64,000 nucleotides of DNA, taken from the NCBI GenBank assembly GCA_000004985.1, contig GG738850.1. The stretch is one strand, 5' to 3'. Source of the DNA: Naegleria gruberi. Taxonomy: Eukaryota. The notes below the pieces were generated by a model that did no database searches, had not been told where the DNA came from, and was given only the letters and a program-made list of their open reading frames with translations. Shown piece by piece: positions 1-64,000 of the stretch. The position numbers and the translations under genes are program-made. Numbering within the stretch: the first letter of the stretch is position 1; each line of letters starts with the position of its first letter.

Positions 1-2628
1 CATGATGAGATTATCAGCAATTTTGTGCCATCTGAAAATTTCGTCTTCCTTCTTCTTTTTCTTTTTAAGATTTTTGAGAATCTTTTCAACAGGTGGTTTT
101 TTAGAGCTTGGTAAACTTTCTTCCTTCTTTGATTTCTTGAAAATCTTTAAAATTCCAAGTGGAAGAGCTGTTTTCTCAGATTTAGTTTCAGGTTTGCTCT
201 CAGGTTTATGAGAGGAAAGACTGGCACCACTAGGAGATGCTGTTTTTGGAAGGGTTTGTTCTTCTTCCTCATTGACTGGTGGAATAGGTTCATTTGGATC
301 AATTTGTGTTTCCTTCTTCTTCTTGGCTTCTTCAGATTGTTTTGCATCGGTGGTTTGTGATGGCATGTTGTTCAGGGTTGGAGAAGTAACTTGTGGCTCT
401 GATGGTTCGTGACCTGGTGATACTGATCCAGATAACACTGTTGGAATTGGTGGTATTACTACTTGTTTTGGTTTCAATGCTTGACTCAACTTTTTTCTGT
501 AATAATTCAAGCAATAGAGACGATAGGATTCAAAAAATAGTTGTGGAATATTTGTTCCCAGACGTGTATCGAACTCTACAATGGTCAATCGTTGATTCTT
601 CTTCATTTGGAATAATGGTACAGCTTTTTGGTGGAAATGATAGTAATGTTTTGGTTTTTGAACAAGACCAACGTTGGCACTAGAATCCTCAACACCTCTT
701 CTGAGAAGAGCAACTTGTTGCTTTGTAGATTTGTTCAATTCAATATGACCAGCAAGAAGGAAATTACCCTGTGACAAAAAGTCTGGATAAATTTGATTAA
801 TTTCCTTCATCCAAGTCATGGCAGTATTTTCCAATGAATAATTGGAATTGGTGTAACTATAGGCAAAAATTACAGTTGTTGGAGCAATGGTTTGATTGCC
901 CTCTGTGGTTTCCTCCAAAATCATTTGTTTGTACAAGGCCTGTCTCAATGAAAGTGCATGTCTAGAGCCAGTGTGACAAACTCTGAACATTATCTTTCTC
1001 CTTTCATTGGTTGACGTGCGGTTTTGTTTCTCAAGAACTGACTCGAAAAACTCCTCCTCATCAATTGATATTAAATCTTCCAAATTAATACCTGTATTGA
1101 GTAAATCATTGGCTAAACTCGAAATTTGATTTACTTCATTCTTTTCCAAAAACTCATCAACATGATTTAAATAATCCAACGAACAAACTTCTTCGATATA
1201 CCACTCAGTGACTCTCTTATTCTTTCTCAAATAGTAATTGAGCTTGTGTGGACTTTTTTCCGTACTTTTAAGATTCGAAGATGATGATGAGCTCTTCTTG
1301 GCACTACTACTCAATATATTTGTTGTTGATTGTTTGTGAGTATTGTTACCAGATGGAGGAGGTGCTGCTACAGATATTTTCACTTCCTGATTCTCATGAA
1401 GAACCAACTGTTGATGAATATGTTCTTGAATATTTTGAATATTTCCTTGAGAGGAATCTTCAGTACTTGCTTTTCTTCTTGAAGATTCTGAGCCATTAGG
1501 AACCTGGAAGGAAACGCTCAAACTTCCACTACTCGATTTATGATGATGATGTTTGCTAGCACCACCACTATTAGAACTTCTATGATGTTTTGGTCGTTGA
1601 TGATTTGGGCCATGTTCTTTGTGAATTACATTTTCATCATCATCGGATTCAATATTCTCTGATTCCTTCTTATGATTACTGGCTCCACCACTGCTACTAT
1701 CATTCATTGGACTCATTTCATCCAATGAATTATCTCCTGTGATGATAATATTCATGATATTGGTATCCGAAAGTTCCTTTTTTGGCTCGTCCTTCTGCTG
1801 ATGAGAATGTTTTTCATTGGCACAACAAGGAGGTGATTGCTTCTTCAATTGTTTTCCAGTGGTATAATACCTCAATATTTGATCAACCTCCTTTGGAAGA
1901 GAACTAACAATTAATATCGGAACCACTAGCCATTCATCGTTTGATTTGTTATTTTCCAAATCATCTGTTAAAGTAGCAGCACCAGCAGCAGTTGTTGTTG
2001 TATTGCCAATGTTATTATTCTGAGGAGAGGTTGAAGATGAAGGTTGTTGTTGTTGTTGATTAATTATATTTAAATTAGAAGAAGGTAAAACGGAATGTGG
2101 TGGTAAATTATTTGAATGATTAGAAGAGTTTGAAAGTGGTTGATAATTAGAAGCGTAGGAAGACAAAATTCCATCACTCACACTTCTTCTTCTATCTGAA
2201 GAAGGTGAAGATACTCCAACAACTGCATGAGTTGATTGTTGTTGTTGTTGTTGTTGTTGATGCTCAGAAGATCCCAGCAGAGGAATTAACAAATTGGAGG
2301 GAGAATGTGTTGATTGTCCTCTTCTTCTATTAGTAATTGTCGTCGAATGTGTTGTTGTTGTATTATGAGTACTTGTATTATTGTTATTAATTAATGATGA
2401 TGAAGATTGTTTATCATCATCAAGAATGGCAGTAACACTCGTTAAATTCATATTATTATTATTATCCGCCATCACTGTGCCATATTGTTCTTCTTCTTCT
2501 TCTTGTTGATGATCATACTGATTATTATTATTATTAGAATAAGAAGTATTATTATTGGTAGGAGGAGAATTTGATGATGATTTTGATGAGGTAACAACAA
2601 GCGTTCGGGGCGATTGTTGTTGTTGCAT
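1..2628 (-). CDS. Partial (3' end beyond window start) large N/S/Q-rich hypothetical protein. Start ATG at 2628..2626. Contains a degenerate Rho-like GTPase-resembling segment (around nt 560-1010).
   Basis: Hand translation of the minus strand from the ATG at 2626-2628 reads without stops in the regions checked (e.g. 2041-2091). The ORF track shows no competing ORFs of 60 aa or more across 700-2470 on either strand, consistent with one long minus ORF lacking a stop inside the window. The segment 'TVIFAYSYTNSNYSLENTAMTWMKEINQIYPDFLSQGNFLLAGHIELNK' resembles Rho G3-G4 'DVFLICFS..SFENV..W.PE....P...LVG...DL'. Confidence 0.4.
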   Translation of the reverse strand, partial: MQQQQSPRTLVVTSSKSSSNSPPTNNNTSYSNNNNNQYDHQQEEEEEQYGTVMADNNNNMNLTSVTAILDDDKQSSSSLINNNNTSTHNTTTTHSTTITNRRRGQSTHSPSNLLIPLLGSSEHQQQQQQQQSTHAVVGVSSPSSDRRRSVSDGILSSYASNYQPLSNSSNHSNNLPPHSVLPSSNLNIINQQQQQPSSSTSPQNNNIGNTTTTAAGAATLTDDLENNKSNDEWLVVPILIVSSLPKEVDQILRYYTTGKQLKKQSPPCCANEKHSHQQKDEPKKELSDTNIMNIIITGDNSLDEMSPMNDSSSGGASNHKKESENIESDDDENVIHKEHGPNHQRPKHHRSSNSGGASKHHHHKSSSGSLSVSFQVPNGSESSRRKASTEDSSQGNIQNIQEHIHQQLVLHENQEVKISVAAPPPSGNNTHKQSTTNILSSSAKKSSSSSSNLKSTEKSPHKLNYYLRKNKRVTEWYIEEVCSLDYLNHVDEFLEKNEVNQISSLANDLLNTGINLEDLISIDEEEFFESVLEKQNRTSTNERRKIMFRVCHTGSRHALSLRQALYKQMILEETTEGNQTIAPTTVIFAYSYTNSNYSLENTAMTWMKEINQIYPDFLSQGNFLLAGHIELNKSTKQQVALLRRGVEDSSANVGLVQKPKHYYHFHQKAVPLFQMKKNQRLTIVEFDTRLGTNIPQLFFESYRLYCLNYYRKKLSQALKPKQVVIPPIPTVLSGSVSPGHEPSEPQVTSPTLNNMPSQTTDAKQSEEAKKKKETQIDPNEPIPPVNEEEEQTLPKTASPSGASLSSHKPESKPETKSEKTALPLGILKIFKKSKKEESLPSSKKPPVEKILKNLKKKKKKEDEIFRWHKIADNLIM

Positions 2629-2819
2629 TTTCTTCGTAAATGTTGTATTTGCACGAATGGGGATGTGAAAGGAGAGAGAAGTGATTGGTTTTGGAAATCT
2701 TATTCGAGTATTGAACAGATTTGGTGAATGGGATTATGTTCATTAAATATTATGAAATAGTATTTGATGTTGGAAAAAATACTTGAAGAGCACATTTTAA
2801 TATCTTTAACTGATTCGAA

Positions 2820-3857
2820 TTATTTATTAGAAAGAATTCGAAGCTCAGAATCTATTTGAACAATATTCAATTGACCAAACACAACTCCAATTCTAACAAC
2901 ACCTCCAACAGCATTTTGTAAAATGATATTGATTTGCTTATTCACATTATCAGCAACCACAAGATTTGAATTGAAACTATTTGGATAAGTGATCGAAGGT
3001 TGTTTCGAATAACAAACACTATACGACTTATAGCTGTCATCCTCATGAGACAAATCCTTCAAAGTAATGGAAACATTAAATCTTCCCACAGATGGAACAT
3101 TATTCCATTCAAGAACTACTTGATTTTCCTCGTTTACAATATTATCAATGACTTTGCTATTCTTTGTGTTTGGAACGAAACTAAACTTTGCTTGGAATCC
3201 CTTAAAAGTTCTGCCAATGAATTTGACAGAATTCTGTTGAACTGTAGTTGGGGCAACATTAAAGTAAATTATGAAAAAGTTTGTGTTTTCGTCTGGTCTT
3301 GTGTAGGGAATAATAATGGTGGCATTGTTTCCCTCAAATGACCATGTGAAATTATTCTTATTTGGTTGACCAGTTGTAAGGGAAGCAAACATTGTCAATG
3401 GAACGTCATATTTGCTTTGTTCTGGAACAAAAGCATATTCCAATTCCATAGGTTTACCAACTGGCAAACCATATACTGGAATAGTGGTATACCAATGAGG
3501 TGTCTTTCTGTCAAGTGTATAAATTTCATTCTCATCATCATTGATATCTGGTTCCCTTGCATCCTTTGGTGTGTCAGCTAACAGACAAACAGTTTGATCA
3601 CTATTAGTTCTAATAGTTGGGCATTTGACACATGCCACCATTCCTTCCTCAGGAGTAACTGTTCCTCTAGGACATGGATAATTATTACCATCTCCTGGAC
3701 AATATTCTGCATAGAAACATTCATGACAAGATGGTCTGTGCAAAATCTCTTGATAATAAGTTCCAGGTGGGCATGTACTAGCATCAATGACAACTGTTAA
3801 AAGTTGGAGGAGGATGAGAAATAAAACGACAACAACAAGGAGGTTTGTTTTATTCAT
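2820..3857 (-). CDS. Secreted cysteine-rich protein: signal peptide, TNFR/ephrin-receptor-like Cys-rich module, then a beta-rich domain.
   Basis: 345-aa ORF. N-terminus 'MNKTNLLVVVVLFLILLQLL'. 'CPPGTYYQ..CHECFYAEYCPGDGNNYPCPRGT..CVKCP' resembles a TNFR/ephrin-receptor-like Cys-rich repeat. A-rich start context (aaaATGaat). Confidence 0.55.
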   Translation of the reverse strand: MNKTNLLVVVVLFLILLQLLTVVIDASTCPPGTYYQEILHRPSCHECFYAEYCPGDGNNYPCPRGTVTPEEGMVACVKCPTIRTNSDQTVCLLADTPKDAREPDINDDENEIYTLDRKTPHWYTTIPVYGLPVGKPMELEYAFVPEQSKYDVPLTMFASLTTGQPNKNNFTWSFEGNNATIIIPYTRPDENTNFFIIYFNVAPTTVQQNSVKFIGRTFKGFQAKFSFVPNTKNSKVIDNIVNEENQVVLEWNNVPSVGRFNVSITLKDLSHEDDSYKSYSVCYSKQPSITYPNSFNSNLVVADNVNKQINIILQNAVGGVVRIGVVFGQLNIVQIDSELRILSNK

Positions 3858-4030
3858 TTTTATTATTCGATTTAGTATGATTGTTGGAAGAATCTTGTAG
3901 AAAGAGTCGTTCCACTACGGAGAAAGATAATGTTACATAGCACAGTGGAATTGCTTTTTTTAAATCAATTGGATCGAATTCATCGAAATTAATTCCTGCT
4001 TTTTCAAAACGCAACAAAATTCAAAAAAAA

Positions 4031-5683
4031 ATGAGCAAACAAAAAAGACAAGATTTTGAAAAGCAGGAATTAATTTCGGAGCAGCTATTGGTGATCAATA
4101 AGATGGAAGAGAAAGCAAAAAAAGGTGTAAAGTTTGAACGAGAAATATTTTCAGATGATGTTTGTTTTGAAATAATTTCCCTGATTGATGATTCGTGGTT
4201 TATTTTAAATAATTGTTCATTAATTTCAAAACAATTCTTTAATGTGATCAAAGAACGTTCAAAACTTGTTATTCAATTTAAAAAGAAATTTACAAAGAAA
4301 AGAATTGAATTATTCATGAAAAGTCAATTTATGAATAGTATTGTTCATCTTAAATTTTCAAGAAGGTTGCTTGAGTCTTTTCAAGTCAAATTCATAACTG
4401 AAATGAAACAATTAAAATCACTTGATATTGGTGAAAATCAAATTGGTGCTGTAGGAGCCAAATTCATAAGTGAAATGAAACAATTAACATCACTTGATAT
4501 TATTTACAATCGAATTGGTGCTGTAGGAGCCAAATTAATAAGTAAAATGAAACAGTTAACATCACTTGATATTGGTGGAAATCAAATTGGAGATGAAGGA
4601 GCCAAATTCATAAGTGAAATGAAACAATTAACATCACTTAGTATTTATAACAATCTAATTGGTGCTGTAGGATTCGAATTCATAAGTGAAATGAAACAAT
4701 TAACATCGCTTGATATATGTTACAATGAAATTGGTGATGAAGGAGTCAAATCAATATGTGAAATGAAACAATTAACATCACTTAGTATTTATAACAATCG
4801 AATTGGTGATGAAGGAGTCAAATTTATAAGTGAAATGAAACAGCTAACATCACTTGATATTAATAACAATCGAATTGGTGTTCAAGGAGCCAAATCAATA
4901 TGTGAAATGAAACAATTAACATCACTTAGTATTTATAACAATCAAACTGGTGCTGTAGGAGCCAAATTTATAAGTGAAATGAAACAATTAACATCACTTG
5001 ATATTAGTGTAAATGAAATTGGTGTTGAAGGAGCCAAATTTATAAGTGAAATGAAACAATTAACATCACTTAATATATGTTACAATCGAATTGGTGCCGA
5101 AGGAGTCAAATTAATAAGTGAAATGAAACAATTAACATCACTTGATATTGGTGGAAATGAAATTGGTGATGAAGGAGCCAAATTCATAAGTGAAATGAAA
5201 CAATTAACATCACTTAATATATGTGAAAATCAAATTGGTGATGAAGGAGCCAAATCAATAAGTGAAATGAAACAATTAACATCACTTGGTGCTTATAACA
5301 ATGAAATTGGTGTTGAAGGCACCAAATTAATAAGTGAAATGAAACAATTAACATCACTTAATATATCTAAGAATCAAATTGGTGATGAAGGAGCCAAATT
5401 AATAAGTGAAATGAAACAGTTAGCATCACTTGATATATATTACAATGAAATTGGTGATGAAGGAGTCAAATTAATAAGCGAAATGAAACAATTAAAATCA
5501 CTTAATATATCTAAGAATCAAATTGGTGATGAAGGAGCCAAATTAATAAGTGAAATGAAACAATTAACATCACTTGATATACATTTCAATGAAATTGGTG
5601 ATGAAGGAGTCAAATTAATAAGTGAAATGAAACAATTAACATCACTTAGTATTTATAACCAAAAGATGAAATCTATCAATTAA
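4031..5683 (+). CDS. F-box-like / leucine-rich-repeat protein (RNI-like short LRRs).
   Basis: 550 aa. N-terminal 'FEREIFSDDVCFEIISLIDDSWFILNNCSLISKQFF' is F-box-like. About 17.6 tandem 24-aa LRRs follow, 'ISEMKQLTSLDIxxNxIGxEGAKF'. Start in an A-run (caaaaaaaaATG). Confidence 0.75.
   Translation: MSKQKRQDFEKQELISEQLLVINKMEEKAKKGVKFEREIFSDDVCFEIISLIDDSWFILNNCSLISKQFFNVIKERSKLVIQFKKKFTKKRIELFMKSQFMNSIVHLKFSRRLLESFQVKFITEMKQLKSLDIGENQIGAVGAKFISEMKQLTSLDIIYNRIGAVGAKLISKMKQLTSLDIGGNQIGDEGAKFISEMKQLTSLSIYNNLIGAVGFEFISEMKQLTSLDICYNEIGDEGVKSICEMKQLTSLSIYNNRIGDEGVKFISEMKQLTSLDINNNRIGVQGAKSICEMKQLTSLSIYNNQTGAVGAKFISEMKQLTSLDISVNEIGVEGAKFISEMKQLTSLNICYNRIGAEGVKLISEMKQLTSLDIGGNEIGDEGAKFISEMKQLTSLNICENQIGDEGAKSISEMKQLTSLGAYNNEIGVEGTKLISEMKQLTSLNISKNQIGDEGAKLISEMKQLASLDIYYNEIGDEGVKLISEMKQLKSLNISKNQIGDEGAKLISEMKQLTSLDIHFNEIGDEGVKLISEMKQLTSLSIYNQKMKSIN
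4390..5660. repeat. 72-bp tandem repeat array (about 17.6 copies) encoding the LRRs of the 4031-5683 gene.
   Basis: Visible period: 'attggtgctgtaggagccaaattcataagtgaaatgaaacaattaacatcacttgatatt...' recurs every 72 nt with only a few substitutions per unit. Confidence 0.85.
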
Positions 5684-5926
5684 AATCCAAAAAAAGGATT
5701 TGGCATGGATTATAAATAGTGATATTTTGCATACAGAGCTCTACTTCAATGTTGTTGCTGCTAGTATGAAGCGTAGATCAGTTACAGATTTTTATTGTCG
5801 TCAGATTTCATAAATCCACTAAATTTACGATTAAACAAATAATCAGTCAGTTCATATTTGTTCAGATACTACAAAAGTAATTGAATAGTAATTAAGAGGA
5901 TATGAATAAGTAAAATTAAAATCACA

Positions 5927-5997
5927 GGGGGCGAGGGGGAATCGAACCCCCGGCCACAGCTTTGGAGGCTGCGATGTTACCATTACACCACCGCCCC
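5927..5997 (-). tRNA. tRNA-Trp (anticodon CCA).
   Basis: Reverse complement 'GGGGCGG tg GTGT aatggta ACAT c GCAGC cuCCAaa GCTGT ggcc GGGGG ttcgatt CCCCC TCGCCCC c' folds as a cloverleaf. Acceptor stem 7 bp with one G-U. D-loop carries GG. Anticodon loop has U33 and CCA. T-loop is TTCGATT. Total 71 nt. Confidence 0.8.
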
Positions 5998-6331
5998 TGT
6001 TTCATCATGATTAAGAAGATCAGGAGTCATAAACCTACACGATATGGTTGTATCAATGATTCTTAGTGTTTCCATACCTCAATGGTTGGCCATCCTTTTC
6101 TAATTCCGAAGTTCGCTCCACAAGAACACTCGCCACATGTCACGGTATTATCATTTGACAAGTGTACATACCCAATTGTAACTGTATTTCCTTTTGTTCA
6201 GTTCGTGTGCTGTTACAGAGTCGGTTTGATTTAAACCATTCAGTTTCCAATAAAGTATCCTACTGATTTGTATCCGGCAAATAATATTATTAAAAAAACA
6301 AACTCTAATAACACACATTGTATTATTAAAG

Positions 6332-9300
6332 ATGCCAGAGGTTGTCACTATTGGTAGCACTACTGCTGCCAAACAGACAATGGGCTTCAATGTTTCATTG
6401 TTGGTAAGTTATGGCAACTGACATGTAATCCTTAATATTAAATTCTCTAATTCACTTCTTGATGTTTGCCTATTTGCATGCTCATTAGAAAGGAGGTACT
6501 ATTACTCAAACAATTGTAAGTTTCGAATAACAATTAAACTAAACATATCCTAAGGTTGGCGCAATCATCTCTGGTATGGTTATTGCTTCCACAGTTGCCA
6601 CCATCTTGATGGTTTCCTTGATTTCCTACCAAAATCCAATTGCTGTAGATGACACAGCATCCACCTACAAGAACGTTGCTCTTTCCATTAATGTTTTATC
6701 TAACGATTATGATCCAAAGGGAAATAACATTTCATTGGTTCAAGTTCTCGTGTCTCCAAGTTATGGTTCTGCTTCAATTTCCTCTAATAGTCTCATTGTC
6801 TACAAATCAAATGGTACTTATGCAGGAAATGACACTTTCAGTTATCAAATTACAAATGGTTACTTGACAGCTAATGCAACAGTTGTTGTGAGTGTGGTCA
6901 ATCGTCCTCCAGAAGCTATTCCAATTGCTGTAACTGTCAGTAAGAATGTACAAAACACGCTCATTAACATCTTCAGTTATGTTGGTGATAATGATGAGCA
7001 AATTAGTGATCCAGACAGTGTCGATATTCTCTCTGCTGTTTCTTACTCGAATCAAACTATTGTTAGTGGCACAGAAGGTGGTTACGGAACAATCAAGATT
7101 GATTCATATAATGGTTATTATTATAGTCCAGCAAGTGGTTTTAATGGCGTTGAGCAGTTTGTCTACACCATTTCTGATGGTTATGATACATCTAGTTCCA
7201 CTATTACTGTAACTGTGGCCAATGACGCTCCAACTGCTGTTGATGATTCTTACAAGATTCCAAAGTATGCATCATTGGTTTTGGATGTTTTGGCCAATGA
7301 CTATGATGTCAATGGTGACGATTTCAATATTACAAGTGCTTTGGGTACTGGCTATGGTGCTGTTAGTGTTTCTGAGAAGTCCATTACCTACATTACTGCT
7401 GGTTCTGTATCTACCAAATACACCGATTCATTCGAATATACAATTTCAGATGGAGTTGCCACTTCATCTGCCATTGTAATCATCTCAGTTTACAATCAAG
7501 TTCCTGTTGTCTATTCCAAGACTGTTACTGTTGCCAAGTCATCCACTAATAATTCAATTTCAATTGATTATTATGATGCTGATAGAAGAGATTTAGTCAC
7601 TGTTAGTACTATTTCTCCATCATTGTCCTCTATTTCACCAATTGCTTACTTGCAATTGACCACCAGTTACAATCAATTATTCTTTGATTGTTGTGAATGG
7701 CTCACTGTTGAAACTAACAACTATACCATTCTTTTCACTCCAACTACTGATACTGTTTACACTCAAACTTTCACAGTTGTCTTGTCAGATGGCGAAGGTA
7801 CTGGAACTGGCACAATCACCATCCAAGTGGTCAATACTCCACCTGTTGCTGTTGATGATTCTGCTCAATGTAATAAGAATCAACAAGTTTATGTCAATCT
7901 CGTTGCCAATGATTATGATGAAAACAGTGGAGACACTGCCAAGATCAAGTTGACTTCAACCGGTTGGAATTCAACTACACTCTATGGAGGTTCTTTAACT
8001 ATTTTCAATTCTACACATGCTCTCTATGTTGCTCCAAGTGGTTTCTTAGGAACTGACTCTGCCACCTATGTAATTACTGATCAAAGTGTTGATTCTAGTG
8101 GTAATGCTGATTCCACTTCATTCTCTTCTGGTAAACTCTATGTTACTGTTATTAATAATGCTCCAACTCCTGTTGATGATTCATTCACCATCTCAAAGGG
8201 TGTTACCTCTACTTTGAGTGTATTAGATAATGATACTGATCCAAACGATGGTTCTGGTTCAATTTACATTATCAATTCTGTTACTGCCTCTTCTGTTAAG
8301 AATATTCAAGCTTCTATTGTTGCAACAAGTGGTGCAAGAGATACATTGTCTTATGTTGCTTCCAATGCTGAATATACTGATTATTTGACATATGATGTCA
8401 AAGATCAAGATGGTATGAAATCTACTTACAAGGCCACTGTTACATTGTATGTTATCAATGATGCACCTGTTGCTGTTGATGATGCCTACTCCACTTTGTG
8501 GAATAGATCAGTGGACTGCTCTGTTAAAAGCAATGATTCTGATAAGAATGGTGATCTGGATGATTCTACCATTAGTATCACCACTTCTCCATCTCATGGT
8601 ACAGTAACCATTTTGAATAGTGTTGTAAGATATACTCCAACCAATGGCTACGTTGGTACTGATACCTTTGCTTACAAATTGAACGATGGTAGCTCATTGA
8701 ATGCTGACTCCAACATTGCAACTGTAACCATCACAGTTTACAATAATGCTCCAGTTACCGCTGATGATTATATCACTACTCACTGGAGAAACCCAAGTGG
8801 TGTATTGGTAACTCCATTGTCCAATGATAGTGATCCAGATGGTGATGATTTGATTGTTGAATCTACAACTGCTTCTTCCTCTGTTGGTACTGTCACTGTA
8901 GCTGATACCACAACCATCAAATTTGTCCCAACCACTACTTCAGCCACCACAGGAACCAAATCATTCACATACTATGCCTATGATTACAATAAGAAAACTC
9001 TAGGCACTGTCTATGTAAACATCACCAATACCAAGCCAACTGCCAATGGTGAATCTTATACTCTCCATTGGGCTGCTTCAGCTACTTCTTTCTCAGTTAT
9101 GGATAATGATGTTGATGCTGATAGTGATACTATCTCTTTATACTCTGTTAGTGGTAGTACTGCTGCTGCTATCAGTGGATCTTATATCAAGTATACTCCA
9201 AAGAAGGATGGTGTCACTGATTCATTCCAATACGTGATTACTGATACTGTTACTCCATCAAATGCTGCTACTGTTACAGTCAGTTTTACAAACAGCGATA

Positions 9301-12300
9301 CTCCAAGTGCTTCTAATGTTGCTACTTCAATCCATTGGAGAACTTTGGCTTCTCAATCTAATTATCAAGATTTCACTGTCATGAGTTCGACAACTGACGC
9401 TGATGGTGATTCTCTCACTTTGTCTGTTACTACAACTGCCTCTGGTTTGTCTGGATCTTCTTGTTCCAAGACCAGTGATTCTGTTCCAAAGGTGAGAACT
9501 ACTGCTCCAACCAAGACTGTTGGTACAGTTGCTTGTTCTTATTCAGTTTCTGATGGTTTGGCTTCTAGTGGAACCAAGACTGCAACATTGACCATTACAA
9601 ACAATGCTCCAACTTGTTCAAACATGACTGTTTCATTCAATCCAACCTATGTTTCAACTGGTCAAAACTATTCCATTTCCTCCTATGTCACAGATGCCGA
9701 TTCCAATGATATTCCATATTTGGTGCCAGGAAGTGCAACCATCGTTGGCTCTTCCTATTCTGGTGATTCATTCACTATAGTTGGAAGTTATTTGAACTTT
9801 AAACCAAACAGCAATCTTGGTACTCGTACCTATGCCTACACAGTCACCGATGGTTTGGCCACATCTTCTAAATGTTACATTTCCATAATTGTCAGCTCTC
9901 TTAGTAGCACTAATTATTACCAAAGTTATGATGTCCATTGGAATGCTTCTAATTATGAAGTTCCAATCTTGACAAACTTGCCAACTTCAACTATTAAGGC
10001 AATTGCTTCTCAATCTTACTCAACTGTCACTTTGTCAGGTGGAAAGATTTACTTTACACCATTGAGACAAATCTATGTTGATACCTTCACTGTAACTGTC
10101 ACTGATACTGGTGTTGATAGTCCAGTTTCTGTTACCATTACCACTTACAATAATGTGCCAACTGCCAGTCTCTCCACTCAAACTATTACTTGGGGAAGTT
10201 CAAAGACACTCGACTTGTTGACTAATTATGCTGATGATGACTATACTGCTGGTAGAGAAAGCAAGGGAACTGTCAAGAGCATTGATACTTCATCTACTTT
10301 AGGTAGTGTCTCTTCAGTTTCTGGAAGTTCAGTAACTTACACTTCTCCATCTAAATATGTTGGTTCTGATACCTTTAAGGTAACTGCAACTGATGGTTTG
10401 GCAACAGTTACTTTCACAGTAACATTCACCATGACCAATACTGCCCCAGTTACCAATACCAAGTACTTTAATGTTCACTGGGCTACTCACAAGACTGGTT
10501 ATCAAATGGATTTGAGTACTGGTGTAACTGATGCAGAAGGAAATACTTTGACTTACTCAGTTACTTCATCAAGTATTTCTCCAACAACTGCTGGTTCAGT
10601 TGCATTGTCTACTTCTCCATATGCTGTTGCTACTGCTTCCAGTACTGTCTATTTGGGTGCTTTCACATTCACTTATGGAGCTAGTGACTCAATTGTGTCA
10701 ACTCCAGGTACTGTTTCTGTTACTGTTTATAATAACATGTCAACTCCAGTAGCAAGTACAGGAAGTTGCCATTGGAAGCAAACTGGTGTTACTCTCAGTC
10801 CATTCTCTACTTTTGCTCCAACCTTAAAGGATGGTGATGGTGATAGCTTGTCGCTTGTTAGTGCATCAGCTCAAAAGGGGTCAGTTTCAGTTGCTACTTC
10901 AACAATTACTTATAACGCTCCTGGAACTTACGTTGGTACCGATGTTGTTACATACAAATTCACAGATGGTGCTCAATCACTTCAAAGTACTGACACAGTT
11001 GTCAATGTCAATGTTTACAACACTGCTCCAGTATGTGTTGACAAGACTGCCACAACTCTTTGGACTACAGCTGTAACAGTTGACTTGTCCAGTGGTGCTT
11101 GTACTGATGCTGATACCTTGGATACTGCTTACTTTAATGGAGCTACTTCAAGTGTTGTTGGTGGAAGCGTTTCAGTTTCTTCCAAGAAAGTTACCTATAC
11201 TCCATCTTCAACTTCTTTGACATTTAGTGGATCAAGTGGTTATTACACTGCTACTGGTTCATTCCAATTCCAATGTACTGATGGTATGTCAACTGCTGCC
11301 AGTGCTGGTAAGGCTACTATCACTGTATATAACAATGCTCCAACTGGTACTGGTAATACTGTATCAGTCAACCGTGATTACACTACCTCCACTTATGATT
11401 TCACATGGGCTACCATTGCTACTGCTACTGATGCTGATGGAGATTCCATTTCTTATACTAACTTTGCCTCATCTGACTCTACCATCACAGTTTCTAATAT
11501 TGGTACAGGAATCAGATTGACCACAAGTAACAAACTTGTTTCTGGAACCAAGTATATTACATTCAAACTCTATGATGGTCTCCATTACAGTACTTCAACC
11601 TTAACATTCACTGTAACTTTTGTCAATACAGCTCCAGCTTGTGTTGCTTCTTCAGTTGCATTGAATAAGAAGGGGACTGTTGATTTGTCAACCTTGTACA
11701 GTGCTACTGATGCCAACAGTGATCCAGTCACATATTCAGTTGTTTCTAGCTCAGTTTCAAGTACCTATGGTTCATTGTCTGGTACTACTTTCACTGCTTC
11801 TTCCACAACTAGTGGAAGTACAACTATTAGTTACACTGCCACAGATTCTCAAGCCACAACTACTTGTTCCATCTCGGTTGTGATTAGTAACCAAATTCCA
11901 GTTGCTGATGATATCACTTATCAAATTGTTCCAGTTTCAACCAATTATGTCCACAAATTCACATACACTGCAACAGATGGCGACTCTTCAGATACATTGA
12001 CCTATTCTCAATCAAGCACAACTTGTTCATCATCTTTGGTTACTGCTTTGAATATCACCACTGCTGGTCTTATTACCTTTGTTAGAAAGTCAACTGCAGT
12101 TAGTGGAACTTGTACAATGACTCTTTTGGTTGTTGATAACAACTCTCCAACTGCTGGACAAGATACTGCTGTTGTGACATTTGTCATTTCTTCATCGTCT
12201 CCCGCTGCCAATGATGACAGATTCTCAATTAACCAAGGTCAAACTATCAGAATTTACAATTGGCAAATCCTCCAAAACGATTATGATGAATTTGGCTCGA

Positions 12301-13468
12301 ATACCACTTTGACCTTGACATCTATTTCATGCCCAAGCTCCTCCTATTGTCACGAAACTCCTAGACAAGTTACAGTCAATGGATTAGATGCTATTGAACT
12401 CGATTCGGATACTTCCACTTGTCAAGCTGACTCATTCCAATACACCATGAAAACTTCTTTGGGAACCACCAAAACTGCTACTGTTTACGTTGAATTCAAG
12501 AATTGCTACTGTTCTGCCAAGATTGACTTCCTTTTCTTGCTTGATTCTTCTGGTTCAATTGGTTCCACCAACTTTAACAAGATGAGAAGTTTGGCAAAGA
12601 GTATTACAGGTAGAATGTCTATTTCTTCTTCTGCAATTATGGTTGCCATTGCTAAATTCCACTCAAATGGTACCTTGGCTTTGGCACTGTCTTCCGATGG
12701 TACTACCATTAATAATACCTTGACTAATATGGCCTATGAAGGTTAGTATTATTTTCTTTAAGGATTTCTAATTTGGTATCTAATATTATTGAACAGCTGG
12801 TAACACTGCAACTATTCCAGGTTTGAGAGTTGCTGTCGATGCTTTGAGACCTGCCAATGGTGGTAGAGCAGATGCTGATAAGGTTATTTTCAGTAAGTTT
12901 CTTAATTTCAGATAATCTAATTATATTCTAAATAGTTTTGACTGATGGTTTAGCAAACGTTCCTTGTTCATGTAGTTCTTGTGTTAGTGAATACCAGGCA
13001 AAACCTAGTGTCTTCTCAAACTCTATTCAAACTAACATTTTAGGAAAGTATACAGGTTCTGCACTTACAACCCAATTACAAAATCTTTGCAAATATCAAT
13101 ACACAGATTCGACCGTATTGAGTGGAACTACATGCAGCTACTGCTCCACTAGTAAGACAGCTTACTGTTTGCCATGTTCTGATGCAGTGCCAATTGCTGA
13201 AAAGATTAATACATGGCAACGTAATTCTACTGGAATAGTTCCATATGATTTGGATAATCCTTACAATGGAAATAATAATGTCCAATGGAAGATTGTTGCT
13301 ATGGCCGTAGGTGATGCCATGTCCAATACTTATGGTGCTAGACAAATTGAAGGAATGAACTATGATCCAAGTAGAGCTATGACTGTTTCTTGGACTGATT
13401 TGGATTCAACAATGAGCGAAATCGTTGATCAATCTTGTAATCAAGTTTCCACAAGTGACGCTAGTTAA
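6332..13468 (+). CDS. Giant (>2,200 aa) type-II/signal-anchored surface protein. It carries about 18 cadherin-like/VCBS-type ~100-aa repeats followed by a von Willebrand factor A (VWA) domain and a Cys-rich C-terminus. Five exons.
   Basis: Proposed structure: join(6332..6403, 6489..6515, 6555..12741, 12797..12892, 12936..13468). Every junction has GTAAGT/GTTAGT donors and ...AG acceptors, all in-frame. Two 5' micro-exons encode 'MPEVVTIGSTTAAKQTMGFNVSLL' and 'KGGTITQTI'. Repeats carry 'P(T/V)AVDDSY....VLANDYDxNGD'. VWA shows 'DFLFLLDSSGSIG' (MIDAS DxSxS). 'GNTATIPGLRVAVDAL' and 'ILTDG' are split by introns at 12742-12796 and 12893-12935. AATAAA lies about 55 nt past the stop. Confidence 0.7.
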
Positions 13469-13754
13469 GAACATGGTTAAATAGATATCAACAATGTAAT
13501 AATAATGTAATAATATAATATTAAATAAAAAGTGTAAAATTGTGAGCCTTTTAAAACTCTTCCGAAGTCAAGTATGCAACATTTGATATTAAATGATTTG
13601 TTTTTGTTCATCAAAAAGGTTCTTCCCGCCTTCATGAACGTTTCTTTTCATTTTTTAAAAAAATTATTTTGAAATATCGGAATAAATTAGAGATTCTTGT
13701 CTGTTGGCTTAGTGAATAATCCCTTAAAAAGAAAGCAAAATAGAATACATTCAA

Positions 13755-15738
13755 TTACCTTTTTTTACAAATTAAATCAATGCTTTGGTAAAATTGACTA
13801 AGCAGTTCTCTATCTTGCACATGATATTGTCTGATTGTATCTACTTTTGCTCCAATTTTGTTTTGCATGAGCGTAGTTGCAAATTGTTCTGGATTCTCTT
13901 TGGCAATTTCGATAGCAATTTTAACAGGTATTAGAGATGATTGACTGTATCCATTTGCAACAACTTCCAACAAGGTACCAAAAACATTATCCTTTGGAAG
14001 AGCCAACAAGTTCTTGTGAAGTGAGATTACATGTGGAGGTAAAGTCTTGGAGAAGAGTTTGGAGAATAAGGGCGCATAAGTTGCTACTAAAACAAGGTTT
14101 GGTGAAGATGCAAGACATTGGTATTCTTCCTCGCTCAACTCTTCAATAAATAATGGATAGAATGTCTCCAACACTGAAGAATAATCGCAGGGCTTCCATA
14201 TTGCGTCTCTGTGTGCCACAGCAACTCTTTGGAAAAGGTAGATTAGAGGATTGTAAGTATTGCGAACCATTTGGAAAATCACAGAGTGGCATAAAGTGCA
14301 TTCTCATCTTTTTCAAACATTGAACTATTACTGAACTTTTCTTTTTAAAATCCGTGATTGATAAGCTGGTATCAATAAATGTATGGAATGGAGAAAAATT
14401 CAAATAGTCTTTGCTTAATTGTGAAAGTTTGTTTTTTTGAATTCCCATAATAAGATCCAAAACATCTCCTCTAATATTCTGTATTGCACTGATGAAAATA
14501 GGTCATTAGTATTGCAACAAATTTCAGCAGAATTTTTTCCATTCTTATTTAACATCTGCTTCAAAATAGTTGAGGATTCAATAGATTGAAGCACCTTTAC
14601 AGAGCCAACAGGAATACTCTCATCCAAGTAAACAATTTTGATAATTTGATCTGAATCAAATCCACATTCCTTAATGTATTCAAATTCGGTAGATATATTA
14701 GAGTAATATTTTCTGTCAGATTTCAATACTGGGTATTTGGCGATTTGCTTTTGAATAAATCTTAAGAATTGTTTCCATTCCAAATATGTTGGTGCATCCC
14801 ATATGGGATTTGGTTTTTTCGAACGTTTTCCATGTACCCAACTTGGAAATGCAAAACTTGGTTGTGTTAGAAAAATTTGGTAGAACCAAATTGGTTCATG
14901 TCTCAATCTCAATACTGCTGAATAAACAGGCTCAGTAAGAACGTACTGACTTGCTGGAAGTATTTGAATCATATCAAGAGAAATTCTTGAGTTGGAGAGT
15001 ACTATATCAGGATTTCTAATACATTGATAGAGACTTTCCCACATCAATTTTACAATCAATAAATCATAACAATCATCAATGAGAAACGAATAAAACACCT
15101 TCTTTGAAACTCTAATAAGATTGTAAAATTGAGAAACCAGTTCATCAATAACCAATTGTCTCACAAACAAGCTTTCAGAACCAATAAATTCTTGTCCATT
15201 ATGATTAGTTCCATACATGAGATATCCAGAACAATATTCTTCCATCCACTCAATAACCCTTTCATTTGAAAATATACTATGCAACACTTGACTCAGAACT
15301 AATGTTGACTTTTTGCGATCATTGAAATCAATATTCGAACCACAGGTAATCTTTTCAAAATGTGAATAAAAAGGTAATCCAGCACTTGTAGCAACACTTC
15401 AAAGGATAATTCATGAAAACGAGTCTTGATCCGTTCCTTCTTGGTCAATGGAAGATGATGAGATTTTGAATGATTTTTCTTTCGTGATTGTTTTTGTTTT
15501 TCATCATAATCGGAATTATTTTCATCATAGGATTCATCATCTGTGAAATCGCCCTCTAAATATTCTAGTAAAGCAGAAGCTGAAACACCTTTAAACATTT
15601 TTTGTTTTCTTCTTCGAAATTGAACAACAATTACAGCAATCTTGGTAAATGATGTTGCATCCCTCCACAAAAAACCGTTAATAAAATTAATTAAAAAATA
15701 AAATTCAAAAGAATAAAAAAAAGCCTTTTTCGCCATCA
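13755..15738 (-). CDS. Multi-exon hypothetical protein. N-terminal signal-anchor then acidic stem (Golgi type-II topology). Exon structure unresolved.
   Basis: Four overlapping minus-strand ORF segments (15299-15739, 14415-15287, 14143-14460, 13755-14282) lie in different frames, implying introns or frameshifts. N-terminus 'MAKKAFFYSFEFYFLINFINGFLW..IAVIVVQF' is hydrophobic, followed by an acidic stretch. No recognisable catalytic motif. Confidence 0.35.
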
Positions 15739-15940
15739 CATTGATTTTATGTGCAGCACAACAAAATACGTAAAATAATTAGGCTTCACTTACGCCCTAT
15801 TACAATTACCATCACATCAAACAAATTATCATCATTTGTATGAATACACCCGCGGAACCCATCATAAATTAAAGCACTGTAGCTATCACACGAATATGTT
15901 TGGAACATGTAATACAATCTTCATGATGCAACAGCTTATT

Positions 15941-18900
15941 CTGGTCTTTAGAATGGGCTGTCGTCATTATTATTCCAATATTCATGAAGCTGGTTCACTT
16001 AATTTTAACACTTGACTTTCCGAGTTTGTATTTATTAACAATTATTGCATACGATTGGAATGGACAGCTCACTTTATTAGGGCTTGTGCTTGCCTTACAT
16101 GAAAGGTGTGTTATTGTAAAGCAAGTGGACTTTCCATTATCCAATCGTTTAGTTTGATGATTCGTCTACAATTAGTCAATACGGTTCACCTTTCTTCCAG
16201 TTTATGATACCGCAACACGATCTATTTGGTGTGGTGACTACAAACAATACAAGATCTAGTGAAGAATACTGCACAATGTTGGTGCATAAATTGAGTGAAT
16301 GGAAGAGACACTTTATTTCTCACTTTGAAAAAAACAAACAATATGTATTACAACAAACATTGTAGTACAAGAGTAATTCTTTCATTAATTAGCACAATTT
16401 TATTGTGTGTATTGATTGAAAGTATTATTGTAGAAGGTCAATGTCCTCATCAACAAGTTGGTTTGGTCAATTTTAACACATTAACTGGTTGGAATGTTGC
16501 CAATTATGATATTGTTATTACAAAAGCTGTCAAGTTAAATATTTCTCCTCCAAACAAATTACGTTCAATCACTGTTAAATCAGGTGGTTCTTTAATTTTT
16601 GATAATATTGATCTCAATTTGAATTTGAATTTCATTAGAGTTGAATCAAATGGTAGTTTTATAATGGGTAGTTCAAATTGTCCAATCACTTCAAAGGTTA
16701 TCTTGACATTGTATGGTGATCGTGTCAATAGTTCTATCAATGATCTTGGTAGTGATCCATTCGATGGAAGTAAATTGGGTTCAAAAGGTGTTGCTTTCTT
16801 GAGTGGATCTATTGTTCAAATTTATGGTAAAGTTGATGGACCAAGTTGGAGTGAAATTATCAAGAATTCCACCAAGGGAAGTTCACAACTTGAATTGAAA
16901 GAAGCTGTTCAATGGAGAGTTGGTGATTCAATTGTTGTTGCTTCAACAGATTATGGTGAATTATATGATTATAGAGTTGAAAAGAATGCTTCATTGGGTT
17001 GGATTCGTGGTGAACCATTTCCAAATCAAAATGAAGAGAGAAAGATTATTCAATTATTGAATGGAAACAAGACCATTATTTTAGATAGAGCATTGAATTA
17101 TACTCACTTTGCAAGTGTTGATGGAAAGATTCGTGCAGAAGTTGGTTTATTGACAAGAAGAATTGTTTTCAGAGGTGATGATTCATCTGAAAGTTCACTT
17201 TTTGGTGGTCACTTTATTATTCGTTTGGTTGATAAATTTAATATGGAAGGTGTTGAAATTACAAGATTTGGTCAACAAGGTTTAATGGGAAGATATAGGT
17301 ATGTTTGGTGTTGGTAATCATTTTTATTTAACTTGTATTTAATATTGTTTTTAATGATTTATTTAACTATTACTTATTATTCATTAATAGTTTCCATTTC
17401 CACTTGTTACAAAACAAACCATTTGGATTGAATTTCACAGTTAAGGATAATACAGTTCATCACAGTTTCCAAAGATGTTATGTTGTTCACGATACTAATT
17501 ATATTTTATTGAAGAATAATGTTTGTTATCGTGCATTTGGTCATATGTACTTCTTGGAAGATGGATCTGAAGTAGGAAATGAATTTAACAATAATTTGGG
17601 AGTTGATCCAATTCCAATCTCAAGAGAAAATCCTCGTCAAATCATTTTATCTGATTCTGATGTTTCAGTTTTTTGGATTACTAATCCAAACAATACATTC
17701 ATTGGAAATCATGCAGTTGGTGGTCGTTTCCCATTTTGGTTTACAATGCCAACATTCCCAACTGGATTGAGTGCAAATAGATACGCAGCTGGCTCTATTA
17801 ATCCAAGAACTGCTCCTCCAAAACCATTCGAAAACAATGTTGGTCACAGTTCATCAGGAAATGCTCTTCACATTGATGATATGGAAAAAGCTGATGGAAG
17901 TACAGAACTTGCTGGTTATTTTCCTTCAGGTGTTGTTGAAGCACTTTACAATGGATTTATTGCTTATAAGAATAGAGGATATGGTGTTTGGGCACGTGGT
18001 GGTTTACTTCGTTTCAAAAATTTATTCTTAACTGATAATAGAATTGCCATGAATTCTCCACCAGGACCAAGTATCATTCATGACAGTACTTTTATTGGTG
18101 AATCTGAAAATGTTGGTGAATTTTCATACAGACCAAAGATTGATCTTGGAAATAGAACAAGACCAGGTCAATATGTTAGTTCCAATTTGGATTTGATTAA
18201 GGGTTATGAAACTTATGATAATGGTGGTCCACAATACTTGAGAAATATCACTTTTATCAACTTTGTTACTGATTCATTCAAATATGCAGGTTCCTTATCT
18301 TCATTGAATAATTACTTTAAACATCAATCCAAAAACAGATATGCCAATTTAAAGTTTGTTAATGCAAACAGATATATGGTTTTCCCTTGGAATTATCCAA
18401 CTTATTATGATAATCACAAGGCAACTGCTTTGATGGATGTGGACGGCTCAACCACAAGTATTTCATCAATTGGTGGTTGGATCACTGGTAATGACACAAC
18501 CATGACATTCACACAATGTCAAGCAAGAACTGAATGGAATGCCTATCAATGTCCATTCTTTGGTGAATCTTTTGCTCAATTCAGAGTTGTTAACTGGAAT
18601 TTAACAAGTGTTAACACAACTGGAAGTGATGGTATTAGTAGACCTGATATTATTAACACTGGCAAGAGAGTTCCAAGAATGATTCTTGTTGATTTATTGA
18701 GAAATCGTGAATCCAATGTTATTGGTGCATTAATTGGTGCTACTCAAGAATATTTCATGCAAAGTAACCTGATTGCAAGAGGTTTCTATGGGCTTCGTTG
18801 GCCATACGACATTCCAACACCAAAAGATTTGAGTTTCTTCCTTGATTCATGTGCATCAAATGATTGGATTGTTGTTTCTGTTCAATATCCAAAAGGAACA

Positions 18901-20283
18901 ATTTTCAACATTAGATTCTACATGAGTCCAACAACAATTAACATGACCAGAACTGCAAACTTTACAACCATGTTGAGTGAGCCGACCAAATATTATTATT
19001 ATGATGATGCCACTGAACATTTGTACTTGAAGATCCAAAATAATGCACCAAGATCCTGGTATAGAGTTGTTGATAGCTTTGTTGATTACTATTCAACTGG
19101 TGTTGTTTATTTGAATGCCACATGTCCGAGAGGTATTTGTGCACCATCAAAATTCTCCAATCCAAGCAATGCAGGAACAACATATAAGACATTAATGAGA
19201 GAAGATAGATTTGTTGGAAGATTGGAAACATGTCAACAAGCAAGTGTGAAATCATTGGCTGCCAATTCCACAAGTGGAAGTGGTTATGTTTTTGCATTCT
19301 TGAATTCCAAAACAGCTTCTCTTGATTTTACTGTTCAACACAATTTGAACGATATTGTTACATCAATTGATATTGGATTTGGACTTGCAGGAAAGGAAGA
19401 ATACATTTCCACACCAACCTCAAAGATTATTCCCTATACTCAAAGCAGATTTGGTTACACCTTGTCATATGAAGAGTGGAATTATTTACTCCAAGGTAAA
19501 ATGTTTGTGAAATTATCAACTACTCAAAATGCAAATGGACATTTGAGAGCTCAACTCTATATTAACAACGCTACATCAACAAGTTGTAATTTACCACCTT
19601 TGGTTTCAAATGTTAAACCGTGTGATGCTTTGAATTTGAAGAATTCTTCCCATGTTATTTCAATTTATAGTGAAGGTCCAAAATTGACAAATGAATGGTA
19701 CATGTATGCCTATGTTCCAGCTGATATTAGAAATACATTTGTTAATGCTAGTTATGCACCAGCTATTTGTGGAAACTCATCAATGCATTTTGGTTTCAGA
19801 AAGGGAAATATTTCATTCAACAAGATTGGTTCCAATAAGATTTATGTAGATACCAGTATTTATCAATACTTTGAATTCTTTATCAAGACTGTCAATAATA
19901 CTGGAAGTGTTCCAAGTTTGACAATTGTATTTGGTTATTTGAATGATACAAAGGTTGTTGACTTTTCTAGAATCAACACACAAGCTAATCACACTCAATA
20001 TTTAAAGATTGATGGAAATACAGTGACTCGTGTGAGAATTCCACTTTCTGAACTTGGTTTTGCACCAATTCAAAACATTCACAGAATTATCTTGTACTTG
20101 CCAGATCAAACTAATTTCATTGAATTCTTGATGGATAATATGAGATTTGTTGGAGCACCAGCAACAGCTGAAAGCACAGCAAGAACCATGACTGTTTCTC
20201 AATGTAAATACTTTGGTGGTGTTTCATCATGTGGAAGTTTGGTAAATCCAGATCCAGATCCATTAGGTATTAGAAAATTGTAA
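15941..20283. repeat. Inverted-repeat arm A (about 4.34 kb). Includes the promoter region and the whole G8-protein gene, and ends exactly at its stop codon.
   Basis: Reverse complement of 36910-41255 aligns along the full length. Coding part is about 97% identical; the 5' flank (15941-16340) is about 85-90%. Similarity stops at 'ctggtcttta' (15941) on the outside and immediately after the TAA (20283) on the inside. Confidence 0.9.
16343..20283 (+). CDS. Secreted G8-domain / parallel-beta-helix-like protein (CEMIP/TMEM2/PKHD1-like), copy 1. Two exons: join(16343..17313, 17391..20283).
   Basis: ATG at 16343 with signal peptide 'MYYNKHCSTRVILSLISTILLCVLIES'. G8-like glycine-spaced beta pattern 'SITVKSGGSLIFDNIDLNLNLNFIRVESNGSFIMG..ILTLYG'. 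77-nt intron GTAATC...AATAG joins in-frame to 'CFHFHLLQNKPFG...'. About 1,290 aa. AATAAA lies 6 nt after the stop. Confidence 0.7.
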
Positions 20284-20342
20284 TCCAAATAAACATTATT
20301 TCATCTCTTATTACAAATTATTTCGAAAAAATATTAAAAAAA

Positions 20343-22100
20343 ATGGGAAATCAAAAGAGTAAGGGAACTTCTCATCCCTCCATTCATACAAAAGACATCA
20401 AGACTGATACAAAATTGAGTTCTTTTCGGTTTTTCCCACTCAAGAGTTCCTATACTTGTGGTAATTCAATGGCAAGGTTGTTACCTCCTCGGGATGTAAT
20501 TTGCAAGTTAGCCTTTGATTTTTTGGAAATTTATGATATTAATCAATTGGCCCAGAGTTGTAAATTAATTTATTATTGGTTGGTTTGTGATGATGCGAAA
20601 AAGGGTGATGGCGGATTTTGGAAGAGGATTGCTAGACGAGATGGATTTTCTGAATTTAGGGAAGAATTATCAGGTGATGAATGTAGGAAAATGTATTGGA
20701 AATTGATGGAGAGTAGATTGATATTTGAGAAGGACTTGAATTGTTTGGAATCACAAACATACTCAATTCGTAATCTTCATTCGGAAAGTTATGAAAAGTT
20801 TAAGGAATTTGTGGCTACTATTAACCATGATTTTGGTCAATTGTTGTATATTTTAAGGAATACTAGGAGGAATGTATTGACTAGAGCATATATTGCAGTT
20901 TTTGGGCTTGTAGATCATTCAGATAGTTCATACAATGAAAAACTGGAGAAAATGGCAAGATTAGCCATGTTGGTTGAAGATGGAGCTATCTTTCAAACAA
21001 ATTTACAATATTTCGGTTTGGTAAAGAGTAATATTGTAGCTTGTTTGTTTAGCAATATCTATCTACGGTCAAATACTGAGCTCGAAAATCATTTTGTGAT
21101 TACTACTGCATTTAGGACCAATTATCCTTTGGAATCGAGTGCAATGTTTGTGGAGAGTGCAATTATTTTGTTAGAAAAAAGATTTAAAGAAACCCAAAGT
21201 GATACAGACCAGTTTTATAGATTATTTTGTACAGTTTTGGGGAATCCTGAAAAGAGAAAGATCATACGGAGGATTAATGAAATGAAAATATTCGTTCAAT
21301 TGTTTTTACAATACAAAGGAGGAGATGAGATGGTTGATATTATTTTAACGTTGTTACTGTGTGAAGACAAATGCGGACGCGAGTCAATCAGCTCAATTAC
21401 ATTTTCAGTTTTACAAGAATCAATATTTGTACATCCTTTACTATTAGAAGGATTAATGAAAGAGGAATTCTATTCGAATAATTCATGCCATCCTAATTAT
21501 TTAACTGTTGTTGGGAAATATATTTCCACTCCCGATTTGAATATTGATTGTGGATTAAGAGAAAGAGCTTTAAACCTTATGGTAAATATGTGTAATATTA
21601 AGAATAATAAGGATGTAAGAGATCCTTTCCTGTATTTCATTCCTTGGGCTGAGATCAGAAAGAATCAAGCCTTTCCAATTTTGGAATTCAAAGAAAATGC
21701 CCTCTCTGAATTGAATGATTGTATATTTGATTGTATTAAGAAAGATTTAATTGTTTACTACCTTGGTATTGTTATAGAACTAGCTGAACATGATTTGAAG
21801 AAAACTGTGGATAGTATGCTGGATATTAGAAACTTACCTTCTATTTCTCATACTTTTATTCGGATTTGGTCGGAATTATTTAGAATATTTGAAAGATATT
21901 CCAAAGTCGTTGAACCAAATGAAACAGAATTATTCTTTTCTCGATTGGTTGAACTCCTTCATTGCTGCTGCCAAGAATCAATGTATCAACAAAATATAAC
22001 CTTGTTGGAAATGATAGAAAAGCAATTGAAATGGATAAATCCTAAATATTCCAATACAGAACATGTAGAAAAGGTGTTGATATCCATTAGAACAAAGTGA
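20343..22100 (+). CDS. N-myristoylation-motif (MGNQKS) F-box-like protein, hypothetical.
   Basis: 585 aa. Start in an A-run. 'DVICKLAFDFLEIYDINQLAQSCKLIYYWL' is F-box-like. Remainder is helical/unknown. Confidence 0.55.
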   Translation: MGNQKSKGTSHPSIHTKDIKTDTKLSSFRFFPLKSSYTCGNSMARLLPPRDVICKLAFDFLEIYDINQLAQSCKLIYYWLVCDDAKKGDGGFWKRIARRDGFSEFREELSGDECRKMYWKLMESRLIFEKDLNCLESQTYSIRNLHSESYEKFKEFVATINHDFGQLLYILRNTRRNVLTRAYIAVFGLVDHSDSSYNEKLEKMARLAMLVEDGAIFQTNLQYFGLVKSNIVACLFSNIYLRSNTELENHFVITTAFRTNYPLESSAMFVESAIILLEKRFKETQSDTDQFYRLFCTVLGNPEKRKIIRRINEMKIFVQLFLQYKGGDEMVDIILTLLLCEDKCGRESISSITFSVLQESIFVHPLLLEGLMKEEFYSNNSCHPNYLTVVGKYISTPDLNIDCGLRERALNLMVNMCNIKNNKDVRDPFLYFIPWAEIRKNQAFPILEFKENALSELNDCIFDCIKKDLIVYYLGIVIELAEHDLKKTVDSMLDIRNLPSISHTFIRIWSELFRIFERYSKVVEPNETELFFSRLVELLHCCCQESMYQQNITLLEMIEKQLKWINPKYSNTEHVEKVLISIRTK

Positions 22101-22147
22101 GCTTTCAAATGGTAGTATTTTGTAAAGTGTTAAACAATCAAAAAAAA

Positions 22148-24112
22148 ATGGATGAACATGATAGGAAGGCATTCCTTCCTTTTTGCTTTCCTACATTTAA
22201 AACGCTTCCCTGTAAATCATCAGATGGCGATCAAAATTCCGATGATGAAGAAAAATCTATGGAAAATAATTCAACGGTGATGAGAGAAAGATTTGATTTG
22301 AATGTTCTTTTACATAAAATTGATCCGGACTTGAATATATCAGTGGATGGAGCTAGAGAATTAGGACATTGCTTAATGATGCAAATGTGGTATTTAGTAT
22401 TGAAATGTCCGGAATTATTTCAACCAAAGAAGGAATTTGAAAAGGACGCCAGCTTGTTGGAGGACTATGTTGTTAAGAGACAACACGAGTATTCGAATCA
22501 AATATTTTATGATTTGTTGTTTTATGATGATTCTGTGAAAATGTCCAAGATGAAAGGAGGCGAATCAAAACAGAAAAAACAAAAGACCCAAAAGAAGGGA
22601 AATCAACAAACATTGAAATCATATTTGAGTGATTTGTTACGCTGTTGTTTGACAAGTGAATTGGCGAAAGGTGCTCTGGAAACTTTTGAACAATCTCTTT
22701 CGCTAGACCATAATATTTCTCCTTCTATCAGTCCAGAAGATTTGAAGGAATTAATATTGCAAATATTTACCTTCAATAATCCACCAAACATGAAGCAATG
22801 TAACATTGAGGATGTGCTTTTGTGCTTTGCATCAGTAATGGAATATTTGGCATTAGAAGTGTTGGAAGGATCTTGCTCTCTTACAAATCAAGCTGGATTA
22901 CAATTCATTTGGTATCCAGCCTTACAACAATCCATATATATAGATGAGGATTTGGCTTCTACATTATTTAATCATATTGGACTTATTCCTAGGGTCGATT
23001 TAAGATATTTTTACGGAGCTAATACTCGAAATGAAACTGTAAATTGGACTGGCATCTCAAATGATATTGTGTTTGAGATTTTATCTAAATTTGACAGCAT
23101 GAATGACTTGATGCAGATGAGATTGATCTGCAAGAGTTGGAATTATACAATTTTGACAAACATGCTCATTTGGAAGAATCTCTCAAGGAACGTAATGGTT
23201 AGAGAGGCTTTGTTTTCAGTGTGTGATACTAGTTTTTCTGCAGAAGAATTGGAAGAAACTCTAGGCAGAGCACAAGGTGAATTACCCAAATCAGCTCTTT
23301 CAAAGTTCCTCCTCCAAAAGAAAGATTGGTCAGGCATTTATTTCGGCAATGTCCACAATCATTTACAATTTGTAAAGGATTCTGAAAAATTACTTGAACT
23401 TGGATTTGAATGGCTTCCAGATCCAGGAGACCAATCATTGTCATATAGCGAGTTGAAAGAGGTTTTCCAAGAGTATATTGCAAAGGTTAGGTTCGGAGCT
23501 AGGAGTGATCCCCTAACTCAGCAACCTGAGGAGCCCAATTTTGAAAAAATCATGGTACCAAAATCTCACTTTGACGAATTCAACAAAATTGGAAGAAACT
23601 ACACATATCTTGGAATGATGGATTTTTCACAACTTTCATCCTTAGTTTCGTGTAGAAACTTCCCAAAATCTGGTTTATTGTATTGCTTTTATGATTTTAC
23701 AACTGAGATTGGATTTACACCTTTCTGTGAAGAAACAAACTTGATACAATTTACAATCAGCGATACTACCTTCCAAGTAGCAAAACCATCAGCTACTTCT
23801 TCGTCTTTCATGGATTCAGTGATGGTCAATTCCATTCCTTCTCATCCACTCTTATGGATGCAGTCACCATTCCTCAATAATTCAAGGAGTCATGTTTTCC
23901 CAAGTTTTGCTTTCGTTAAGAGTACTCGAATGGAAACCCTACCTGCAGATATTTGCCTGCTTTCTGATTCATTTTATTTGAATAGTGAAGACGAGGATGA
24001 GGAGGCTACTTGGACATTCGCAGTGTACATTTCACAAAATGATTTAAGAAACAGAAATTTCTCAAAAACAACTACCTTAACAGTGCCACACTACCAACAA
24101 TTTTTGAGGTAA
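22148..24112 (+). CDS. F-box protein whose N-terminal half is a fused H2B-like plus H2A-like histone-fold doublet.
   Basis: ATG at 22148 (aaaaaaaATGgatgaa), in frame with track ORF 22097..24112. H2B-like: 'VLLHKIDPDLNISVDGARELGHCLMMQMWYLV' against H2B '[30 protein letters not shown]', and 'LLRCCLTSELAKGALE' against 'LLLPGELAKHAVSE'. H2A-like: 'ASVMEYLALEVLEGSCSLTNQAGLQFIWYPALQQSIYIDEDLASTLF..GLIPRV' against H2A '[52 protein letters not shown]'. F-box-like 'ISNDIVFEILSKFDSMNDLMQMRLICKSWNYTIL' follows. Confidence 0.6.
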   Translation: MDEHDRKAFLPFCFPTFKTLPCKSSDGDQNSDDEEKSMENNSTVMRERFDLNVLLHKIDPDLNISVDGARELGHCLMMQMWYLVLKCPELFQPKKEFEKDASLLEDYVVKRQHEYSNQIFYDLLFYDDSVKMSKMKGGESKQKKQKTQKKGNQQTLKSYLSDLLRCCLTSELAKGALETFEQSLSLDHNISPSISPEDLKELILQIFTFNNPPNMKQCNIEDVLLCFASVMEYLALEVLEGSCSLTNQAGLQFIWYPALQQSIYIDEDLASTLFNHIGLIPRVDLRYFYGANTRNETVNWTGISNDIVFEILSKFDSMNDLMQMRLICKSWNYTILTNMLIWKNLSRNVMVREALFSVCDTSFSAEELEETLGRAQGELPKSALSKFLLQKKDWSGIYFGNVHNHLQFVKDSEKLLELGFEWLPDPGDQSLSYSELKEVFQEYIAKVRFGARSDPLTQQPEEPNFEKIMVPKSHFDEFNKIGRNYTYLGMMDFSQLSSLVSCRNFPKSGLLYCFYDFTTEIGFTPFCEETNLIQFTISDTTFQVAKPSATSSSFMDSVMVNSIPSHPLLWMQSPFLNNSRSHVFPSFAFVKSTRMETLPADICLLSDSFYLNSEDEDEEATWTFAVYISQNDLRNRNFSKTTTLTVPHYQQFLR

Positions 24113-24262
24113 TAATCAACTACAGTTTTGCTTGTTAAAAAAACAAAATAAATCCATTCATGGCAACCATCGTTGGTCTCTTTATTGTCATTTTGATTGT
24201 AAATAAAGGAATTAGAAGCCACTTGTAAAACTTGTGTACAACAAAGGAACTAGTTCTAGATA

Positions 24263-24765
24263 ATGGTGAGGTACTATGCTCACGTGATGAACCATGCACC
24301 AATGGACAAACTTGCTTATATATCTATGGTAAAGCTGGTGTTTGTGGTACTCCTAAAAAGGATGGAGAAACATGCTCCCACAAAGCATACTGTCTTCCTA
24401 ACAGGAAGTGATTCAGACACCAAATGCATGTCGATTGGTAAGATGGGAGAGTATTGTGACTCTCAAGCTGATTGTGTTGGAGGTTTGGAAATTCCATCTG
24501 GCTATTGTGAGAGTGGAATCTGCAAGGATTTTTCCACTCTGACAGGATGCTCTTCATGTACAAATGTTCATGTGGAGGCGATAAATGTGTTGATACATGT
24601 TTAGGACCACAAGCTGATGCTGAAATGTGTTTGTACAACATGGGAGCTGCCTATTTGGTGGGAGCTGACTATAGTTTCTCACTCATTCCAGGAATTTCTA
24701 CTTATCAGTGGTATGATGAAAAGTCTTCCCTATTCAAAATTGCAAACCTATTTCCAACATCATAA
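24263..24765 (+). other. Cysteine-rich mini-domain triplet split over three reading frames. Either a decayed gene or a small gene with unresolved tiny introns.
   Basis: Three similar modules: 'CTNGQTCLYIYGKAGVCGTPKKDGETCSHKAYC' (frame +2), 'CMSIGKMGEYCDSQADCVGGLEIPSGYCESGICKDF' (frame 0), and 'CSCGGDKCVDTCLGPQADAEMCLYNMGAAY' (third frame). Each frame ends in a stop after about 40-100 aa. Confidence 0.3.
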
Positions 24766-25096
24766 AAGCTGTATGAAGGCTAAATTGGCAGCAACAGGAA
24801 TTGTTGGTTTTGAATTTGGATAATGATGAGGGAGAACCATTGATGCCACTTCAACATATACTCCTGATCAGAAGGCTTCTAGTGCTGTTGTGCTTAGTGG
24901 TGAATTCATATTGTTCGCCTTGTTGTTATCATTGATCCTTGTTGGGTTTGATGAGAGCTACGAAGTTAACTTTGCCACATTTTTTTCTAATTATAATTAA
25001 AAATTAAATTTGAAAATATTTTATTCAAATAAAATTATTTTAATGTGTAACGGTTATGGCGGCAATTTTCTCCCCAACTTTCCTCTGTCGATGTAA

Positions 25097-26704
25097 TTAA
25101 TTTCTTGGAACTGTTGCTGCATCAACAGTAAATTCCAATGACTTTTCAGGTGTGAAATTACATCTGCAAACATTAACTCCCAAACAATCAGGATCTACAG
25201 CCTTTCCACAATTACAATCACAACCATCGTTGGCTCCCCAGAATGTTTTATCACATGTCCATTCAGATGGTGCTTCAGTATTCTCGTAGAGACAGTTTCC
25301 ACTTGTATGAGAGCATCCACTCACAAATTTTCCTCTCACATGTGGACAATTTTGGATACTACTCAATTGAACTAGATCACAATCTGGATCATAGGCTCCA
25401 CAATTACAATGACAAATCTTTCCATCAGAATATTCCTCATGTTTACATGTCCATGACTCTGGCACTGAAACATCATGCAAAAATCTCGATTTCTTTGATA
25501 AATTTTCAGAACTGTAATACTTTTCAGTATTCCACGATTCAATCAATACTGGTTCTGATGTGTTATATTGATATCTTTCAATGAGATAGGCAATTTCCTG
25601 ACCTATTGTCTCATCATGTCTATAATAAATTTTGATATAATCATTGGCTGATCCATCAATCCAAGAACCAGAATTAACATAGAGAAAATCAGGTCCCTTC
25701 TTACTTTTCAATTCCTTGACAAGTGGAATGTGAGTGTGACCTTGGAGAACAATCTTGTCCATGTGAGGATCAATGTTTCTATGCAAAATGTCATCATAAT
25801 TGTTACAACTGGCTCTGACCATATCGTCCACTTCCCCAGATGAATAATCCTCTCTGTATCTACTTCTTAAATAGGAATATTTCTGATTGGCTAACTCAAC
25901 TGTGACATCTACACTTGAACATTCTTCACAATTAGCCCAAAAACAGGCACCTTTGAATATTGTCGAGTCATTGTGTGGATATTCACCAAAGGCTTTCTCA
26001 ATAGCCGAAACTCCAAGAATTTCACCAACTGGACCACTTGCCAAACTTCCAATAAAGAATGGAACAAAATCACAAATTTTCTGGAAGAATTCAGGAGCTG
26101 AAGTAACACCACTTGTAATACTTGCTCTTGCAATGAAATATCCAAAAGATCTGATTTTATCTGGATGTGGAGCATTGAAAAAATCACTCTTGTGTCCATG
26201 TTCAAATCTCACTCCCATATCTCTGTATTCCTGACTTGTATAAATCATATCCAATCCATATTCATTTTGTAAAATATCCACATCATGTTCTGTGAGTTCC
26301 ATATCATGATTTCCTTGAGTGAGAATTAATTTTGCTCTATTAACATCTAGAACATTTTTCAATAATTTAAGAATTTTTGTAACATCAACTCCATAACGAT
26401 CTTTGCTTCTAATCAATTCAGAATTCTTGATTGGCATCTCATCAATGTGATCTAACCAAAATTCAAAAATATCACCATTAATCACAACATCCATCAAAGG
26501 AGGTCCCTCTCCTCTCACCTTTGAATTTGGTTGAGCCAAATCTTGCAGAAAATGTGTTAACAATTCATGAGAAGTTTTCGATTGAAACCAAGGTCCTCCG
26601 ATATGCAAATCACTCACAACAATTGTTTGCCTGTCAGCAATCACCAACACTGTCAAGCAAAAAATCGCAATCAAGAGTGAGTATAAAATATTCTTCCTCA
26701 TCAT
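25097..26704 (-). CDS. Secreted calcineurin-like metallophosphoesterase with a C-terminal Cys-rich repeat region.
   Basis: 535 aa. Signal peptide 'MMRKNILYSLLIAIFCLTVLVIA'. Motifs 'VVINGDIFEFW', 'LTQGNHDMEL', 'LQGHTHIPL' (GDxxD / GNHD / GHxH). C-terminal repeats 'WTCKHEEYSDGKICHCNCGAYDPDCD' and 'WTCDKTFWGANDGCDCNCGKAVDPDC'. Confidence 0.75.
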   Translation of the reverse strand: MMRKNILYSLLIAIFCLTVLVIADRQTIVVSDLHIGGPWFQSKTSHELLTHFLQDLAQPNSKVRGEGPPLMDVVINGDIFEFWLDHIDEMPIKNSELIRSKDRYGVDVTKILKLLKNVLDVNRAKLILTQGNHDMELTEHDVDILQNEYGLDMIYTSQEYRDMGVRFEHGHKSDFFNAPHPDKIRSFGYFIARASITSGVTSAPEFFQKICDFVPFFIGSLASGPVGEILGVSAIEKAFGEYPHNDSTIFKGACFWANCEECSSVDVTVELANQKYSYLRSRYREDYSSGEVDDMVRASCNNYDDILHRNIDPHMDKIVLQGHTHIPLVKELKSKKGPDFLYVNSGSWIDGSANDYIKIYYRHDETIGQEIAYLIERYQYNTSEPVLIESWNTEKYYSSENLSKKSRFLHDVSVPESWTCKHEEYSDGKICHCNCGAYDPDCDLVQLSSIQNCPHVRGKFVSGCSHTSGNCLYENTEAPSEWTCDKTFWGANDGCDCNCGKAVDPDCLGVNVCRCNFTPEKSLEFTVDAATVPRN

Positions 26705-26799
26705 GTGTTATTTTTTTTCAAATATTGAAAACGATCTTTTTTGGCGCCAAACTTGATAAATAATTGAACTTGGAACTCTGTGGCACAACTCAAAAAAAA
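26705..26799. promoter_or_regulatory. Putative bidirectional promoter shared by the two divergently transcribed metallophosphoesterase genes.
   Basis: A 95-bp A/T-rich spacer separates the head-to-head ATGs at 26704 (-) and 26800 (+). Inferred from geometry only. Confidence 0.3.
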
Positions 26800-27715
26800 A
26801 ATGTCATACACGATATCAACTTCCATGGCCAACACGCTCGAATGCTCCATTGACAACCTGCCCATGATGGAAAAACATCCACATCACAAACTCACCATCG
26901 TCCACATGAGCGATAGCCACATTTCTCATCAATTTTTAAAATCCATTCCTGATGGTGATATTTTCATTCATAGTGGTGATATTTCGCATAAGAGTGAATG
27001 GTATGATTGGCAACAGAAAATTGAGAAGGAATTGGAGAAAAATCCAAATTTAAATAGAGAGGAATTGTATGAGTCAACTCCGAGTATTAGTTCTTTTAAT
27101 GAATGGATTGGAGAATTACCTCATCCTATAAAGATTGTAATTGCTGGAAATCATGAGATGGGATTTAATGGATTAACGAGGAGTTTTATTAGGAAAAATA
27201 TACTTCCGAATGCGATTTATCTTCAGGATCAAACATTGATCATTAATTATAAAGGACAGGAATTGTTGAGATTATATGGAACACCTTGGACAACTAGCTC
27301 AAATATGGGATTCTCAATATCAAGACACAGAATTAAAGACAAGTGGGAGAAGATTCCAATGGAAACAGACGTTTTGATTACTCATTTGCCACCATTTGGT
27401 ATAATGGATCTTGCATCAGGGAAGGATCCAGCTTTTTTCTGTGATTACTGCAAAAAGGAACACAAATATAGAAAACATTGGGGTAATGTAGAGCTGAGGA
27501 ATAAGGCAATTGAATTAAATTCCAAAGGTTGCTTACAGGCCCATCTATATGGGCATGTTCATGAGTTTCATGGCACAACTGTTGAGCCAATTACAAAAGA
27601 TAGCTCACGACCACTCCTCTACTCAAATGCAGCATCTGTTGGCTCTCATACTGATAAGAATATTTTGAAACCTAATGTTATAGAGATTCTCCCACGCAAA
27701 TTACAATTAATATAG
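26800..27715 (+). CDS. Metallophosphoesterase-domain protein (MPPED/CSTP1-like), intracellular.
   Basis: 305 aa from the ATG at 26800 (aaaaaaaaaATGtca). Motifs 'LTIVHMSDSH', 'IFIHSGDISH', 'VIAGNHEMGF', 'ITHLPPFG', 'YGHVHEFHG'. Confidence 0.75.
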
Positions 27716-27888
27716 TTCAAAAGATTATGAAGGAATTAAAAGTGGAACAATTTTTTGTCATGCAATTCGAATGATAGCAATACGAGTTTAATTTTATGTA
27801 TGTTGTTTATTTACAATGTTAAAGAGAATGTATTATCGTATAATTGATATTCGAAAGTGAATGATGATGGAATAATGTGTTGATCTAA

Positions 27889-29271
27889 TTATTGAAAGTT
27901 TTCGTATTCTGAGCTGTCACTTTCACTTTCCTCCTCTTCTAGTTTGTCCAATGCCACAAAATAATGTTTCAATTCAGGTTCATTTCGTAACTCGTCTGAA
28001 GCATATTCAATTAGGAGAGGATGAATTCTAACAGCTTCTAATACGACCTCCTTATCAGATTGCAATCTATTCGAAACATATTCAAGTATTTCGTGTTTCT
28101 GCGATAACAACTCTAAAACGAATGGTTTGTCATCTTTCAATTCATCACATGCATATTTAAAGTTGCTACATTCAACTTTTACAATTTCTCTTATAATTTC
28201 CTTGTTAGAATTCAAACATTCTTTCAATCTCTCAGAAATATAGGAAAATATGTTGCATTTCTGTTCTAACAGCTCCAAAACGAATTCCTTATCAGATTTC
28301 AATTCATCAGCTGCATATTCAAATAGATATCCACACTTTTTAACTGATTTCTTAACAATATCCTTGTCAGATTTCAATCCATCTGACACGTATATGAATA
28401 TTGTTTGTTTCTGCTCTAACAGTTCCAAAACGAATGATTTATCATCCTTCAATTCATCACATGCATATGTAAAGTTGCAACTTTCAAGCTTAACAATTTT
28501 TCTTATAATTTCCTTGTTAGAATTCCAAGTTTTTTTCAATCTCTCAGAAATATAGGAAAATATGTTACGTTTCTGTTCTGTCAGCTCCAAAACAAATTGT
28601 TTGTCATCTTTCAATTCATCACTGGTATTTTCAAAGTTAACAAATCCAGCTTTTACAAATATCTTCTCGACTTCTAAAATGTCTTTGTGTGATCTCAGTT
28701 CTTGTGATCGATAATGGAGTAAAGACGGATCAGTGGTTTCTAATGGTAAATCACTTTCGAATTCTTTTGGAATAATCTCCACAAGTTTTATATTAAATCG
28801 AGGAGAGGAGATCAACTTTTGAAGGAGAGGTTCATAATTCCACAGCAAGAACACCTTTGCCATATTTAAAACCATATCAACCGAACACTTTTCCATCATT
28901 TTACAAAGAATTGAGAATGCAACCTCTCTATTAGCCATCAAAGTTGCATAATTCCAATTCAATTCACGATCAAGATAAGCTCTTCCACTAATCACGATCC
29001 TATCTGATGAATCAGATCTTGTACCGAAAGATTTGACATAGCTCATTGCCATGATCATGTCTTTTCTAGTGAGTCGTTTGGGGAATAATTTCTGTTGTAA
29101 TAAGATGGATTTGTAATTTTCATCTAGTAAGAGAATGAAAGTGGAAGGAGTTTTGGTATTTTGTACCAATGGAATGGTACTTGTGTTGTTGTTATTGTTG
29201 TGCATGAGAGTGGTTGTATTAGTAATATTGTTATTGTTGTTGTTTGAGATGAGAGTAGTTGAGTGTTTCAT
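27889..29271 (-). CDS. DUF4116-repeat protein with an N-terminal poly-Asn tract.
   Basis: 460 aa. At least 5 repeats of 'ELKDDK(E/S)FVLELLEQKxNIFxYxSxxLKxDKExV'. N-terminus 'LISNNNNNNITNTTT..HNNNNNTST'. A-rich start context. Confidence 0.6.
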   Translation of the reverse strand: MKHSTTLISNNNNNNITNTTTLMHNNNNNTSTIPLVQNTKTPSTFILLLDENYKSILLQQKLFPKRLTRKDMIMAMSYVKSFGTRSDSSDRIVISGRAYLDRELNWNYATLMANREVAFSILCKMMEKCSVDMVLNMAKVFLLWNYEPLLQKLISSPRFNIKLVEIIPKEFESDLPLETTDPSLLHYRSQELRSHKDILEVEKIFVKAGFVNFENTSDELKDDKQFVLELTEQKRNIFSYISERLKKTWNSNKEIIRKIVKLESCNFTYACDELKDDKSFVLELLEQKQTIFIYVSDGLKSDKDIVKKSVKKCGYLFEYAADELKSDKEFVLELLEQKCNIFSYISERLKECLNSNKEIIREIVKVECSNFKYACDELKDDKPFVLELLSQKHEILEYVSNRLQSDKEVVLEAVRIHPLLIEYASDELRNEPELKHYFVALDKLEEEESESDSSEYENFQ

Positions 29272-29425
29272 ATTTTTTTTGGTTATTTTTTTTTAAATCA
29301 ACAATTTTTTCGGTTTTTTATTGCATAAGAAAGCAAAACTTTTTGCTGGGAGCAAAAGAAAATCCAAATTGTAAAAATAGATTACATTGTATTCGAATAG
29401 AATCGATTCACCATTTATTTTTCAA

Positions 29426-30070
29426 TTAAATATGTTGATAATATTCTATTTGAAAGTGATGTTGATTATTTCCATAATTAATCGAATTGCTCAATTCCTT
29501 CTTTCTGTTGTTACAAATTGCACATGAAATTATTCCACAACAAACAAGAATAACAATAAGAATGACAACAACACTAACAACCAATCCACCACCTCCAAAG
29601 AATAAAACCATGAATATTGTTAATAAATCCCAAAAAGGGGTGTCAGGATTTGGATTTTCAGATTTGGCAACTGTCAAGGAGTACAATTCAATAAAGTCAC
29701 CTTTTTGACCTCCACCTTTTCCATACACACCAATGTAATAAGTTTGATTTAGTGTATTGCTAATGGAAAGAATGGAATCACTCTCTGTCAGTAAATAATC
29801 ATATTCGGTCAGGGATGGTTTCGAATTGACTTTAATATAAACATTGACGATGGATTCATTCCAATTAGTGAATGAAATGTTCACTACTTTTTGTGTTTCT
29901 TCCACATTGGTGTAATATTGATTCATTTGGCCTTTTACTACAAAGCTGGAAATAGTTTTGAGGTTTCCCTTAATTTCGTCCGGAGTTTGTGCATTGGTTG
30001 ACCAAGTTGTGAATGTCATCAGAATGACAAGAAGTATGAAGAAATTGTTGGCTTGGTTGTTGATGAACAT
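29426..30070 (-). CDS. Type I membrane protein (signal peptide, ectodomain, Gly/Cys-rich TM, short tail), hypothetical.
   Basis: ATG at 30070..30068 preceded by an A-run. 'MFINNQANNFFILLVILMTFTTWSTNAQ' is the signal peptide. TM 'LLTIFMVLFFGGGGLVVSVVVILIVILVCCGIISCAIC'. Confidence 0.5.
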   Translation of the reverse strand: MFINNQANNFFILLVILMTFTTWSTNAQTPDEIKGNLKTISSFVVKGQMNQYYTNVEETQKVVNISFTNWNESIVNVYIKVNSKPSLTEYDYLLTESDSILSISNTLNQTYYIGVYGKGGGQKGDFIELYSLTVAKSENPNPDTPFWDLLTIFMVLFFGGGGLVVSVVVILIVILVCCGIISCAICNNRKKELSNSINYGNNQHHFQIEYYQHI

Positions 30071-30434
30071 TCGCTTTTTTTTTCTTTGAATTTCGAATAA
30101 AACAATCAATGACCTTTTATTAAGTGCCCAATTGACTTGCCATAAGGAGTTTCACAGGAGGTATATTAGAATAACAATCACACAACTTTGTGACTGGGGT
30201 GCATTAACTTGGATTGTGTTTAGAACAAATTTCGAAACATTAACATTCCGCAATTTCAGCGCAGGTTACACATTGTTTGATGGACTAGAGATTTTCACCC
30301 TCATATCTTCCTCTATTCTTGAAAGCCATTAATTCCATACTGAAGAGAAAATAAAAATACACAATCCTAGTTTTAATTTCCGGGTTTACATGTAAACCTA
30401 TAAAAGCAAGTTTCAAAGTGGATCCAATTACAAA

Positions 30435-30506
30435 ATGTAACGGTAGTGTAGCGGTAACATTACAAACCTTTATTAACATGTCGAGGTATCGAATCTCGTT
30501 ACATTC
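30435..30506 (+). pseudogene. tRNA-like relic, probably a decayed tRNA gene or the tRNA-derived end of a mobile element.
   Basis: Perfect 7-bp terminal pairing ATGTAAC...GTTACAT. D-arm/A-box-like 'GTAGTGTAGCGGTAAC' and T-loop-like 'GGTATCGAATC'. The body is about 5 nt too short. No 5-bp anticodon stem, and the T-stem cannot pair. Confidence 0.3.
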
Positions 30507-30515
30507 AAAATTAAA

Positions 30516-32456
30516 ATGCCAACTTGTGTAACTTTTGTTTGTGTGTGTGGTAGTAAGTTAAATTCAAGACAAGCAAAATATAGGCATTTGAAGAAATGTT
30601 CTTATTTTGATAGAGCAAGACAATTTATTCGAATTACCATTCCCCAAACAACTCTATGTAAAATAATTGATCCACAAGTTTCGAATAATATTGCCACATT
30701 CGATTCTGATAAACCTGATCCACATGAAGCAGCATATATGAAGATGGGAAGAGCTGTTGTTGGTGTTATTAAAGACCTCCCAATTACCTCGCCTATCAGG
30801 AAGCCATTGATAGCCAAAATTTGCAAAACGGTTAGACCAAAGGATGCCAGAGAAATCTTGAATTTGGATGAATCAACAATCAGGAAAGCCAAGAAGAACA
30901 ATGATAATTCTATCCTCATGATGAAATGTAAGCCTAATTGTACAAGAGAGAAAATTACCAAGAAAGAAATTGATCAGATTCAAAGATTCTGGCTTGATTC
31001 GTGTCGTGTTTCATCTACAGAAGTTCTACAAACAACAAGAAAGAGAGGTGAAACACCTGCCATTACTGTTCCAAAATATTGGCAAGATCAACCTACATGT
31101 TGGATCTATAAACAATATGTTGATTATTGTGAGGAGAGAGTGTTGGTACAATTTTCAGTTGGTACGTTTGTCAAGTATAAGCCAAAGAATATTAGACCAT
31201 CCAAAAAGTTGGAAGGAGTATGTCCAATTTGTAAAGATTTCAATCAGAATGGCGAGAAGTACCAACAAGCTTCTGAATTATTACATCATGTAAGAATTAA
31301 TCCAGACTGTGAGTGTGAGAAGTGTCAACATTTTGCTAATTGCTCCAAGACAGAATTATTAGCACTTCAAAAGAAATATGATAAATACTTACTGCATGAT
31401 AAGCTGGTCAAAGATAAGGATCAATATTGGAAAAAGGTAAAGGCCGAACTAAAAGAAGATGAACTCATCGTTGTGATGGATTTTGCCAGTGGTTGGGAGG
31501 TTGTTGATAAAGCCGTAGAGACTACCAATGAATTCTTTGAAAAGTTTTACATCAAGGATATGATTGTAGTGGTAATCAGAAAATTGGGAGATGAATTCGA
31601 ATATTATTACATTGATATTCTAAATGACAATCATAATTCAGATCATCATTATGTAAGAGAATCATGGGAGTATTTGTTATCTAATGAGGAGATATTTGCT
31701 GGTAAATCAAAACTATTCCTGTTTTCAGATGGTGGCCCTGCTCATTACAAGACCTGTAAAACGGTTGTTATGGTTGGCGAAATGTCTCGTAAATTTGGTA
31801 TTCCTATTGAGTATAACTTCTTCCCATCACATCATGGAAAAGGACCTTGTGATGCACACACTGGAGTAGGTAAGAAGTTTATCAAAAACAAAGTACAAAG
31901 TAGACAAATTGAAGTGCAAACTCTTGATGATATTCAACAATTATTACAACAGCTCAAGAATACAAAAGTCATTCATCTGGAGGACATTGAAACATTTGAT
32001 GATTATAACGTGCAAAAGGTTGCTAATGTTAGATCATTCCATCAATATACTTACGAATTTGATTCTGAAGGTGAAATGGATCTGCTTTGCAAGATATCTT
32101 ATGAAGATGAGCATATAGAAGTCAAATCAGCAATATTGTTATCAAATTGTGGTGTGCAACTACAAGCAAATCATTGTCTATTCTGTAGAGAGGAGGGGCA
32201 TAATCACAGAGTGTGTGATTTGATGGCAGAAGAATATTTAAAAGAAGATTTTGATCCTTCTTATTACGATTTCCTCTCGCGAGAGAATGATTATCTTCCA
32301 GATAGAGAGGAGGACGAAGATGAAGAGGAATATTCATCCAGTGATGATGGTGAAGATGATACAGACAACGTTAGTGAAATTAGTATTGAAGTTGAACCTA
32401 CCAGAGAAAAAAGAAACAACCGTGGCAACAGATGTGCCTCATTTTCTATTAAATAA
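30516..32456 (+). CDS. Zinc-finger protein with a putative RNase-H-like (DDE/DDD) core and an acidic C-terminal tail. Candidate transposase or domesticated transposase.
   Basis: 646 aa. Zinc-finger-like motifs: N-terminal 'CVCGSKLNSRQAKYRHLKKC', central 'CPICKDF..HHVRINPDCECEKCQHF' (CxCxxCxH, SWIM-like), C-terminal 'CLFCREEGHNHRVC'. Candidate catalytic acidic residues sit in 'VVMDFASGWE', 'LFLFSDGGPAHYK' and 'FFPSHHGKGPCDAHTG'. The gene begins 9 bp after the tRNA-like relic and ends 146 bp before tRNA-Leu. Confidence 0.5.
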   Translation: MPTCVTFVCVCGSKLNSRQAKYRHLKKCSYFDRARQFIRITIPQTTLCKIIDPQVSNNIATFDSDKPDPHEAAYMKMGRAVVGVIKDLPITSPIRKPLIAKICKTVRPKDAREILNLDESTIRKAKKNNDNSILMMKCKPNCTREKITKKEIDQIQRFWLDSCRVSSTEVLQTTRKRGETPAITVPKYWQDQPTCWIYKQYVDYCEERVLVQFSVGTFVKYKPKNIRPSKKLEGVCPICKDFNQNGEKYQQASELLHHVRINPDCECEKCQHFANCSKTELLALQKKYDKYLLHDKLVKDKDQYWKKVKAELKEDELIVVMDFASGWEVVDKAVETTNEFFEKFYIKDMIVVVIRKLGDEFEYYYIDILNDNHNSDHHYVRESWEYLLSNEEIFAGKSKLFLFSDGGPAHYKTCKTVVMVGEMSRKFGIPIEYNFFPSHHGKGPCDAHTGVGKKFIKNKVQSRQIEVQTLDDIQQLLQQLKNTKVIHLEDIETFDDYNVQKVANVRSFHQYTYEFDSEGEMDLLCKISYEDEHIEVKSAILLSNCGVQLQANHCLFCREEGHNHRVCDLMAEEYLKEDFDPSYYDFLSRENDYLPDREEDEDEEEYSSSDDGEDDTDNVSEISIEVEPTREKRNNRGNRCASFSIK

Positions 32457-32602
32457 ACAATAAAACAGGATTGTTTATTTTTACTTTCTCGAAGTAATAT
32501 GATTTTGATTCATTTAATCTTACATTTAGCACTATGATTTATAGTGTTAATGCTGATGCAGAACCTGTTCAAAATTGTAATTTAAATAATTTGAATGTGA
32601 AG

Positions 32603-32682
32603 TAGGGGTTCCCGAGTGGTCAAAGGGGGTAGACTCAAGTTCTACTGCGCAAGCTTCGTGGGTTCAAATCCCACCTTCTGCA
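32603..32682 (+). tRNA. tRNA-Leu (anticodon CAA), class II with long variable arm.
   Basis: 'GTAGGGG tt CCC GAGTGGTCAAAG GGG GTAGA CTCAAGT TCTAC tgcgcaagcttc GTGGG TTCAAAT CCCAC CTTCTGC a'. Closely parallels eukaryotic tRNA-Leu(CAA) ('GCCGAGTGGTCTAAGG...GACTCAAGTTCTGG...GTGGGTTCGAATCCCAC'). Acceptor stem has three G-U pairs. Confidence 0.8.
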
Positions 32683-33275
32683 AATTTTGTTTTTGTTTTT
32701 TCTGATTGTCCAGTTTTAAATATTTTAATATTTTCTATTACCCATTGAAGTCTACTACAAGATAAAATTTGAATGGTAGTGTGATAATATATCTTCATGG
32801 AGAAAATAGCCTCAGACTGATTTGTTCCAATTGTCCCTCATTTTTATCCAAAAATATTTAACAAAACAAGTAATCTTTGAATTACTCTCCAATCACTGAT
32901 TTTCACAAAGTGATATTTCTACATTCTATCTACCATGCACCAATCTATCACCACACAAATTTTCTTTTTATCACCAACTTGCACAACAACATTATCCATT
33001 TTTCATTCACATCAAGTTTTAGGATAGGTGCTCAAAACGCACATTCCAAAACAACGCTCCTGCTTAGAACGTTAGAGGTTTTCTTCCTTTCCCACAGTTT
33101 TCTGAACGACCCAAGTTGAAGCGACAGAACAACGGAGCTGCCACCTTTCAAAAAAAAATAACAAACATGTCACTCTCTGTAACATCACCTAAAGGTTTGT
33201 GTTCTTCTTTTATTCAAATCCTCATCATTAAAAATACAAATCTCTCCCTTCAAAATAGTCATCATTATTTTATTA

Positions 33276-34446
33276 ATGATGATAATTAGCTGTTCATGTA
33301 ATTTGATTATTGACAGGAATCCGATAATCACTCCTGGAATGCCAAAAGTTTTGGCAGATAGATTACGATATCTAGAATCCATTAAAAAAGCCAAAGGTAT
33401 TAAAATTGCTAATGGATCAAAAGCAGCAACTAACGAATTTCCATTTATGGTATCTCTTCAGTATCAAGCAAGTAGTTCGAGCGTTCCTTATCATTTCTGT
33501 GGTGGATCAATTATTAATAAGCGATATATCATGACAGCAGGTAAGTTTTGATATGACTTTTGACATTTTTAACATTGTGAACTAGCTCACTGCATGTTCG
33601 ATGACACTAATGTAAAATTGACACCTTCTACCATTGTGGTTCTTGCAGGAGTCAACTATAACACCATTTCTACATCAAGTTTATCTGGAAATTACGCAAA
33701 AGGCAGCTCAATTACAGTTCATACAAGTTTCAGCTCGAAAACACTTGCAAATGACATTGCAATTATTTATTTAGATAGAGATTTGACAATTGATGGAACA
33801 ACTACACGTCTGGCTTACATTGAATCAGGTTCAGTTCCAATCCCAACTGCATCCTCAAAGATTCTCGTAGCTGGTTGGGGTTACACTGACTCAACTGAGG
33901 TTGCTTCTGAAAATTTGTTAAAAGTTAATATTCCAATTGTTTCTGATACGATCTGTAATTCATATCCATTGAGTTTGGATATGGCTAAACCAAGACAAAT
34001 ATGTGCTGGTGATGGTGCTGGTCACGATTCTTGTAAGTTGTTGATTTTTACAAAATTTAATTGTAAAATATTTTGAATTTATTACAATTATTGGAAATTG
34101 TTGGAAAATAGGTAGTGGTGATTCAGGAGGTCCATTGTTTAGAGTAGTCAATTCAAACACCAAGGACTTTGCAGTTGTTGGATTGGTAAGCTACGGACCT
34201 GATGGTTGTGGAACTGGATACGAAACTAACAGAGGTGTCTATACGAATACTACCTATTATTTGAATTCGTTTATTAGAAGTGTTGTTTCATCGGTTCAAA
34301 CTGATACCTACAATTCAAATTCAAGCTATGTCTATACCGGAACAAGTGGTGGTTCAACCAAATCTGATGCAAGTTTAGGATTTGATTTGAAGAGTTTCGT
34401 ATTTATTGTTGTAATGTGTTTGGGAATGATCTTTTATGCCTTGTAA
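33276..34446 (+). CDS. Trypsin-like (S1/chymotrypsin-family) serine protease with C-terminal hydrophobic anchor (GPI/TM). Three exons: join(33276..33540, 33586..34032, 34112..34446). The 5' start is uncertain.
   Basis: Mature N-terminus 'IANGSKAATNEFPFMVSL'. Catalytic His in 'TAAHC' (split by the 45-nt intron 33541-33585). Asp in 'DIAIIYL'. Ser in 'GDSGGP' (after the 79-nt intron 34033-34111). Both introns are GTAAGT...AG and phase-consistent. C-terminus 'FVFIVVMCLGMIFYAL'. An additional upstream exon is possible (acceptor 'ttgacag' at about 33320). Confidence 0.8.
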
Positions 34447-34515
34447 TATAATATCAATACAAATTTTTAGAATTTTATTGATTCCTATTCCAATTTGAAA
34501 TCTTTATGGAAATAT

Positions 34516-35703
34516 TCAAAGTTCATCATGTGAATGCTTGTTGGAATAATCAGTTGATGGAGCATGAAAATGATTACCATTTTGGAATTGAGATAATTTA
34601 GTGGCACCTATGAGAATTGGATCGTCAATGGAGTGTAAAATATTCTTACCGAATTGATGTTCGATAATTGAAGAAATTGTTGGAAAGGAACATGTCGAAT
34701 TGAAAAGGATAATGTGATCTATTTGAGAGGGAGGATAGGATTCCATAATCTTGTGGAGATCTTGTTTGAAAATATCGAGTAATGGAGAGGAAACTTCAAT
34801 ATATTCTTCCAAGGTAATTTCCTTGAGTAATTTGCTATTCGAAAGGTCAGTTTCATGATCAAATATTTGGACTGGTTGTTTCTTAGCTAGTTTACATCTC
34901 AATTGCTTTGGATCTATTTTCAAATCAATTCCTCCAGGCCAATATCTTTCGAATAAGGAATCGAATTCATTCCATCCTATTCTTGGATCTGACTTTTCGA
35001 GTAATTTCTTTAATTTTTCATTAGAAAAATCCCAAACACCAACTTGCAACTCATAACTATTCCAATTCATTATCAAAATCTTTGAATTCTCCTCAGGAAT
35101 CAAATCATATCCTTTTATAGCTAAACTTTCCTCATCCACCAAATCAACTTGTAAATCCTTTGGCGCCAAATCCAATATTTTCCTTCTTTGTTGCTTGGAA
35201 AGTTGACTTGGAATAGAAATTATCATTCTCTCAACAGTTTCCTTCAGAAATTCTTCTGAACTTTCTTTCAACTTTTCGAATACTAAAATGGAAAATGCTT
35301 CAATCGGATCCAACAACTCAGTCGAACCATTATTAAACTTTAACTCCACAATTGGATTACCAGAATGATCTTGGATAATTTTACTTGGATAATCATCTAT
35401 AAAATCTGTTGGTAATTCATCAAATTTGTGCTCTAAAAGAAATCTGATTTGGTCAACTCTGTTTGAGTGTTGAAGATTTGCTTGTTCTCCAAACATAATT
35501 TCTCCATTTTCCATAATTGCAATAGAAGTATCCACTCTGTCATGTCCATTTGTGGTAATTCTGAAAAACATATCATGCTTGATGGTTGCAATGGAAATAA
35601 ATTCGTGAGTGAAATGAATTCCAACGCTCGCTTGATGAGAATGCAAAACAAGGGAAAGGATGAAAAATAGAAATATTAGCACCGCTGGTTGAATGGTTTT
35701 CAT
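34516..35703 (-). CDS. Secreted, divergent Hsp70 nucleotide-binding-domain-like protein (actin-like ATPase fold, likely catalytically degenerate, no substrate-binding domain).
   Basis: 395 aa. Signal peptide 'MKTIQPAVLIFLFFILSLVLHS'. 'SVGIHFTHEFISIA..RVDTSIAIMENGEIMFGEQA..IRFLLEHKFDE..LDPIEAFSILVFEKLKESSEEF' parallels Hsp70 '[65 protein letters not shown]'. The phosphate-1 loop DLGTT is replaced by HFTHE. Confidence 0.5.
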   Translation of the reverse strand: MKTIQPAVLIFLFFILSLVLHSHQASVGIHFTHEFISIATIKHDMFFRITTNGHDRVDTSIAIMENGEIMFGEQANLQHSNRVDQIRFLLEHKFDELPTDFIDDYPSKIIQDHSGNPIVELKFNNGSTELLDPIEAFSILVFEKLKESSEEFLKETVERMIISIPSQLSKQQRRKILDLAPKDLQVDLVDEESLAIKGYDLIPEENSKILIMNWNSYELQVGVWDFSNEKLKKLLEKSDPRIGWNEFDSLFERYWPGGIDLKIDPKQLRCKLAKKQPVQIFDHETDLSNSKLLKEITLEEYIEVSSPLLDIFKQDLHKIMESYPPSQIDHIILFNSTCSFPTISSIIEHQFGKNILHSIDDPILIGATKLSQFQNGNHFHAPSTDYSNKHSHDEL

Positions 35704-35919
35704 TTTTTTTTTAAATATTATTTAGAATTTGTTGGAAGACTTTTTTGGAAACTTGCCAAAAATAGTGGATTATTTAAGTTTCGGTAGTTTCGTCCAAGAT
35801 TAAGGTTAGATGGAGAAAGTGAAGATATTTAAGCCAACAATTTAAGGCGAAACGTGATCAAGTCATAACTTTTTTTATTGACATCTCGTGTCAACTTGTT
35901 CATCACGTTTCTAAAAAAA

Positions 35920-36891
35920 ATGGCAGAAAATACACTGGTTTTATGTGAAGAAGACTATTCTTTAACTAAACAACAATTTGCTGAAAATGAATTCGAAGAA
36001 ACAAATTTAAATTGTGAACAGAAACTAGACGAAAGTGATGATGATCAGTATATGGCTCATTCACCCAATACTAAACCAACAACAGAAACAAAATTGGAAG
36101 ATATCGCTGTAGGTGATGTTGAAAATTCCAACCATTTTCGTGTGAAAGCACGATCATTATCAATAACATCAATAGTTGCAGTGATAATAATCATGGGATT
36201 GGTATTTATTCGAATCGAGAATGAAAAAAACACTACTCATGTCAACAACTTGTTGGAAGAAGCCAGAAACGAAATTTCCAAATTAAAACACGATATGAAG
36301 ATGACACTGGAGGAAAAGAACAACCTTAAAGAACAATTTTACAAAGTGGCTCTCCAGGTTTTACATTTAGAACAGAAAGAACAAGAATCGTCCGTAAAGC
36401 TTTCGTCTATTCAAAAGCAAAACGAGAAAATCATTTCAACCTTGGAAGAACAACCCAAATCAGACTTGATAAATGGTTCAGATTTGAAGAGACAGCTTTC
36501 TGCGTTCCAAGAATCAATTATCAAATTCGAAAAGATAATCGAAGAAAAGAATGAGGAAATTCAAAACTTGAACTTTGAAATCTCTAAAAATTCAATTGCT
36601 ATTGAAAAATTGACTGATAGTAATATAGGTTTAAAGAAGGAAATTGTAAATCTGCCCCAACTCTCGCTGAAGAAGGAAGAATTAATTGAAGAAAATCAAG
36701 TCAAAGAAATGCATTATGAAAGCCTAAACGAACCGAATGCAGTTGATGATTTATCAAATAATGTTGAAGAAGAACATTTATTGTCACCACTACTGGTCAT
36801 ATTCTTTAGGGTTATTGAAATACTTGTTTTTACTTTTTTTGTCTTGATAGTTGGGTGCATATGTATTTTTGTTATGAGTATTAAAAAATAA
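35920..36891 (+). CDS. Coiled-coil, tail-anchored membrane protein, hypothetical.
   Basis: ATG at 35920 after an A-run. Long heptad-like K/E-rich region. C-terminal TM 'LLVIFFRVIEILVFTFFVLIVGCICIFVMSI'. Internal hydrophobic segment 'ITSIVAVIIIMGLVFI'. Confidence 0.5.
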   Translation: MAENTLVLCEEDYSLTKQQFAENEFEETNLNCEQKLDESDDDQYMAHSPNTKPTTETKLEDIAVGDVENSNHFRVKARSLSITSIVAVIIIMGLVFIRIENEKNTTHVNNLLEEARNEISKLKHDMKMTLEEKNNLKEQFYKVALQVLHLEQKEQESSVKLSSIQKQNEKIISTLEEQPKSDLINGSDLKRQLSAFQESIIKFEKIIEEKNEEIQNLNFEISKNSIAIEKLTDSNIGLKKEIVNLPQLSLKKEELIEENQVKEMHYESLNEPNAVDDLSNNVEEEHLLSPLLVIFFRVIEILVFTFFVLIVGCICIFVMSIKK

Positions 36892-36909
36892 GGCTTTATT
36901 TGAGGGAAG

Positions 36910-39900
36910 TTACAACTTTCTAATACCTAATGGATCTGGATCTGGATTTACCAAACTTCCGCACGATGAAACACCACCAAAGTATTTACATTGAGAAACA
37001 GTCATGGTTCTTACTCTGGTTTCAGCTGTTGCTGGTGCTCCAACAAATCTCATATTATCCATCAAGAATTCAATGAAATTAGTTTGATCTGGCAAGTACA
37101 AGATAATTCTGTGAATGTTTTGAATTGGTGCAAAACCAAGTTCAGAAAGTGGAATTCTCACACGAGTCACTGTATTTCCATCAATCTTTAAATATTGAGT
37201 GTGATTAGCTTGTGTAGTGATCTTGGAAAAGTCAACAACCTTTGTAACATTCAAATAACCAAATACAATTGTCAAACTTGGAACACTTCCAGTATTATTG
37301 ACAGTCTTGATAAAGAATTCAAAATATTGATAAATACTGGTATCTACATAAATCTTATTGGAACCAATCTTGTTGAATGAAATATTTCCCTTTCTGAAAC
37401 CAAAATGCATTGATGAGTTTCCACAAATAGCTGGTGCATAACTAGCATTAACAAATGTATTTCTAATATCAGCTGGAACATAGGCATACATGGACCATTC
37501 ATTGGTCAATTTTGGACCTTCACTATAAATTGAAATAACATGGGAAGAATTCTTCAAATTTAAAGCATCACACGGTTTAACATTTGAAACCAAAGGTGGT
37601 AAATTACAACTTGTTGATGTAGCATTGTTAATATAGAGTTGAGCTCTCAAATGTCCATTTGGATTTTGAGTAGTTGATAATTTCACAAACATTTTACCTT
37701 GGAGTAAATAATTCCATTCATCATATGATAAGGCATATCCAAATCTGCTTTGAGTATATGGAATAATCTTTGAGGTTGGTGTGGCAATATAATCTTCCTT
37801 TCCTGCAAGTCCAAATCCAATATCAATTGATGTGACAATAGCATTCAAATTGTGTTGAACAGTAAAATCAAGAGAAGCTGTTTTGGAATTCAAGAATGCA
37901 AAAACGTAACCACCTCCACTTGTTGAATTGGCAGCCAATGATTTCACACTTGCTTGTTGGCATGTTTCCAATCTTCCAACAAATCTATCTTCTCTCATTA
38001 ATGTCTTATATGTTGTTCCTGCATTGCTTGGATTGGAGAATTTTGATGGTGCACAAATACCTCTTGGACATGTGGCATTCAAATAAACAACACCATATGA
38101 GTAGTAATCAACAAAGCTATCAACAACTCTGTATGATGTTCTAGAAGCTTGATTTTGGATCTTCAAGTACAAATGTTCAGTAGCATCATCATAATAGTAG
38201 TAATTCTTAGGTTCACTCAACATGGTTGTAAAGTTTGCAGTTCTGGTCATGTTAATTGTTGTTGGATTCATGAAGAATCTAATGTTGAAAATTGTTCCTT
38301 TTGGATATTGAACAGCAACAACAATCCAATCATTTGCAGCGCTTGCATCAAGGAAGAAACTCAAATCTTTTGGTGTTGGAATGTCGTATGGCCAACGAAG
38401 CCCATAGAAACCTCTTGCTACCAAATTACTTTGCATATAAAAGTCACCACTGGAGCTTAATGCACCAATAACATTGGATTGGCGATTTCTCAATAAATCA
38501 ACAAGAATCATTCTTGGAACTCTCTTTCCTGAATTGATAATATCAGGTCTACTAATACCATCACTTCCAGTTGTGTTAACACTTGTTAAATTCCAATTCA
38601 AAACACGGAATTGAGCAAAAGATTCACCAAAGAATGGACATTGATAGGCATTCCATTCAGTTCTTGCTTGACATTGTGTGAATGTCATGGTTGTGTCATT
38701 ACCAGTAATCCAACCACCAATTGATGAAATACTTGTGATTGAGCCGTCTACATCCATCAAAGCAGTGGCCTTGTGATTCTCATAATAAGTTGGATGATTC
38801 CAAGGGAAAACCATATATCTGTTTGCATTAACAAACTTTAAATTGGCATATCTATTTCTGGATTGATGTTTAAAGTAATTATTCAATGAAGATAAGGAAC
38901 CTGCATATTTGAATGAATCAGTAACAAAGTTAATAAAAGTGATATTTCTCAAATATTGTGGACCACCATTATCATAAGTTTCATAACCCTTAATCAAATC
39001 CAAATTGGAACTAATATATTGACCTGGTCTTGTTCTATTTCCAAGATCAATCTTTGGTCTGTATGAAAATTCACCAACATTTTCAGATTCACCAATAAAA
39101 GTACTATCATGAATGATACTTGGTCCTGGTGGAGAATTCATGGCAATTCTATTATCAGTTAAGAATAAATTTTTGAAACGAAGTAAACCACCACGTGCCC
39201 AAACACCATATCCTCTATTCTTATAAGCAATAAATCCATTGTAAAGTGCTTCAACAACACCTGAAGGATAATAACCAGCAAGTTCTGTACTTCCATCAGC
39301 TTTTTCCATATCATCAATGTGAAGAGCATTTCCTGATGAACTGTGACCAACATTGTTTTCAAATGGTTTTGGAGGAGCAGTTCTTGGATTAATAGAGCCA
39401 GCTGCGTATCTGTTTGCACTCAATCCAGTTGGGAATGTTGGCATTGTAAACCAAAATGGGAAACGACCACCAACTGCATGATTTCCAATGAATGTATTAT
39501 TTGGATTAGTAATCCAAAAAACTGAAACATCAGAATCAGATAAAATGATTTGACGAGGATTTTCTCTTGAGATTGGAATTGGATCAACTCCCAAATTATT
39601 GTTAAATTCATTTCCTACTTCAGATCCATCTTCCAAGAAGTACATATGACCAAAAGCACGATAACAAACATTATTCTTCAATAAAATATAATTAGTATCG
39701 TGAACAACATAACATCTTTGGAAACTGTGATGAACTGTATTATCCTTAACTGTGAAATTCAATCCAAATGGTTTGTTTTGTAACAAGTGGAAATGGAAAC
39801 TATTAATGAATAATAAGTAATAGTTAAATAAATCATTAAAAACAATATTAAATACAAGTTAAATAAAAATGATTACCAACACCAAACATACCTATATCTT

Positions 39901-40847
39901 CCCATTAAACCTTGTTGACCAAATCTTGTAATTTCAACACCTTCCATATTAAATTTATCAACCAAACGAATAATAAAGTGACCACCAAAAAGTGAACTTT
40001 CAGATGAATCATCACCTCTGAAAACAATTCTTCTTGTTAATAAACCAACTTCTGCACGAATCTTTCCATCAACACTTGCAAAGTGAGTATAATTCAATGC
40101 TCTATCTAAAATAATGGTCTTGTTTCCATTCAATAATTGAATAATCTTTCTCTCTTCATTTTGATTTGGAAATCGTTCACCACGAATCCAACCCAATGAA
40201 GCATTCTTTTCAACTCTGTAATCATATAATTCACCATAATCTGTTGAAGCAATAACAATTGAATCACCAACTCTCCATTGAACAGCTTCTTTCAATTCAA
40301 GTTGTGAACTTCCTTTGGTGGAATTCTTGATAATTTCACTCCAACTTGGACCATCAACTTTACCATAAATTTGAACAATAGATCCACTCAAAAAAGCAAC
40401 ACCTTTAGAACCCAATTTACTTCCATCGAATGGATCACTACCAATGTCATTGATAGAACTATTGACACGATCACCATACAATGTCAAGATAACTTTTGAA
40501 GTGATTGGACAATTTGAACTACCCATAATAAAACTACCATTTGATTCAACTCTAATGAAATTCAAATTCAAATTGAGATCAATATTATCAAAAATTAAAG
40601 AACCACCTGATTTAACAGTGATTGAACGTAATTTGTTTGGAGGAGAAATATTTAACTTGACAGCTTTTGTAATAACAATATCATAATTGGCAACATTCCA
40701 ACCAGTTAATGTGTTAAAATTGACCAAACCAACTTGTTGATGAGGACATTGACCTTCCACAATAATACTTTCAATCAATACACACAATAAAATTGTGCTA
40801 ATTAATGAAAGAATTACTCTTGTACTACAATGTTTGTTGTAATACAT
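36910..40847 (-). CDS. Secreted G8-domain / beta-helix-like protein, copy 2: complement(join(36910..39799, 39877..40847)).
   Basis: Paralog of the 16343..20283 gene. Same signal peptide, same intron position and sequence. ATG at 40847..40845. Coordinates derived by symmetry with copy 1. Confidence 0.7.
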
Positions 40848-41255
40848 ATTGTTTGTTTTTTTCAAAGTGAGAAATAAAGTGTCTCTTCCATTCACTCAAT
40901 TTATGCACCTAACCATCTTGGTTGTGTATTATTCCTCAAATCACAACAGAACGTGTTGTTTGTGGTCCCTTCACCAAATACATGAAATTTGAAGATACTG
41001 AAAGGTGAACCATATTGTATAATTGAAGACGAATCATCAAACTAAACGATTGGATAATGGATGTGCACTTGCTTTACAACAACACATCTTTCATTTTAGG
41101 TGTACCCAAGCCCTAATAAAGTGAGCTGTCCATTCCAATTGTAAGCTGCAATAATTGTAAATAAAACTAAAGACGGAAAGTCAAGTGTTAAAATCAAGTC
41201 AACCAGCTTCATGAATATTGGAATAATAATGACGACAGCCCATTCTAAAGACCAG
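36910..41255. repeat. Inverted-repeat arm B (about 4.35 kb), the reverse-complement copy of 15941-20283.
   Basis: See arm A. The 77-nt intron is 100% identical between copies. Exons differ at about 2-3% of nucleotides, giving about 3% amino-acid substitutions (e.g. 'ALIGATQEYFMQ' versus 'ALSSSGDFYMQ'). Confidence 0.9.
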
Positions 41256-41831
41256 CATAATACGAATCATGATTACTTCCTATTGAGTCATTGTATTAAC
41301 CGTGTTCATAGCATATTCATTGGAAATCTTCTCATCTACAGTTGTTTGTCATCTTCATCACAAATGATTACAGTAATTAACCTATTCAGCATGGATATAC
41401 TGTTTTTCCTCATATATTTTCTCATCACATAATTAATTAATATTTTCACCAATTAATTTCCATCCAATCAATTTACTAATCGTCGAGTAACAAGGCAAAC
41501 TTTGATTTTCGCTGTTATCCCTTCTCATGATTAGTCACTCCGAAGAATCTTCCTCCTTCTTCTTTATTATTTAGTAAAAAATATCAACAAGCTCCTTTCC
41601 TCCTTTCTCTCCCAATAATTGACCAAGATTATCTTCTTCAAACAAGATATCATTCAATAATTATCATCAAGAGAAAGAATCATTCACCATAAAACAATTA
41701 TTTACGATAAAATATTTTGGCGCATTTTTTAATTTGGACTTCAATTATAGCAAACTCGATTCTCTTTATTTTTCATCATCCACACAATTAGTAAGCAATA
41801 TAATTTTCATAACCCAAAAGAAAAAAAACAA

Positions 41832-43274
41832 ATGACATTATCTTCAGCAGCAGAAACATCAGCAACATTAGAAATTTCTGGTAATTTGATTAAAAATTCA
41901 TCGGAATATGTGAGGGAAATGATAAATAATTTCGGAAGCACCAACAAGACAACACAACTATGTTCTATTGGTGGTGGATTATTGGGAAGTTTATTCATGT
42001 TAAGGTGGATTGTTGGAGTTTCTAAAAAGTCAAAGGAAAAGAAGAAGGAAATTGAAAGGATTTTCAAGGAAATTCAACAAGATTGTAGACAACAAGTCAA
42101 TGAATTGGTCAAGAAGGAAAATGTCTTGTCAAAGAAACAGAAAATTGGTGTCTTGATTGTTAATTTGGGAACTCCTTCACAAGCCACTCATCATTATGTT
42201 TACAGATATTTGTCTCAATTTTTAATGGATGGTCGTGTGATTGATGTGAGCTACTTGTTGAGATTTTTATTGGTGAGAGGAATTATTGTTCCATTCAGAT
42301 ATAAGAGATCGACTCGATTCTATCAAGAAATTTGGAAGAATAAGGATTATTCAAATTCAGAATGTTCTCCACTCAAATATAATACCACTAGTTTGGTTTC
42401 TAAAGTGAGTGAAAATTTGAAAGGATTGAATGATGACAATTGTGAATTCCAAGTGGAAATGGCCATGAGATATCAAGAACCTTCAATTGAAAGTGGTTTG
42501 AAAAAGCTTGAAGGTTGTGCACATATTGTAGTGGTGCCACTCTTCCCACAATATGCAAGTGCAACCACTGGATCTACTCATGAAGAATGCATGCGTGTTG
42601 TAATGAAATGGTTGACTATTCCAAGTTTACATTTTAATAGTACATTCAATTTGATGGACATGTTTATCAAATCCAATGTGAAGAGAATTCAAGAAGCTCT
42701 TCAAAGAACCAAGACTGAAAGAGAAAATCAACCATTCGATCACCTCCTTCTCACTTATCACAGTCTTCCAGTTCGTCATGTCACTCAAGAATTCCAAGAA
42801 AAGAAGAGTTTACAATATTCCTACTATCAACAATCCTTTGAGACTAGTGTTGCAATTTTGAAAGAATTATTCAACTGCACAGCAGAAGAATTAATCCAAG
42901 ATGAAACCAATGTTGGATGGTTTACTTACAAGAGAAGTCAATCTGATTCAAGTGATGACTATTCCTCCAATTTCACACCAACTCTCCAAATTTCCACATG
43001 TTTCCAAAGCAGATTAGGTAAGGAACCTTGGCTTGAACCTTACACCTCAAAAACTCTTGGACTCTTGGCAAAACAATCAAGTCGTGTCCTCATTGCTTGT
43101 CCATCATTCACTTCTGATTGCATTGAAACAGATCACGAATTGGAAATTGAGGAAAAGGAAGAATTCTACTTGAAGGGAGGTAAATACATGGCTGTTGCTC
43201 GATGTGTCAACGATGATGACCTATTTGCCAATGGATTGACTGATTTAATTGCTAAATATAAACAAGTTTTGTAA
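41832..43274 (+). CDS. hemH: Ferrochelatase (protoheme ferro-lyase) with N-terminal extension/TM (probable mitochondrial targeting).
   Basis: 480 aa. 'IGVLIVNLGTPSQATHHYVYRYLSQFLMDGRVIDV', 'LVRGIIVPFRYKRSTRFYQEIW', 'VVVPLFPQYASATTGST' are ferrochelatase signatures. Confidence 0.85.
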   Translation: MTLSSAAETSATLEISGNLIKNSSEYVREMINNFGSTNKTTQLCSIGGGLLGSLFMLRWIVGVSKKSKEKKKEIERIFKEIQQDCRQQVNELVKKENVLSKKQKIGVLIVNLGTPSQATHHYVYRYLSQFLMDGRVIDVSYLLRFLLVRGIIVPFRYKRSTRFYQEIWKNKDYSNSECSPLKYNTTSLVSKVSENLKGLNDDNCEFQVEMAMRYQEPSIESGLKKLEGCAHIVVVPLFPQYASATTGSTHEECMRVVMKWLTIPSLHFNSTFNLMDMFIKSNVKRIQEALQRTKTERENQPFDHLLLTYHSLPVRHVTQEFQEKKSLQYSYYQQSFETSVAILKELFNCTAEELIQDETNVGWFTYKRSQSDSSDDYSSNFTPTLQISTCFQSRLGKEPWLEPYTSKTLGLLAKQSSRVLIACPSFTSDCIETDHELEIEEKEEFYLKGGKYMAVARCVNDDDLFANGLTDLIAKYKQVL

Positions 43275-43595
43275 GCTTTATAACTCATTCGAACATTTTT
43301 TACAAAAAGTGAAGGTAACCAGTCCACAATAATCAGTTTCATTTCAAATTCAACTTTGAATCAAATAATTTAGCTTTCATTTTCAAATTTAAAGCAATGA
43401 AAATTTTTCAAATTCAGAAATGAAAAAAATCAACAAACAACAACTAGCTAACGCTTCTCATCATACGAGAGCGAATTACAATAATTTTAAATAATATTAT
43501 TGGTTATTATCAACTAATAGTGTATAATAGTGTACAACAGATACGTTTAAATTTGTTAATTATTATTAATTTCGAAAAAGCTGTAATTTAACAAG

Positions 43596-44978
43596 ATGGG
43601 CAAGAAATCAAACTCTTCATCATCAGGCTCCTCCAGCAATTCTACTATTGGCTCTGTTCTTGGTATTTCCTTCTCCTCGGCACGTAATTCCTCTTCAAAA
43701 CCTCCACGAGAAATTATTCCTGCTCAAGAATACTATGAAAACATTCTCAAGTATACTTCCTCCACTTCAGAGGATGAATTAATTCAAGCCTTGAATAAGT
43801 ACTTGTTCAAAGCCTCTGATTTGTACTTTTATTATTATGAATTTAGTGGATGGAGGGATTTTACCAATGTAAGAAGAGCCTTCCATAAGATGGTGCAGAT
43901 GCAAACTTTCCTTTCACTATTGAGAGGAAAATACTATGTAGAAGTTACTAATAACAACAATAATAGTAGTAGTAGTAATAGTAATAATACTTCTTCAAGT
44001 AATCAGGAAGCAATTAATAATGAAGAAGCACCATCAGTAGAGAGTAAAGTCGTCCATATCGATTTTAATGCTCTGAAGAAGTCTCTCAAGTCTACACAGA
44101 GGATTGATTGTTCTTCACTTTCTGCAATTTCTAATATGGGAAAACCATCTGTGAAATCTTCCTCTAAATCTTCATCATCATCATCAGACTCTAAGAATAA
44201 TCGTGGAACAATCTTTCAAGTGGTGGAATCGGATTGTCTTGATGCAGCTGTTGCCTTAAAGACCAAACTCAAGTTGAATCCACTCATGTTGGTGAATGGA
44301 AGTTTGTCTCATCCTGGTGGAGGTTATTTGCAAGGTTCTTTTGCACAGGAAGAAGATATGTGCAGGAGATCTTCATTAGCTCTCTCATTGGATGATCCTT
44401 TCAAGATGGATGATGGTAGATCATGGTCCTATCCTTTACCAGAATTTGGAGGTGCTTATGTAGGTGATTGTTTTGTTATTAGAAAATCAGCCAAGGATGG
44501 TTATCAATTTTTGGAGAGTATTGTAAATATTTCAATGTTATCTATGGCTGCTTATGCTAATCCACCTGTGGAAAATCGAGTAATTGGAAAGGATGAGAAT
44601 GGAAAGGATATTGTGGAATGCTTTTTAGATTCAAAGCTCACATTAAGTATGAAAAAGAAGATTTCATCCTTTATTGAGATTGCTCTTCAAAAAGGTCACG
44701 ATTCTTTGGTGATTAGTGCAATTGGAGCAGGTGCTTATTCGAATCCAACATTTCACATTGCTACTCTCTTCAAAGAAGTTCTCTCCAGTGAAAATTACAA
44801 GGACAAATTTAAGATTGTTCTCTTCTCTATCATTAACGATAAGAATGCTGCCAATAATGTGAAGAATATGTATGGCACCTCACAGAAAACTAATCTTTCA
44901 ATCTTTTCCAATGTTATTCACTCTAAAGAACCTCATCTCCTTCCAACATTGGAAGAATTCATCCAACAACAAAAGTAA
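43596..44978 (+). CDS. Macro-domain-related protein of the bacterial-type poly(ADP-ribose) glycohydrolase family (DUF2263/TIGR02452-like), with N-terminal S/N-rich region.
   Basis: 460 aa. Signature 'LVNGSLSHPGGGYLQGSFAQEEDMCRRSSL' (GGG-x6-8-QEE...C.R.S.L). C-terminal 'VISAIGAGAYSNP'. Confidence 0.55.
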   Translation: MGKKSNSSSSGSSSNSTIGSVLGISFSSARNSSSKPPREIIPAQEYYENILKYTSSTSEDELIQALNKYLFKASDLYFYYYEFSGWRDFTNVRRAFHKMVQMQTFLSLLRGKYYVEVTNNNNNSSSSNSNNTSSSNQEAINNEEAPSVESKVVHIDFNALKKSLKSTQRIDCSSLSAISNMGKPSVKSSSKSSSSSSDSKNNRGTIFQVVESDCLDAAVALKTKLKLNPLMLVNGSLSHPGGGYLQGSFAQEEDMCRRSSLALSLDDPFKMDDGRSWSYPLPEFGGAYVGDCFVIRKSAKDGYQFLESIVNISMLSMAAYANPPVENRVIGKDENGKDIVECFLDSKLTLSMKKKISSFIEIALQKGHDSLVISAIGAGAYSNPTFHIATLFKEVLSSENYKDKFKIVLFSIINDKNAANNVKNMYGTSQKTNLSIFSNVIHSKEPHLLPTLEEFIQQQK

Positions 44979-45196
44979 AGAGATTTATCATTTCTCTCTT
45001 TTTATTCAAAGTTTAGTTTGCTAATCGCGATTTCAGTTTTCTGTTCATCGAATTTAAATGAAGATTCGTCATCCACAAATGATGATGCATACAAATTTCA
45101 TAAACAGAGATATCAAACTACTCAATAACCATTCAATCTATTTTAGCTTCCCTCCAAAACTTGTTTAAAAACTGTCAAATATCATTCAAAAAAAAT

Positions 45197-48100
45197 ATGA
45201 GTGGCACTTCCTGCAAAAACAAACAACTGACAGCGAATTTGCTCATCTCAGGGGAGTCCATCTCTAATGCTGTTATTTCCCATGAACACAGAGCAATTGC
45301 AAACGAACTTTGTCATCAAATTTTACAACAGGAAAATGTTGACTTGTTACAATTATTGAATTTTCAAAGGAATACAAATAATTATACAACAATGAATAAT
45401 AATTGTGGAGTTTCGGAACAAATAGGTGATGATGAAGGAGTTTCTAATCAAGGGGAGGCTCTAGTTTCGTCCAATTTATTATTGGAAGAAGGTAGTAGAA
45501 ATTCGAATAGTATTGATGGAAATAATGCGAATTCTGCTTCATTATCGTCGGAAGAATTGGATAGACTCGTCATGCCACCTCCTTCCATCAAATTAAGTCA
45601 AATTAATAGGAAAAACACTCAAAATTCCATCACGACTCCTTCATCTACCCTTTCGAATAATACTTTAAATTCTGTTGGGGCAGAATCTTTAAAACTTACA
45701 TTTTTAAATGAAAATTCTAATAGTGGAATGATAACAGGAGTGGAAATATGCATCTTGTCCAATACGAGTAATGAAATGATTTTTGTGGATCCAAATCTTG
45801 TCAAGTATTCGACAAGATTGCAAAACACATCATTGACAGGTGTAGATTCGTTAAATTCACCAGGTTTTAATGATAAGCTAATGTCTCCTCAATTTACAGG
45901 ACCTGTAAATGAGAATTCTCCTTCATTGATTGTTTCTCCTCGATTGAAGAATCAACATTCTAGGTGGTCAACTTATTACACGAGTGGAAGTACAGTTGGA
46001 TTGAGTGATTTTTTGAACACTTCTGTAAATTATGAAAATAGTGCTCTTTCCATTACTTCTTCCAATTCACTGAATAATAGTGCAATTAACAATGCATCAG
46101 AAACTAATCAGATTGTGCCCAGTGCATCTCTAATCAATTCCACAACTAATCAATCACCACTAGTGTCCCCACGAAATGGAGCAAACAATAGTTTCACATT
46201 CAATTCTTCTACTAGGAATTCTATAGTTCAGGATGAACCAAAGACGTCAACAGCTCCAAAACATCATCATCACACCATTAGCAGTTTAAACAAGAAGGAA
46301 TTTCAGCAATTTCTTCCTAGAGTCAGTTTACCAAATTATGGAGATATTTCTAGTGTTTTCAATTATTCAAATTTAGAAACTTTGAGTATGAGTGGAAATA
46401 GAACTTCATTCCATCTGGCATCTTCATCAGGAGGTGGCAATAGCAGTAGTGGACATGAAAATAACTTTTCAAAATCTTCATTCTTTAGCAAATCATTCAC
46501 TTTTGGAGGAGACAAGTATTCGAATGTTTCTATTGGAACAACAATGACATTTTCATCCATGATGGTTCCAAAAACATCACCCAGAGGTCAGGAAGCTAGA
46601 AGATTATCGAAAAATAACTTTTCCTTCTTTGGAAAACAATATATGAAAGAAGGTCAACAACAGCAACAATTAATTTCATCCACAAGTTCTGCAATTAATT
46701 TGAAAAAGGAAGAATCAATGCGGGAATCGATTGTGGAAGCATTCAGCGTTCAAGATATCATGTCAAGGAGATTTACAGATGGAGAGAATATTGAAAAATT
46801 CATGAATGGCAGAAGATCGACCACTAGTGAAATTCCAGATCATTCAGAATTACCTAGGAGAGGTTCTTCAGCAACTCCACTCCCATCTTCAACTGCTACT
46901 CAACCATCTACTGCCAAATCTCATATCAAGACTCTATCAACAGATGTAAAGAGGCAACACGAGAGAACTCCTTCCTCTCCTTTGGAAATTAACACTAGTC
47001 TGCTGGTTCCATCGAGCTCTTCTGGACAAATTCCTAAAACTCCAGAAAAGAAGAAATCCTCAAATATGTCCTCTAAGGTTAAGGAATTCTTCTCATCAAT
47101 TGGTAGAAGATCCAGAAAGAAATCGAATGCAGATTCGTTTGATCATTCTAATGATAGTTCATTACCTCCATCTCCTCCATTGAATAGTACAACGAAAATG
47201 ATAGGTCAAGAAACGAATCAAAACAGCTCAACAATGATGACTATTCCAACTTTACAGAGCTCAACTGATTTGATGGGAACAAGTCCATTCTCCAATCAAT
47301 CTCATAGCTCAACATCAACACCTCCAGTTCTATTGGATGGAAATATTCTCCTTTCTACAACACCAACCAGTACTGGATCAAGAGGAACTCTTGCAGACGA
47401 TGAGATTTCCAGTCATCATACTTTGGGAGGAAATACTCAATCAGCTCCTGCAATGACATGTACAACTAGCACTTCATTATCATCATCGCCACCTGCTTTA
47501 TCGACATTGAATGGGGCTACTCCTCTCATCGATGAAGTACATATTGACATGACAAGATCTAGAAGAGGAAGTGAAATTGAAACTCCAATCTCACCCAGTA
47601 GAAGAAGATCATCAATGAAGAAATCACCAAAGAGAAGAGAATCAATGCTCAGTAATCATACACCAGTTGTTTCTGAAATCGATCAAGGAAATTTGAAATA
47701 TCTAACCAATTTGATTGTCGATTTCAAAACTAGCTCACTTGCCTTTTCTAAACTTGTAGAAGAGTTTTCATTATTCGATTCTCTTGAAAAATCATCAGTT
47801 GATCCAGCATCTATCGTTCAGAGTCCTCTCTCAGTTGTGGAGGCACCAAGAGGAACCAAAAATCGAAGACCAACCTCAATGCACTACATTTCCAGTTCGA
47901 ATACTCCAATGGGAAGACTTTCGTCTGATTTATCCTACCTCTCTCAGCAACAATTACTCACACCAGTCACTTCAAATCCAACAATTTTCCATTGCATTAA
48001 TGAGAGAAGTAGTAATTTTTCACTCATCATTTTGAATGATATCACATTGTGTTTGTGGTACACTTTGGAAAATCAAAATCATCATGGAACTCTTTCAATC

Positions 48101-48283
48101 AAACAAAAATCTCTTTTATATGGTGGAAGTTTGGATGATAAATTGAAAGAAATTGGACTAAAGATTGAATACAAATTGAAGGAGGCCTTTGCGGCCAGCA
48201 AAGCATCAGATCACAAATCGTTAGGAGCTTTGAAGAGTAGCAAGTCAATGGAATTTAGTTTCTTCAATAAAAAAGTTCAATAA
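45197..48283 (+). CDS. Large Ser/Thr/Asn-rich low-complexity protein, hypothetical.
   Basis: Track ORF 45161..48283. The first true ATG is probably 45197 (aaaaaaaatATGagtggc). No recognisable domain. Confidence 0.5.
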   Translation: MSGTSCKNKQLTANLLISGESISNAVISHEHRAIANELCHQILQQENVDLLQLLNFQRNTNNYTTMNNNCGVSEQIGDDEGVSNQGEALVSSNLLLEEGSRNSNSIDGNNANSASLSSEELDRLVMPPPSIKLSQINRKNTQNSITTPSSTLSNNTLNSVGAESLKLTFLNENSNSGMITGVEICILSNTSNEMIFVDPNLVKYSTRLQNTSLTGVDSLNSPGFNDKLMSPQFTGPVNENSPSLIVSPRLKNQHSRWSTYYTSGSTVGLSDFLNTSVNYENSALSITSSNSLNNSAINNASETNQIVPSASLINSTTNQSPLVSPRNGANNSFTFNSSTRNSIVQDEPKTSTAPKHHHHTISSLNKKEFQQFLPRVSLPNYGDISSVFNYSNLETLSMSGNRTSFHLASSSGGGNSSSGHENNFSKSSFFSKSFTFGGDKYSNVSIGTTMTFSSMMVPKTSPRGQEARRLSKNNFSFFGKQYMKEGQQQQQLISSTSSAINLKKEESMRESIVEAFSVQDIMSRRFTDGENIEKFMNGRRSTTSEIPDHSELPRRGSSATPLPSSTATQPSTAKSHIKTLSTDVKRQHERTPSSPLEINTSLLVPSSSSGQIPKTPEKKKSSNMSSKVKEFFSSIGRRSRKKSNADSFDHSNDSSLPPSPPLNSTTKMIGQETNQNSSTMMTIPTLQSSTDLMGTSPFSNQSHSSTSTPPVLLDGNILLSTTPTSTGSRGTLADDEISSHHTLGGNTQSAPAMTCTTSTSLSSSPPALSTLNGATPLIDEVHIDMTRSRRGSEIETPISPSRRRSSMKKSPKRRESMLSNHTPVVSEIDQGNLKYLTNLIVDFKTSSLAFSKLVEEFSLFDSLEKSSVDPASIVQSPLSVVEAPRGTKNRRPTSMHYISSSNTPMGRLSSDLSYLSQQQLLTPVTSNPTIFHCINERSSNFSLIILNDITLCLWYTLENQNHHGTLSIKQKSLLYGGSLDDKLKEIGLKIEYKLKEAFAASKASDHKSLGALKSSKSMEFSFFNKKVQ

Positions 48284-48488
48284 TAATTTCTGCAATATTG
48301 CATTTTCATAGATCTTTTCGTATTTTATTCAAATTTAATTTTTATAATTATTTAAAATCCAAAAAAGAGCAAGTATGCAAGACAAAACAATAATGGAATC
48401 TATTTGGAAATCAAATAGATATCACCAAACATGTTGTAATTTAAAATAAAATTCTGTAAATAGCCCACAACCAATTTCCTCAAAAAAA

Positions 48489-49229
48489 ATGTTCACAACC
48501 AGCTCAACCAGTCCTATTTATGTATTGCTGCTCTGCGTCATCTTGATGATGGCAAGTAGCATGGTTACAGCTACATCCTTCCTCGGATCCACACTAAATG
48601 TAATGAACAAGATCCACAGTTCAGCCATCAAGATGGATGACTTTAAAAACTCTACCTTCCCTGAATATTCCTTCATCATGGGTGATTTCCAAACCTTTGA
48701 TATTCAAGATTCTAAATGTGTTGACGCCAATGCAACCTTTGTCAAGCTTCAAAGTTCTGGCAATTCCATTACCATTGCAACTGTCTACAGACCTAATGAT
48801 AAAATATTGATTAGAAATTGTGTGCAAGTGAAGGAAGATTATCATCTTTGTTCCATGTCAGTTGGTGCTGACTCAACTCCTGCATGTTTAAAGATTGATG
48901 ATGATATGAAAAGTGATGGAGAATTTAAAATGGCCATTAATTTGAATCCAATTGCATGTTTGGATCCAAGTTTTGATTTTAAACCAAAATGTGAGCTCAA
49001 TACTTTGGATGTAATTTCAATTTACAGTTATCCAGGAGAAAGTGCCACCAAATTGAGAAACTTTGTAGTGGTTGTTGTGTTGATTTTAGTATGCTTGTTT
49101 GTTTGTTGCATTGTTACGTGTGGTCTCGTTTTTTACTGTTGCATGATTAGAAGAAGAAAGCAAAAACTCATGAAAGGTAATATTAATGCTAGTAGACATG
49201 ATGCAACTGAATTGGTCGATGAAGAATAA
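48489..49229 (+). CDS. Type I membrane protein, hypothetical.
   Basis: Signal peptide 'MFTTSSTSPIYVLLLCVILMMASSMV'. TM 'FVVVVVLILVCLFVCCIVTCGLVFYCCMI'. Short basic tail. A-rich start context. Confidence 0.55.
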   Translation: MFTTSSTSPIYVLLLCVILMMASSMVTATSFLGSTLNVMNKIHSSAIKMDDFKNSTFPEYSFIMGDFQTFDIQDSKCVDANATFVKLQSSGNSITIATVYRPNDKILIRNCVQVKEDYHLCSMSVGADSTPACLKIDDDMKSDGEFKMAINLNPIACLDPSFDFKPKCELNTLDVISIYSYPGESATKLRNFVVVVVLILVCLFVCCIVTCGLVFYCCMIRRRKQKLMKGNINASRHDATELVDEE

Positions 49230-49251
49230 ATTATTGATTTGCTATTTCATA

Positions 49252-50430
49252 TTATTCCTCGTTCTCTTCTTCTTCGTCTTCTTCGTCTTCCTCGTCTTCA
49301 TCACTTGTGTTATCTTCTTGTGTTTGTCCAACATTGATTTCTTCATCAAATTCCTCTTCCTCTTCTTTAGTTTCATGAGGCGTTCTTAAAGAATTGGTAA
49401 GTAACACATCCAATTCCTTCAAATCACTATTATTCTTCAAAATTCTTCTACTTTTCAATAGAGAAGTGGTGATTGCCTTTCCATATGGATACGACAATTT
49501 AGTAATCTTGCAATTTGGGAATAAATATTTCAGAACTATTGCCATTGCCTTGTCGGCTTTCAATTTAAGGAATGAGCAGTCAAATTCCACTTTCTGAACA
49601 ATATATTGATCAGCATTCTCTTCCTCTTCTGAATTCTCCATAACAGAAATAGTCACTGATTTTAATTGTTTGGAATATCTTGTCACAATCTTGTATATTT
49701 GACTAATATTCACACAGAAAGCATCTGGATGGAACATTATCCTACCAAAATTAGGACTACAACTGAAAATAACATCCAACGATCCATAGACATTTAGTGG
49801 TCCATTCTCAGAATATCCATAAGTGGCATAAGAGAAATTCTCAATTACTTCCAACTCAGTCAATGCCAACTTTTCTTCACATCCACATTCTAAATCTGCA
49901 AAATCAAACACTCTCAACACCTCCAAGCTCGGTATCTTTTTCACAATCTTCCAAACTTGGTCAGAAAACACATATCCATAATACAAGTACTTGAGCTTTT
50001 TGAAATACTTTTCAATAAATGGCAAAAAGTAATAATCATCCATAAGCGGAATCCTCAATCTTTCCACTCTATTCAATTTACTCAAATTTTCATCATCTTC
50101 CTCTTCATCAGGAACAAACTCCCTCGCAAATTTCAAACTCCTCACCAAGGACATATTCGGAATGGCACGTTTCAATGGATACCTGACAATCACATCATTA
50201 AAACACTCACTCTCCGGATCAACCATTACTTCATGAAACATTTTCGAAACATGAACCAAATTGCAAACTCTCGTCTCCTTCGGAACAAATTGCAAAATAT
50301 GAATCAAGATTTCCCGAGGAATCTTTTCGATGAAATTATTAAATATGACGAGGTTTTCATCGTCATCTTCATTTGCTTTTGATTTTTTCCTCTTATTCGT
50401 TGGATTTGTTGTGCTTTCACGTTTTTTCAT
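49252..50430 (-). CDS. F-box-like protein with poly-acidic C-terminal tail (paralog A).
   Basis: 392 aa. 'EILIHILQFVPKETRVCNLVHVSKMFHEVM' is F-box-like. C-terminal tail 'DEDEEDEEDEEEENEE'. A-run precedes the ATG. Confidence 0.55.
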   Translation of the reverse strand: MKKRESTTNPTNKRKKSKANEDDDENLVIFNNFIEKIPREILIHILQFVPKETRVCNLVHVSKMFHEVMVDPESECFNDVIVRYPLKRAIPNMSLVRSLKFAREFVPDEEEDDENLSKLNRVERLRIPLMDDYYFLPFIEKYFKKLKYLYYGYVFSDQVWKIVKKIPSLEVLRVFDFADLECGCEEKLALTELEVIENFSYATYGYSENGPLNVYGSLDVIFSCSPNFGRIMFHPDAFCVNISQIYKIVTRYSKQLKSVTISVMENSEEEENADQYIVQKVEFDCSFLKLKADKAMAIVLKYLFPNCKITKLSYPYGKAITTSLLKSRRILKNNSDLKELDVLLTNSLRTPHETKEEEEEFDEEINVGQTQEDNTSDEDEEDEEDEEEENEE

Positions 50431-50562
50431 TTTTTTTTATTTTTTTTTTGAAATAAATTTTGGCGGGAAATTGATTTTGTAACGGAATTACCCTTAATCA
50501 TTGTTATTGTTGGAATTGGAGATTGTACAATGACAGAATAAAGATTTGAGAAATATTCAAAG

Positions 50563-51684
50563 TTAGAGTCCATCATCTTCTCCATCTTCATCATATTCTT
50601 CCTCTTCCTCATCATCCTCCTCTTCATCATCATCTTGATCGTCTTCATCTTCTGCAGCTTTGACGAGTAGATTTTCCAAAATTTGCAAATCATTCTCATG
50701 TTTCAAGATCTTTCTCTTTTCCAAAAGTTCTCTTGTAATTTTCTTTCCTTTTATGCTAGATTCCAAAATTGTAATTTCACAATTTGGAAATAAATATTTG
50801 AGAACAATTGCCATACTCTTGTTGGCTCTCACCGCGAGGAATGAACAATCGAAATCTATTTTTTGAACTTGATTTGGTTCAGAATCTGTATTAGGATCGA
50901 CATCTTCCAAAATGGAAAGAGTTATCAATTCCAATTGTTTCCAATGATCTGTAATAATCTTGTATAATAAACTTAAATTGATATAGAAAGAATCAGCATG
51001 GAATTGAATTCTTTCCAATTTAGGACAAGATTTGAATATACTTTGCACTGTTTTGTTAAAATTCAATGGTCCATTTTCATCATATCCATAAGTGGCATAT
51101 GAATAATCCATAACGACTTCCAAATCAGTCAAATTTAAATTTGCATTTTCAAATTCTGATTCTTCCAAATCTACAACCTTTAACACTTGCAAATTTGGTA
51201 ATTTCTGTAAAAGTTTCCATAATTCATCATTAAGTATTTGTCCAAAAAATAAATATTTTAAATTTGAAAAATAATTTTCTATAATTGGCAAGTATTCGAA
51301 ATCTTCTTGAAGTGGAATGTATAATTTTTCAATATTTAGTTTTTTTAAAGCTGCAAAATGTTTCTTTTCAACAAGAAAATTCTTTTTCATTTCCAAACAT
51401 TTCACAAGTGAAAAATTAGGAATTTTGTATTCGAAAGGAAACAAGACTAAAGTTTGATCAAAGAAACTGTTTTGTGGATTGTAGATTATTTGATGGAAAT
51501 TCTTGGAAACAAAAACCAAAGAATTTGTTAACGTTTCGGAAGGAACAAGACGAAATATTTCTATTAAAATTTCTTGTGGCACAGTTTCGAATAATTTTGG
51601 ATCAAACTTGATGAGCGGTTCATCATCATGGTTCAGTTTGGCTTTTTTAGAGGATTTTACATTATTTGCATTGTTTCGTTTCAT
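50563..51684 (-). CDS. F-box-like protein with poly-acidic C-terminal tail (paralog B, tandem to 49252-50430).
   Basis: 373 aa. 'QEILIEIFRLVPSETLTNSLVFVSKNFHQII'. Shares blocks with paralog A ('YSYATYGYDENGPLNF' versus 'FSYATYGYSENGPLNV'; 'MAIVLKYLFPNC' in both). C-terminal tail 'DDQDDDEEEDDEEEEEYDEDGEDD'. Confidence 0.55.
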   Translation of the reverse strand: MKRNNANNVKSSKKAKLNHDDEPLIKFDPKLFETVPQEILIEIFRLVPSETLTNSLVFVSKNFHQIIYNPQNSFFDQTLVLFPFEYKIPNFSLVKCLEMKKNFLVEKKHFAALKKLNIEKLYIPLQEDFEYLPIIENYFSNLKYLFFGQILNDELWKLLQKLPNLQVLKVVDLEESEFENANLNLTDLEVVMDYSYATYGYDENGPLNFNKTVQSIFKSCPKLERIQFHADSFYINLSLLYKIITDHWKQLELITLSILEDVDPNTDSEPNQVQKIDFDCSFLAVRANKSMAIVLKYLFPNCEITILESSIKGKKITRELLEKRKILKHENDLQILENLLVKAAEDEDDQDDDEEEDDEEEEEYDEDGEDDGL

Positions 51685-51936
51685 TTTTTAATAAATTGTA
51701 ACTTTAGAATATCTATCATCAATATTGCAATCAAGAAGGGGCTGATCTATCGCTGCTTACATTTATGTTGAATTGATTCTTAATATCCATTTACCTAATT
51801 GAGATTTCATTCATTAGCTAAACCTCCATATTGGATGACCTTCTAAATGAAACGAATCTGTAGTAGAACTTCTTTTAAGGATTTTCGGTTAGCTAGTAGA
51901 ATTTCCCAAATTATTGTAAACTGTTTATTCGAAAGT

Positions 51937-52589
51937 TTATTCATTGACAAGGACATTCGGCAGAACCAAAGATTCATTTTGTAAAGTTTCACCTTCGATC
52001 GATTTCAGTAATTCACTCATTGAAGGTAAAATAAAAGAATTGGAAAGTTGGGCATTAGAATAGGAAAATGGCTTTCGAATAATTGTCGAGCAGCTGACCG
52101 ATTGTTCGGTAATAATGGAAGGACTAATTGGTAGTACGTTAGTTGGCAATGATAATTGTTGTGGTTTCTCACAGTTGAAACAACATTCGAATAATGATCT
52201 TGCTTGACTCGTTTTGGAGGAGACGAAATTTGACTAAACTCAACAACTGTTGGACTATTATCTACTGAACATGCACTCATATTGGAAACTGATGTTGCAA
52301 CTGAAGAATTAGTCTTGTTTCGTTTACGTTTTTCTTTTGCTTCTTTCTTTCTGCTGACAACTAACTTTCCATTTTGGTTAACTTGACAGGTCTGCACATA
52401 GAAAAGACATTGTTTTTGATTTGATATTGGAGCTGTGAATGTGTTTGTTTGTTGGATTGTGAAGGTTTGATGAGGTGAGGAACTGCCACTTGTCATTTCT
52501 CTTCTTTTCAGGTTAGTATTATTTGATGGGGAGGAGAATTTATCGGTGGAAGATGTGAAACGATCTCTGGATGTGTAATTTGATGGCAT
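51937..52589 (-). CDS. Hypothetical S/T-rich basic protein (NLS-like 'RKKEAKEKRKRNK'). Probably has one small intron or frameshift near 52150.
   Basis: Track ORFs 52017..52589 and 51937..52149 are adjacent minus-strand ORFs in different frames. A-rich start context at 52589. Confidence 0.3.
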
Positions 52590-53548
52590 TTTGTTATTAG
52601 ATTAGGTTTCGAATAATTAGTTAGGTTTAGTTTGCAATACACACTAGTTTACCAGATTCTTCTTCTGATTCGAAATCGATTTCCTTGCTATATGAGAAAG
52701 GTAACAAGCAAGTGCTGTTGCGTTTGTTTTTTTAATGTTGTTTCTCACCGAATTTTATTCTAATCTAGTATGTATTGTAAGTCGACCTTCGCAATAATTT
52801 TAAATGGATAGTTCTGCAAATGGACTTTTTAAACAACCGAATTATTCCTCTCAAAGAGTTTGAGAATACAAATAAATGGATAAATAATTTGGCTTAGGAA
52901 AACAATTATTCGAAAGGTTTAGGATAAGACTTTGCAGTGACTCGCTCTGGTGAAAATTACTGTTGTATAAACATCTACTTTGGTCACTTAACCATAAAAT
53001 AGCTAGATAAAAACTAAACTTACCATAAAAAATTGACGAAATAGTTACCTAAACAGGAAGTGTATCACTTTACAATCCTGTTCAAAACAAATAAAGATTA
53101 AAATTGATAAAGCGGTGGTGTAGAGAAAACCTGCCAATAATAATGGTGATATCCTTACTTTGGAAGAGAAACATCACTACAGTTTAGTTTGCAGTGAAAA
53201 ATTATCAGAAAGTGATTCGTATTCGAATGCTATCACTTCAATATCCTCCATGAATTTTGAAAACGAATCCAAACTTTCCACCTGAAAAATTGATTCACCG
53301 CTTTTCGTCAGTGCAAAAATCTCACACTTGAAATTGATTCCACAAATTCACGTCCATATCCATATTTGGTATTGTTCATGGTTGCCCAAAAATACTAATA
53401 GTTTCCCATTCGAATGATAAAATATTTAAAATGGTTGACGTTTGCAAAATGACCTTTTTTGGTTTCTAACTTTTTAGAATTCATTTAATTCAATAAACGG
53501 TTATTCACTGTAGTTTTACAATTTTCTTTGAACTTTATTTAAATTTTG

Positions 53549-56500
53549 TTAAATAACGAACAAAATACAACCCAAAACAAAAATTAACACTGCTTTCGTA
53601 ACATTGCAAGAGGTAGCTGCCAATGAAACTGTTGGTATGATAATCTTTGGTAATTCAACAGTAACTCTTTCAATTGAAGTTCCATCGGCTGCAAATGTGG
53701 AAATTGAAGCAACTGGTGTTGAGCTAGTTCCAGAATTAACCTTAACTTTCATTGTGATGGTGTAACTTGCTGGTGAGAGAGTTTGACCGAGAGTTGCATT
53801 CAATTTGTTGGAGGCATCAACATTCATTGAAGTAAATTGAATGACAATACCTTTTGAATCTGTTATAATGAAATTATCTGAAAGTGCACGTTTACTTTCA
53901 GATGTAAGTGTGAATGCTGCAGGAAGTGACATGACCAATGAACCTCCCATTGGAATTGGCTTTGTAATCACCATGGCTGTCTTGACACTCACCATTCCAC
54001 CAACAGGAACATAGGCAGTAGTACTTGTTTGTGGAGTAACAGGATTAATTGGATTGGTAGAATTATTGTTTGTAGAATTTGTGTTGGAGGTGTTATTGGC
54101 AATGGTTGAATTGTTGGTGGATGTACCATTGTTAACTACTGGATTAGTGGATGAATTAGTGGAATTGTTTCCATTATTGTTAATGACATTGTTGTTTGGA
54201 TTTGTGGAATTTGAATTGGTAGTATTGGAAGTGGATGTGTTGTTTCCATTCATTGAATTATTTCCACCAGAATCTGTTGTATTAGTTGTTGATGTATTAT
54301 TTGTTACAATAGAACTGTTACTATTTGTGGAGGAATTATCAACATTTGTACCATTACTAATAATTGAGTTATTTCCACTTGTTGTATTATCAACATTAGT
54401 ATTGTTACCATTGTTAACATTTGTATTATTACTGGCATTGGTATTATTGCTAGATGTAGTAGAATTGTCTACATTTGTGCTATTATTTCCATTGTTAACG
54501 TTAGTATTGTTATTGATGTTAGTGTTATTGCTGTTAGTAGTAGAATTATCAATATTTGTATTGTTATTATTATTAACATTAGTATTATTACTATTTGTGG
54601 AGGAATTATCCACATTAGTATTATTATTATTAGCATTGGTAGAATTATCAAAGTTAGTGTTATTATTACTACTACTTGTTGAATTATCAACATTAGTAGC
54701 ATTATTATTAAGACCTGGATCAGTATTATTATTCGAAGGAGAATCATTGACTGAAGATACAGTAAAAGTACCAGTGCTCTTAACAGTTAATATATAACTA
54801 CCACTGGATTGATCTTGTGTTGCAGTGCAGGTATCATCTGCAACATAATCACCAACAGAATCGTCCCATTTCAAACATTGATAAGTGGTTGTTGAAATTG
54901 TTCTCAATCCACGCAATTTTCTTGTAGAGCTACTGATTGAGGAATCAATTTGTAACTCGGCAATGCTTTCGGTATGATTCACATTCAATGCTTGATTCAA
55001 GTGTGAAATGACAAATTCAACAGCATTGGCCAATGCCTTGGAACAATTTGGTTTGAAAACATTAAGAGTAATATCAACTGAATCAGTAACATTGGACAAA
55101 GTTTGTAATAGATTGAACTTTTCACTCAATTTGAAACCATTTTTACCAGATATAGTTTCATTCAATCCATTTAAGAACGACTTGGTAACCTTTCTTCCGT
55201 AGGCCTTAACATCCTTATTAAGTAAAATAGTGGCTGGCATATCTGGAACCTTTTGATTTGAAGCAATATTGACCAATGAAGTATAAACTTGTTTAAGTTT
55301 TTCAGTTGGTTTCTCAGTTTTCAATTTTGAAGGTAAAATAGATCTGACACTTGAAGTAGTAAACAAAGTATCAGCTACTTGTTGAGTTTGTGTAAGAGTT
55401 TCATCAGATACTGGAATTGAACTATCCAGAGCTGTTGTTGTAGTTGAAATTAAAGTATCAGCAATTAAATTTGAAGTGTTTGATGACATCATGTCCATAT
55501 TTTCAGTTGCAATATCCAAAATAGTTGCTGTTGAAGCAACAAGAGATTCGGTTGGACTAGTAATAGATGCTTCTTGTTGAGTATTATTCAACATGGTGTT
55601 AATAACTGAATCAGCAACTTGAGCCAATTCTTGTTGAACCGTTTCACTGTCATTTGATTGAGAGTAATTAGCATTGGCAATGGATTGAATTAAAGCAGCA
55701 CCATCTGAAACTGGAATATTACTTTGATCAGCAATAGCATTTGCAGTTGCAACAGTTTCGTCCAAAGTTGCCTCGGTAACATTTACAGTTGTAATGGCAC
55801 TCGAAGAAGCACCCATTGCATCATAGACAGTTACTGATACTTCATTCACACCTACGATACCCAACTTTAATGAATAGAAACTAGTCTCAGAACGTGACGA
55901 AACAATGGTCCTTACTGAATTGGAATTTGGACCTCTTGTACTAAATTCATAAGTTAATGGAAGTTGCGCATCAGTCCAACCATTACCACATGAAACCTTA
56001 AAATCTGTCAATAGGGAAACACCAGAGCTTGGCTCAACGAGTAATTCACCAACTGTTGGTGGTGAGTTCACAGTGAAGAACACTTCAGCAGTACCTTCTT
56101 TATCGATAGTTGTGTTTCCAATAATAACAGTATCCTTAATGGTAATCTTCATTTCATTGGAGCTACCTGGAGTTAATAATTTTGATGGAATGATAATGTA
56201 TGCCTTTGTTACTTCCACACCAGTTAAATCAATCGATGAAGATTCCCATAAGAATGATTTGGAATCACTGAGTACAACTGGTTGAATTAACAATGCTCTC
56301 AAAACCAAATCCTTTGATGGATTGACAACTGATAAATCAACGCCGTCCATAGGCATAATTGACGAGGTAATAACAGTGTCCTTTGAAATTTCCAAAACGG
56401 TAACCTTAAGAGAATCAGTAGCAGTTCTGTTTTGCTTTCTATAAGTAACAGTGAAAAGATAGGAACCAGGATCCATTAATTGACTCATTTTCATGGTATT

Positions 56501-59500
56501 TGTAATATCGAGTGGGAATGAACCATTTGTACAAACGTCACCACTGTCCAAATCAAGACAGTCAATTGCAATGGATTGTACCTCATTGGTTTTTGATGGA
56601 TCTTGAGCAATAACTGAGAGTGAAACTGGATCTTCCATCGATTGAATTACATCTCTCAATGTAAATGCTACTTTCAATGCTGCAGAGGAAGCAGTTACTT
56701 TAAATGGCAAAGAAACATCTTGAACTCCGTCTTGTCTTGCAGTGAGCATGAAATAATATTCACCTTCCATTGGAAGAACAGTTCTTCCAGGACCAATAAT
56801 TAATCTTCCATCCTCAACAATGAAATTAGTAATGTTAGTAACACTGCTATAATCACTATTCATAGAGTAAATGAATTTAACACGACCTCTTCCCTTATTG
56901 CAAGCTCTATTGGAATAGGAAATGACTGGTGTAATGATGTTTAATAATCCCAAAGTATTAGAAATTGAAACTCCTTCCTTAATTGACAAATTAGGAATAG
57001 AATCTTCACTGACAACAAAGGAAATTGTTTGAGTTGAAGTAATTTCTGGAGCCAATGGACTACTGACAGTAACTTGAATAGAATAAGTTCCATTACTCAT
57101 ATTATTAGTATCCAAGATTAAATTTGGTTTGTTGAAAGTGGAAATCAAAGAGCTGAGGGTTAAAGAATCATCGGTGGTTGGTGCAGAAACAACTTGCCAT
57201 GCGAATTTCAATGGTCTTCTATCGAATGATTGAGAATTGGCAGCACTAATGAACAACTTATCGCATCCACGTGACACAACTGATTTTTCAACGTTGATTT
57301 GTGCTTCAGGTGATTGTGGTTTGAAGGATCCTTGCTTGATGGTTATGGAAATAGATTCAGATGATTGTGGATAAACGCTTAATGATAAATTTTGACCAAT
57401 TGAAATAGATGAACTATATCCAAGGATAATAGTTAATTTAGATTCACCATTCAACATACACATTGCTCCCTTTCCAATAAAATCAATTGAATCTGGTCTA
57501 ATTAAATCTTGACATGGAATAATTGACTTGATAGTGGAATAAACAGTACCATAGACTATATCAGCCTTTTCAGATAATTCAAAGTTATCAACAACGCTGA
57601 AATCACATTTGCTTCCATACCATCCTTGGGCACATTGTGAACAATTTGCACCAATTGAGTGACCTGAACATTTACAAGTACCATCATTCAAACAAATTCC
57701 TCTATTAGAACATGTCAATGCAGGAGAACATTGAATTTCACAATCAACACCAACAAATCCATTTGCACATGATTGACAGAAAGGTCCAGTAAATCTCTCT
57801 TCACATAAACATTTCAATTGTTGAGTACAATTACCACGATTATTACAAGTGTCTGAACTACAACGTGGAGTTTTACATTCTTCCCCATTGAAGGAAGGTA
57901 AACAGGTTGAACAATAAGTGGAATTATCATAATTACCATAGCAAACACATTGATCCTTAGCAATACATTTTCCTTTTTTGGAGCAGACATTAGAATCATA
58001 TCTTCCAACTCCATTACAAGTAAAAGTAGCACAATTTGGACCAGTATATCCATCAGTACATGCACATGTATTAGGTTGTGTACAAATGCCTCTTCCACCA
58101 CATACATTCTTATCATTAGCAGGCAATTGACCACAAATTGGAATTTTACAATCAACACCAGTATATCCATCCTTACAATTGGAACATGATTGGCCTTCAA
58201 AGTTACCAGTACATGTGCATTTGCCTTCCATTGAACATTTACCACGGAACGAACAACCACCTTGAGTTTCAGTTCTTCCATTACATGTTGGAATATCACA
58301 CATTTCACCTGAAAATCTTTCTTTACAGATACAATTGTCTGGTCCAATACATTTACCATTTCCAGAACACACTGATGGATCAGTGGATGCTTTTTGGAAA
58401 CAAACTAAGCTTTGACATCTATCTCCTGTATATCCTTGATTACAAATGCATGTATCTGTACTACCACATTTGCCACGACCTGAACATGCAAGTGGATTTT
58501 CTGAAGGTAAGCCAAAACATTTAATAGCTTGAGTGGAATTGGCTGAGAAACAATCATTGGTGGAATTCAGTGTTGAACAATAATCGGTAGCCATGTTAGA
58601 AGATAATCCCATTTCACTTGTTACAATATTCTTACAAGCATTGTTACACAATGGTTGAGATAAAACATTGGTTGAATTGATTGAACAAGATTTGAATGTT
58701 TTCAAACAGGATACTCTTAAAAGACCCTTTTTGCATGAATCTCCACAATTCTTGTATCCAACACTGTCAAGTAATTCAGAATTCTTCTTGTAAAGTGTTG
58801 TAATTTTTGTGGAAACTGACAAGGCCATTTTAGATTGAAAATCTGCTGGACTTGTTGAAATCACTTGACTCATTAAATCATCAGTGCTAATCATGTAATT
58901 AACATGATCAGAACATCCACTTAGTAAAGTCTTTGGAGGAATGATACATTGAGCAGCAGGTTTAAAATATTGACAATCTGTACCATAATAATTAGATGGA
59001 CAAATTCTTTGACAAGTTGTTGAATCATCAGACAATTGGAAACCTTCTGCACAATCAGTACATGGTCTATTGTTTCCCAATGTAGTATAACCCTTAGTAC
59101 AAGTACAATAAGGAGTATAGGCAGATGAATAAGAACATGTACCATTTCCACAACCTTGCTTTCCACAATTTGGAACCTTTGTAATACATATTCCATTAGC
59201 ATATATTAAATTATCAGAGCATTTCAAACAAAGTGGATACACCATTCCTTCGATAGCACATTTATCACAACTTGCACCACTATATTTGGTATTAGAGCAA
59301 GCTGAGCATGGAGCTGACATATTCACAGTCATGTAGCCAGTATTACAGACACATTGAGCAGTTGAGAGTGTAACTGCTTTACAAGCACCATTTCCACAAT
59401 TAGGTGTTGGACACACTGGTAATTTTACATATGGTCTATCTAATACATTTGGTTTAGGTGAATAATTACAAACAATCAAGGTAGCTCCATTCAATTCTGG

Positions 59501-60032
59501 CTTGTTGAACACTTTTGCACAGGTAGCTCTGGAACACCCGACTTTGGTGGAAGCTGCTGAGACAACTTGAATATAATGTTGGCAATCACCACTCTTTAAA
59601 CATAAGCTTCCTTAATTGTAAATCATAAACACTTACAGAACAATAATTATTTGTAAAGTCATATTTAGAAGATTCTAAAGTCCATTCATTCACAATATCC
59701 ACCACTGACATATTTCCCTTCATACTGACATGAATATTTACGCCCAAATTGAGAGAATTACTTGATGGTCCTGCAGCACATTTAGTAAGCCAAGAAGCTG
59801 CCCTAGATGCCAATTCATCACTCCATTCCAAGGCTGCTAACTTGTTAAGTGGAGTCGGAGCCACTGATAAACGTGCGGAATTGTGGGCATTCAAAATGGC
59901 TGTCTTTTCTGAAGAAGTTAATTCCGCAGCCCTTACTTGTTGTTGTTGATTCATCATCAACATGGATACAACCAAAAGCATCACCAACACAAGGCTAACT
60001 TTGTGATGATGGTGCGGATAAATGATGTTCAT
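53549..60032 (-). CDS. Giant (about 2,150 aa) secreted/anchored surface protein. Signal peptide, CAP (SCP/PR-1) domain, long array of EGF-like Cys repeats, REJ/PKD-like middle region, N/S/T-rich mucin-like region, C-terminal hydrophobic anchor. complement(join(53549..59593, 59637..60032)).
   Basis: Exon 1: 'MNIIYPHHHHKVSLVLVMLLVVSMLMM' is the signal peptide. CAP motifs 'AILNAHNSARL..LEWSDELASRAASWLTKC', '..NEWTLESSKYDFTNNYCS'. A 43-nt GTAAGT...AAAG intron, then in-frame 'SGDCQHYIQVVSAASTKVGCSRATC..LIVCNYSPKPN' (GHYTQVVW...GC...C...CNY.P.GN). Then dozens of 'CxCxxGYTGxxC'-type EGF modules. C-terminus 'VLIFVLGCILFVI'. Confidence 0.75.
54060..54730. repeat. Degenerate tandem low-complexity coding repeats (N/T/S-rich 'NNTNVDNS(T)' units) inside the giant surface-protein gene.
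   Basis: Repeated 'aatgttgataattc...' and 'attgttaat...' units. Protein shows 'NNNTNVDNSST NSNNTNVNNNNNTNIDNSTT...'. Confidence 0.6.
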
Positions 60033-60377
60033 TCTTTTTTTTTGCTGATTTGAAGATTAATATTTTTGGCGAATTTTCTTCCTTAAACACTTGGTTGAAG
60101 AACAGCTGTAAAAAGTTCTGTTTCAAGCATTGAATATTGTACTGCTCAATTTTCATGTGGCGATTGTTGAGAATGTGTGGCTAGGGAATTGAGGTTGGTG
60201 GTTGGTGTGGAACTTGGGAATTAAGGCAATACGGAGAGTCGTTATTGAGAGATAATCTGTCAGGATTATTAAATTACAGTTCGTTGAGTGAAAATCATGC
60301 ATTTCCACAATTATGTGGAAAACTTTTAATTAAATAAAACCCGATACAATTCCTCCAGTTTGACAAAAATCAAAAAA

Positions 60378-60950
60378 ATGTCTCAACAATCAAACACTTC
60401 ATTCACACCACTTACAACTAGTCAATTGACCTCCACTCAACGATTGATTTCACCAACACTCCATCTAGGTGTACACTACCAAGCCGACATTATCAATGGC
60501 AAGATTTATTCTCTCACTCAAATTCCTGGAGATTATTTGTGGGGAAGAGAGGGAAGATATCCAGTGAGTTTCTTCCTGTTGGAAGCTGTTGTGGTGAATA
60601 ATATGGTCGGAAAGGATTTTAAAACTGCCTTGATAAAGTTGAAGGAAATTATATTGAGTAGCATTGCTAGACGATCGTTTAATGATGATGATGAGGCAGA
60701 TCAACAAGTTACTTCTCGATTGGAGGAAGAACTTGTGCAAGATTTGGATGAATATTTGAGTTTGAGTTATCCAAGTGATTATATTCAAATTGCAATTGTT
60801 GAAGAGGTTGCATTGAGATACATGGATATTCAAACTCATAGACCACTTGCCTTTTTTGAAGGACCTAGAGCAGATGATAAGACCATTCAACAACAAAGAG
60901 AAGCACTCTCAATGCTCAGTGCCGTTGAAGCTCGCTTAAAAAACAAATAA
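60378..60950 (+). CDS. Hypothetical acidic protein (about 190 aa).
   Basis: ATG at 60378 after an A-run (caaaaaaATGtct). No recognisable motif. Confidence 0.45.
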   Translation: MSQQSNTSFTPLTTSQLTSTQRLISPTLHLGVHYQADIINGKIYSLTQIPGDYLWGREGRYPVSFFLLEAVVVNNMVGKDFKTALIKLKEIILSSIARRSFNDDDEADQQVTSRLEEELVQDLDEYLSLSYPSDYIQIAIVEEVALRYMDIQTHRPLAFFEGPRADDKTIQQQREALSMLSAVEARLKNK

Positions 60951-61080
60951 ACTTTGTCTTACTGAACTCTATCTCCCATAAAACTCCTCAAAAACTCCTC
61001 TTATTCGGAGCGTTTCAAGAATCTTCACAATAAAAAAAATTACAAAAAAATAAAAAATTTAAAAAAACCCTGAAAAAAAA

Positions 61081-62667
61081 ATGCAACTCTCTTCACTGCT
61101 CGTTGCCGTCGCATTGATGATTGCGTTGATGATTTGCGGATCATCGGCTGATGCATCATCATCGGAGAGAGTTTTTTTATTAAAGAGAGATCCAGTATCC
61201 ATGCTCTCTAGAAAACAATCCAATAAGTCTACAAGAATGGCCTCTGCACTTCCACCATACAAGACTTTATATTTCGATCAAAAATTGGATCATTTTGATT
61301 TTACCAATGACAAGACTTTTAAACAACGTTATTTGGTTTGTGATTCCTTTGTTGGAAAGATGACACCATCTACTCCTATCTTTTTCTATACTGGTAATGA
61401 GGGAGATATTGTGACTTTTTATGAAAATACTGGATTGATGTTTGACACTGCTCCACAATTCAATGCCTTGATTATTTTTGTTGAACATCGTTATTATGGT
61501 GTCAGTAATCCTTTTGGACCTGTTAATTCATTCACTCCTGAGAATATCAAGTGGTTGAGCAGTGAACAAGCTCTTGCTGATTATTCTTATTTCATTACTG
61601 AAATGTTTGGATTGGATGAAAAGAGAACTAACCCAGTTATTGCCTTTGGAGGATCTTATGGTGGTATGCTGAGTAGTTGGTGGCGTATGAAGTACCCTCA
61701 CATTGTGGACGGTGCTATTGCTGCTAGTGCTCCAATCTTCCAATTCACTGGTTTGACTGCTCCAAATGTTTACAATCAAATTTGTACTGAAGATTTCAAA
61801 AAGTCAAGCAATTTGGCCAAGTACCATGAAACTTGTGACGCTGTCATTAAGAATGGTTTGAGCATTTTGAATCAATACTATCAAAACAATAATCCTCAAA
61901 TTTTGCAAAAGCTCTCTTCTCAATTCAGGATTTGTTCACCTGGTATTAGAACTTCAGCAGATGTAAATCAATTGATCAGTTGGTTGACTCAAGCTTACAA
62001 TACCTTGCCAATGATTGATTATCCATATCCAGCCAACTTTTTAATGCCTCTCCCAGGTTATCCAATTCAAGTTATTTGTGACAGAATTAGTACCATTATG
62101 GCTTCTGAAAAGGTCACTACTGATACCTATCTTAAGGCTGTTTTGGAAGGTGCCAATGTTTATTATAATTATACTGGAACTAGTACTTGTAATAATTTGA
62201 CTCAACCAGATTCTCCAAGTTTGGGTGATGACGGATGGGAATATCAAACATGTAATGAAATGGTCATGCCAATTGGTAATTATCCTCAAACTGACATGTT
62301 CATTCCTGCTCCTTGGGATCTCCAAGCATGGATTTCTTATTGTCAACAAAAGTGGAAGGTTACTCCAAGAACCAACTGGGCTATTACTAACTATGGTGGT
62401 AAGAGAGCTATTTTGGAAGCTACTAATATTGTCTTTTCAAATGGTGATTTGGATCCATGGCATGGTGGTGGCGTTTTGCCAGGAATGAAAGTTAATGAAA
62501 AGGTTAAGGTTGTTTACATTGAAGGTGGTGCTCACCATTTGGATCTCAGAAGTTCAAATCCTTTGGACCCACAAAGTGTCAGATTGGCCAGAGCTTTGGA
62601 AGTTAAGGAAATTACCGCTTGGCTCAATGAATTCTCTGCCAAGAGAGGCCTCAAAATGAAATATTAA
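61081..62667 (+). CDS. Serine carboxypeptidase of peptidase family S28 (lysosomal Pro-X carboxypeptidase / DPP7-like), secreted.
   Basis: 528 aa. Signal peptide 'MQLSSLLVAVALMIALMICGSSA'. 'FDQKLDHFDF', 'PIFFYTGNEGDI', 'ALIIFVEHRYYGVSNPFG', and the nucleophile motif 'AFGGSYGGMLSSWWRMKYPH' are typical S28 signatures. Confidence 0.85.
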   Translation: MQLSSLLVAVALMIALMICGSSADASSSERVFLLKRDPVSMLSRKQSNKSTRMASALPPYKTLYFDQKLDHFDFTNDKTFKQRYLVCDSFVGKMTPSTPIFFYTGNEGDIVTFYENTGLMFDTAPQFNALIIFVEHRYYGVSNPFGPVNSFTPENIKWLSSEQALADYSYFITEMFGLDEKRTNPVIAFGGSYGGMLSSWWRMKYPHIVDGAIAASAPIFQFTGLTAPNVYNQICTEDFKKSSNLAKYHETCDAVIKNGLSILNQYYQNNNPQILQKLSSQFRICSPGIRTSADVNQLISWLTQAYNTLPMIDYPYPANFLMPLPGYPIQVICDRISTIMASEKVTTDTYLKAVLEGANVYYNYTGTSTCNNLTQPDSPSLGDDGWEYQTCNEMVMPIGNYPQTDMFIPAPWDLQAWISYCQQKWKVTPRTNWAITNYGGKRAILEATNIVFSNGDLDPWHGGGVLPGMKVNEKVKVVYIEGGAHHLDLRSSNPLDPQSVRLARALEVKEITAWLNEFSAKRGLKMKY

Positions 62668-62724
62668 CTTATTTCTTAATTTATCTATTTATCTAAATAA
62701 TAATAACAACTTGTTATTGAACAT

Positions 62725-62946
62725 TTAAACATCCAAATGGCTTTTATTTTCAATGGTAATTCCTAATTGTTTTGCTTTTTGAATCAATTCATGAATTGCA
62801 CCTGTTGGTCCTTTTTCAATGGTGGAATCATCCTTTCCAATAAGAGTGAAAGCATGCTTGCATGGTAGGGATTCTAAACAACCTCTCTTTATGATGATTT
62901 TCTTTATGGTTGACAAGTCAACTCCTGCAACTTGGTTTGAGCTCAT
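62725..62946 (-). CDS. Small (73 aa) hypothetical protein.
   Basis: ATG at 62946 in an A-run (aaaaaATGagctca). Compact sequence with 'CLESLPC' and 'GPTGAIHELIQKAKQLGI'. No family assigned. Confidence 0.3.
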   Translation of the reverse strand: MSSNQVAGVDLSTIKKIIIKRGCLESLPCKHAFTLIGKDDSTIEKGPTGAIHELIQKAKQLGITIENKSHLDV

Positions 62947-63020
62947 TTTTTATCTTGTTTTACAGTGTTACCACTCATCTCAATAAAAAGGAAATCCTGA
63001 TTACAATGATAATATTATTT

Positions 63021-63980
63021 TTATTTCTTTCTCTTGAAACTTCCAACCAATTGCTTAATATTTCCTCTAATCTTTCCAGCATTCTCCTTCACAATCTTTC
63101 CATTGAAATTCTTGGCTGCTTCCTTAAATTGTGCAATAGAACTCTTTATATCTTTGAACTTTTTTGGGAATTTCACATTTTTGAAAGCTTTGAATTGTGA
63201 AATAGTTCCCTTAATTAAGCCAATTGTTTCCTTAATCTTTCCTGAGGTGTTCTTAATGAACGGAATGACTTTGTCCTTTAATTTACCTTCGAGAGGTCCT
63301 AATTTAGTTGAGGAGAATTTTTGAATTCCTTTTCCCAAGTCGAGAGCAAAATTTGCAAGTTTGGGAAATCCAAGGTTTTGTAATTCTTGGGAAATGTCGG
63401 TGGTGAGTTTGGAACCAATGGAATTGACCTTGTCAGAGTAGGTACCGATATTGTCTATGAATTGACCTGCTTTTTCATTCCATGCTTGCTGAGCTTTAGA
63501 GACGAAACTTTTGGTTTTATCTGAAACCTTTCTGAAAGTATCTTTGAATTTTTTGCCGATAAAGAGAGTTGAAGCCCCACCGTTCTTGTTTCTTCTCATC
63601 TTTGAGGACTTTCTTGAAGTAGATTCTTTAGAAATGTCATTCAAGGAACCTTTCAAAATGTCAGATGTTGGATGTGAAGACTTCTTTGTCAAACTCTCAA
63701 TATATTTCATAAGTTTATCCTTAACAGCCTTTGTCTTCTCTTCATCAGGAATTGCCTTATACATGGTATTGAGTTTTTCAGCAAATCCCAAGAAATCATT
63801 AGCAATTCCAGTTTCAACCTTTTTTGGAATTACTTTCTTGGCTTGTTGAATAATATCTTGACTTTCTTGCATAATTTCAGGTGATTTGAATGGATTGGTT
63901 TTCAACCCTTTGGTATAAACAGGACCCTTATGAACAGTTACTTTAGGTTTACCATTTCCAAAATGTAATTGAATTACCAA
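63021..63980 (-). CDS. Lysine-rich protein built of amphipathic helical repeats (LEA/apolipoprotein-like), hypothetical. The N-terminus may extend beyond the window.
   Basis: 319 aa. Recurrent 'K..I..K..E..GK.K' periodicity. No catalytic motifs. Confidence 0.45.
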   Translation of the reverse strand: MVIQLHFGNGKPKVTVHKGPVYTKGLKTNPFKSPEIMQESQDIIQQAKKVIPKKVETGIANDFLGFAEKLNTMYKAIPDEEKTKAVKDKLMKYIESLTKKSSHPTSDILKGSLNDISKESTSRKSSKMRRNKNGGASTLFIGKKFKDTFRKVSDKTKSFVSKAQQAWNEKAGQFIDNIGTYSDKVNSIGSKLTTDISQELQNLGFPKLANFALDLGKGIQKFSSTKLGPLEGKLKDKVIPFIKNTSGKIKETIGLIKGTISQFKAFKNVKFPKKFKDIKSSIAQFKEAAKNFNGKIVKENAGKIRGNIKQLVGSFKRKK

Positions 63981-64000
63981 GTGAATGTCATCTTGATCAT

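Follow-up and report, generated by a model that had tools for sequence, protein, structure and literature searches.

The 'large repetitive' fibrillar adhesins of bacteria, of the tandem-95 or Big_9/cadherin-like type, are built as long, uninterrupted stalk arrays of Ig-like sandwiches that carry acidic Ca2+-type motifs. Those compared here (NF012211; PF17963, PF17803, PF17892; for example RTX-type adhesins and Rhizobium RapA2-like domains) use T1SS/RTX, LPXTG, gliding-motility or PEP-CTERM modules. We analysed a 64,000-nucleotide stretch of Naegleria gruberi DNA (GCA_000004985.1 GG738850.1, hereafter the window), in which one gene encodes a protein that shares these stalk features, and whose repeats belong by HMM to the same family, with a period of ~95 aa. 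It differs from the bacterial adhesins in being a eukaryotic gene with spliceosomal introns, in its anchor, a predicted N-terminal transmembrane (TM) segment combined with a conserved tail motif, and in its C-terminal head, a VWA domain with a Cys-rich insertion, which among the relatives examined occurs in the eukaryotic ones only. Compared with RTX/T1SS adhesins of the LapA or MpIBP type, it has no PF00353 match, and carries its VWA domain at the C-terminus.

In amoebae, Dictyostelium SibA is a demonstrated adhesion receptor for substrate and particles. The SibA-E proteins ('similar to integrin beta') resemble the Naegleria protein, as predicted here, in their location at the amoeba surface, their single TM segment and their membrane-distal extracellular VWA domain; in SibA, a long repeat region also lies between VWA and membrane, and the role may plausibly be alike. 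The polarity, on the other hand, is opposite: SibA is a type I protein with a C-terminal cytosolic tail and talin-binding NPxY motifs, whereas the Naegleria protein would have an N-terminal tail and a C-terminal VWA. NPxY is absent from the Naegleria tail, MPEVVTIGSTTAAKQTMGFNVSLLKGGTITQTI, and its conserved motif differs from that of the Sib proteins. No Dictyostelium protein was present among the best 120 matches of a search made with exon 3. Cornillon et al. are said to have called the Sib repeats 'bacterial-like' in 2006.

For the head, the closest solved folds are those of apicomplexan TRAP and MIC2, and of animal integrin I-domains and ANTXR (Foldseek E about 1e-9 to 1e-8). They have a complete MIDAS, as does the Naegleria head, and the TM-score reaches up to 0.8 on the target. 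Identity is only 12-17%, and the Naegleria VWA differs from them by an insertion of ~110 residues and by its position C-terminal to a 20-domain stalk. Other amoebae are already known to have repeat proteins of the bacterial type and VWA adhesins. The Naegleria protein is an ordinary kind of adhesin-like protein, and none of the findings reported below is highly surprising.

A five-exon gene

The initial annotation had proposed a gene of five exons, the first two of them micro-exons. Joining exons of 72, 27, 6187, 96 and 533 nt produced a single open reading frame of 2304 codons plus stop (6915 nt), whose spliced translation has no internal stop, and which runs on the + strand from an ATG at 6332 to a TAA at 13466-13468. 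The four introns measure 85, 39, 55 and 43 nt. Their 5′ ends are GTAAGT or GTTAGT, their 3′ ends are TAG, AAG, CAG and TAG, and their G+C content is 19-32%, versus about 37-40% in the large exon.

Exon 1 (6332..6403, + strand, 72 nt) encodes residues 1-24, MPEVVTIGSTTAAKQTMGFNVSLL, with which the N-terminal tail begins; 17 of these 24 are the same in the N. lovaniensis orthologue P0009. A GTAAGT donor follows at 6404 and opens intron 1 (6404..6488, 85 nt, GTAAGT...TAG), the position of which is specific to N. gruberi; the first intron of the orthologues is placed differently, after residue 11. Exon 2, a micro-exon (6489..6515, 27 nt), encodes residues 25-33, KGGTITQTI. Among the four orthologues compared, all nine residues were found in P0009 and P0010, eight in P0013 and seven in P0011; the nine are also intact in P0017 from Willaertia, and the motif is seen again in distant family members. 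Intron 2 (6516..6554, 39 nt, GTAAGT...AAG) lies at a position that N. lovaniensis and N. fowleri also use, within 1 nt, and no AG acceptor other than its own occurs within the open stretch 6543-6576. Exon 3 (6555..12741, 6187 nt) encodes residues 34-2095 and contributes one further base; it is an uninterrupted ORF that contains the predicted TM anchor, all of the repeats and the initial third of the VWA domain. It is followed by intron 3 (12742..12796, 55 nt, GTTAGT...CAG), exon 4 (12797..12892, 96 nt, residues 2096-2127), intron 4 (12893..12935, 43 nt, GTAAGT...TAG) and exon 5 (12936..13468, 533 nt, residues 2128-2304 and the TAA stop), all on the + strand. When intron 3 is kept, an in-frame TAG is met after 'AYEG'; when it is removed, the product reads AYEAGNTATIPGL, colinear with the orthologues. 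Removal of intron 4 yields KVIFILTDGLANVPC; the orthologues are colinear here too, and so is P0001, a metagenomic relative that keeps this colinearity across both 3′ junctions.

The four orthologues, C9374_008469 and C9374_006824 of N. lovaniensis, FDP41_006209 and FDP41_010565 of N. fowleri ('VWFA domain-containing protein'), are 2309-2315 aa long and 51-53.5% identical to the N. gruberi protein. They share its architecture, are colinear throughout, and align end to end with no gap at any of the four junctions; their intron positions differ from those of N. gruberi, except after residue 33. Their N-termini, 'MPExITLGSTTAARQVVGFNLSLLKGGTITQTIVGG...', match the N. gruberi model, which backs both micro-exons. 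We conclude that, at the level of sequence comparison, the five-exon gene is confirmed as real, with the coordinates first given for it being exact.

Anchor, stalk and head of the predicted protein

The two micro-exons had been described as encoding a signal anchor. They encode instead the 33-residue tail, with its family-conserved motif N-x-S-L-L-K-G-G-T-x-x-Q-T, and the hydrophobic anchor itself lies at the beginning of exon 3. This predicted single TM helix or signal anchor (6555..6623, + strand, residues about 34-56, VGAIISGMVIASTVATILMVSLI) holds the sole strongly hydrophobic 19-mer of the protein (Kyte-Doolittle 2.2), and is kept in all relatives. In the sequence that follows it, 25 N-x-S/T sequons, 30 Cys and a Ser+Thr content of 30% are consistent with an extracellular location, and the C-terminus is hydrophilic, of extracellular type. 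K14 and K25, set against E3, make for a weak positive-inside signal. Hydrophobicity and composition point to a type II, single-pass topology, N-in and C-out. A classical [DE]xxxL[LI] dileucine signal was considered in the tail, and rejected because position -4 is not acidic.

Beyond the anchor, an HMM built iteratively from the protein's own sequence delineated 20 contiguous tandem Ig-like repeats of the Big_9/Cadherin_4/Cadherin_5/tandem-95 kind (6630..12521, + strand, residues 59-2022), in units of 84-113 aa. The tandem array was as announced by the initial annotation, which had counted about 18 units. Pfam Big_9 matched at 3e-124 (406.6 bits, cutoff 23.6) over 14 stretches, Cadherin_4 at 3e-88 (291 bits, cutoff 25.1) over 10, and Cadherin_5 at 2e-42 (143.7 bits, cutoff 26.5) over 7, while the NCBIfam tandem-95 repeat NF012211 scored 259.2 bits versus a cutoff of 90. 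Cadherin_5 and VWA, which were among the Pfam families foreseen at the outset, were both well above their cutoffs. The repeats had been labelled cadherin-like/VCBS, and of this label the bacterial-type cadherin-like part holds; VCBS (PF13517/TIGR01965) gave no match in Pfam at E<=0.01, nor in NCBIfam at E<=0.001, only the four families above scoring. Homologues bear the name 'VCBS repeat-containing protein' only through JGI labelling, which is loose. The classical cadherin PF00028 and the RTX nonapeptide PF00353 were absent among the Pfam matches.

The repeats are on average 25% identical to each other, and Tandem Repeats Finder reported no DNA-level array. Recent duplication and concerted evolution, the latter suggested initially as worth a check, are rejected on this ground. 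An AF2 model of repeat 7 (pLDDT 94.9) is a seven-strand sandwich, which Foldseek places closest, among solved folds, to an Ig-like decoration domain from a phage, to dystroglycan, to SraP and to cadherin EC domains; the repeats are predicted from it to adopt an Ig-like/cadherin-like beta-sandwich fold. A phmmer search of the PDB with 624 aa of repeats found nothing, and the 20-repeat profile found there one RTX protein (E = 2e-6) and, weakly, protocadherin-9 (E = 0.06). Two Asp columns are at least 90% conserved across the repeats, and the acidic inter-domain motifs may bind Ca2+. The full VDD...NDxDxxGD motif is well kept in repeats 1, 3, 5-8 and 20 only; it is degenerate in repeats 9-19, so that rigidity over the whole stalk is uncertain.

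The VWA domain (12525..13447, + strand, residues about 2024-2297) is encoded by exons 3-5. Pfam VWA PF00092 matched at 9e-17 (62.3 bits versus a cutoff of 23.8) over profile positions 1-117 of 174, a partial cover that is due to the insertion. The MIDAS, DxSxS...T...D, is complete, and its motifs are interrupted by two introns, as initially noted: D2030, S2032 and S2034 belong to exon 3, T2099 to exon 4 and D2131 to exon 5. Across 18 relatives, MIDAS positions D16, S20, T85 and D117 never vary, and conservation of S18 is at least 90%. What had been seen as a separate Cys-rich tail is in fact a mostly helical insertion (12947..13285, + strand, residues about 2132-2244) in a single VWA fold, the last strands and helices of which form the extreme C-terminus. 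Seven Cys positions of the insertion are invariant or at least 90% conserved across relatives, with a further three (2017, 2019, 2295) flanking the domain, which makes ten invariant or nearly invariant Cys in the whole module (18 relatives). The structure was modelled on a N. lovaniensis orthologue, 66% identical to N. gruberi over the module. AF2 produced a single domain (pLDDT 88, pTM 0.89) that aligns end to end with VWF A3 (TM-score 0.8 on target), and the predicted complete alpha/beta Rossmann-like VWA fold is in this sense confirmed on the orthologue. The model aligns end to end as well with T. gondii MIC2, P. gingivalis Mfa5, ANTXR2, integrin I domains and TRAP; these VWA domains, that of VWF A3 included, are without exception adhesive or ligand-binding.

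A probable adhesion receptor and competing readings

From this architecture, we consider it probable that the protein is a type II-anchored, rod-like surface adhesin or receptor with a membrane-distal MIDAS VWA head, and its sequence suggests adhesion as its function. It would be an analogue of the bacterial fibrillar adhesins and of Dictyostelium SibA. The product would be a 2304-residue single-pass surface glycoprotein, in which a cytoplasmic tail of 33 residues would be followed by the TM signal anchor. Its 20 divergent tandem-95 domains would make up a long stalk outside the cell, to which Ca2+ bound at acidic DxD/NDxD and xDG motifs would probably lend stiffness. The VWA domain, with its MIDAS and its disulfide-rich helical insertion, is the likely ligand-binding head, which the stalk would hold tens of nanometres off the amoeba surface. 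There, this metal-ion-dependent head may attach to the substrate, to material outside the cell or to bacteria taken as prey.

Alternatively, the protein may be a structural component of the surface coat, glycocalyx or cyst wall, or a shed or secreted matrix, not a ligand-specific adhesin. Its Ser/Thr-rich stalk would then be heavily glycosylated, and its VWA would mediate self-assembly in the manner of collagen VI, matrilins or mussel PTMP1. Compatible with this are the 30% Ser+Thr content and 26 sequons, the occurrence of PTMP1 and collagen VI, both of them matrix proteins, among the VWA structural neighbours, and that of vWFA proteins among Acrasis ECM candidates. However, the conserved N-terminal tail and TM segment argue for stable membrane anchoring, and an intact MIDAS is commoner in ligand-binding than in purely structural VWA domains. 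We therefore hold a structural role to be unlikely.

The initial annotation had proposed a cell-cell adhesion protein, that is, homotypic cadherin-like contacts between amoebae. The cadherin-like fold and acidic Ca2+-type motifs would fit, and the heterolobosean Acrasis is aggregative. Yet we know of no multicellular stages in N. gruberi, and the Naegleria species that retain the family are strictly solitary; no classical cadherin EC (PF00028) match was found in Pfam, and the distal end carries a VWA head where an EC1-type strand-swap domain would be expected. The proposal is left unsupported, and we give it little credence. For a solitary amoeboflagellate such as N. gruberi, adhesion to substrate or prey would be at least as probable a role, and overall it is the more plausible one.

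The gene model used here differs from the one in GenBank. The latter, XP_002681407 (NAEGRDRAFT_46423, D2V3M4), present in both NCBI and UniProt, is 1343 aa long, and its gene structure was rebuilt by exact block mapping of the protein. It starts at an internal Met at 6576, and has introns at 8598-11069 and 11307-11489 as well as over a portion of exon 5. The gene is indeed easy to miss, as first remarked: the GenBank model is without both micro-exons and splices out ~920 internal coding residues, and so is devoid of the conserved N-terminal tail, of at least nine repeats and of the MIDAS Asp. Were it correct, the product would be shorter, and possibly secreted. The internal 'introns' are bounded by GT...AG, and Met41 with the hydrophobic stretch after it could mimic a signal peptide. 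These 'introns' are nevertheless open in frame and code for repeats homologous to the remaining ones, and all 20 repeats as well as the 33-residue tail are kept in the four orthologues and in several metagenomic relatives. Moreover, the GenBank 3′ junction drops residues 2128-2164, including the family-invariant MIDAS Asp of 'ILTDG'. That the 1343-aa model is correct appears very improbable; the five-exon model is the better one, and the corrected 2304-aa protein should take the place of XP_002681407/D2V3M4. The N. gruberi paralogue XP_002672355 looks damaged in a similar way.

Within the window, exact N. gruberi NEG-M proteins were matched, and the neighbours are eukaryotic (LRR, F-box, REJ, S28 peptidase). 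Bacterial contamination of the assembly, or a very recent non-functional bacterial insertion, is effectively refuted: the repeats do belong to 'bacterial' Pfam families, the best non-eukaryotic matches are bacterial giant proteins (26-31% identity over most of the length) and the P0019 contig is bacterial, but the gene has four spliceosomal introns and the base composition of its host, is flanked by eukaryotic genes and tRNAs, has orthologues or paralogues in three Naegleria species, Willaertia and an uncultured heterolobosean, and carries a tail motif and a Cys-insert VWA restricted to eukaryotes among the relatives examined. Gene order near the N. lovaniensis and N. fowleri orthologues shows no conservation with the N. 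gruberi window, so synteny supports neither side.

A heterolobosean family

The combination of tail motif, TM segment, repeats and Cys-insert VWA was also found in Willaertia, in N. gruberi paralogues and on an uncultured heterolobosean contig; on the sequences seen so far, the family appears to be confined to Heterolobosea. A search with the C-terminal 392 aa had returned just two metagenomic fragments, which read as an absence of Naegleria homologues; that search was blind to them by an effect of the word prefilter, and the exon-3 search overturned the reading. When a representative library was searched with the VWA module, results were mostly multi-VWA matrix proteins, and 14 full-length single-stretch matches among the best 150 provide a rough family count. 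No description of this family was found in the literature searched, nor expression, localisation or binding data for the protein or its orthologues.

As regards evolution, sequence relationships suggest a bacterial origin of the repeat module, and the gene would illustrate how a bacterial-type adhesin module was domesticated by a eukaryote; its introns are not the same from one sister species to the next. Attachment of Naegleria to surfaces, to prey and, for N. fowleri, to host tissue is to our knowledge poorly understood, and we know of no canonical integrin machinery functionally characterised in these amoebae. The family offers concrete receptor candidates with a defined putative ligand-binding head. 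We tentatively propose, as a possibility for which the odds are modest, that it is a heterolobosean family of giant adhesion receptors, made of a tandem-95 stalk, an NxSLLKGGTxxQT tail with signal anchor and a Cys-stabilised MIDAS VWA. If so, it would be a third independent 'integrin-like' solution, after metazoan integrins and Dictyostelium Sib proteins, for amoeboid adhesion to substrate or prey. The conserved tail would then be a new cytoskeleton- or trafficking-coupling motif, and the N. fowleri orthologues could be host-attachment factors.

Gene model and public annotation

The adhesin-like gene (window 6332-13468, plus strand) is made of exon 1 (6332-6403, 72 nt), exon 2 (6489-6515, 27 nt), exon 3 (6555-12741, 6187 nt), exon 4 (12797-12892, 96 nt) and exon 5 (12936-13468, 533 nt), all on the plus strand. 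Joined, they give a coding sequence of 6915 nt and 2304 residues with zero internal stops, and orthologues align gap-free across all four junctions. The exon coordinates of the initial annotation are exact. The introns measure 85, 39, 55 and 43 nt, begin with GTAAGT or GTTAGT, end in TAG, AAG, CAG and TAG, respectively, and with 19-32% G+C are AT-richer than the coding sequence. Intron 2 uses as acceptor the sole AG within the open stretch upstream of the large ORF, and leaving intron 3 unspliced brings an in-frame stop directly after 'AYEG'.

A search with the exon-3 ORF returned four full-length relatives, two in N. lovaniensis (C9374_008469, 2314 aa; C9374_006824, 2315 aa) and two in N. fowleri (FDP41_006209, 2312 aa; FDP41_010565, 2309 aa). 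In global alignment they are 51-53.5% identical to the N. gruberi protein over ~2280 columns, with a gap at none of the four junctions. The N-terminus derived from the micro-exons, MPEVVTIGSTTAAKQTMGFNVSLL/KGGTITQTI/VGAIISG..., aligns with orthologue MPENITLGSTTAARQVVGFNLSLLKGGTITQTIVGGIITS..., and all nine residues that the 27-nt exon encodes, KGGTITQTI, are kept in P0009 and P0010; the other two of the four orthologues compared have one difference (P0013) and two differences (P0011). At the 3′ end, the spliced junctions read 'AYEAGNTATIPGL' and 'KVIFILTDGLANVPC', in colinear agreement with the orthologues and a metagenomic relative, P0001.

To place the orthologue introns, the proteins were mapped back to the loci that encode them (L001 6001-13360 in N. 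lovaniensis, L002 6001-13369 in N. fowleri). The N. gruberi introns fall after residues 24, 33, 2095 and 2127, and only the one after residue 33 is common to the three species (agreement within 1 nt). The first intron lies after residue 11 in N. lovaniensis and N. fowleri and after residue 24 in N. gruberi; in the VWA region, N. fowleri has one intron at a different site (after residue 2152) and N. lovaniensis none. These differing positions indicate intron turnover inside the genus Naegleria. Since a single position is common to the orthologues, the N. gruberi introns are not checkable by position conservation; we consider the protein-level evidence decisive for the gene model. With the C-terminal 392 aa as query, a word-indexed protein search missed Naegleria proteins identical or 66% identical there, and its negatives are not to be read as absence.

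The GenBank/RefSeq model of the gene, XP_002681407 (EFC48663, NAEGRDRAFT_46423, UniProt D2V3M4), is wrong. It spans 6576-13468 and has 1343 residues, against 2304 in the corrected protein, of which it covers residues 41-714, 1539-1617, 1679-2127 and 2165-2304. It starts at an internal Met within the hydrophobic anchor and lacks both micro-exons; its 'introns' cut out 824 and 61 in-frame repeat residues (715-1538 and 1618-1678), and a wrong 3′ acceptor removes residues 2128-2164, including the 'ILTDG' strand of the metal-ion site (MIDAS). The earlier remark that the gene model is easy to miss proved right. An N. gruberi paralogue on another scaffold, XP_002672355, is annotated with 1515 aa and without the KGGTITQTI segment; since its relatives have ~2300 aa, the same kind of mis-modelling is probable.

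The window is gene-dense, with 29-40% G+C. Four of its intron-free ORFs are identical to N. gruberi NEG-M RefSeq proteins of one 707,703-bp scaffold; exact protein matches include a ferrochelatase (XP_002681413, 41832-43274) and an S28 carboxypeptidase (XP_002681417, 61081-62667). RNI-type LRR, F-box, REJ/EGF and CEMIP-like genes, typical of eukaryotes, are present, as are a tRNA-Leu(CAA) (32602-32682, plus strand) and a tRNA-Trp(CCA) (5927-5997, minus strand), the latter lying 335 nt ahead of the adhesin start codon and encoded on the other strand. An inverted duplication of ~4 kb (16281-20283 and 36910-40909, 95-98% identical, inner ends 16.6 kb apart) carries in each arm a 340-aa ORF and a ~959-aa ORF with CEMIP beta-helix and CEMIP_X domains. 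A second giant ORF (53549-59512, minus strand, 1987 aa), with a REJ domain and teneurin-type EGF repeats, is a candidate polycystin-1-like surface protein.

Repeat stalk and VWA head

HMM iteration over the protein's own sequence delimited 20 contiguous repeat units (residues 59-2022), rather than the ~18 first counted, with the VWA domain directly after them. The repeats had been called VCBS/cadherin-like. They match Pfam Big_9 (14 stretches, E = 3e-124), Cadherin_4 (10 stretches, E = 3e-88) and Cadherin_5 (7 stretches, E = 2e-42), and the NCBIfam tandem-95 domain NF012211 (259 bits, cutoff 90), but neither strict VCBS nor classical cadherin profiles matched in the Pfam and NCBIfam scans. The signature 'P-x-A-V-D-D ... 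N-D-x-D-x-x-G-D' is clear in repeats 1, 3, 5-8 and 20 but degenerate in 9-19. Conservation reaches 90% or more at two Asp columns and at the terminal Asn. Modelled by AF2 from an alignment with the remaining 19 repeats, repeat 7 is predicted to fold as a seven-strand Ig-like sandwich (pLDDT 94.9). Among solved structures, the model comes closest to a decoration domain of Agrobacterium phage Milano, also Ig-like (TM 0.78), to cadherin-like domains of dystroglycan, to SraP modules and to EC domains of cadherin, protocadherin and desmoglein. Against solved structures, the repeat profile matched one 'RTX protein' (E = 2e-6) and, weakly, protocadherin-9.

Concerted evolution, raised as a point to check, is absent: pairwise repeat identity averages 25% (range 11-37%), adjacent units are no closer (27%), and Tandem Repeats Finder detected no tandem array at the DNA level. 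Identity between species at orthologous positions, ~52%, is far above that between repeats within the protein, so the array is old and every unit evolves independently.

Pfam recognised the head as VWA (9e-17), VWA_2 also matching. When the last 290 residues were aligned with 17 relatives, MIDAS residues D16, S20, T85 and D117 were invariant, S18 was conserved at 90% or more, and ten Cys were invariant or nearly so. In protein numbering the site is D2030, S2032, S2034, T2099 and D2131; as initially described, introns split it, with DxSxS in exon 3, Thr in exon 4 and Asp in exon 5. The structure, predicted on the N. lovaniensis orthologous segment (66% identical to N. gruberi), is a single compact domain (pLDDT 88.2, pTM 0.89). 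In this model, a Cys-rich, mostly helical stretch of ~110 residues is inserted after the 'TDG' strand, and the VWA sheet is completed by strands and helices past it (WKIVAMAVG... and ...VSW.DL....IVDQSC); there is therefore no separate Cys-rich tail, as had been proposed, but an insertion within one VWA fold. With Foldseek, the whole model aligned on single VWA domains: VWF A3 (TM 0.8 on target), T. gondii MIC2, P. gingivalis Mfa5, mussel PTMP1, ANTXR2, integrin alpha-X and alpha-M I domains, and Plasmodium TRAP.

Predicted membrane anchor and proposed role

The only strongly hydrophobic segment, residues 33-56, follows a 33-residue hydrophilic tail. Together they exceed the length of a typical cleaved signal peptide and fit a predicted type II signal anchor. 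The 25 N-x-S/T sequons, 30% Ser+Thr and 30 Cys beyond the anchor would be as expected of an extracellular glycoprotein. The tail carries, directly before the TM helix, a motif conserved in all family members, N-[FLV]-S-L-[LMIV]-K-x-G-[TP]-x-x-Q-x-[IVL] (residues 19-33; window 6386-6403 and 6489-6515), which contains an N-x-S sequon and has no Pfam match. It is also found at the N-termini of the Willaertia relative P0017, of P0024, encoded on a heterolobosean contig, and of six further relatives (P0021, P0022, P0038, P0040, P0041, P0046).

Bacterial fibrillar adhesins have the same 'stalk plus distal binding head' design. In Dictyostelium, the single-pass receptor SibA, whose VWA domain is membrane-distal, ensures substrate and particle adhesion via talin (PMC9197732, PMC12686525, PMC3279395). 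We propose a functional resemblance, the Naegleria protein being predicted to span the membrane once and to carry its VWA at the far end. Its polarity is reversed, NPxY is missing and the conserved tail motif is its own, so that it is a SibA analogue, not a demonstrated homologue. The main alternative to an adhesin or receptor is a structural coat or matrix role; cell-cell adhesion, the role initially put forward, was not supported. In our judgement the overall reading is probable: its structural part is near certain, and the likeliest role would be that of a membrane-anchored adhesin or receptor binding substrate or prey. The initial annotation described a real feature well, though several of its details are inaccurate.

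A heterolobosean family

The plan of tail motif, TM helix, tandem-95 repeats and Cys-insert VWA is shared by a Willaertia magna protein (3559 aa), the N. gruberi paralogues XP_002672355 and one of 2816 aa, longer Naegleria proteins with an added C-type-lectin-like C-terminus, one EukProt entry and several metagenomic proteins. The paralogues of 2816-3559 aa from Naegleria and Willaertia (P0016, P0017, P0018, P0046) extend beyond the Cys-insert VWA; precomputed C-type lectin matches (PF00059) exist for P0016 and P0018 and not for P0017 and P0046, whose C-terminal sequences look similar. The longer paralogues may thus fall into sub-families that differ in their binding heads.

The 131-kb contig of P0024 carries cullin, PARG, APC3 and kinase genes, and its cullin is closest to those of Acrasis (68%), Willaertia (67%) and Naegleria (63-64%); it therefore comes from an uncultured heterolobosean. 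All taxonomically placeable members of the family are Heterolobosea. Outside the eukaryotes, the best-matching relatives are giant repeat proteins of bacteria, 26-31% identical over most of the query, such as P0019, whose contig has GGDEF, EAL and HAMP genes; the Cys-insert VWA module is absent from the bacterial relatives examined. A profile search with this module over 1.84 billion representatives found many generic multi-VWA proteins and 14 full-length single-stretch matches among the best 150, so this specific module is uncommon. The repeat module could plausibly have come from bacteria. A genome paper on Vermamoeba reports a highly expressed gene with a bacterial tandem-95 protein as best match (PMC7125106), so similar modules occur in other amoebae.

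In the literature searched, the locus tags are not mentioned and the family is not described in Naegleria; the Naegleria pangenome paper counts VWA-containing genes only (PMC9928731). We conclude that the corrected five-exon model amends a public gene model, and that the gene belongs to an uncharacterised heterolobosean adhesin-like family made of known domain types.

Follow-up and report, generated by a model that had tools for sequence, protein, structure and literature searches.

Naegleria gruberi NEG-M carries, on a nuclear scaffold, two convergent G8 gene copies that form inverted repeats of 4.35 kb, and the question raised by the locus is how two such similar genes came to face each other across a long stretch of other genes, and what has kept them alike. 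A first-pass annotation of the region had offered ongoing gene conversion or a recent segmental inverted duplication as explanations, and had pointed out that the repeats could allow flip-flop inversion of the segment between them. The analysis below covers a window of 64,000 nucleotides, which is the whole stretch of DNA under study, on a scaffold of 707,703 bp; five ORFs from the window have identical counterparts among the GenBank proteins of N. gruberi NEG-M. We conclude with good confidence that the locus is an old inverted gene duplication in which interlocus gene conversion has homogenised part of the sequence and purifying selection holds both copies.

Geometry of the inverted repeat

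The two arms, the parts of the genes that they contain and the spacer between them are as follows.

15936..20283, + strand: arm A, consisting of the 5' flank and G8 copy A (blastn against arm B)
15936..16342, + strand: copy A 5' flank/promoter region, 71-93% identical to the B flank, with many indels
16343..17298, + strand: copy A exon 1, signal-peptide-like N-terminus and G8 domain
17299..17390, + strand: copy A intron, 92 nt, GTATGT..TAG, 100% identical to the copy B intron
17391..20283, + strand: copy A exon 2, CEMIP beta-helix, CEMIP_X and a weak CHRD match, ending in TAA
20284..36909, no strand: unique spacer, 16,626 bp, about 11 unrelated genes
36910..41260, - strand: arm B, consisting of G8 copy B (GenBank EFC48803, NAEGRDRAFT_46431) and its 5' flank
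36910-39799, - strand: copy B exon 2
39800-39891, - strand: copy B intron
39892-40847, - strand: copy B exon 1
40848-41260, - strand: copy B 5' flank

When 15936-20283 was compared with 41260-36910, blastn returned a single joined alignment of 4367 columns with 95.5% identity, 160 mismatches and 23 gap openings. A repeat search resolved the same homology into three collinear pieces:

16281-18733 with 38457-40909: 2453 nt, 98% identity
18748-20283 with 36910-38445: 1536 nt, 95% identity
15936-16049 with 41147-41260: 114 nt, 92% identity

The inverted repeat is therefore real and far above chance expectation, it lies where the first-pass annotation had placed it, with aligned ends at 15936 and 41260, and each arm is one whole transcription unit: a promoter of about 400 bp followed, as had been described, by a complete two-exon gene, here for a secreted G8/CEMIP-beta-helix protein. 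The spacer was likewise said to be unique, and comparison with the rest of the window revealed no further long repeat in it. It had also been claimed that the homology stops exactly at the stop codons. This holds from about 25 nt onwards, where the similarity of the arm flanks is at random level (p = 0.15), but not for the first ~25 nt 3' of the stop, where the copies have a stretch in common, CAAATAAA..TTATTT, with marginal significance (p about 0.04). The outer edge is frayed, and degraded inverted homology runs on for ~60 nt outward from the ends of the arms.

The duplicated gene and its product

The intron had been given as 77 nt and identical between the copies. The identity is complete, but the length is 92 nt; this splice yields GRY-S-FHFH and reproduces the GenBank protein EFC48803 exactly from copy B. 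The open reading frames are intact in both copies, and the two proteins are highly alike, at a measured 96.4% identity (1236 of 1282 aligned codons, with a one-codon indel) compared with the ~97% first estimated. Among the proteins of the NEG-M proteome only NAEGRDRAFT_46424 and 46431 are copies at >90% identity, and the next paralog stands at 68%. Pfam recognised G8 (3.5e-19), CEMIP_beta-hel (5.3e-40) and CEMIP_X (3.2e-08), in the order G8, CEMIP beta-helix and domain X, and the nearest solved structure is the ectodomain of the TMEM2 cell-surface hyaluronidase (8c6i_A, 7.9e-46). The duplicated gene thus encodes a predicted secreted CEMIP/TMEM2-like beta-helix protein. Separately, we note that the GenBank/UniProt model EFC48664 / D2V3M7 (2354 aa) wrongly joins G8 copy A to two genes that lie downstream.

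Gene content of the spacer

The genes between the arms had been regarded as a functionally coherent cassette. By Pfam they are unrelated and of ordinary Naegleria gene types, and although the calls of two metallophosphoesterases, a DUF4116 protein, a (trypsin-like) protease and an Hsp70-like protein hold, only one of the two reported F-box proteins is recognised, at 22097-24112. The histone doublet ascribed to an F-box protein was not confirmed, since a 45-aa H2A-like stretch (BLASTP E = 6e-4) is present in the protein at 22097-24112 and no H2B match was found there. A 585-aa ORF in the spacer has no Pfam match. Of the two tRNAs said to bracket a transposase-like ORF, one is bona fide; the upstream one was called by neither ARAGORN nor Rfam and is at most a degenerate remnant. 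The ORF itself lies in a putative DNA transposon:

30345..32490, + strand: putative DNA transposon of ~2.15 kb, with 29-nt inverted terminal repeats and a 646-aa ORF
30345-30373 and 32462-32490: the 29-nt inverted terminal repeats (TIRs)
30516-32456, + strand: 646-aa ORF with HTH and RNase-H-fold (DDD) domain
32602..32682, + strand: tRNA-Leu(CAA), the sole bona fide tRNA in the spacer

The HTH and RNase-H-fold protein belongs to a large family of 1226 clusters at 50% identity that is without a Pfam model. Dada DNA transposons, which target small RNA genes and whose transposases bear the motifs DSTKKV / VDRDCC / DxxH, were considered and rejected for this ORF: neither BLASTP nor phmmer found it to resemble the Dada-U6_DR core (Dataset S1, PMC3706591). 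Nor does the element sit, in the Dada style, inside a target RNA gene with a fragment of that gene on each side; the tRNA-Leu gene is complete, 112 bp beyond the right TIR of the candidate.

With a transposase-like ORF inside a segment that is bracketed by long terminal inverted repeats, it could be imagined that the whole locus is a giant or composite transposon of 25.3 kb with 4.35-kb terminal inverted repeats, or that the spacer was delivered by such an element. We regard this as the least probable of all the explanations considered here. The outer ends show weak continuing inverted homology instead of a target-site duplication or direct repeat, and the supposed terminal repeats are a complete host-type gene with intron and promoter, kept by purifying selection and found in just the two proteome copies mentioned above. 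Moreover, the TIRs that belong to the transposase-like ORF itself lie 10 kb and 4.4 kb from the arm ends, and the spacer contains spliced genes and has the same G+C as its flanks.

Uneven divergence along the arms

Over the whole gene, copies A and B differ by dN = 0.019 and dS = 0.090, and with a dN/dS of about 0.2 both copies are under purifying selection. The average conceals a very uneven distribution. In windows of 100 codons dS ranges from 0.016 to 0.28, and the 128 differences in 3974 columns are strongly heterogeneous among 200-nt bins (chi-square 146, df 19, p = 1e-21). Copies A and B agree without interruption over at most 382 nt, at 17153-17534, a stretch that spans the intron (permutation p = 2e-4), and the best change point lies at ~18574, with 1.3% divergence before and 5.7% after it. 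An identity profile along the arms, which the first-pass annotation had proposed, gave two contrasting regions:

16314..18313, + strand: homogenised tract, 98-100% identical to 40876-38877, containing the 382-nt perfect run
18314..19111, + strand: least-converted block, 81-96% identity

The least-converted block overlaps codons 701-900 (about 18535-19134), where dS reaches 0.24-0.28. The 5' flanks had been estimated as ~85-90% identical. They are indeed more diverged than the coding sequence, but the range is wider, 71-93% per 100-nt block, and both this flank and the least-converted block of the coding sequence have diverged by about 0.25 per site. We infer that gene conversion is the homogenising process, as the first-pass annotation had suggested, from the uneven dS, the identical intron and the far more diverged 5' flank. 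The signature of GC-biased conversion is absent, since GC3 in the homogenised tract is no higher than elsewhere (0.15-0.22 versus 0.20-0.31 in the rest). In principle, regional differences in mutation rate or codon constraints could add to the uneven divergence. Within the divergent block, copy A has gained more derived amino acids than copy B (12 versus 4), and part of the divergence of this block may therefore reflect relaxed or adaptive evolution rather than age alone.

Comparison with a second strain

An independent metagenome (ERR1078381, with contigs of 2.4 kb or shorter) provided a second strain, in which contig L003 carries a B-type gene with a B-type flank. This permitted a three-way comparison of the NEG-M copies A and B with the B-type gene of L003. 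At about 104 flank sites, 26 are unique to A, one to L003 and none to B, in addition to the A/B indels, whereas 16314-17925 holds 13 sites unique to A, 11 to L003 and 5 to B. The A/B difference thus equals the between-strain difference in the 5' part of the coding region and is about 25 times as large in the flank; A and B therefore share an ancestor of about the same age as that of the strains in the former and ~25-fold older in the latter.

These counts bear directly on the proposal of a recent duplication without conversion, in which the flank and the block of codons 700-900 are locally accelerated. The 98-100% identity of most of the coding sequence speaks for it, as does the excess of derived residues in copy A. 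It is nevertheless very unlikely in our view, as synonymous divergence, and not dN alone, is ~17-fold higher in the divergent block, and as the B flank has changed at 1 of ~104 sites between strains while it differs from A at 26 sites and by indels. A flank that has changed so little is not fast-evolving, and the A/B split must long predate the strains. The recent segmental duplication of the first-pass annotation is accordingly not upheld; at ~0.25 per site the flank and the least-converted block stand at ~25 times the divergence between N. gruberi strains.

The same data address the concern that alleles or collapsed paralogs were misjoined in inverted orientation in the Sanger assembly of 2010. 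Published work describes the strain as heterozygous or uncertain in ploidy, variation in ploidy and loss of heterozygosity in the genus has been discussed (PMC9928731), and about 2 kb of the arms are 99% identical and able to confuse assemblers. On the other hand, the window contains neither N characters nor a scaffold gap, and 160 substitutions and 23 indels separate the arms. Their divergence of 4.5% clearly exceeds the 1-2% by which the two strains differ. The flanks of the arms are unique and different on both sides, whereas alleles would have common flanks. Furthermore, the independent metagenome assembly reproduces the B-specific 5' flank and the outer junction of arm B, which L004 crosses into the ferrochelatase gene at 98.4% identity, and segments of the spacer are supported at 98-99% identity by L005, L006 and L007. 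The independent data confirm the outer junction of arm B, not the inner junctions or the outer junction of arm A; scans of JGI metagenomes for these junctions and for the orientation of the spacer gave no matches. Taken together, we consider an assembly artefact highly improbable. No synteny was seen with N. lovaniensis, which is too distant a species: neither the locus of its closest G8 homolog nor that of its ferrochelatase has neighbours in common with the window. N. gruberi was also omitted from a published synteny analysis (PMC9928731).

A model for the locus and possible inversion of the spacer

The uneven divergence and the strain comparison make an old duplication with partial gene conversion the best reading of the locus. 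According to this model one complete unit, which starts with ~400 bp of promoter and reaches roughly to the poly(A) signal, would have been duplicated long ago in inverted orientation, leaving the two copies convergent on either side of unrelated resident genes that occupy 16.6 kb. The arms would then repeatedly have undergone non-reciprocal homologous recombination, in which stretches of one copy were replaced by the sequence of the other; the effect would have been strongest in the 5' two-thirds of the coding region, intron included. The outcome is the observed mosaic, in which tracts of 98-100% identity lie beside blocks and a promoter flank that retain the original ~0.25 per site.

With a perfect run of 382 nt and about 2 kb at 99%, the arms hold enough identity for homologous recombination, so that flip-flop inversion is plausible and a reciprocal crossover could occasionally invert the spacer and leave all genes intact. 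Any such crossover would restore two intact G8 genes and would not change the spacer genes, and the expected result is structural isomerism and not a switch. The geometry of an invertible segment and the long perfect runs in the arms may still invite the idea of a programmed switch, where the arms flip the cassette in order to alter expression in the manner of phase variation. This is equally improbable as the assembly artefact. No recombinase or invertase domain was detected by Pfam in or beside the segment, among 21 ORFs of at least 91 aa comprising the larger spacer and flanking ORFs, no change of expression would be expected as the spacer genes keep their promoters, and an arm divergence of 4.5% is unlike that of dedicated switch sites.

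A more far-reaching proposal is that the arms are an active recombination substrate in living populations, with the spacer present in both orientations and chimeric G8 alleles being made continually. We hold this to be unlikely; if true, it would mean structural polymorphism and variation in a secreted, putative polysaccharide-degrading enzyme of a free-living, mostly clonal protist. The direct importance of the old, partly converted duplication is small, but it is a clean and well-delimited case of inverted paralogs evolving in concert in a heterolobosean, a member of a group in which recombination and sex have been inferred mainly from gene inventories. The locus could become a handy PCR or long-read assay for mitotic or meiotic homologous recombination, covering both conversion and inversion, in Naegleria. 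The error in the EFC48664 / D2V3M7 model and the candidate DNA transposon are practical by-products.

Comparison with known systems

Arm-to-arm gene conversion and rare spacer inversion are documented for the palindromes of the human Y and X chromosomes (P1-P8 and the X palindromes; PMC3723533, PMC8981503). The G8 locus resembles them in having inverted arms with intact genes, a unique spacer and a similarity that appears to be kept by non-reciprocal recombination, and here too a reciprocal crossover could flip the spacer. It differs in arm length (4.35 kb versus 9 kb to 1.45 Mb) and in arm identity (95.5% overall versus >99.9%, with only 16314-18313 reaching 98-100%), and its conversion is patchy and shows no GC-biased signature. 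In C. elegans, long inverted repeats formed by convergent or divergent paralogs are actively maintained (Zhao et al. 2007, PMC1803023). As in those pairs, the kb-scale inverted repeat is a homologous gene pair, here convergent, which is more alike than its age predicts and so points to active homogenisation; the C. elegans repeats usually take in the whole intergenic sequence of adjacent genes, whereas the G8 copies are 16.6 kb and ~11 genes apart.

With respect to the spacer, the G8 locus is similar to FLNA-EMD, in that kb-scale inverted repeats surround tens of kb of unrelated genes and inversion is expected to be phenotypically silent. At FLNA-EMD, in human Xq28, 11.3-kb inverted repeats lie around a 48-kb segment whose orientation polymorphism has been demonstrated, and the arms there, unlike the G8 arms, do not consist of a pair of functional genes kept by selection. 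The inverted repeat of the plastid genome combines copy correction with flip-flop isomers of the single-copy region, and the G8 arms would have both copy correction and structural isomerism in common with it; the plastid repeat is organellar and multicopy, with near-perfect identity and frequent recombination, whereas the G8 pair is a single nuclear locus. In this company the locus is an ordinary further example of a well-known structure, inverted paralogs homogenised by gene conversion.

Structure and setting of the inverted repeat

A repeat search of the window returned the inverted arms as three collinear pieces, which blastn aligns as one: arm A (15936-20283) against arm B (41260-36910). 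The alignment covers 4367 columns at 95.5% identity and contains 160 mismatches and 23 gap openings. It places the coordinates of the first-pass annotation within 5 nt of the correct ones. The arms enclose a spacer of 16,626 bp (20284-36909), in which no other long repeat was found when it was searched against the rest of the window. G+C varies between 29 and 40% across the window, with no compositional break in the region of interest. By exact look-up, five ORFs of the window are the GenBank N. gruberi NEG-M proteins EFC48799 (a phosphoesterase), EFC48802, EFC48666, EFC48669 (a ferrochelatase) and EFC48670, all of which map to one 707,703-bp scaffold, and because of these matches the window is eukaryotic nuclear DNA. 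A phage or viral origin was considered and rejected: one arm, searched by megablast, had no match in the phage collection, and the exact protein matches belong to a eukaryotic nuclear scaffold. Literature searches turned up no account of this locus, nor any of nuclear inverted repeats from Naegleria.

Each arm is one complete G8 gene

Each arm consists of a single complete two-exon gene, encoding a secreted CEMIP/TMEM2-like beta-helix protein, together with about 400 bp of upstream DNA, and copy B (arm B) is the mirror image of copy A (arm A).

Gene structure of the two G8 copies
16343, + strand, copy A start codon (ATG)
16343-17298, + strand, copy A exon 1
17299-17390, + strand, copy A intron (GTATGT...TAG)
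17391-20283, + strand, copy A exon 2
40847-39892, - strand, copy B exon 1
39891-39800, - strand, copy B intron
39799-36910, - strand, copy B exon 2

The intron, previously described as 77 nt long, is in fact 92 nt; the 92-nt splice reads ...GRY-S-FHFH..., and with it copy B matches GenBank EFC48803 (1281 aa) exactly. That the intron is alike in the two copies was correct, at 100% identity. The GenBank model of copy A (EFC48664/D2V3M7, NAEGRDRAFT_46424, 2354 aa, window 16343-24112) splices out the stop codon and thereby joins copy A to a 585-aa ORF and an F-box ORF of the spacer. The parts of this model are separate genes, as copy B and metagenome ORF P0248 (654 aa) make clear, and the fusion is regarded as an annotation artefact.

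The G8 protein has a hydrophobic N-terminus, and Pfam finds a G8 domain (3.5e-19), a CEMIP beta-helix (5.3e-40), CEMIP domain X and a weak CHRD match. Its sole solved relative by sequence is the ectodomain of the cell-surface hyaluronidase TMEM2 (8c6i, 7.9e-46). Over the whole gene, dS between the copies is 0.090 and dN 0.019 (Nei-Gojobori); the resulting dN/dS, about 0.2, indicates purifying selection on both copies.

Edges of the arms

The homology had been said to stop exactly at the stop codons. The inner edge is sharp, but does not coincide exactly with the stop: in both copies the first ~25 nt after it contain CAAATAAA and then TTATTT, a likeness that is marginally above chance (p ~0.04) and looks like a common poly(A) signal. 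Beyond it the 3' flanks show no relationship (p = 0.15). At the outer edge the boundary is ragged, with weak collinear similarity of 40 nt running outward past it (p = 0.06). From the stop of copy A it is 59 nt to the next gene start, and from the stop of copy B 18 nt to the end of a convergent gene. From the arm edges and these distances, we conclude that the duplicated unit is one entire, highly compact transcription unit. We reject a mobile element bounded by terminal repeats of 4.35 kb, since the arm edges show no direct repeat that would qualify as a target-site duplication, the proteome has just two copies, and the supposed repeat is a spliced host gene under selection.

The outer neighbour of arm A (13755-15597, - strand) looks F-box-like by eye (LSFEVLLQVLDYLF) and apparently requires a change of frame or an intron around 15290-15300; its separate ORF pieces gave no Pfam match. 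In 41832-44978, on the outer side of arm B, lie two further genes. For the ferrochelatase beside the arm, Naegleria orthologs are 48-50% identical and the best non-Naegleria matches are bacterial (Bacteroidota and Chlamydiota, ~40% identity); the gene adjoining it carries a microbial-type PARG catalytic domain. Farther out, a 550-aa ORF (4031-5683) contains 18 tandem copies, ~80-89% alike, of a 72-nt unit (24 codons; 4240-5763), just downstream of which lies a tRNA-Trp (5927-5997, - strand). A 2056-aa ORF (6576-12746) of bacterial-type Big_9 (5.6e-125) and cadherin-like (1.5e-89) repeats in Pfam ends with the start of a VWA domain, a set unusual in eukaryotes, and may be bacterial in origin.

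Divergence along the arms

In the 5' flank (15941-16313), identity between the copies per 100 columns is 71-93% and indels are numerous; it is 98-100% in 16314-18313 except for one 96% bin (16714-16813), and 81-96% in 18314-19111; from 19111 to the stop it is a mosaic of 93-100%. The 128 differences in 3974 columns are unevenly spread (chi-square 146, 19 df, p = 1e-21), with the best change point at ~18574 (divergence of 1.3% on the upstream side versus 5.7% after). The longest perfect run, 382 nt (17153-17534; permutation p = 2e-4), covers the whole intron. Among windows of 100 codons, dS is lowest, 0.016, in codons 1-100, 301-400 and 501-600, and highest, 0.24-0.28, in codons 701-900. Constraint at the protein level cannot account for this contrast, because silent sites and the intron show it too.

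The homogenised tract has no GC3 excess of the kind expected from GC-biased conversion. Ectopic conversion from the third paralog, NAEGRDRAFT_66848, was also considered as the source of the divergent block and rejected: neither copy specifically resembles it, and the sites differing between the copies are divided between them, A being ancestral at 12 and B at 20.

Comparison with a second strain

Members from a second strain were found in 90% protein clusters and derive from the ENA/Logan metagenome ERR1078381 (PRJEB11402), a sample containing a Naegleria ~98-99% identical to NEG-M, whose contigs match several parts of the window. One of them, L003 (ENA ERZ929261 contig k127_495404), spans the 5' flank of a G8 gene, its first exon and its intron, and runs into exon 2. 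Over the part of the flank that can be aligned, it departs from copy B at 1 site, while copy A stands apart at 26 sites plus indels; in 16314-17925 the unique sites number 13 in A, 11 in L003 and 5 in B. Judged by these counts, the promoters of A and B split ~25 times earlier than the two strains, whereas their 5' coding part coalesces around the strain split. An old flank with recent 5' coding coalescence is the pattern that interlocus gene conversion predicts, and it speaks strongly against both a recent duplication and a flank that evolves fast.

The first-pass annotation had proposed ongoing gene conversion or a recent segmental duplication. Conversion is supported by the uneven dS, the identical intron and the contrast between flank and coding part in L003; the age of the promoter split speaks against a recent event. 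A recent duplication without conversion, its divergent parts simply evolving fast locally, would have to accommodate both that age and an L003 flank that is B-type bar one site, and we consider it highly improbable. The L003 intron (aligned to 39800-39891) has a 35-nt deletion and is 57 nt long versus 92 nt, though the NEG-M introns are identical.

Other contigs of the second strain reproduce the locus independently: L004 runs from arm B across its outer junction into the ferrochelatase gene (41160-43581, 98.4%), L005 and L006 cover 21830-24187 of the spacer, and L007 covers 34330-35928. That the repeat is an assembly artefact is unlikely, given this support for the arm B side, the number of substitutions (160) and indels (23) between the arms, four flanks that are all unique, and a window free of gaps (N count 0). 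Conserved arm sequences, used as exact patterns, gave no hit among the JGI metagenome contigs, and the 337-aa ORF adjoining arm B had no homolog beyond NEG-M in the protein collection. In the distant species N. lovaniensis, the loci of the closest G8 homolog (L001) and of ferrochelatase (L002) have zero neighbours in common with the window.

Gene content of the spacer

Pfam searches and ORF inspection gave the following content.

Features of the spacer
585-aa ORF without domain match
22148-24112, F-box protein
Two metallophosphoesterase-like genes in divergent orientation, one solid (4e-10) and one weak
DUF4116 repeat protein
Small membrane protein
646-aa ORF, NAEGRDRAFT_78435
tRNA-Leu(CAA)
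Trypsin-like gene, spliced
Hsp70-like protein, truncated
Coiled-coil membrane protein

No functional theme was seen among these genes, contrary to the earlier description of a functionally coherent cassette. The reported histone doublet in the F-box protein comes down to a 45-residue segment resembling H2A alpha2-alpha3 (VMEYLALEVLE...ALQQSIYIDEDL; BLASTP E = 6e-4 against human H2A); there is no H2B match, and Pfam and PDB sequence searches were negative. The C-terminus of this protein has a weak DUF1963 match. A second tRNA proposed upstream of the 646-aa ORF received no call from ARAGORN or Rfam even at E <= 1, and its fold z-score is -1.8. The tRNA-like sequence just upstream of this ORF (30437-30505) combines a T-loop-like GTATCGAAT with acceptor-stem halves that match (GTAACG/CGTTAC), and is probably either a degenerate tRNA or a fortuitous similarity.

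The 646-aa ORF has 1226 relatives at E <= 1e-3 (50% cluster representatives) and matches no Pfam family; H294, D322, F323, D405, H440, G441 and D446 are invariant among them. An AlphaFold model built on their alignment (pLDDT > 85 over residues 70-540) has the RNase-H-like order beta-beta-beta-alpha-beta-alpha-beta-alpha, with D322 and D405 on strands 1 and 4, and its best Foldseek matches in the PDB are the Mos1 (8e-4), Hermes and P-element transposases. The protein comprises an N-terminal HTH, a CxxC zinc motif, the RNase-H-fold core (D322/D405/D446) and a C-terminal CCHC knuckle. Inverted repeats of 29 nt (30345-30373/32462-32490, 86% complementary) surround the ORF, and 30345-32490 is a putative DNA transposon of ~2.15 kb. 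Assignment of this tRNA-adjacent ORF to the Dada superfamily was rejected, there being no sequence similarity to the representative Dada-U6_DR transposase and no split tRNA. We see no link between the putative transposon and the origin of the duplication, because it is distant from the arm ends and is not Dada.

Discussion

The best-supported account has four steps. The G8 transcription unit would have been duplicated in inverted orientation long before the strain split; candidate routes are template switching and a tandem duplication of which one copy was later inverted. Purifying selection would then have retained both copies, while repeated non-reciprocal recombination between the arms would have homogenised chiefly the 5' two-thirds of the gene. 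Finally, we infer that arm homology could allow a reciprocal crossover and hence inversion of the spacer.

Such inversion, if occurring, would amount to silent isomerism rather than a switch. Since each arm is a whole gene, it would re-form two intact, chimeric G8 genes, and the spacer genes would keep their promoters. A programmed invertible switch is exceedingly improbable: Pfam scans of the larger spacer and flanking ORFs (21 ORFs, 91 aa or more) found no recombinase, and no effect on expression is expected.

Among known systems, the locus comes closest to the palindromes of the human sex chromosomes, where conversion occurs between arms and inversions are rare (PMC3723533, PMC8981503), and to C. 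elegans gene pairs arranged as long inverted repeats (PMC1803023). The Naegleria locus works alike, but is smaller, far less perfectly homogenised and without GC bias; it is probably a further case of the known palindrome-type pair homogenised by conversion.

Follow-up and report, generated by a model that had tools for sequence, protein, structure and literature searches.

A probable Sola2-group transposon insertion close to a tRNA-Leu gene in Naegleria gruberi

INTRODUCTION

Sola2 elements in the literature carry short inverted repeats and produce 4-bp target-site duplications (PMC3627910). Among them are Sola2-1_HM of Hydra and the dictyostelid elements DFa and PPa, which share with the locus described here a homologous core, a DDD triad and short terminal inverted repeats. 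In Dada (Kojima and Jurka 2013), too, the transposase is of the RNase H-like DDE/D kind and carries zinc-finger-like motifs at both its N- and C-terminal ends. Its catalytic spacing is D-68-D-176-E, with a DxxH motif, and Dada elements have no terminal inverted repeats and make 6-7-bp duplications inside an RNA gene (PMC3706591); in Dada-U6_DR the catalytic residues are D567, D635 and E811 (PMC3706591). Some Dada families are found at tRNA-Leu genes. Zator transposons are related to TP36/IS630 and generate a 3-bp duplication.

Here we analyzed 64,000 nucleotides of Naegleria gruberi contig GG738850.1 (assembly GCA_000004985.1), a stretch referred to below as the window. An earlier note on this DNA had singled out a 646-aa open reading frame (ORF) lying between a tRNA-like "relic" and an intact tRNA-Leu gene. 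It had read the ORF as a transposase that might belong to a tRNA-targeting element (TRE, Ty3 or Dada-like) and had offered a domesticated transposase as the alternative. Our analysis indicates that positions 30345/6 to 32490 (about 2.15 kb) are very probably one insertion of an autonomous-type, cut-and-paste Sola2-group transposon.

RESULTS

Organization of the locus

The arrangement of the 646-aa ORF between a tRNA-like stretch and an intact tRNA-Leu(CAA) gene was confirmed by ORF, ARAGORN and Rfam analysis (Table 1). The ORF starts 9 bp after the tRNA-like stretch (30435-30506), and the tRNA-Leu(CAA) gene starts 145 nt past the ORF end, which is 111 bp beyond the right terminal inverted repeat. 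The tRNA gene is outside the element and no part of the transposon. The window holds two tRNA genes in all and one copy of the element.

Table 1. Features of the element and its flanks, in window coordinates.
Feature	Position	Strand	Evidence or remark
Left target-site duplication GAAG (minimal: GAA 30343-30345)	30342..30345	.	Same 4 nt at 32491-32494
Left terminal inverted repeat GAGAAAATAAAAATACACAATCCTAGTTT	30345..30373	+	25/29 complementary to 32462-32490
Subterminal 16-bp perfect palindrome GGTTTACATGTAAACC, TTTCCG just before	30383..30398	.	Identical in both Willaertia magna copies
tRNA-like stretch ("relic"), within the element's 5' subterminal region or leader	30437..30503	+	RF00005 14.9 bits
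Intronless ORF, putative 646-aa Sola2-type DDD transposase, NAEGRDRAFT_78435 (N. gruberi)	30516..32456	+	HMMER homologs, hhalign to Sola2-1_HM
Predicted helical HTH-like DNA-binding region, about aa 69-134	30720..30917	+	AF2 helices, pLDDT about 90
RNase H-like catalytic core, aa 315-461, with D322 (31479-31481), D405, D446	31458..31898	+	
C-terminal CX2CX4HX4C zinc-knuckle motif, aa 554-567, then acidic disordered tail	32175..32216	+	Read from sequence; low pLDDT
Right terminal inverted repeat, AAAACAGGATTGTTTATTTTTACTTTCTC on + strand	32462..32490	-	Pairs with left repeat
Right target-site duplication GAAG (or GAA 32491-32493)	32491..32494	.	
Intact host tRNA-Leu(CAA) gene	32602-32682	+	ARAGORN call; Rfam 44 bits

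The transposase and its catalytic core

All of the motifs that had been quoted from the ORF are present in the 646-aa protein: CECEKCQH at aa 265, MDFASGWE at aa 321, FSDGGPAHYK at aa 403, GPCDAHTG at aa 443 and CLFCREEGHNHRVC at aa 554. The three acidic residues picked earlier as catalytic candidates (D322, D405 and D446) were the right ones, with D322 invariant in 111 of 111 aligned homologs and D405 and D446 each in 110 of 110. H294 and H440 are also invariant or nearly so. The triad is spaced D-83-D-41-D, without an insertion domain. The AF2 model (pLDDT 80.8, core >90) has an RNase H-like fold in which the three Asp residues occupy b1, the end of b4 and the helix that follows b5, and for this fold the nearest solved structures are the Mos1 mariner transposase and retroviral integrases. 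Homology, fold and triad thus all bear out the reading of this protein as a transposase with an RNase H-like core.

A Pfam scan of the ORF at E<=10 returned no family except a chance match to Nop53. The HTH-like region modeled near the N terminus may bind DNA; the family profile gave weak matches to sigma-28 region 4 and to the NarL/FixJ HTH (E 0.012-0.4), and HTH_23 matched two family members. The central motif had been called SWIM-like. The CxCxxCxH pattern is indeed there, and its C267 and C270 are conserved in the protist-type subgroup, but the Pfam SWIM domain gave no match. The C-terminal knuckle, which is of retroviral type, is kept in three homologs (the N. gruberi paralog P0002, P0154 and P0005) and is not family-wide. 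The acidic tail that follows it is predicted to be disordered (pLDDT 31-40).

Placement in the Sola2 group

A phmmer search against 1.84 billion representative sequences recovered 1226 homologs, of which 171 had E<=1e-10. Animal-type proteins among these homologs share 46-54% identity with the published core of Sola2-1_HM by BLASTP. Against the Sola2 reference, which consisted of 130-aa cores only (PMC3985635, supplement 5) and not of Repbase consensus elements, the family profile matched Sola2-1_HM with hhalign 99.8% (E 1.5e-27, 125 columns) and the S. purpuratus Sola2 core with 98.1%. The protist-type profile alone (47 members) matched Sola2-1_HM with 98.4% (E 4e-15), and the ORF itself aligned to the same core by BLASTP with 39.6% identity over 48 aa (E 1.5e-11). 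The triad motifs follow the pattern of the reference cores, in which animal DFAENY corresponds to MDFA here, followed by (S/T)DG..(Q/H)(Y/F)K and HGK. On these sequence comparisons we assign the 646-aa protein to the Sola2-group DDD transposases of the Sola superfamily. The element is a new Sola2 member of an already known transposon group.

Several traits set it apart from other Sola2 elements. In the divergent protist-type branch to which it belongs, SDGGPxH(F/Y)K and HGKGxCD(A/G)H replace SDGxxxQYKN and HGKGPCDG. The element is also small (2.1 kb) and intronless, and its host lineage is Heterolobosea. The N-terminal Cys/His motif and the C-terminal zinc knuckle are both confined to a few close relatives. 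Its target-site duplication is NAA(G), not purely A/T of the AWWT type, and may be 3 bp instead of 4.

Comparisons with other transposon families were largely negative. Pfam, PDB-sequence and NCBIfam scans of the ORF and its relatives found no named transposase family and only weak IS630, HTH and DUF7869 matches, and a full-text literature search for the motif strings and DUF7869 gave no match. KDZ/Zisupton, MULE/SWIM and hAT, all of which the earlier note had listed as candidates, were absent from the ORF and from 95 homologs by Pfam, as were PIF, CACTA and piggyBac. At the sequence level, neither the Pfam models DDE_1, DDE_3 and Transposase_1 nor any sequence in the PDB gave a match. The motif signature differs from those of Tc1/mariner (Mos1, SETMAR, Sleeping Beauty) and retroviral integrases, and the duplication is NAA(G), not TA. 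The only links to the Tc1/mariner group are the structural similarity and weak IS630 matches in three of the 95 members.

The idea of a Zator identity came from a 3-bp reading of the duplication and the SDGGP motif and was rejected: hhalign gave 0.4% to Zator-1_HM, and the match to an Amphimedon sequence was local and spanned no more than 20 columns. PF07592 matched 0 of 95 members at E<=0.01. An SDGGP-type motif at the second Asp is common to Zator and the window protein (Majorek supplement), and the duplication here may be 3 bp too, but the first motif is QDDK in Zator and MDFA here.

Element ends and target-site duplication

The earlier note had called for a search for terminal inverted repeats and a target-site duplication, and both were found flanking the ORF. 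The inverted repeats of the window copy have four mismatches. Neither the 300 simulated flank pairs nor the 257 controls drawn from the window included one that reached their score. The left repeat is identical at 22 of 24 positions to a 24-nt end sequence of W. magna copies, GAGAAAAYAAAAATAMACAATCCT. Further inward, the environmental relative L003 carries a different hairpin, GGCAAAgtgaaTTTGCC, after TCTCCG at the position that matches the palindrome. On the right side, subterminal conservation starts at about 32437, so that the conserved stretch includes the final codons of the ORF.

Direct repeats of 4 bp flank three of three insertions, namely GAAG in the window and TAAG in both L006 and L020, the two W. 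magna copies. Two of the three do not allow a 5-bp reading. A 3-bp (NAA) duplication is equally compatible because base four of the repeat is also the base with which the symmetric inverted repeat starts, in the window G30345 under the GAA reading. Read as 3 bp, the duplication goes with symmetric GAG...CTC ends; read as 4 bp, it goes with ends that are one base out of register.

Related copies and mobility

L006 and L020 lie at two unrelated W. magna positions, each with a TAA(G) duplication. The 24-nt end sequence is identical at all four of their ends, and the match is perfect over 25 bp by eye. L006 is frameshifted and L020 is a 1066-bp internal-deletion derivative. Because two copies with near-identical ends and TAA(G) duplications occur at unrelated loci, we regard the element as mobile. 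Inverted repeats also bracket L003, a distant environmental relative (36% aa identity), and their left arm is at the homologous position. Three further homolog contigs (L001, L002 and L004) lacked tRNAs, and a search up to 600 bp from their ORFs gave no significant inverted repeats. When metagenome contigs were scanned with the end sequences, one pattern had no matches and the other had eight, which were attributed to chance as they came without protein homology or continuation of the repeat.

The tRNA-like segment in the 5' region

The proposed "relic" holds up in part. Its 7-bp acceptor-like pairing and D-arm are present, but its likeness to a tRNA is only weak, at 14.9 bits against an RF00005 gathering score of 29 (E=1 in a 141-nt search). 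ARAGORN made no call on it at thresholds of 100-80% and did so only once the threshold was lowered to 70%, which yields 264 calls in the window. The D-arm resembles that of N. gruberi tRNA-Trp, with none of 500 shuffles reaching its score. A tRNA-Val origin, also considered, was not supported (alignment to W. magna tRNA-Val, p=0.28). Rather than being a disrupted target gene that brackets the element, the segment lies inside it, between the left inverted repeat and the ATG. A homologous region is present in L020 and L003, where neither version is tRNA-like (no tRNA match), and RNAalifold on the homologous regions gave a consensus of -4.5 kcal/mol with no conserved cloverleaf. The tRNA-like 70 nt thus belong to the element itself, as a piece of its conserved 5' subterminal region or leader.

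DISCUSSION

A proposed mechanism for the insertion

As a Sola2-group transposon, the element could work as follows. The N-terminal Cys/His motif and the HTH-like region would presumably bind its ends, so that the transposase engages the 25-29-bp terminal inverted repeats (GAGAAAA...TTTTCTC) and the subterminal motifs. In the RNase H-like core, D322, D405 and D446 would hold the metal ions for DNA cleavage and rejoining. After excision by the transposase, the element would reinsert at NAA(G) sites, giving the 3-4-bp duplication. The window copy itself may still be active. The tRNA-Leu gene beside it is a host gene with no relation to the element; the two share one short intergenic region.

Alternative explanations

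The position of the element beside a tRNA gene can also be read as targeting, by a Dada-like or TRE/Ty3-like element that left the "relic" as a displaced target fragment. The right end does lie 111 bp 5' of tRNA-Leu(CAA), with the tRNA-like 70 nt on the other side of the ORF, and such proximity is uncommon by chance, since the window holds only two tRNA genes in 64 kb. Against this, hhalign with three Dada transposase cores gave 1.1%, compared with 99.8% for Sola2, and the D-83-D-41-D spacing, the clear inverted repeats and the 3-4-bp duplication all differ from Dada. The tRNA-Leu gene is intact and beyond the element, and the "relic" is within, not outside, the inverted repeats. The W. magna copies are likewise away from tRNAs, with none within 10 kb of L006 or within 6 kb of L020, and the L003 contig has none. 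We therefore reject tRNA-gene targeting as extremely improbable. The other option raised by the earlier note was a domesticated transposase; the Sola2 gene would then have been recruited by the host, be no longer mobile and be kept for a cellular function. Domestication would fit the intact 646-aa ORF, which stands beside two degenerate W. magna copies, the presence of just two annotated paralogs in N. gruberi (64% identity), the expression of homologs in several protist transcriptomes and the imperfect inverted repeats of the window copy. However, transcripts are expected from active transposons as well, no ortholog was returned from other Naegleria species, the loci are non-syntenic with W. 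magna, and the triad is intact. Because the transposon ends and the flanking duplication are still recognizable and intact, domestication is not favored, and we judge it very unlikely.

A role for the tRNA-like segment is a separate matter. It may be a functional tRNA-derived module whose A- and B-box-like sites bind TFIIIC/Pol III, with a role in promoter activity, insulation or targeting. Such a module would be consistent with the tRNA-Trp-like D-arm and a fold z-score of -2.6, and A-box-like sequences (TAGTGTAGCGG, TAGCGTAACGG and TAGCGCAATTA) and a B-box-like ..TCGAATCT.. occur at similar spacing 5' of the ATG in the window, L020 and L003 (by eye from the alignment). On the other hand, the covariance score is below the gathering score, and about 0.1 such matches are expected by chance per 64-kb window (scaled). 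The L020 and L003 versions have no tRNA match and share no conserved cloverleaf, and the segment is largely absent from L006. The acceptor-like pairing can moreover be explained by repeated GTAAC/GTTAC subterminal motifs (by eye), which are typical of transposase-binding sites. A functional module is thus unlikely. We consider it decidedly unlikely that N. gruberi, W. magna and the environmental relative form a Sola2 sub-lineage with a conserved tRNA-derived A-/B-box-like module just 5' of the transposase start codon. If they did, the module could recruit TFIIIC/Pol III as a promoter, a chromatin insulator or a tether near Pol III genes, and in the case of a tether the tRNA-Leu adjacency would gain meaning. 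The locus poses a new biological question only if a function emerges for this conserved tRNA-like or A/B-box-like stretch in the 5' region.

Use in annotation

With the Sola2-group assignment, a gene annotated only as "hypothetical protein" gains a name and a proposed mechanism, and the element ends and target duplication are defined. The divergent protist-type Sola2 branch (SDGGPxHFK, HGKGxCDAH), which has no Pfam model, can help to annotate the repeats and genes of Heterolobosea and of other protists. A separate observation concerns W. magna, where gene model ABK040_005658 is chimeric and joins a decayed transposon to a neighboring DUF4116 gene.

Transposase homology and predicted fold

The 646-aa ORF product matched NAEGRDRAFT_78435, annotated as a hypothetical protein, and no Pfam model for it was found. 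An exhaustive phmmer search against 1.84 billion representatives recovered 1226 homologs at the cutoff of E ≤ 1e-3, 171 of them at E ≤ 1e-10, from diverse eukaryotes, including transcriptomes of Pompholyxophrys, Lithocolla, and Phalansterium. The family has three blocks with fixed spacing: hhxDF(A/S), then (F/W)(S/T)DG..(H/Q)(F/Y)K about 85 aa later, and HGK(G/S).CD(A/G) a further 37 aa on. Across a 112-member alignment, D322, D405, D446, and H294 were invariant, and F323, H440, and G441 nearly so. The AlphaFold2 model computed from this alignment (mean pLDDT 80.8; core >90) showed an RNase H-like core topology (b1-b2-b3-a1-b4-a2-b5-a3) without an insertion domain, with D322 on b1, D405 where b4 ends, and D446 opening the helix that follows b5; similar structures include SETMAR, Hermes, and Sleeping Beauty. 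Homology and topology thus bear out the earlier note, made from the DNA alone, which had proposed an RNase H-like transposase and singled out these same three acidic residues.

Every protein motif quoted in that note was present in the ORF. Readings outside the core are less secure. The central CxCxxCxH motif, called SWIM-like, has C267 and C270 conserved in the protist-type subgroup but no Pfam SWIM domain; both terminal motifs (a C-terminal CX2CX4HX4C knuckle and an N-terminal Cys/His motif) exist but are limited to close relatives. The region preceding the core is helical, and the family profile matches HTH domains there weakly. Two of 95 homologs gave a weak match to Pfam DUF7869 (E 6.5e-4), an uncharacterised domain that may be a Sola-related transposase core.

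Assignment to Sola2

Reference cores for transposon superfamilies absent from Pfam came from the supplement of Majorek et al. 2014 (PMC3985635), in which the core of the Hydra element Sola2-1_HM has exactly the animal-type three blocks (GDFAENY, FTDGCAGQYKNC, and NFFATSHG). By BLASTP, this core was 52-54% identical to family members P0084 and P0106 (E about 1e-47) and matched the ORF itself at E 1.5e-11. In hhalign, the family profile matched it at 99.8% (E 1.5e-27; 125 columns, query 315-441) and sea-urchin Sola2 at 98.1%, versus 41% for Sola1, 7% for Sola3, and 0.4% for Zator-1_HM, with a 20-column SDGGP match only to the Amphimedon Zator; the 47 protist-type members alone matched Sola2-1_HM at 98.4% (E 4e-15). 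The Dada identity suggested earlier is ruled out, as three Dada cores (Dataset S1, Kojima & Jurka 2013) scored 1.1% and the architecture also differs: Dada elements lack terminal inverted repeats, make 6-7-bp duplications, and insert inside RNA genes (Kojima & Jurka 2013). The window element is very probably a Sola2-type DDD cut-and-paste transposon, and both its host lineage and its divergent Sola2 sub-branch lack database models.

Ends, related copies, and insertion sites

Coordinates of the element and its surroundings
Feature	Sequence	Coordinates	Strand	Detail
Left inverted repeat	window	30345-30373		
Palindrome	window	30383-30398		after TTTCCG
tRNA-like segment	window	30435-30506		
Transposase ORF	window	30516..32456	+	100% identity to NAEGRDRAFT_78435
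Right inverted repeat	window	32462-32490		
tRNA-Leu(CAA)	window	32602-32682		ARAGORN + Rfam
Trypsin-like ORFs	window	33276-34446	+	middle piece, Pfam Trypsin 4e-15
DUF4116 repeat gene	window	27889-29271	-	Pfam 1e-54
tRNA-Trp(CCA)	window	5927-5997	-	second tRNA gene
Palindrome	L006	9665-9680		after TTTCCG
ABK040_005658	L006	10001-14079		JBEGDK010000149.1; 1135 aa
DUF4116 repeat gene	L006	12331-14079	+	
Palindrome	L020	9871-9886		after TTTCCG
Hairpin	L003	about 435-452		after TCTCCG
Divided transposase	L003	562-2602		ENA ERZ27237420 k141_583439

The inverted repeat around the ORF is complementary at 25 of 29 positions, a score reached by 0/300 simulated flank pairs and by 0/257 control pairs of equal spacing taken from the window; no further copies of the end sequence were found in the 64 kb. 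Profile searching recovered the Willaertia magna protein ABK040_005658, whose locus (L006) holds a copy spread over three reading frames with its first ~70 codons decayed. Despite proteins just 57% identical, the ends of this copy and the window element are strikingly alike (L006 left end with adjoining palindrome, GAGAAAACAAAAATAAACAATCCTAGTTTAAATTTCCGGGTTTACATGTAAACC; right end, ...CCTCATTTTCTATTAA.TAAAC...AAAACAGGATTGTTTATTTTTGTTTTCTC). A second W. magna locus, L020, carries a copy of 1066 bp that shares these ends, lacks codons ~140-550, and is therefore an internal-deletion derivative. On L003, the contig of a distant environmental relative (36% identity), an inverted repeat also brackets the transposase, its left arm at the homologous position (score reached in 2/150 simulations).

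The perfect subterminal palindrome GGTTTACATGTAAACC does not vary between N. gruberi and the two W. magna copies, and L003 has a different hairpin, GGCAAAgtgaaTTTGCC, in the same place. Retention of the hairpin while its sequence differs suggests a functional hairpin or a palindromic binding site.

A matching 3-bp repeat flanks all three N. gruberi and W. magna copies (slashes mark element ends): ACT GAA/GAG...CTC/GAA GTA in the window, GCT TAA/GAG...CTC/TAA GTA at L006, and AAC TAA/GAG...CTC/TAA GTG at L020. The chance of such a match at one site is ~0.02 by base composition. With the G counted, the repeats are 4 bp (GAAG, TAAG, and TAAG, respectively), and 5 bp fails in two of the three, so that the duplication is 3 or 4 bp long. 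Four fits Sola2 elements, whose duplications are reported as 4 bp and whose inverted repeats as short (PMC3627910), though the element ends are then one base out of register. Both inverted repeats and flanking duplications, which the earlier note had proposed seeking, were thus found.

The predicted 'introns' of ABK040_005658 skip frameshifts and the transposon right end, and it looks like a chimeric gene model that joins a frameshifted Sola2 remnant and a separate downstream DUF4116 repeat gene. In the environmental relatives, too, a frameshift divides the transposase into two called genes (P0004 and P0010 on L003; P0007 plus an upstream ORF at L015/L016), through either decay of the copies or faulty assembly.

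Relationship to tRNA genes

A 70-nt stretch that stops 9 bp short of the ATG had been taken for a tRNA relic. The 7-bp acceptor-like pairing and D-arm are there, but the RF00005 score of 14.9 bits falls below the gathering score of 29 (E=1, 141-nt search), about 0.1 such scores are expected by chance per 64-kb window (scaled to the tRNA family alone), and ARAGORN calls it only at a threshold giving 264 calls in the window. The segment lies inside the element, between left inverted repeat and ATG, and can be aligned with its counterparts in L020 and L003, with which it shares TGTAAC/GTAACGG-type repeats and ..TCGAATCT.. near the ATG. We take it for a conserved region, subterminal or leader, in which GTAAC/GTTAC repeats, seen by eye, would by chance resemble an acceptor stem in the window copy. 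That it is a real tRNA-derived module is a minority possibility: the D-arm-like part, CGGTAGTGTAGCGGTAACAT, resembles the N. gruberi tRNA-Trp D-arm at a score reached by 0/500 shuffles (best match among five tRNAs compared, CGGTGGTGTAATGGTAACAT of tRNA-Trp(CCA)), yet the L020 and L003 versions have no tRNA match, L006 is missing most of the segment, and RNAalifold found no conserved cloverleaf.

Insertion targeted to tRNA genes, as earlier suggested, is not borne out either. The tRNA-Leu is intact, its first base 145 nt past the ORF stop codon and 111 bp outside the right inverted repeat, and the other copies are not beside tRNA genes: none was found in 24 kb at L006 or on the L003 contig, and the nearest to L020 are >6 kb off. 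With one of three or four insertions near a tRNA gene, we therefore take this proximity for a coincidence in a compact genome.

Three successive ORFs immediately beyond the tRNA-Leu encode parts of a trypsin-like serine protease and look like a single gene broken by short introns. DUF4116 repeat genes lie ~1 kb or less from the N. gruberi element and ~0.5 kb or less from the L006 copy, a nearness that may be accidental should these amoebae have a large, expanded DUF4116 family.

What the first reader, a model, noticed from the sequence alone, without database searches (positions are those of the whole stretch)
34516..35703. Secreted, truncated Hsp70-NBD-like protein with a degenerate phosphate-binding loop
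A 395-aa protein with a clear signal peptide aligns along its length to the Hsp70 nucleotide-binding domain (lobe I motifs, 'IRFLLEHKFDE' against '[10 protein letters not shown]', 'LDPIEAFSILVFEKLKE' against '[16 protein letters not shown]'). It lacks the substrate-binding domain. The canonical GIDLGTTYS is replaced by GIHFTHEFI. This looks like a pseudo-chaperone or actin-like ATPase-fold protein sent to the secretory pathway, which is unusual.
Basis: partly seen in the sequence, partly recalled or inferred. Interest (0 to 1): 0.5.

Follow-up and report, generated by a model that had tools for sequence, protein, structure and literature searches.

The report
ER-retained dead Hsp70 ATPase-domain protein
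This Naegleria gruberi gene encodes a short relative of the Hsp70 chaperones that is sent to and kept in the endoplasmic reticulum, has only the ATPase domain and has lost essentially every ATP-binding residue, so it is a real but single-species "pseudo-chaperone" of unknown partner rather than a secreted enzyme.

Summary
Window 34516-35703 (- strand) is an intact 395-codon ORF, identical to N. gruberi NEG-M XP_002681546.1 / D2V3N4 ("predicted protein"). It has an N-terminal signal-type leader. It matches only the nucleotide-binding domain (NBD) of Hsp70 (Pfam PF00012 E=2e-12; BiP/DnaK NBD structures E~5e-13; model vs BiP NBD TM 0.72). There is no linker or substrate-binding domain, and none is encoded anywhere in the window.

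The protein ends in HDEL, so it is ER-retained rather than secreted. The degeneration also goes well beyond one loop:
- Phosphate-1, phosphate-2 and adenosine loops are all replaced (GIHFTHEFI, NWNSYELQ, LFNSTCSFP).
- D10->H, K71->R, D199->N and D206->Q (Hsc70 numbering).
- The J-domain contact Arg is Asp.

The gene is under purifying selection (dN/dS 0.22 against a second strain, p=0.004). It has no relative between 98% and ~27% identity among 1.84 billion representative proteins.

Best reading: a lineage-restricted, catalytically dead, ER-lumenal NBD-only Hsp70 paralogue that acts by binding, not by ATP turnover. Its partner is unknown. The closest known architecture is metazoan HSPA13/STCH, which is an active ATPase and not an orthologue. 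I rate it a new variant of a known kind, of moderate interest.

The parts
34516..35703 (-). Complete single-exon CDS, 395 aa plus TGA stop (34516-34518); N. gruberi NAEGRDRAFT_63429 / D2V3N4
35626..35703 (-). Signal-type leader, aa 1-26 (MKTIQPAVLIFLFFILSLVLHSHQAS). Cleavage is expected around aa 22-26. The first NBD strand begins at aa ~25.
   Evidence: Hydrophobicity and residue pattern. Model helix 5-20 then strand from 24 (model numbering is protein numbering minus 1). No dedicated signal-peptide predictor was available.
34600..35547 (-). Region matched by the Pfam HSP70 profile (aa 53-368 against profile positions 28-369 of 599). This is the nucleotide-binding domain only.
   Evidence: PDB alignments; Foldseek to BiP NBD
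35596..35622 (-). Degenerate phosphate-1 loop, aa 28-36: GIHFTHEFI in place of GIDLGTTYS (D10->H30, G12->T32, T13->H33, T14->E34)
35443..35445 (-). R87 at the position of catalytic Lys71 (Hsc70 numbering)
35131..35145 (-). aa 187-191, DLVDE in place of RIINE. The J-domain contact Arg (DnaK R167 / Hsc70 R171) is Asp187, N174 is D190, and catalytic Glu175 is kept as E191.
35044..35067 (-). Degenerate phosphate-2 loop, aa 213-220: NWNSYELQ in place of DLGGGTFD (D199->N, G201->N, G202->S, G203->Y, T204->E, D206->Q)
34681..34707 (-). Degenerate adenosine-binding loop, aa 333-341: LFNSTCSFP in place of LVGGSTRIP (G338->N335, G339->S336, R342->S339). N335-S-T forms an N-glycosylation sequon.
34519..34581 (-). 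Low-confidence (pLDDT<50) C-terminal tail, aa 375-395, ending in the ER-retrieval tetrapeptide HDEL (34519-34530). No interdomain linker and no SBD.
   Evidence: K/HDEL usage in Naegleria

Best explanation
The gene encodes a soluble ER-lumenal protein. It is imported through an N-terminal signal sequence and retrieved from the Golgi through its C-terminal HDEL. The protein is a stand-alone Hsp70 nucleotide-binding domain.

It most likely arose from an ER Hsp70 (BiP-type) by loss of the linker, substrate-binding domain and lid while keeping the leader and the HDEL tail. It then diverged quickly in the N. gruberi lineage.

The glycine-rich phosphate and adenosine loops and the Mg/catalytic residues are all replaced, so it cannot bind or hydrolyse ATP in the Hsp70 manner. 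Without an SBD it cannot hold clients in the Hsp70 manner either. It is therefore a pseudo-enzyme that must act by nucleotide-independent protein-protein binding.

The most plausible role is as a modulator or adaptor within the ER proteostasis and translocation network, by analogy with NBD-only HSPA13, whose ATPase-dead mutants are more potent than wild type.

Shown: the gene structure, targeting signals, fold family, loss of the site residues, purifying selection and lineage restriction. Inferred: actual ER residence, inability to bind nucleotide, BiP ancestry, and the binding-based role. The partner is unknown.
For: - Intact ORF identical to the annotated N. gruberi protein.
- Leader plus HDEL. 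N. gruberi ER residents use K/HDEL, its KDEL receptor is canonical, and this very protein is tabulated among 'Hsp70 (BiP family)' KDEL-bearing homologues.
- The Hsp70 match covers the NBD only.
- AF2 model: pLDDT 75, pTM 0.76, with all four subdomains. Its top Foldseek matches are BiP NBD structures at E~1e-23, TM 0.71-0.73.
- In a 103-sequence alignment, 24 of 32 functional positions examined are changed. At these positions even 100 very divergent Hsp70s keep G12 96%, G201 97%, G230 97%, G338 99% and K71 90%.
- No SBD is encoded in the window.
- dN/dS = 0.22 against a second strain (8 synonymous, 7 non-synonymous changes; p=0.004 against neutrality). The neighbouring ferrochelatase gives 0.085.
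- A 395-codon ORF kept open at 33% GC despite only ~22% identity to any Hsp70 argues for long-term selection.
- HSPA13 precedent for a binding-based, ATPase-independent effect.
Against: - No expression or localisation data were found: accession searches of the literature and of the supplements to three Naegleria papers with proteomics came back empty.
- Only two near-identical alleles exist, so the selection estimate rests on 15 substitutions.
- BiP ancestry is not resolved by sequence. Scores to BiP-like, Grp170-like, HSPA13-like and cytosolic Hsp70s are all within 34-65 bits.
- The canonical J-domain contact Arg is Asp and lobe IIB is shortened by ~15-20 residues. The obvious candidate partners (J-proteins, nucleotide-exchange factors) are therefore not supported by retained interface residues.
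- The AF2 model was built from an alignment of Hsp70s, so fold agreement is partly built in.
Confidence: 0.6

Rival explanations
1. Neofunctionalised binding protein unrelated to the chaperone network. The remodelled inter-lobe cleft (H30, H33, E34, E191, N213, Y217, E218, W244, with a possible glycan at N335) forms a new ligand- or metal-binding site, and only the Hsp70 scaffold is reused.
For: Every interface residue tested for the Hsp70 cycle is lost: the ATP site, the J-domain Arg, and part of lobe IIB. The cleft has gained His/Glu/aromatic residues and an N-X-T sequon exactly at the adenosine loop. The protein is lineage-restricted.
Against: No positive evidence for any ligand. I could not inspect the model coordinates to test the geometry. 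Retention of HDEL and an ER Hsp70-like leader is equally expected for a chaperone-network role.
Confidence: 0.2
2. Non-functional relic: a truncated, decaying duplicate of an ER Hsp70 that happens still to be an open reading frame.
For: All catalytic motifs are destroyed. No orthologue was detected outside N. gruberi. No expression evidence was found.
Against: A 395-codon ORF is kept open in 33% GC DNA after divergence to ~22% identity. Both targeting signals are intact. The ORF is intact in a second strain with an excess of synonymous changes (dN/dS 0.22, p=0.004). The predicted fold is complete.
Confidence: 0.12
3. Still an active 'ATPase core' like HSPA13/STCH, binding nucleotide through non-canonical residues.
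For: The architecture (leader plus NBD only) is that of HSPA13. E175, K271, D234, D366, P147 and R155 equivalents are retained, and K71 is conservatively Arg.
Against: Glycines that must be Gly for the phosphate and adenosine loops to wrap the nucleotide are N, S, Y, W, T, N and S. Mg ligands D10 and D199 are H and N. T13, T14 and T204 are H, E and E.
Confidence: 0.05
4. Gene-model artefact: the ORF is the first exon of a canonical full-length Hsp70.
For: Neighbouring genes in this window do contain introns, for example the trypsin-like gene at 33276-34446.
Against: The ORF ends in HDEL-stop, a coherent ER-protein terminus. The convergent neighbour's stop lies ~70 bp downstream. tblastn with a full BiP finds no SBD anywhere in 64 kb. 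The public annotation and an independent metagenome gene call give the same 395-aa product. The NBD itself is non-canonical whatever the gene model.
Confidence: 0.02

Closest known systems
HSPA13 / STCH (metazoan microsomal 'ATPase core' Hsp70)
   Same: Hydrophobic N-terminal leader, ER/microsome location, and an Hsp70 NBD with no substrate-binding domain. It acts at the translocon by binding, and its ATPase-dead mutants have stronger effects than wild type (PMC9691929).
   Different: HSPA13 keeps all canonical ATP-site motifs and is an active ATPase. It is 39% identical to BiP/HSPA1A, has a long insertion in lobe IIB, has no K/HDEL, and is conserved across Eumetazoa. The Naegleria protein is ~22% identical to any Hsp70, has lost the site, has a shortened lobe IIB, ends in HDEL, is confined to one species lineage, and is no closer to HSPA13-like proteins than to other Hsp70s.
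BiP / GRP78 / Kar2 (ER-lumenal Hsp70)
   Same: Signal peptide, C-terminal HDEL, and an NBD fold. BiP NBD structures are the top sequence and structure matches. The protein is catalogued with two other N. gruberi K/HDEL Hsp70s as 'BiP family' in a published supplementary table.
   Different: No linker, SBD or lid. The ATP site is destroyed. The J-domain contact Arg (BiP R197 equivalent) is Asp. Specific phylogenetic affinity to BiP is unresolved.
Other NBD-only, leader-bearing Hsp70s in protists (e.g. Cavostelium apophysatum transcript P0009, 426 aa)
   Same: A signal-like leader followed by an NBD only. This is the best-scoring member of a small comparison panel (64.7 bits).
   Different: P0009 keeps recognisable phosphate and adenosine motifs (IDFGTTYS, HLGGRT, SGGSTRIP) and has no HDEL. 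At 27% identity it is not an orthologue.
Atypical or non-cycling Hsp70s (Ssz1/HSPA14, Hsp110/Grp170)
   Same: Hsp70-family members that work as binding or regulatory partners rather than as classical foldases (established knowledge).
   Different: These retain nucleotide binding and an SBD-like region. Apart from Grp170/Lhs1 they are cytosolic.

Membership tests
Hsp70 superfamily (Pfam PF00012), NBD | Significant profile match over the nucleotide-binding domain | tested here: met
   46.5 bits against a cut-off of 20.6, E=2.1e-12, aa 53-368 against profile 28-369; PDB phmmer E=4.5e-13
Hsp70 superfamily (Pfam PF00012), NBD | Two-lobed actin-like ATPase fold with subdomains IA, IB, IIA and IIB | tested here: met
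   AF2 model pLDDT 75, pTM 0.76. Foldseek to BiP/Hsc70 NBDs gives E~1e-23, TM 0.71-0.73. Caveat: the model alignment consisted of Hsp70s. Lobe IIB is shortened.
Hsp70 superfamily (Pfam PF00012), NBD | Phosphate-1 loop D-x-G-T-T | tested here: not met
   The loop reads H-F-T-H-E (aa 30-34)
Hsp70 superfamily (Pfam PF00012), NBD | Phosphate-2 loop D-x-G-G-G-T-x-D | tested here: not met
   The loop reads N-W-N-S-Y-E-L-Q (aa 213-220)
Hsp70 superfamily (Pfam PF00012), NBD | Adenosine motif G-G-S-T-R-I-P | tested here: not met
   The motif reads N-S-T-C-S-F-P (aa 335-341)
Hsp70 superfamily (Pfam PF00012), NBD | Catalytic and Mg residues D10, K71, E175, D199, D206 | tested here: not met
   The equivalents are H30, R87, E191 (kept), N213 and Q220
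Canonical Hsp70 chaperone | Hydrophobic interdomain linker, beta-sandwich SBD and helical lid | tested here: not met
   The protein ends 20 aa after the NBD. The Pfam match stops at profile position 369 of 599. No SBD is encoded in the window.
Canonical Hsp70 chaperone | J-domain contact residues (DnaK R167, N170, T173) | tested here: not met
   The equivalents are D187, D190 and S193
BiP / ER-lumenal Hsp70 | N-terminal signal peptide | tested here: met
   n/h/c-region pattern and hydrophobicity. No SignalP-type predictor was available.
BiP / ER-lumenal Hsp70 | C-terminal K/HDEL retrieval signal | tested here: met
   The protein ends ...HSHDEL. K/HDEL is used by N. gruberi calreticulin, PDI, endoplasmin and HYOU1, and the KDEL receptor is canonical.
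BiP / ER-lumenal Hsp70 | Groups specifically with BiP rather than with other Hsp70 classes | tested here: inconclusive
   BiP NBDs top the PDB sequence and fold lists. Bit scores to BiP-like, Grp170-like, cytosolic and HSPA13-like sequences overlap at 34-65 bits. N. gruberi's own BiP paralogues could not be fetched.
HSPA13 / STCH | ER-targeted, NBD-only architecture | tested here: met
HSPA13 / STCH | Intact ATPase core (active ATPase) | tested here: not met
   The motif table against the HSPA13 description. Enzymatic activity itself is not testable here.
HSPA13 / STCH | Orthology: higher similarity to HSPA13 than to other Hsp70s | tested here: not met
   HSPA13-like hits P0141, P0074, P0137 and P0108 score 43-47 bits, no better than generic Hsp70s.

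The most novel reading that the evidence does not exclude
A species-lineage-specific ER-lumenal pseudo-Hsp70 that has been co-opted as a permanently nucleotide-free NBD mimic. It might titrate ER nucleotide-exchange factors or stress sensors that recognise the BiP NBD, or it might have converted the former ATP cleft into a new His/Glu-lined (or glycan-occupied) ligand site. Either way it would be a new regulatory layer of ER proteostasis, built from a dead chaperone domain.
Probability: 0.15. Interest if true: 0.6.

Novelty: new variant of a known kind. Interest (0 to 1): 0.35.

Why it matters
Pseudo-enzymes derived from chaperone ATPase domains are rare and poorly understood. The one well-known ER NBD-only Hsp70, HSPA13, still lacks a clear mechanism, and its ATPase-dead mutants are oddly more potent than wild type.

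This protein is a natural NBD-only ER protein that has discarded the ATP site and the J-domain contact, yet remains under selection. It would be a clean test of what an Hsp70 NBD can do without nucleotide cycling.

The case is limited by being confined, as far as current databases show, to one free-living amoeba lineage, and by the absence of any expression or interaction data.

Tried and rejected
1. Looked for orthologues or paralogues:
- The word-indexed search of 5.8 billion proteins found only a 98% identical metagenome copy and one BiP at E=3.7e-4.
- The exhaustive HMMER search of 1.84 billion representatives found nothing between 98% and 27% identity.
- The top hits are a taxonomic mixture of divergent but motif-intact Hsp70s: beetle, Juncus, Histomonas, Cavostelium, Tetrahymena.
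- A motif and tail screen of the top 150 found no similar leader + dead NBD + HDEL protein.
- The JGI metagenome scan found none.

2. Looked for expression evidence. Accession and ID searches in full texts and in the supplements of three Naegleria papers with proteomics found nothing. Stored files may be truncated, so absence is weak evidence.

3. Tried to restore a full-length Hsp70 gene model. tblastn of a full BiP against the window found no SBD, so I rejected this.

4. Tried the AlphaFold-database fold search to find structural neighbours and Naegleria paralogues. The library was unavailable.

5. Considered fetching N. gruberi D2VYB2 and D2VAK2 (the other K/HDEL Hsp70s) for a phylogeny. 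No tool fetches by accession. With ~22% identity the placement would be long-branch-dominated, so I ran no further search on it. Neither sequence, identified by its C-terminal decapeptide, is among the top 150 hits.

6. Considered a J-protein decoy role. It is disfavoured because the conserved Arg contact is Asp.

7. Considered HSPA13 orthology. I rejected it on similarity scores.

Full report
**What is at the coordinates**

Window 34516-35703 on the minus strand is one uninterrupted ORF of 395 codons. It has an ATG start preceded by an A-run, and a TGA stop at 34516-34518.

Exact-sequence look-up shows the window is Naegleria gruberi NEG-M. This product is EFC48802.1 / XP_002681546.1 / UniProt D2V3N4, annotated only as "predicted protein NAEGRDRAFT_63429", with the same 395-aa model. 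Neighbouring ORFs (ferrochelatase, microbial-type PARG, a phosphoesterase and others) are also exact N. gruberi proteins. A DUF4116-repeat ORF lies nearby, though its exact sequence is not in the collection.

A second, independent copy exists on a 1.6-kb metagenome contig (L001, ENA ERZ929261). It is 98% identical in protein, and the same 395-aa gene was called there.

- Pfam HSP70 (PF00012) matches at 46.5 bits (cut-off 20.6), E=2.1e-12. Residues 53-368 align to profile positions 28-369 of 599, which is the nucleotide-binding domain (NBD) and nothing after it.
- phmmer against all PDB sequences gives E=4.5e-13 to the Plasmodium GRP78 NBD (5umb, 8d1p). It gives ~1e-10 to 1e-9 to DnaK, Ssb1 and human BiP NBDs, with alignments running from residue ~28 to ~358.
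- An AlphaFold2 model built on a 15-sequence alignment has mean pLDDT 75 and pTM 0.76, with the full strand/helix order of the four NBD subdomains. Foldseek against the PDB returns BiP NBD structures first (7a4v, 3iuc, 6ha7; E~1e-23, TM 0.71-0.73), followed by other Hsp70 NBDs. The alignment consisted of Hsp70s, so this agreement is partly built in.
The only correction is that R87, not I86, aligns with Lys71.

First, the protein ends in HDEL. A published analysis states that Naegleria has a canonical KDEL receptor (D2V4W2) and canonical K/HDEL motifs (PMC10903960). Its S15 table lists N. gruberi calreticulin (…HDEL), two PDIs, endoplasmin and HYOU1 (…KDEL). Under "Hsp70 (BiP family)" it lists three proteins: D2V3N4 (YSNKHSHDEL, this protein), D2VYB2 (…HDEL) and D2VAK2 (…KDEL).

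The leader has Lys2, a 14-residue hydrophobic core, a small-residue c-region and no other hydrophobic segment. Together with HDEL, the expected fate is ER-lumenal residence, not secretion. Localisation itself is inferred.

Second, the ATP site is not merely altered in one loop. I aligned the protein with 100 of its best, very divergent Hsp70 hits plus human HSPA8. The alignment gives the following:

| Hsc70 position | Window residue |
|---|---|
| D10 | H30 |
| G12 | T32 |
| T13 | H33 |
| T14 | E34 |
| K71 | R87 |
| D199 | N213 |
| G201 / G202 / G203 / T204 | N / S / Y / E |
| D206 | Q220 |
| G230 | W244 |
| E268 | K271 |
| S275 | V278 |
| G338 / G339 | N335 / S336 |
| R342 | S339 |

Retained equivalents are P147, R155, E175, D234, K271 and D366. 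At the glycine positions even the 100 divergent comparison sequences are 93-99% Gly (77% at G203). The protein is therefore an outlier within the family.

The J-domain contact triad (DnaK R167, N170, T173) reads D187, D190, S193. Lobe IIB is ~15-20 residues shorter. After the last NBD helix there are only 20 low-confidence residues ending in HDEL, with no hydrophobic linker and no SBD.

tblastn of a complete BiP against the whole 64 kb finds no SBD-like sequence. The convergent neighbour's stop lies ~70 bp past this gene's stop. An alternative gene model restoring a full-length Hsp70 is therefore excluded.

**Is it a live gene?**

Against the second strain there are 8 synonymous and 7 non-synonymous differences, giving dN/dS = 0.22. 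The probability of that many synonymous changes under neutrality is 0.004. The neighbouring ferrochelatase, compared in the same two strains, gives 0.085, which is not significantly different.

A 395-codon ORF has been kept open in 33% GC DNA while the sequence diverged to ~22% identity from every other Hsp70. Both targeting signals remain intact. This also argues for sustained selection.

I found no expression evidence. Accession searches of full texts and of the supplements of three Naegleria papers with proteomics were empty.

**Relatives**

- The indexed search of 5.8 billion proteins and the exhaustive HMMER search of 1.84 billion cluster representatives found nothing between the 98% copy and ~27% identity.
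- The best distant hits are a taxonomic mixture of divergent but motif-intact Hsp70s, typical of long-branch similarity.
- None of the top 150 combines a leader, a dead site and HDEL.
- The JGI metagenome scan found nothing.
- Neither of the two other N. gruberi K/HDEL Hsp70s appears among the top 150 by its C-terminal decapeptide. No bridging paralogue is therefore detectable.

On present data the protein is restricted to the N. gruberi lineage.

Ancestry from an ER Hsp70 is the parsimonious reading: it has a leader and HDEL, and BiP NBDs top both lists. It is not resolved, because bit scores to BiP-like, Grp170-like, HSPA13-like and cytosolic sequences all lie between 34 and 65.

**How it most likely works**

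Shown:
- an ER-targeting and retrieval signal pair;
- a complete NBD fold;
- loss of the residues needed for ATP binding and hydrolysis and for J-domain coupling;
- no client-binding domain;
- purifying selection.

Inferred: it is a catalytically inert ER-lumenal pseudo-Hsp70 that acts by nucleotide-independent binding.

The best functional analogy is HSPA13/STCH, an ER NBD-only Hsp70. HSPA13 associates with the Sec61 translocon and Sec62/63, and its ATPase-dead mutants inhibit translocation more strongly than wild type (PMC9691929). This shows that an NBD alone can act in the ER through binding.

The Naegleria protein is not an HSPA13 member. HSPA13 is an active ATPase with intact motifs, a lobe IIB insertion and no K/HDEL. 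HSPA13-like proteins among the hits score no better than other Hsp70s.

Which partner it binds is unknown. The loss of the J-contact Arg and the trimmed lobe IIB argue against simple J-protein or exchange-factor decoy models.

Rivals:
- a scaffold reused for an unrelated ligand, given the cleft now lined with His/Glu/aromatic residues and an N-X-T sequon at the former adenosine loop;
- a non-functional relic;
- a cryptic ATPase;
- a gene-model artefact (rejected).

**Verdict**

This is a real feature, correctly spotted. The protein is ER-retained rather than secreted, and it is dead at the whole ATP site rather than at one loop.

The architecture has precedent in HSPA13 and in NBD-only protist Hsp70s such as the Cavostelium transcript P0009. 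The protein has already been tabulated once as a BiP-family K/HDEL protein. To my knowledge it has not been described as a truncated pseudo-ATPase.

I rate it a new variant of a known kind, interest 0.35.

Noticed in passing
window 16295-20283 (+) and 36910-40895 (-): Inverted segmental duplication of a two-ORF gene with G8, CEMIP beta-helix, CEMIP-X and CHRD domains (340 aa + 959/958 aa). The large ORFs are 95% identical in protein. The two copies flank a ~16.6-kb interval that contains the NBD-like gene, which sits next to the right-hand copy.
   Followed up: partly
window 33276-34446 (+): Trypsin-like serine protease gene split into at least three ORF pieces, so probably with introns. It has a hydrophobic C-terminal tail (GPI- or TM-like). 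It converges on the NBD-like gene, with ~70 bp between the stops.
   Followed up: partly
window 35878-36891 (+): 337-aa coiled-coil protein with a C-terminal hydrophobic segment (tail-anchored-like) and a weak KASH_CCD match. It is transcribed divergently from the NBD-like gene across a 174-bp intergenic region. That region carries a 15-bp indel between the two strains.
   Followed up: no
window 6576-12746 (+) and 53549-59512 (-): Two giant surface-type ORFs. One is 2056 aa with bacterial Ig (Big_9), cadherin-like and VWA domains. The other is 1987 aa with REJ and teneurin-type EGF domains.
   Followed up: no
window 27889-29271 (-), 41832-43274 (+), 43596-44978 (+): A DUF4116-repeat protein, ferrochelatase, and a microbial-type poly(ADP-ribose) glycohydrolase-domain protein. 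Ferrochelatase also has a near-identical copy on a contig from the same metagenome (L002).
   Followed up: partly
A leader-bearing NBD-only transcript from the amoebozoan Cavostelium is also present. NBD-only ER-type Hsp70s may therefore be more widespread than the 'Eumetazoa' description suggests. I did not check the source organisms of the four HSPA13-like hits.
   Followed up: no
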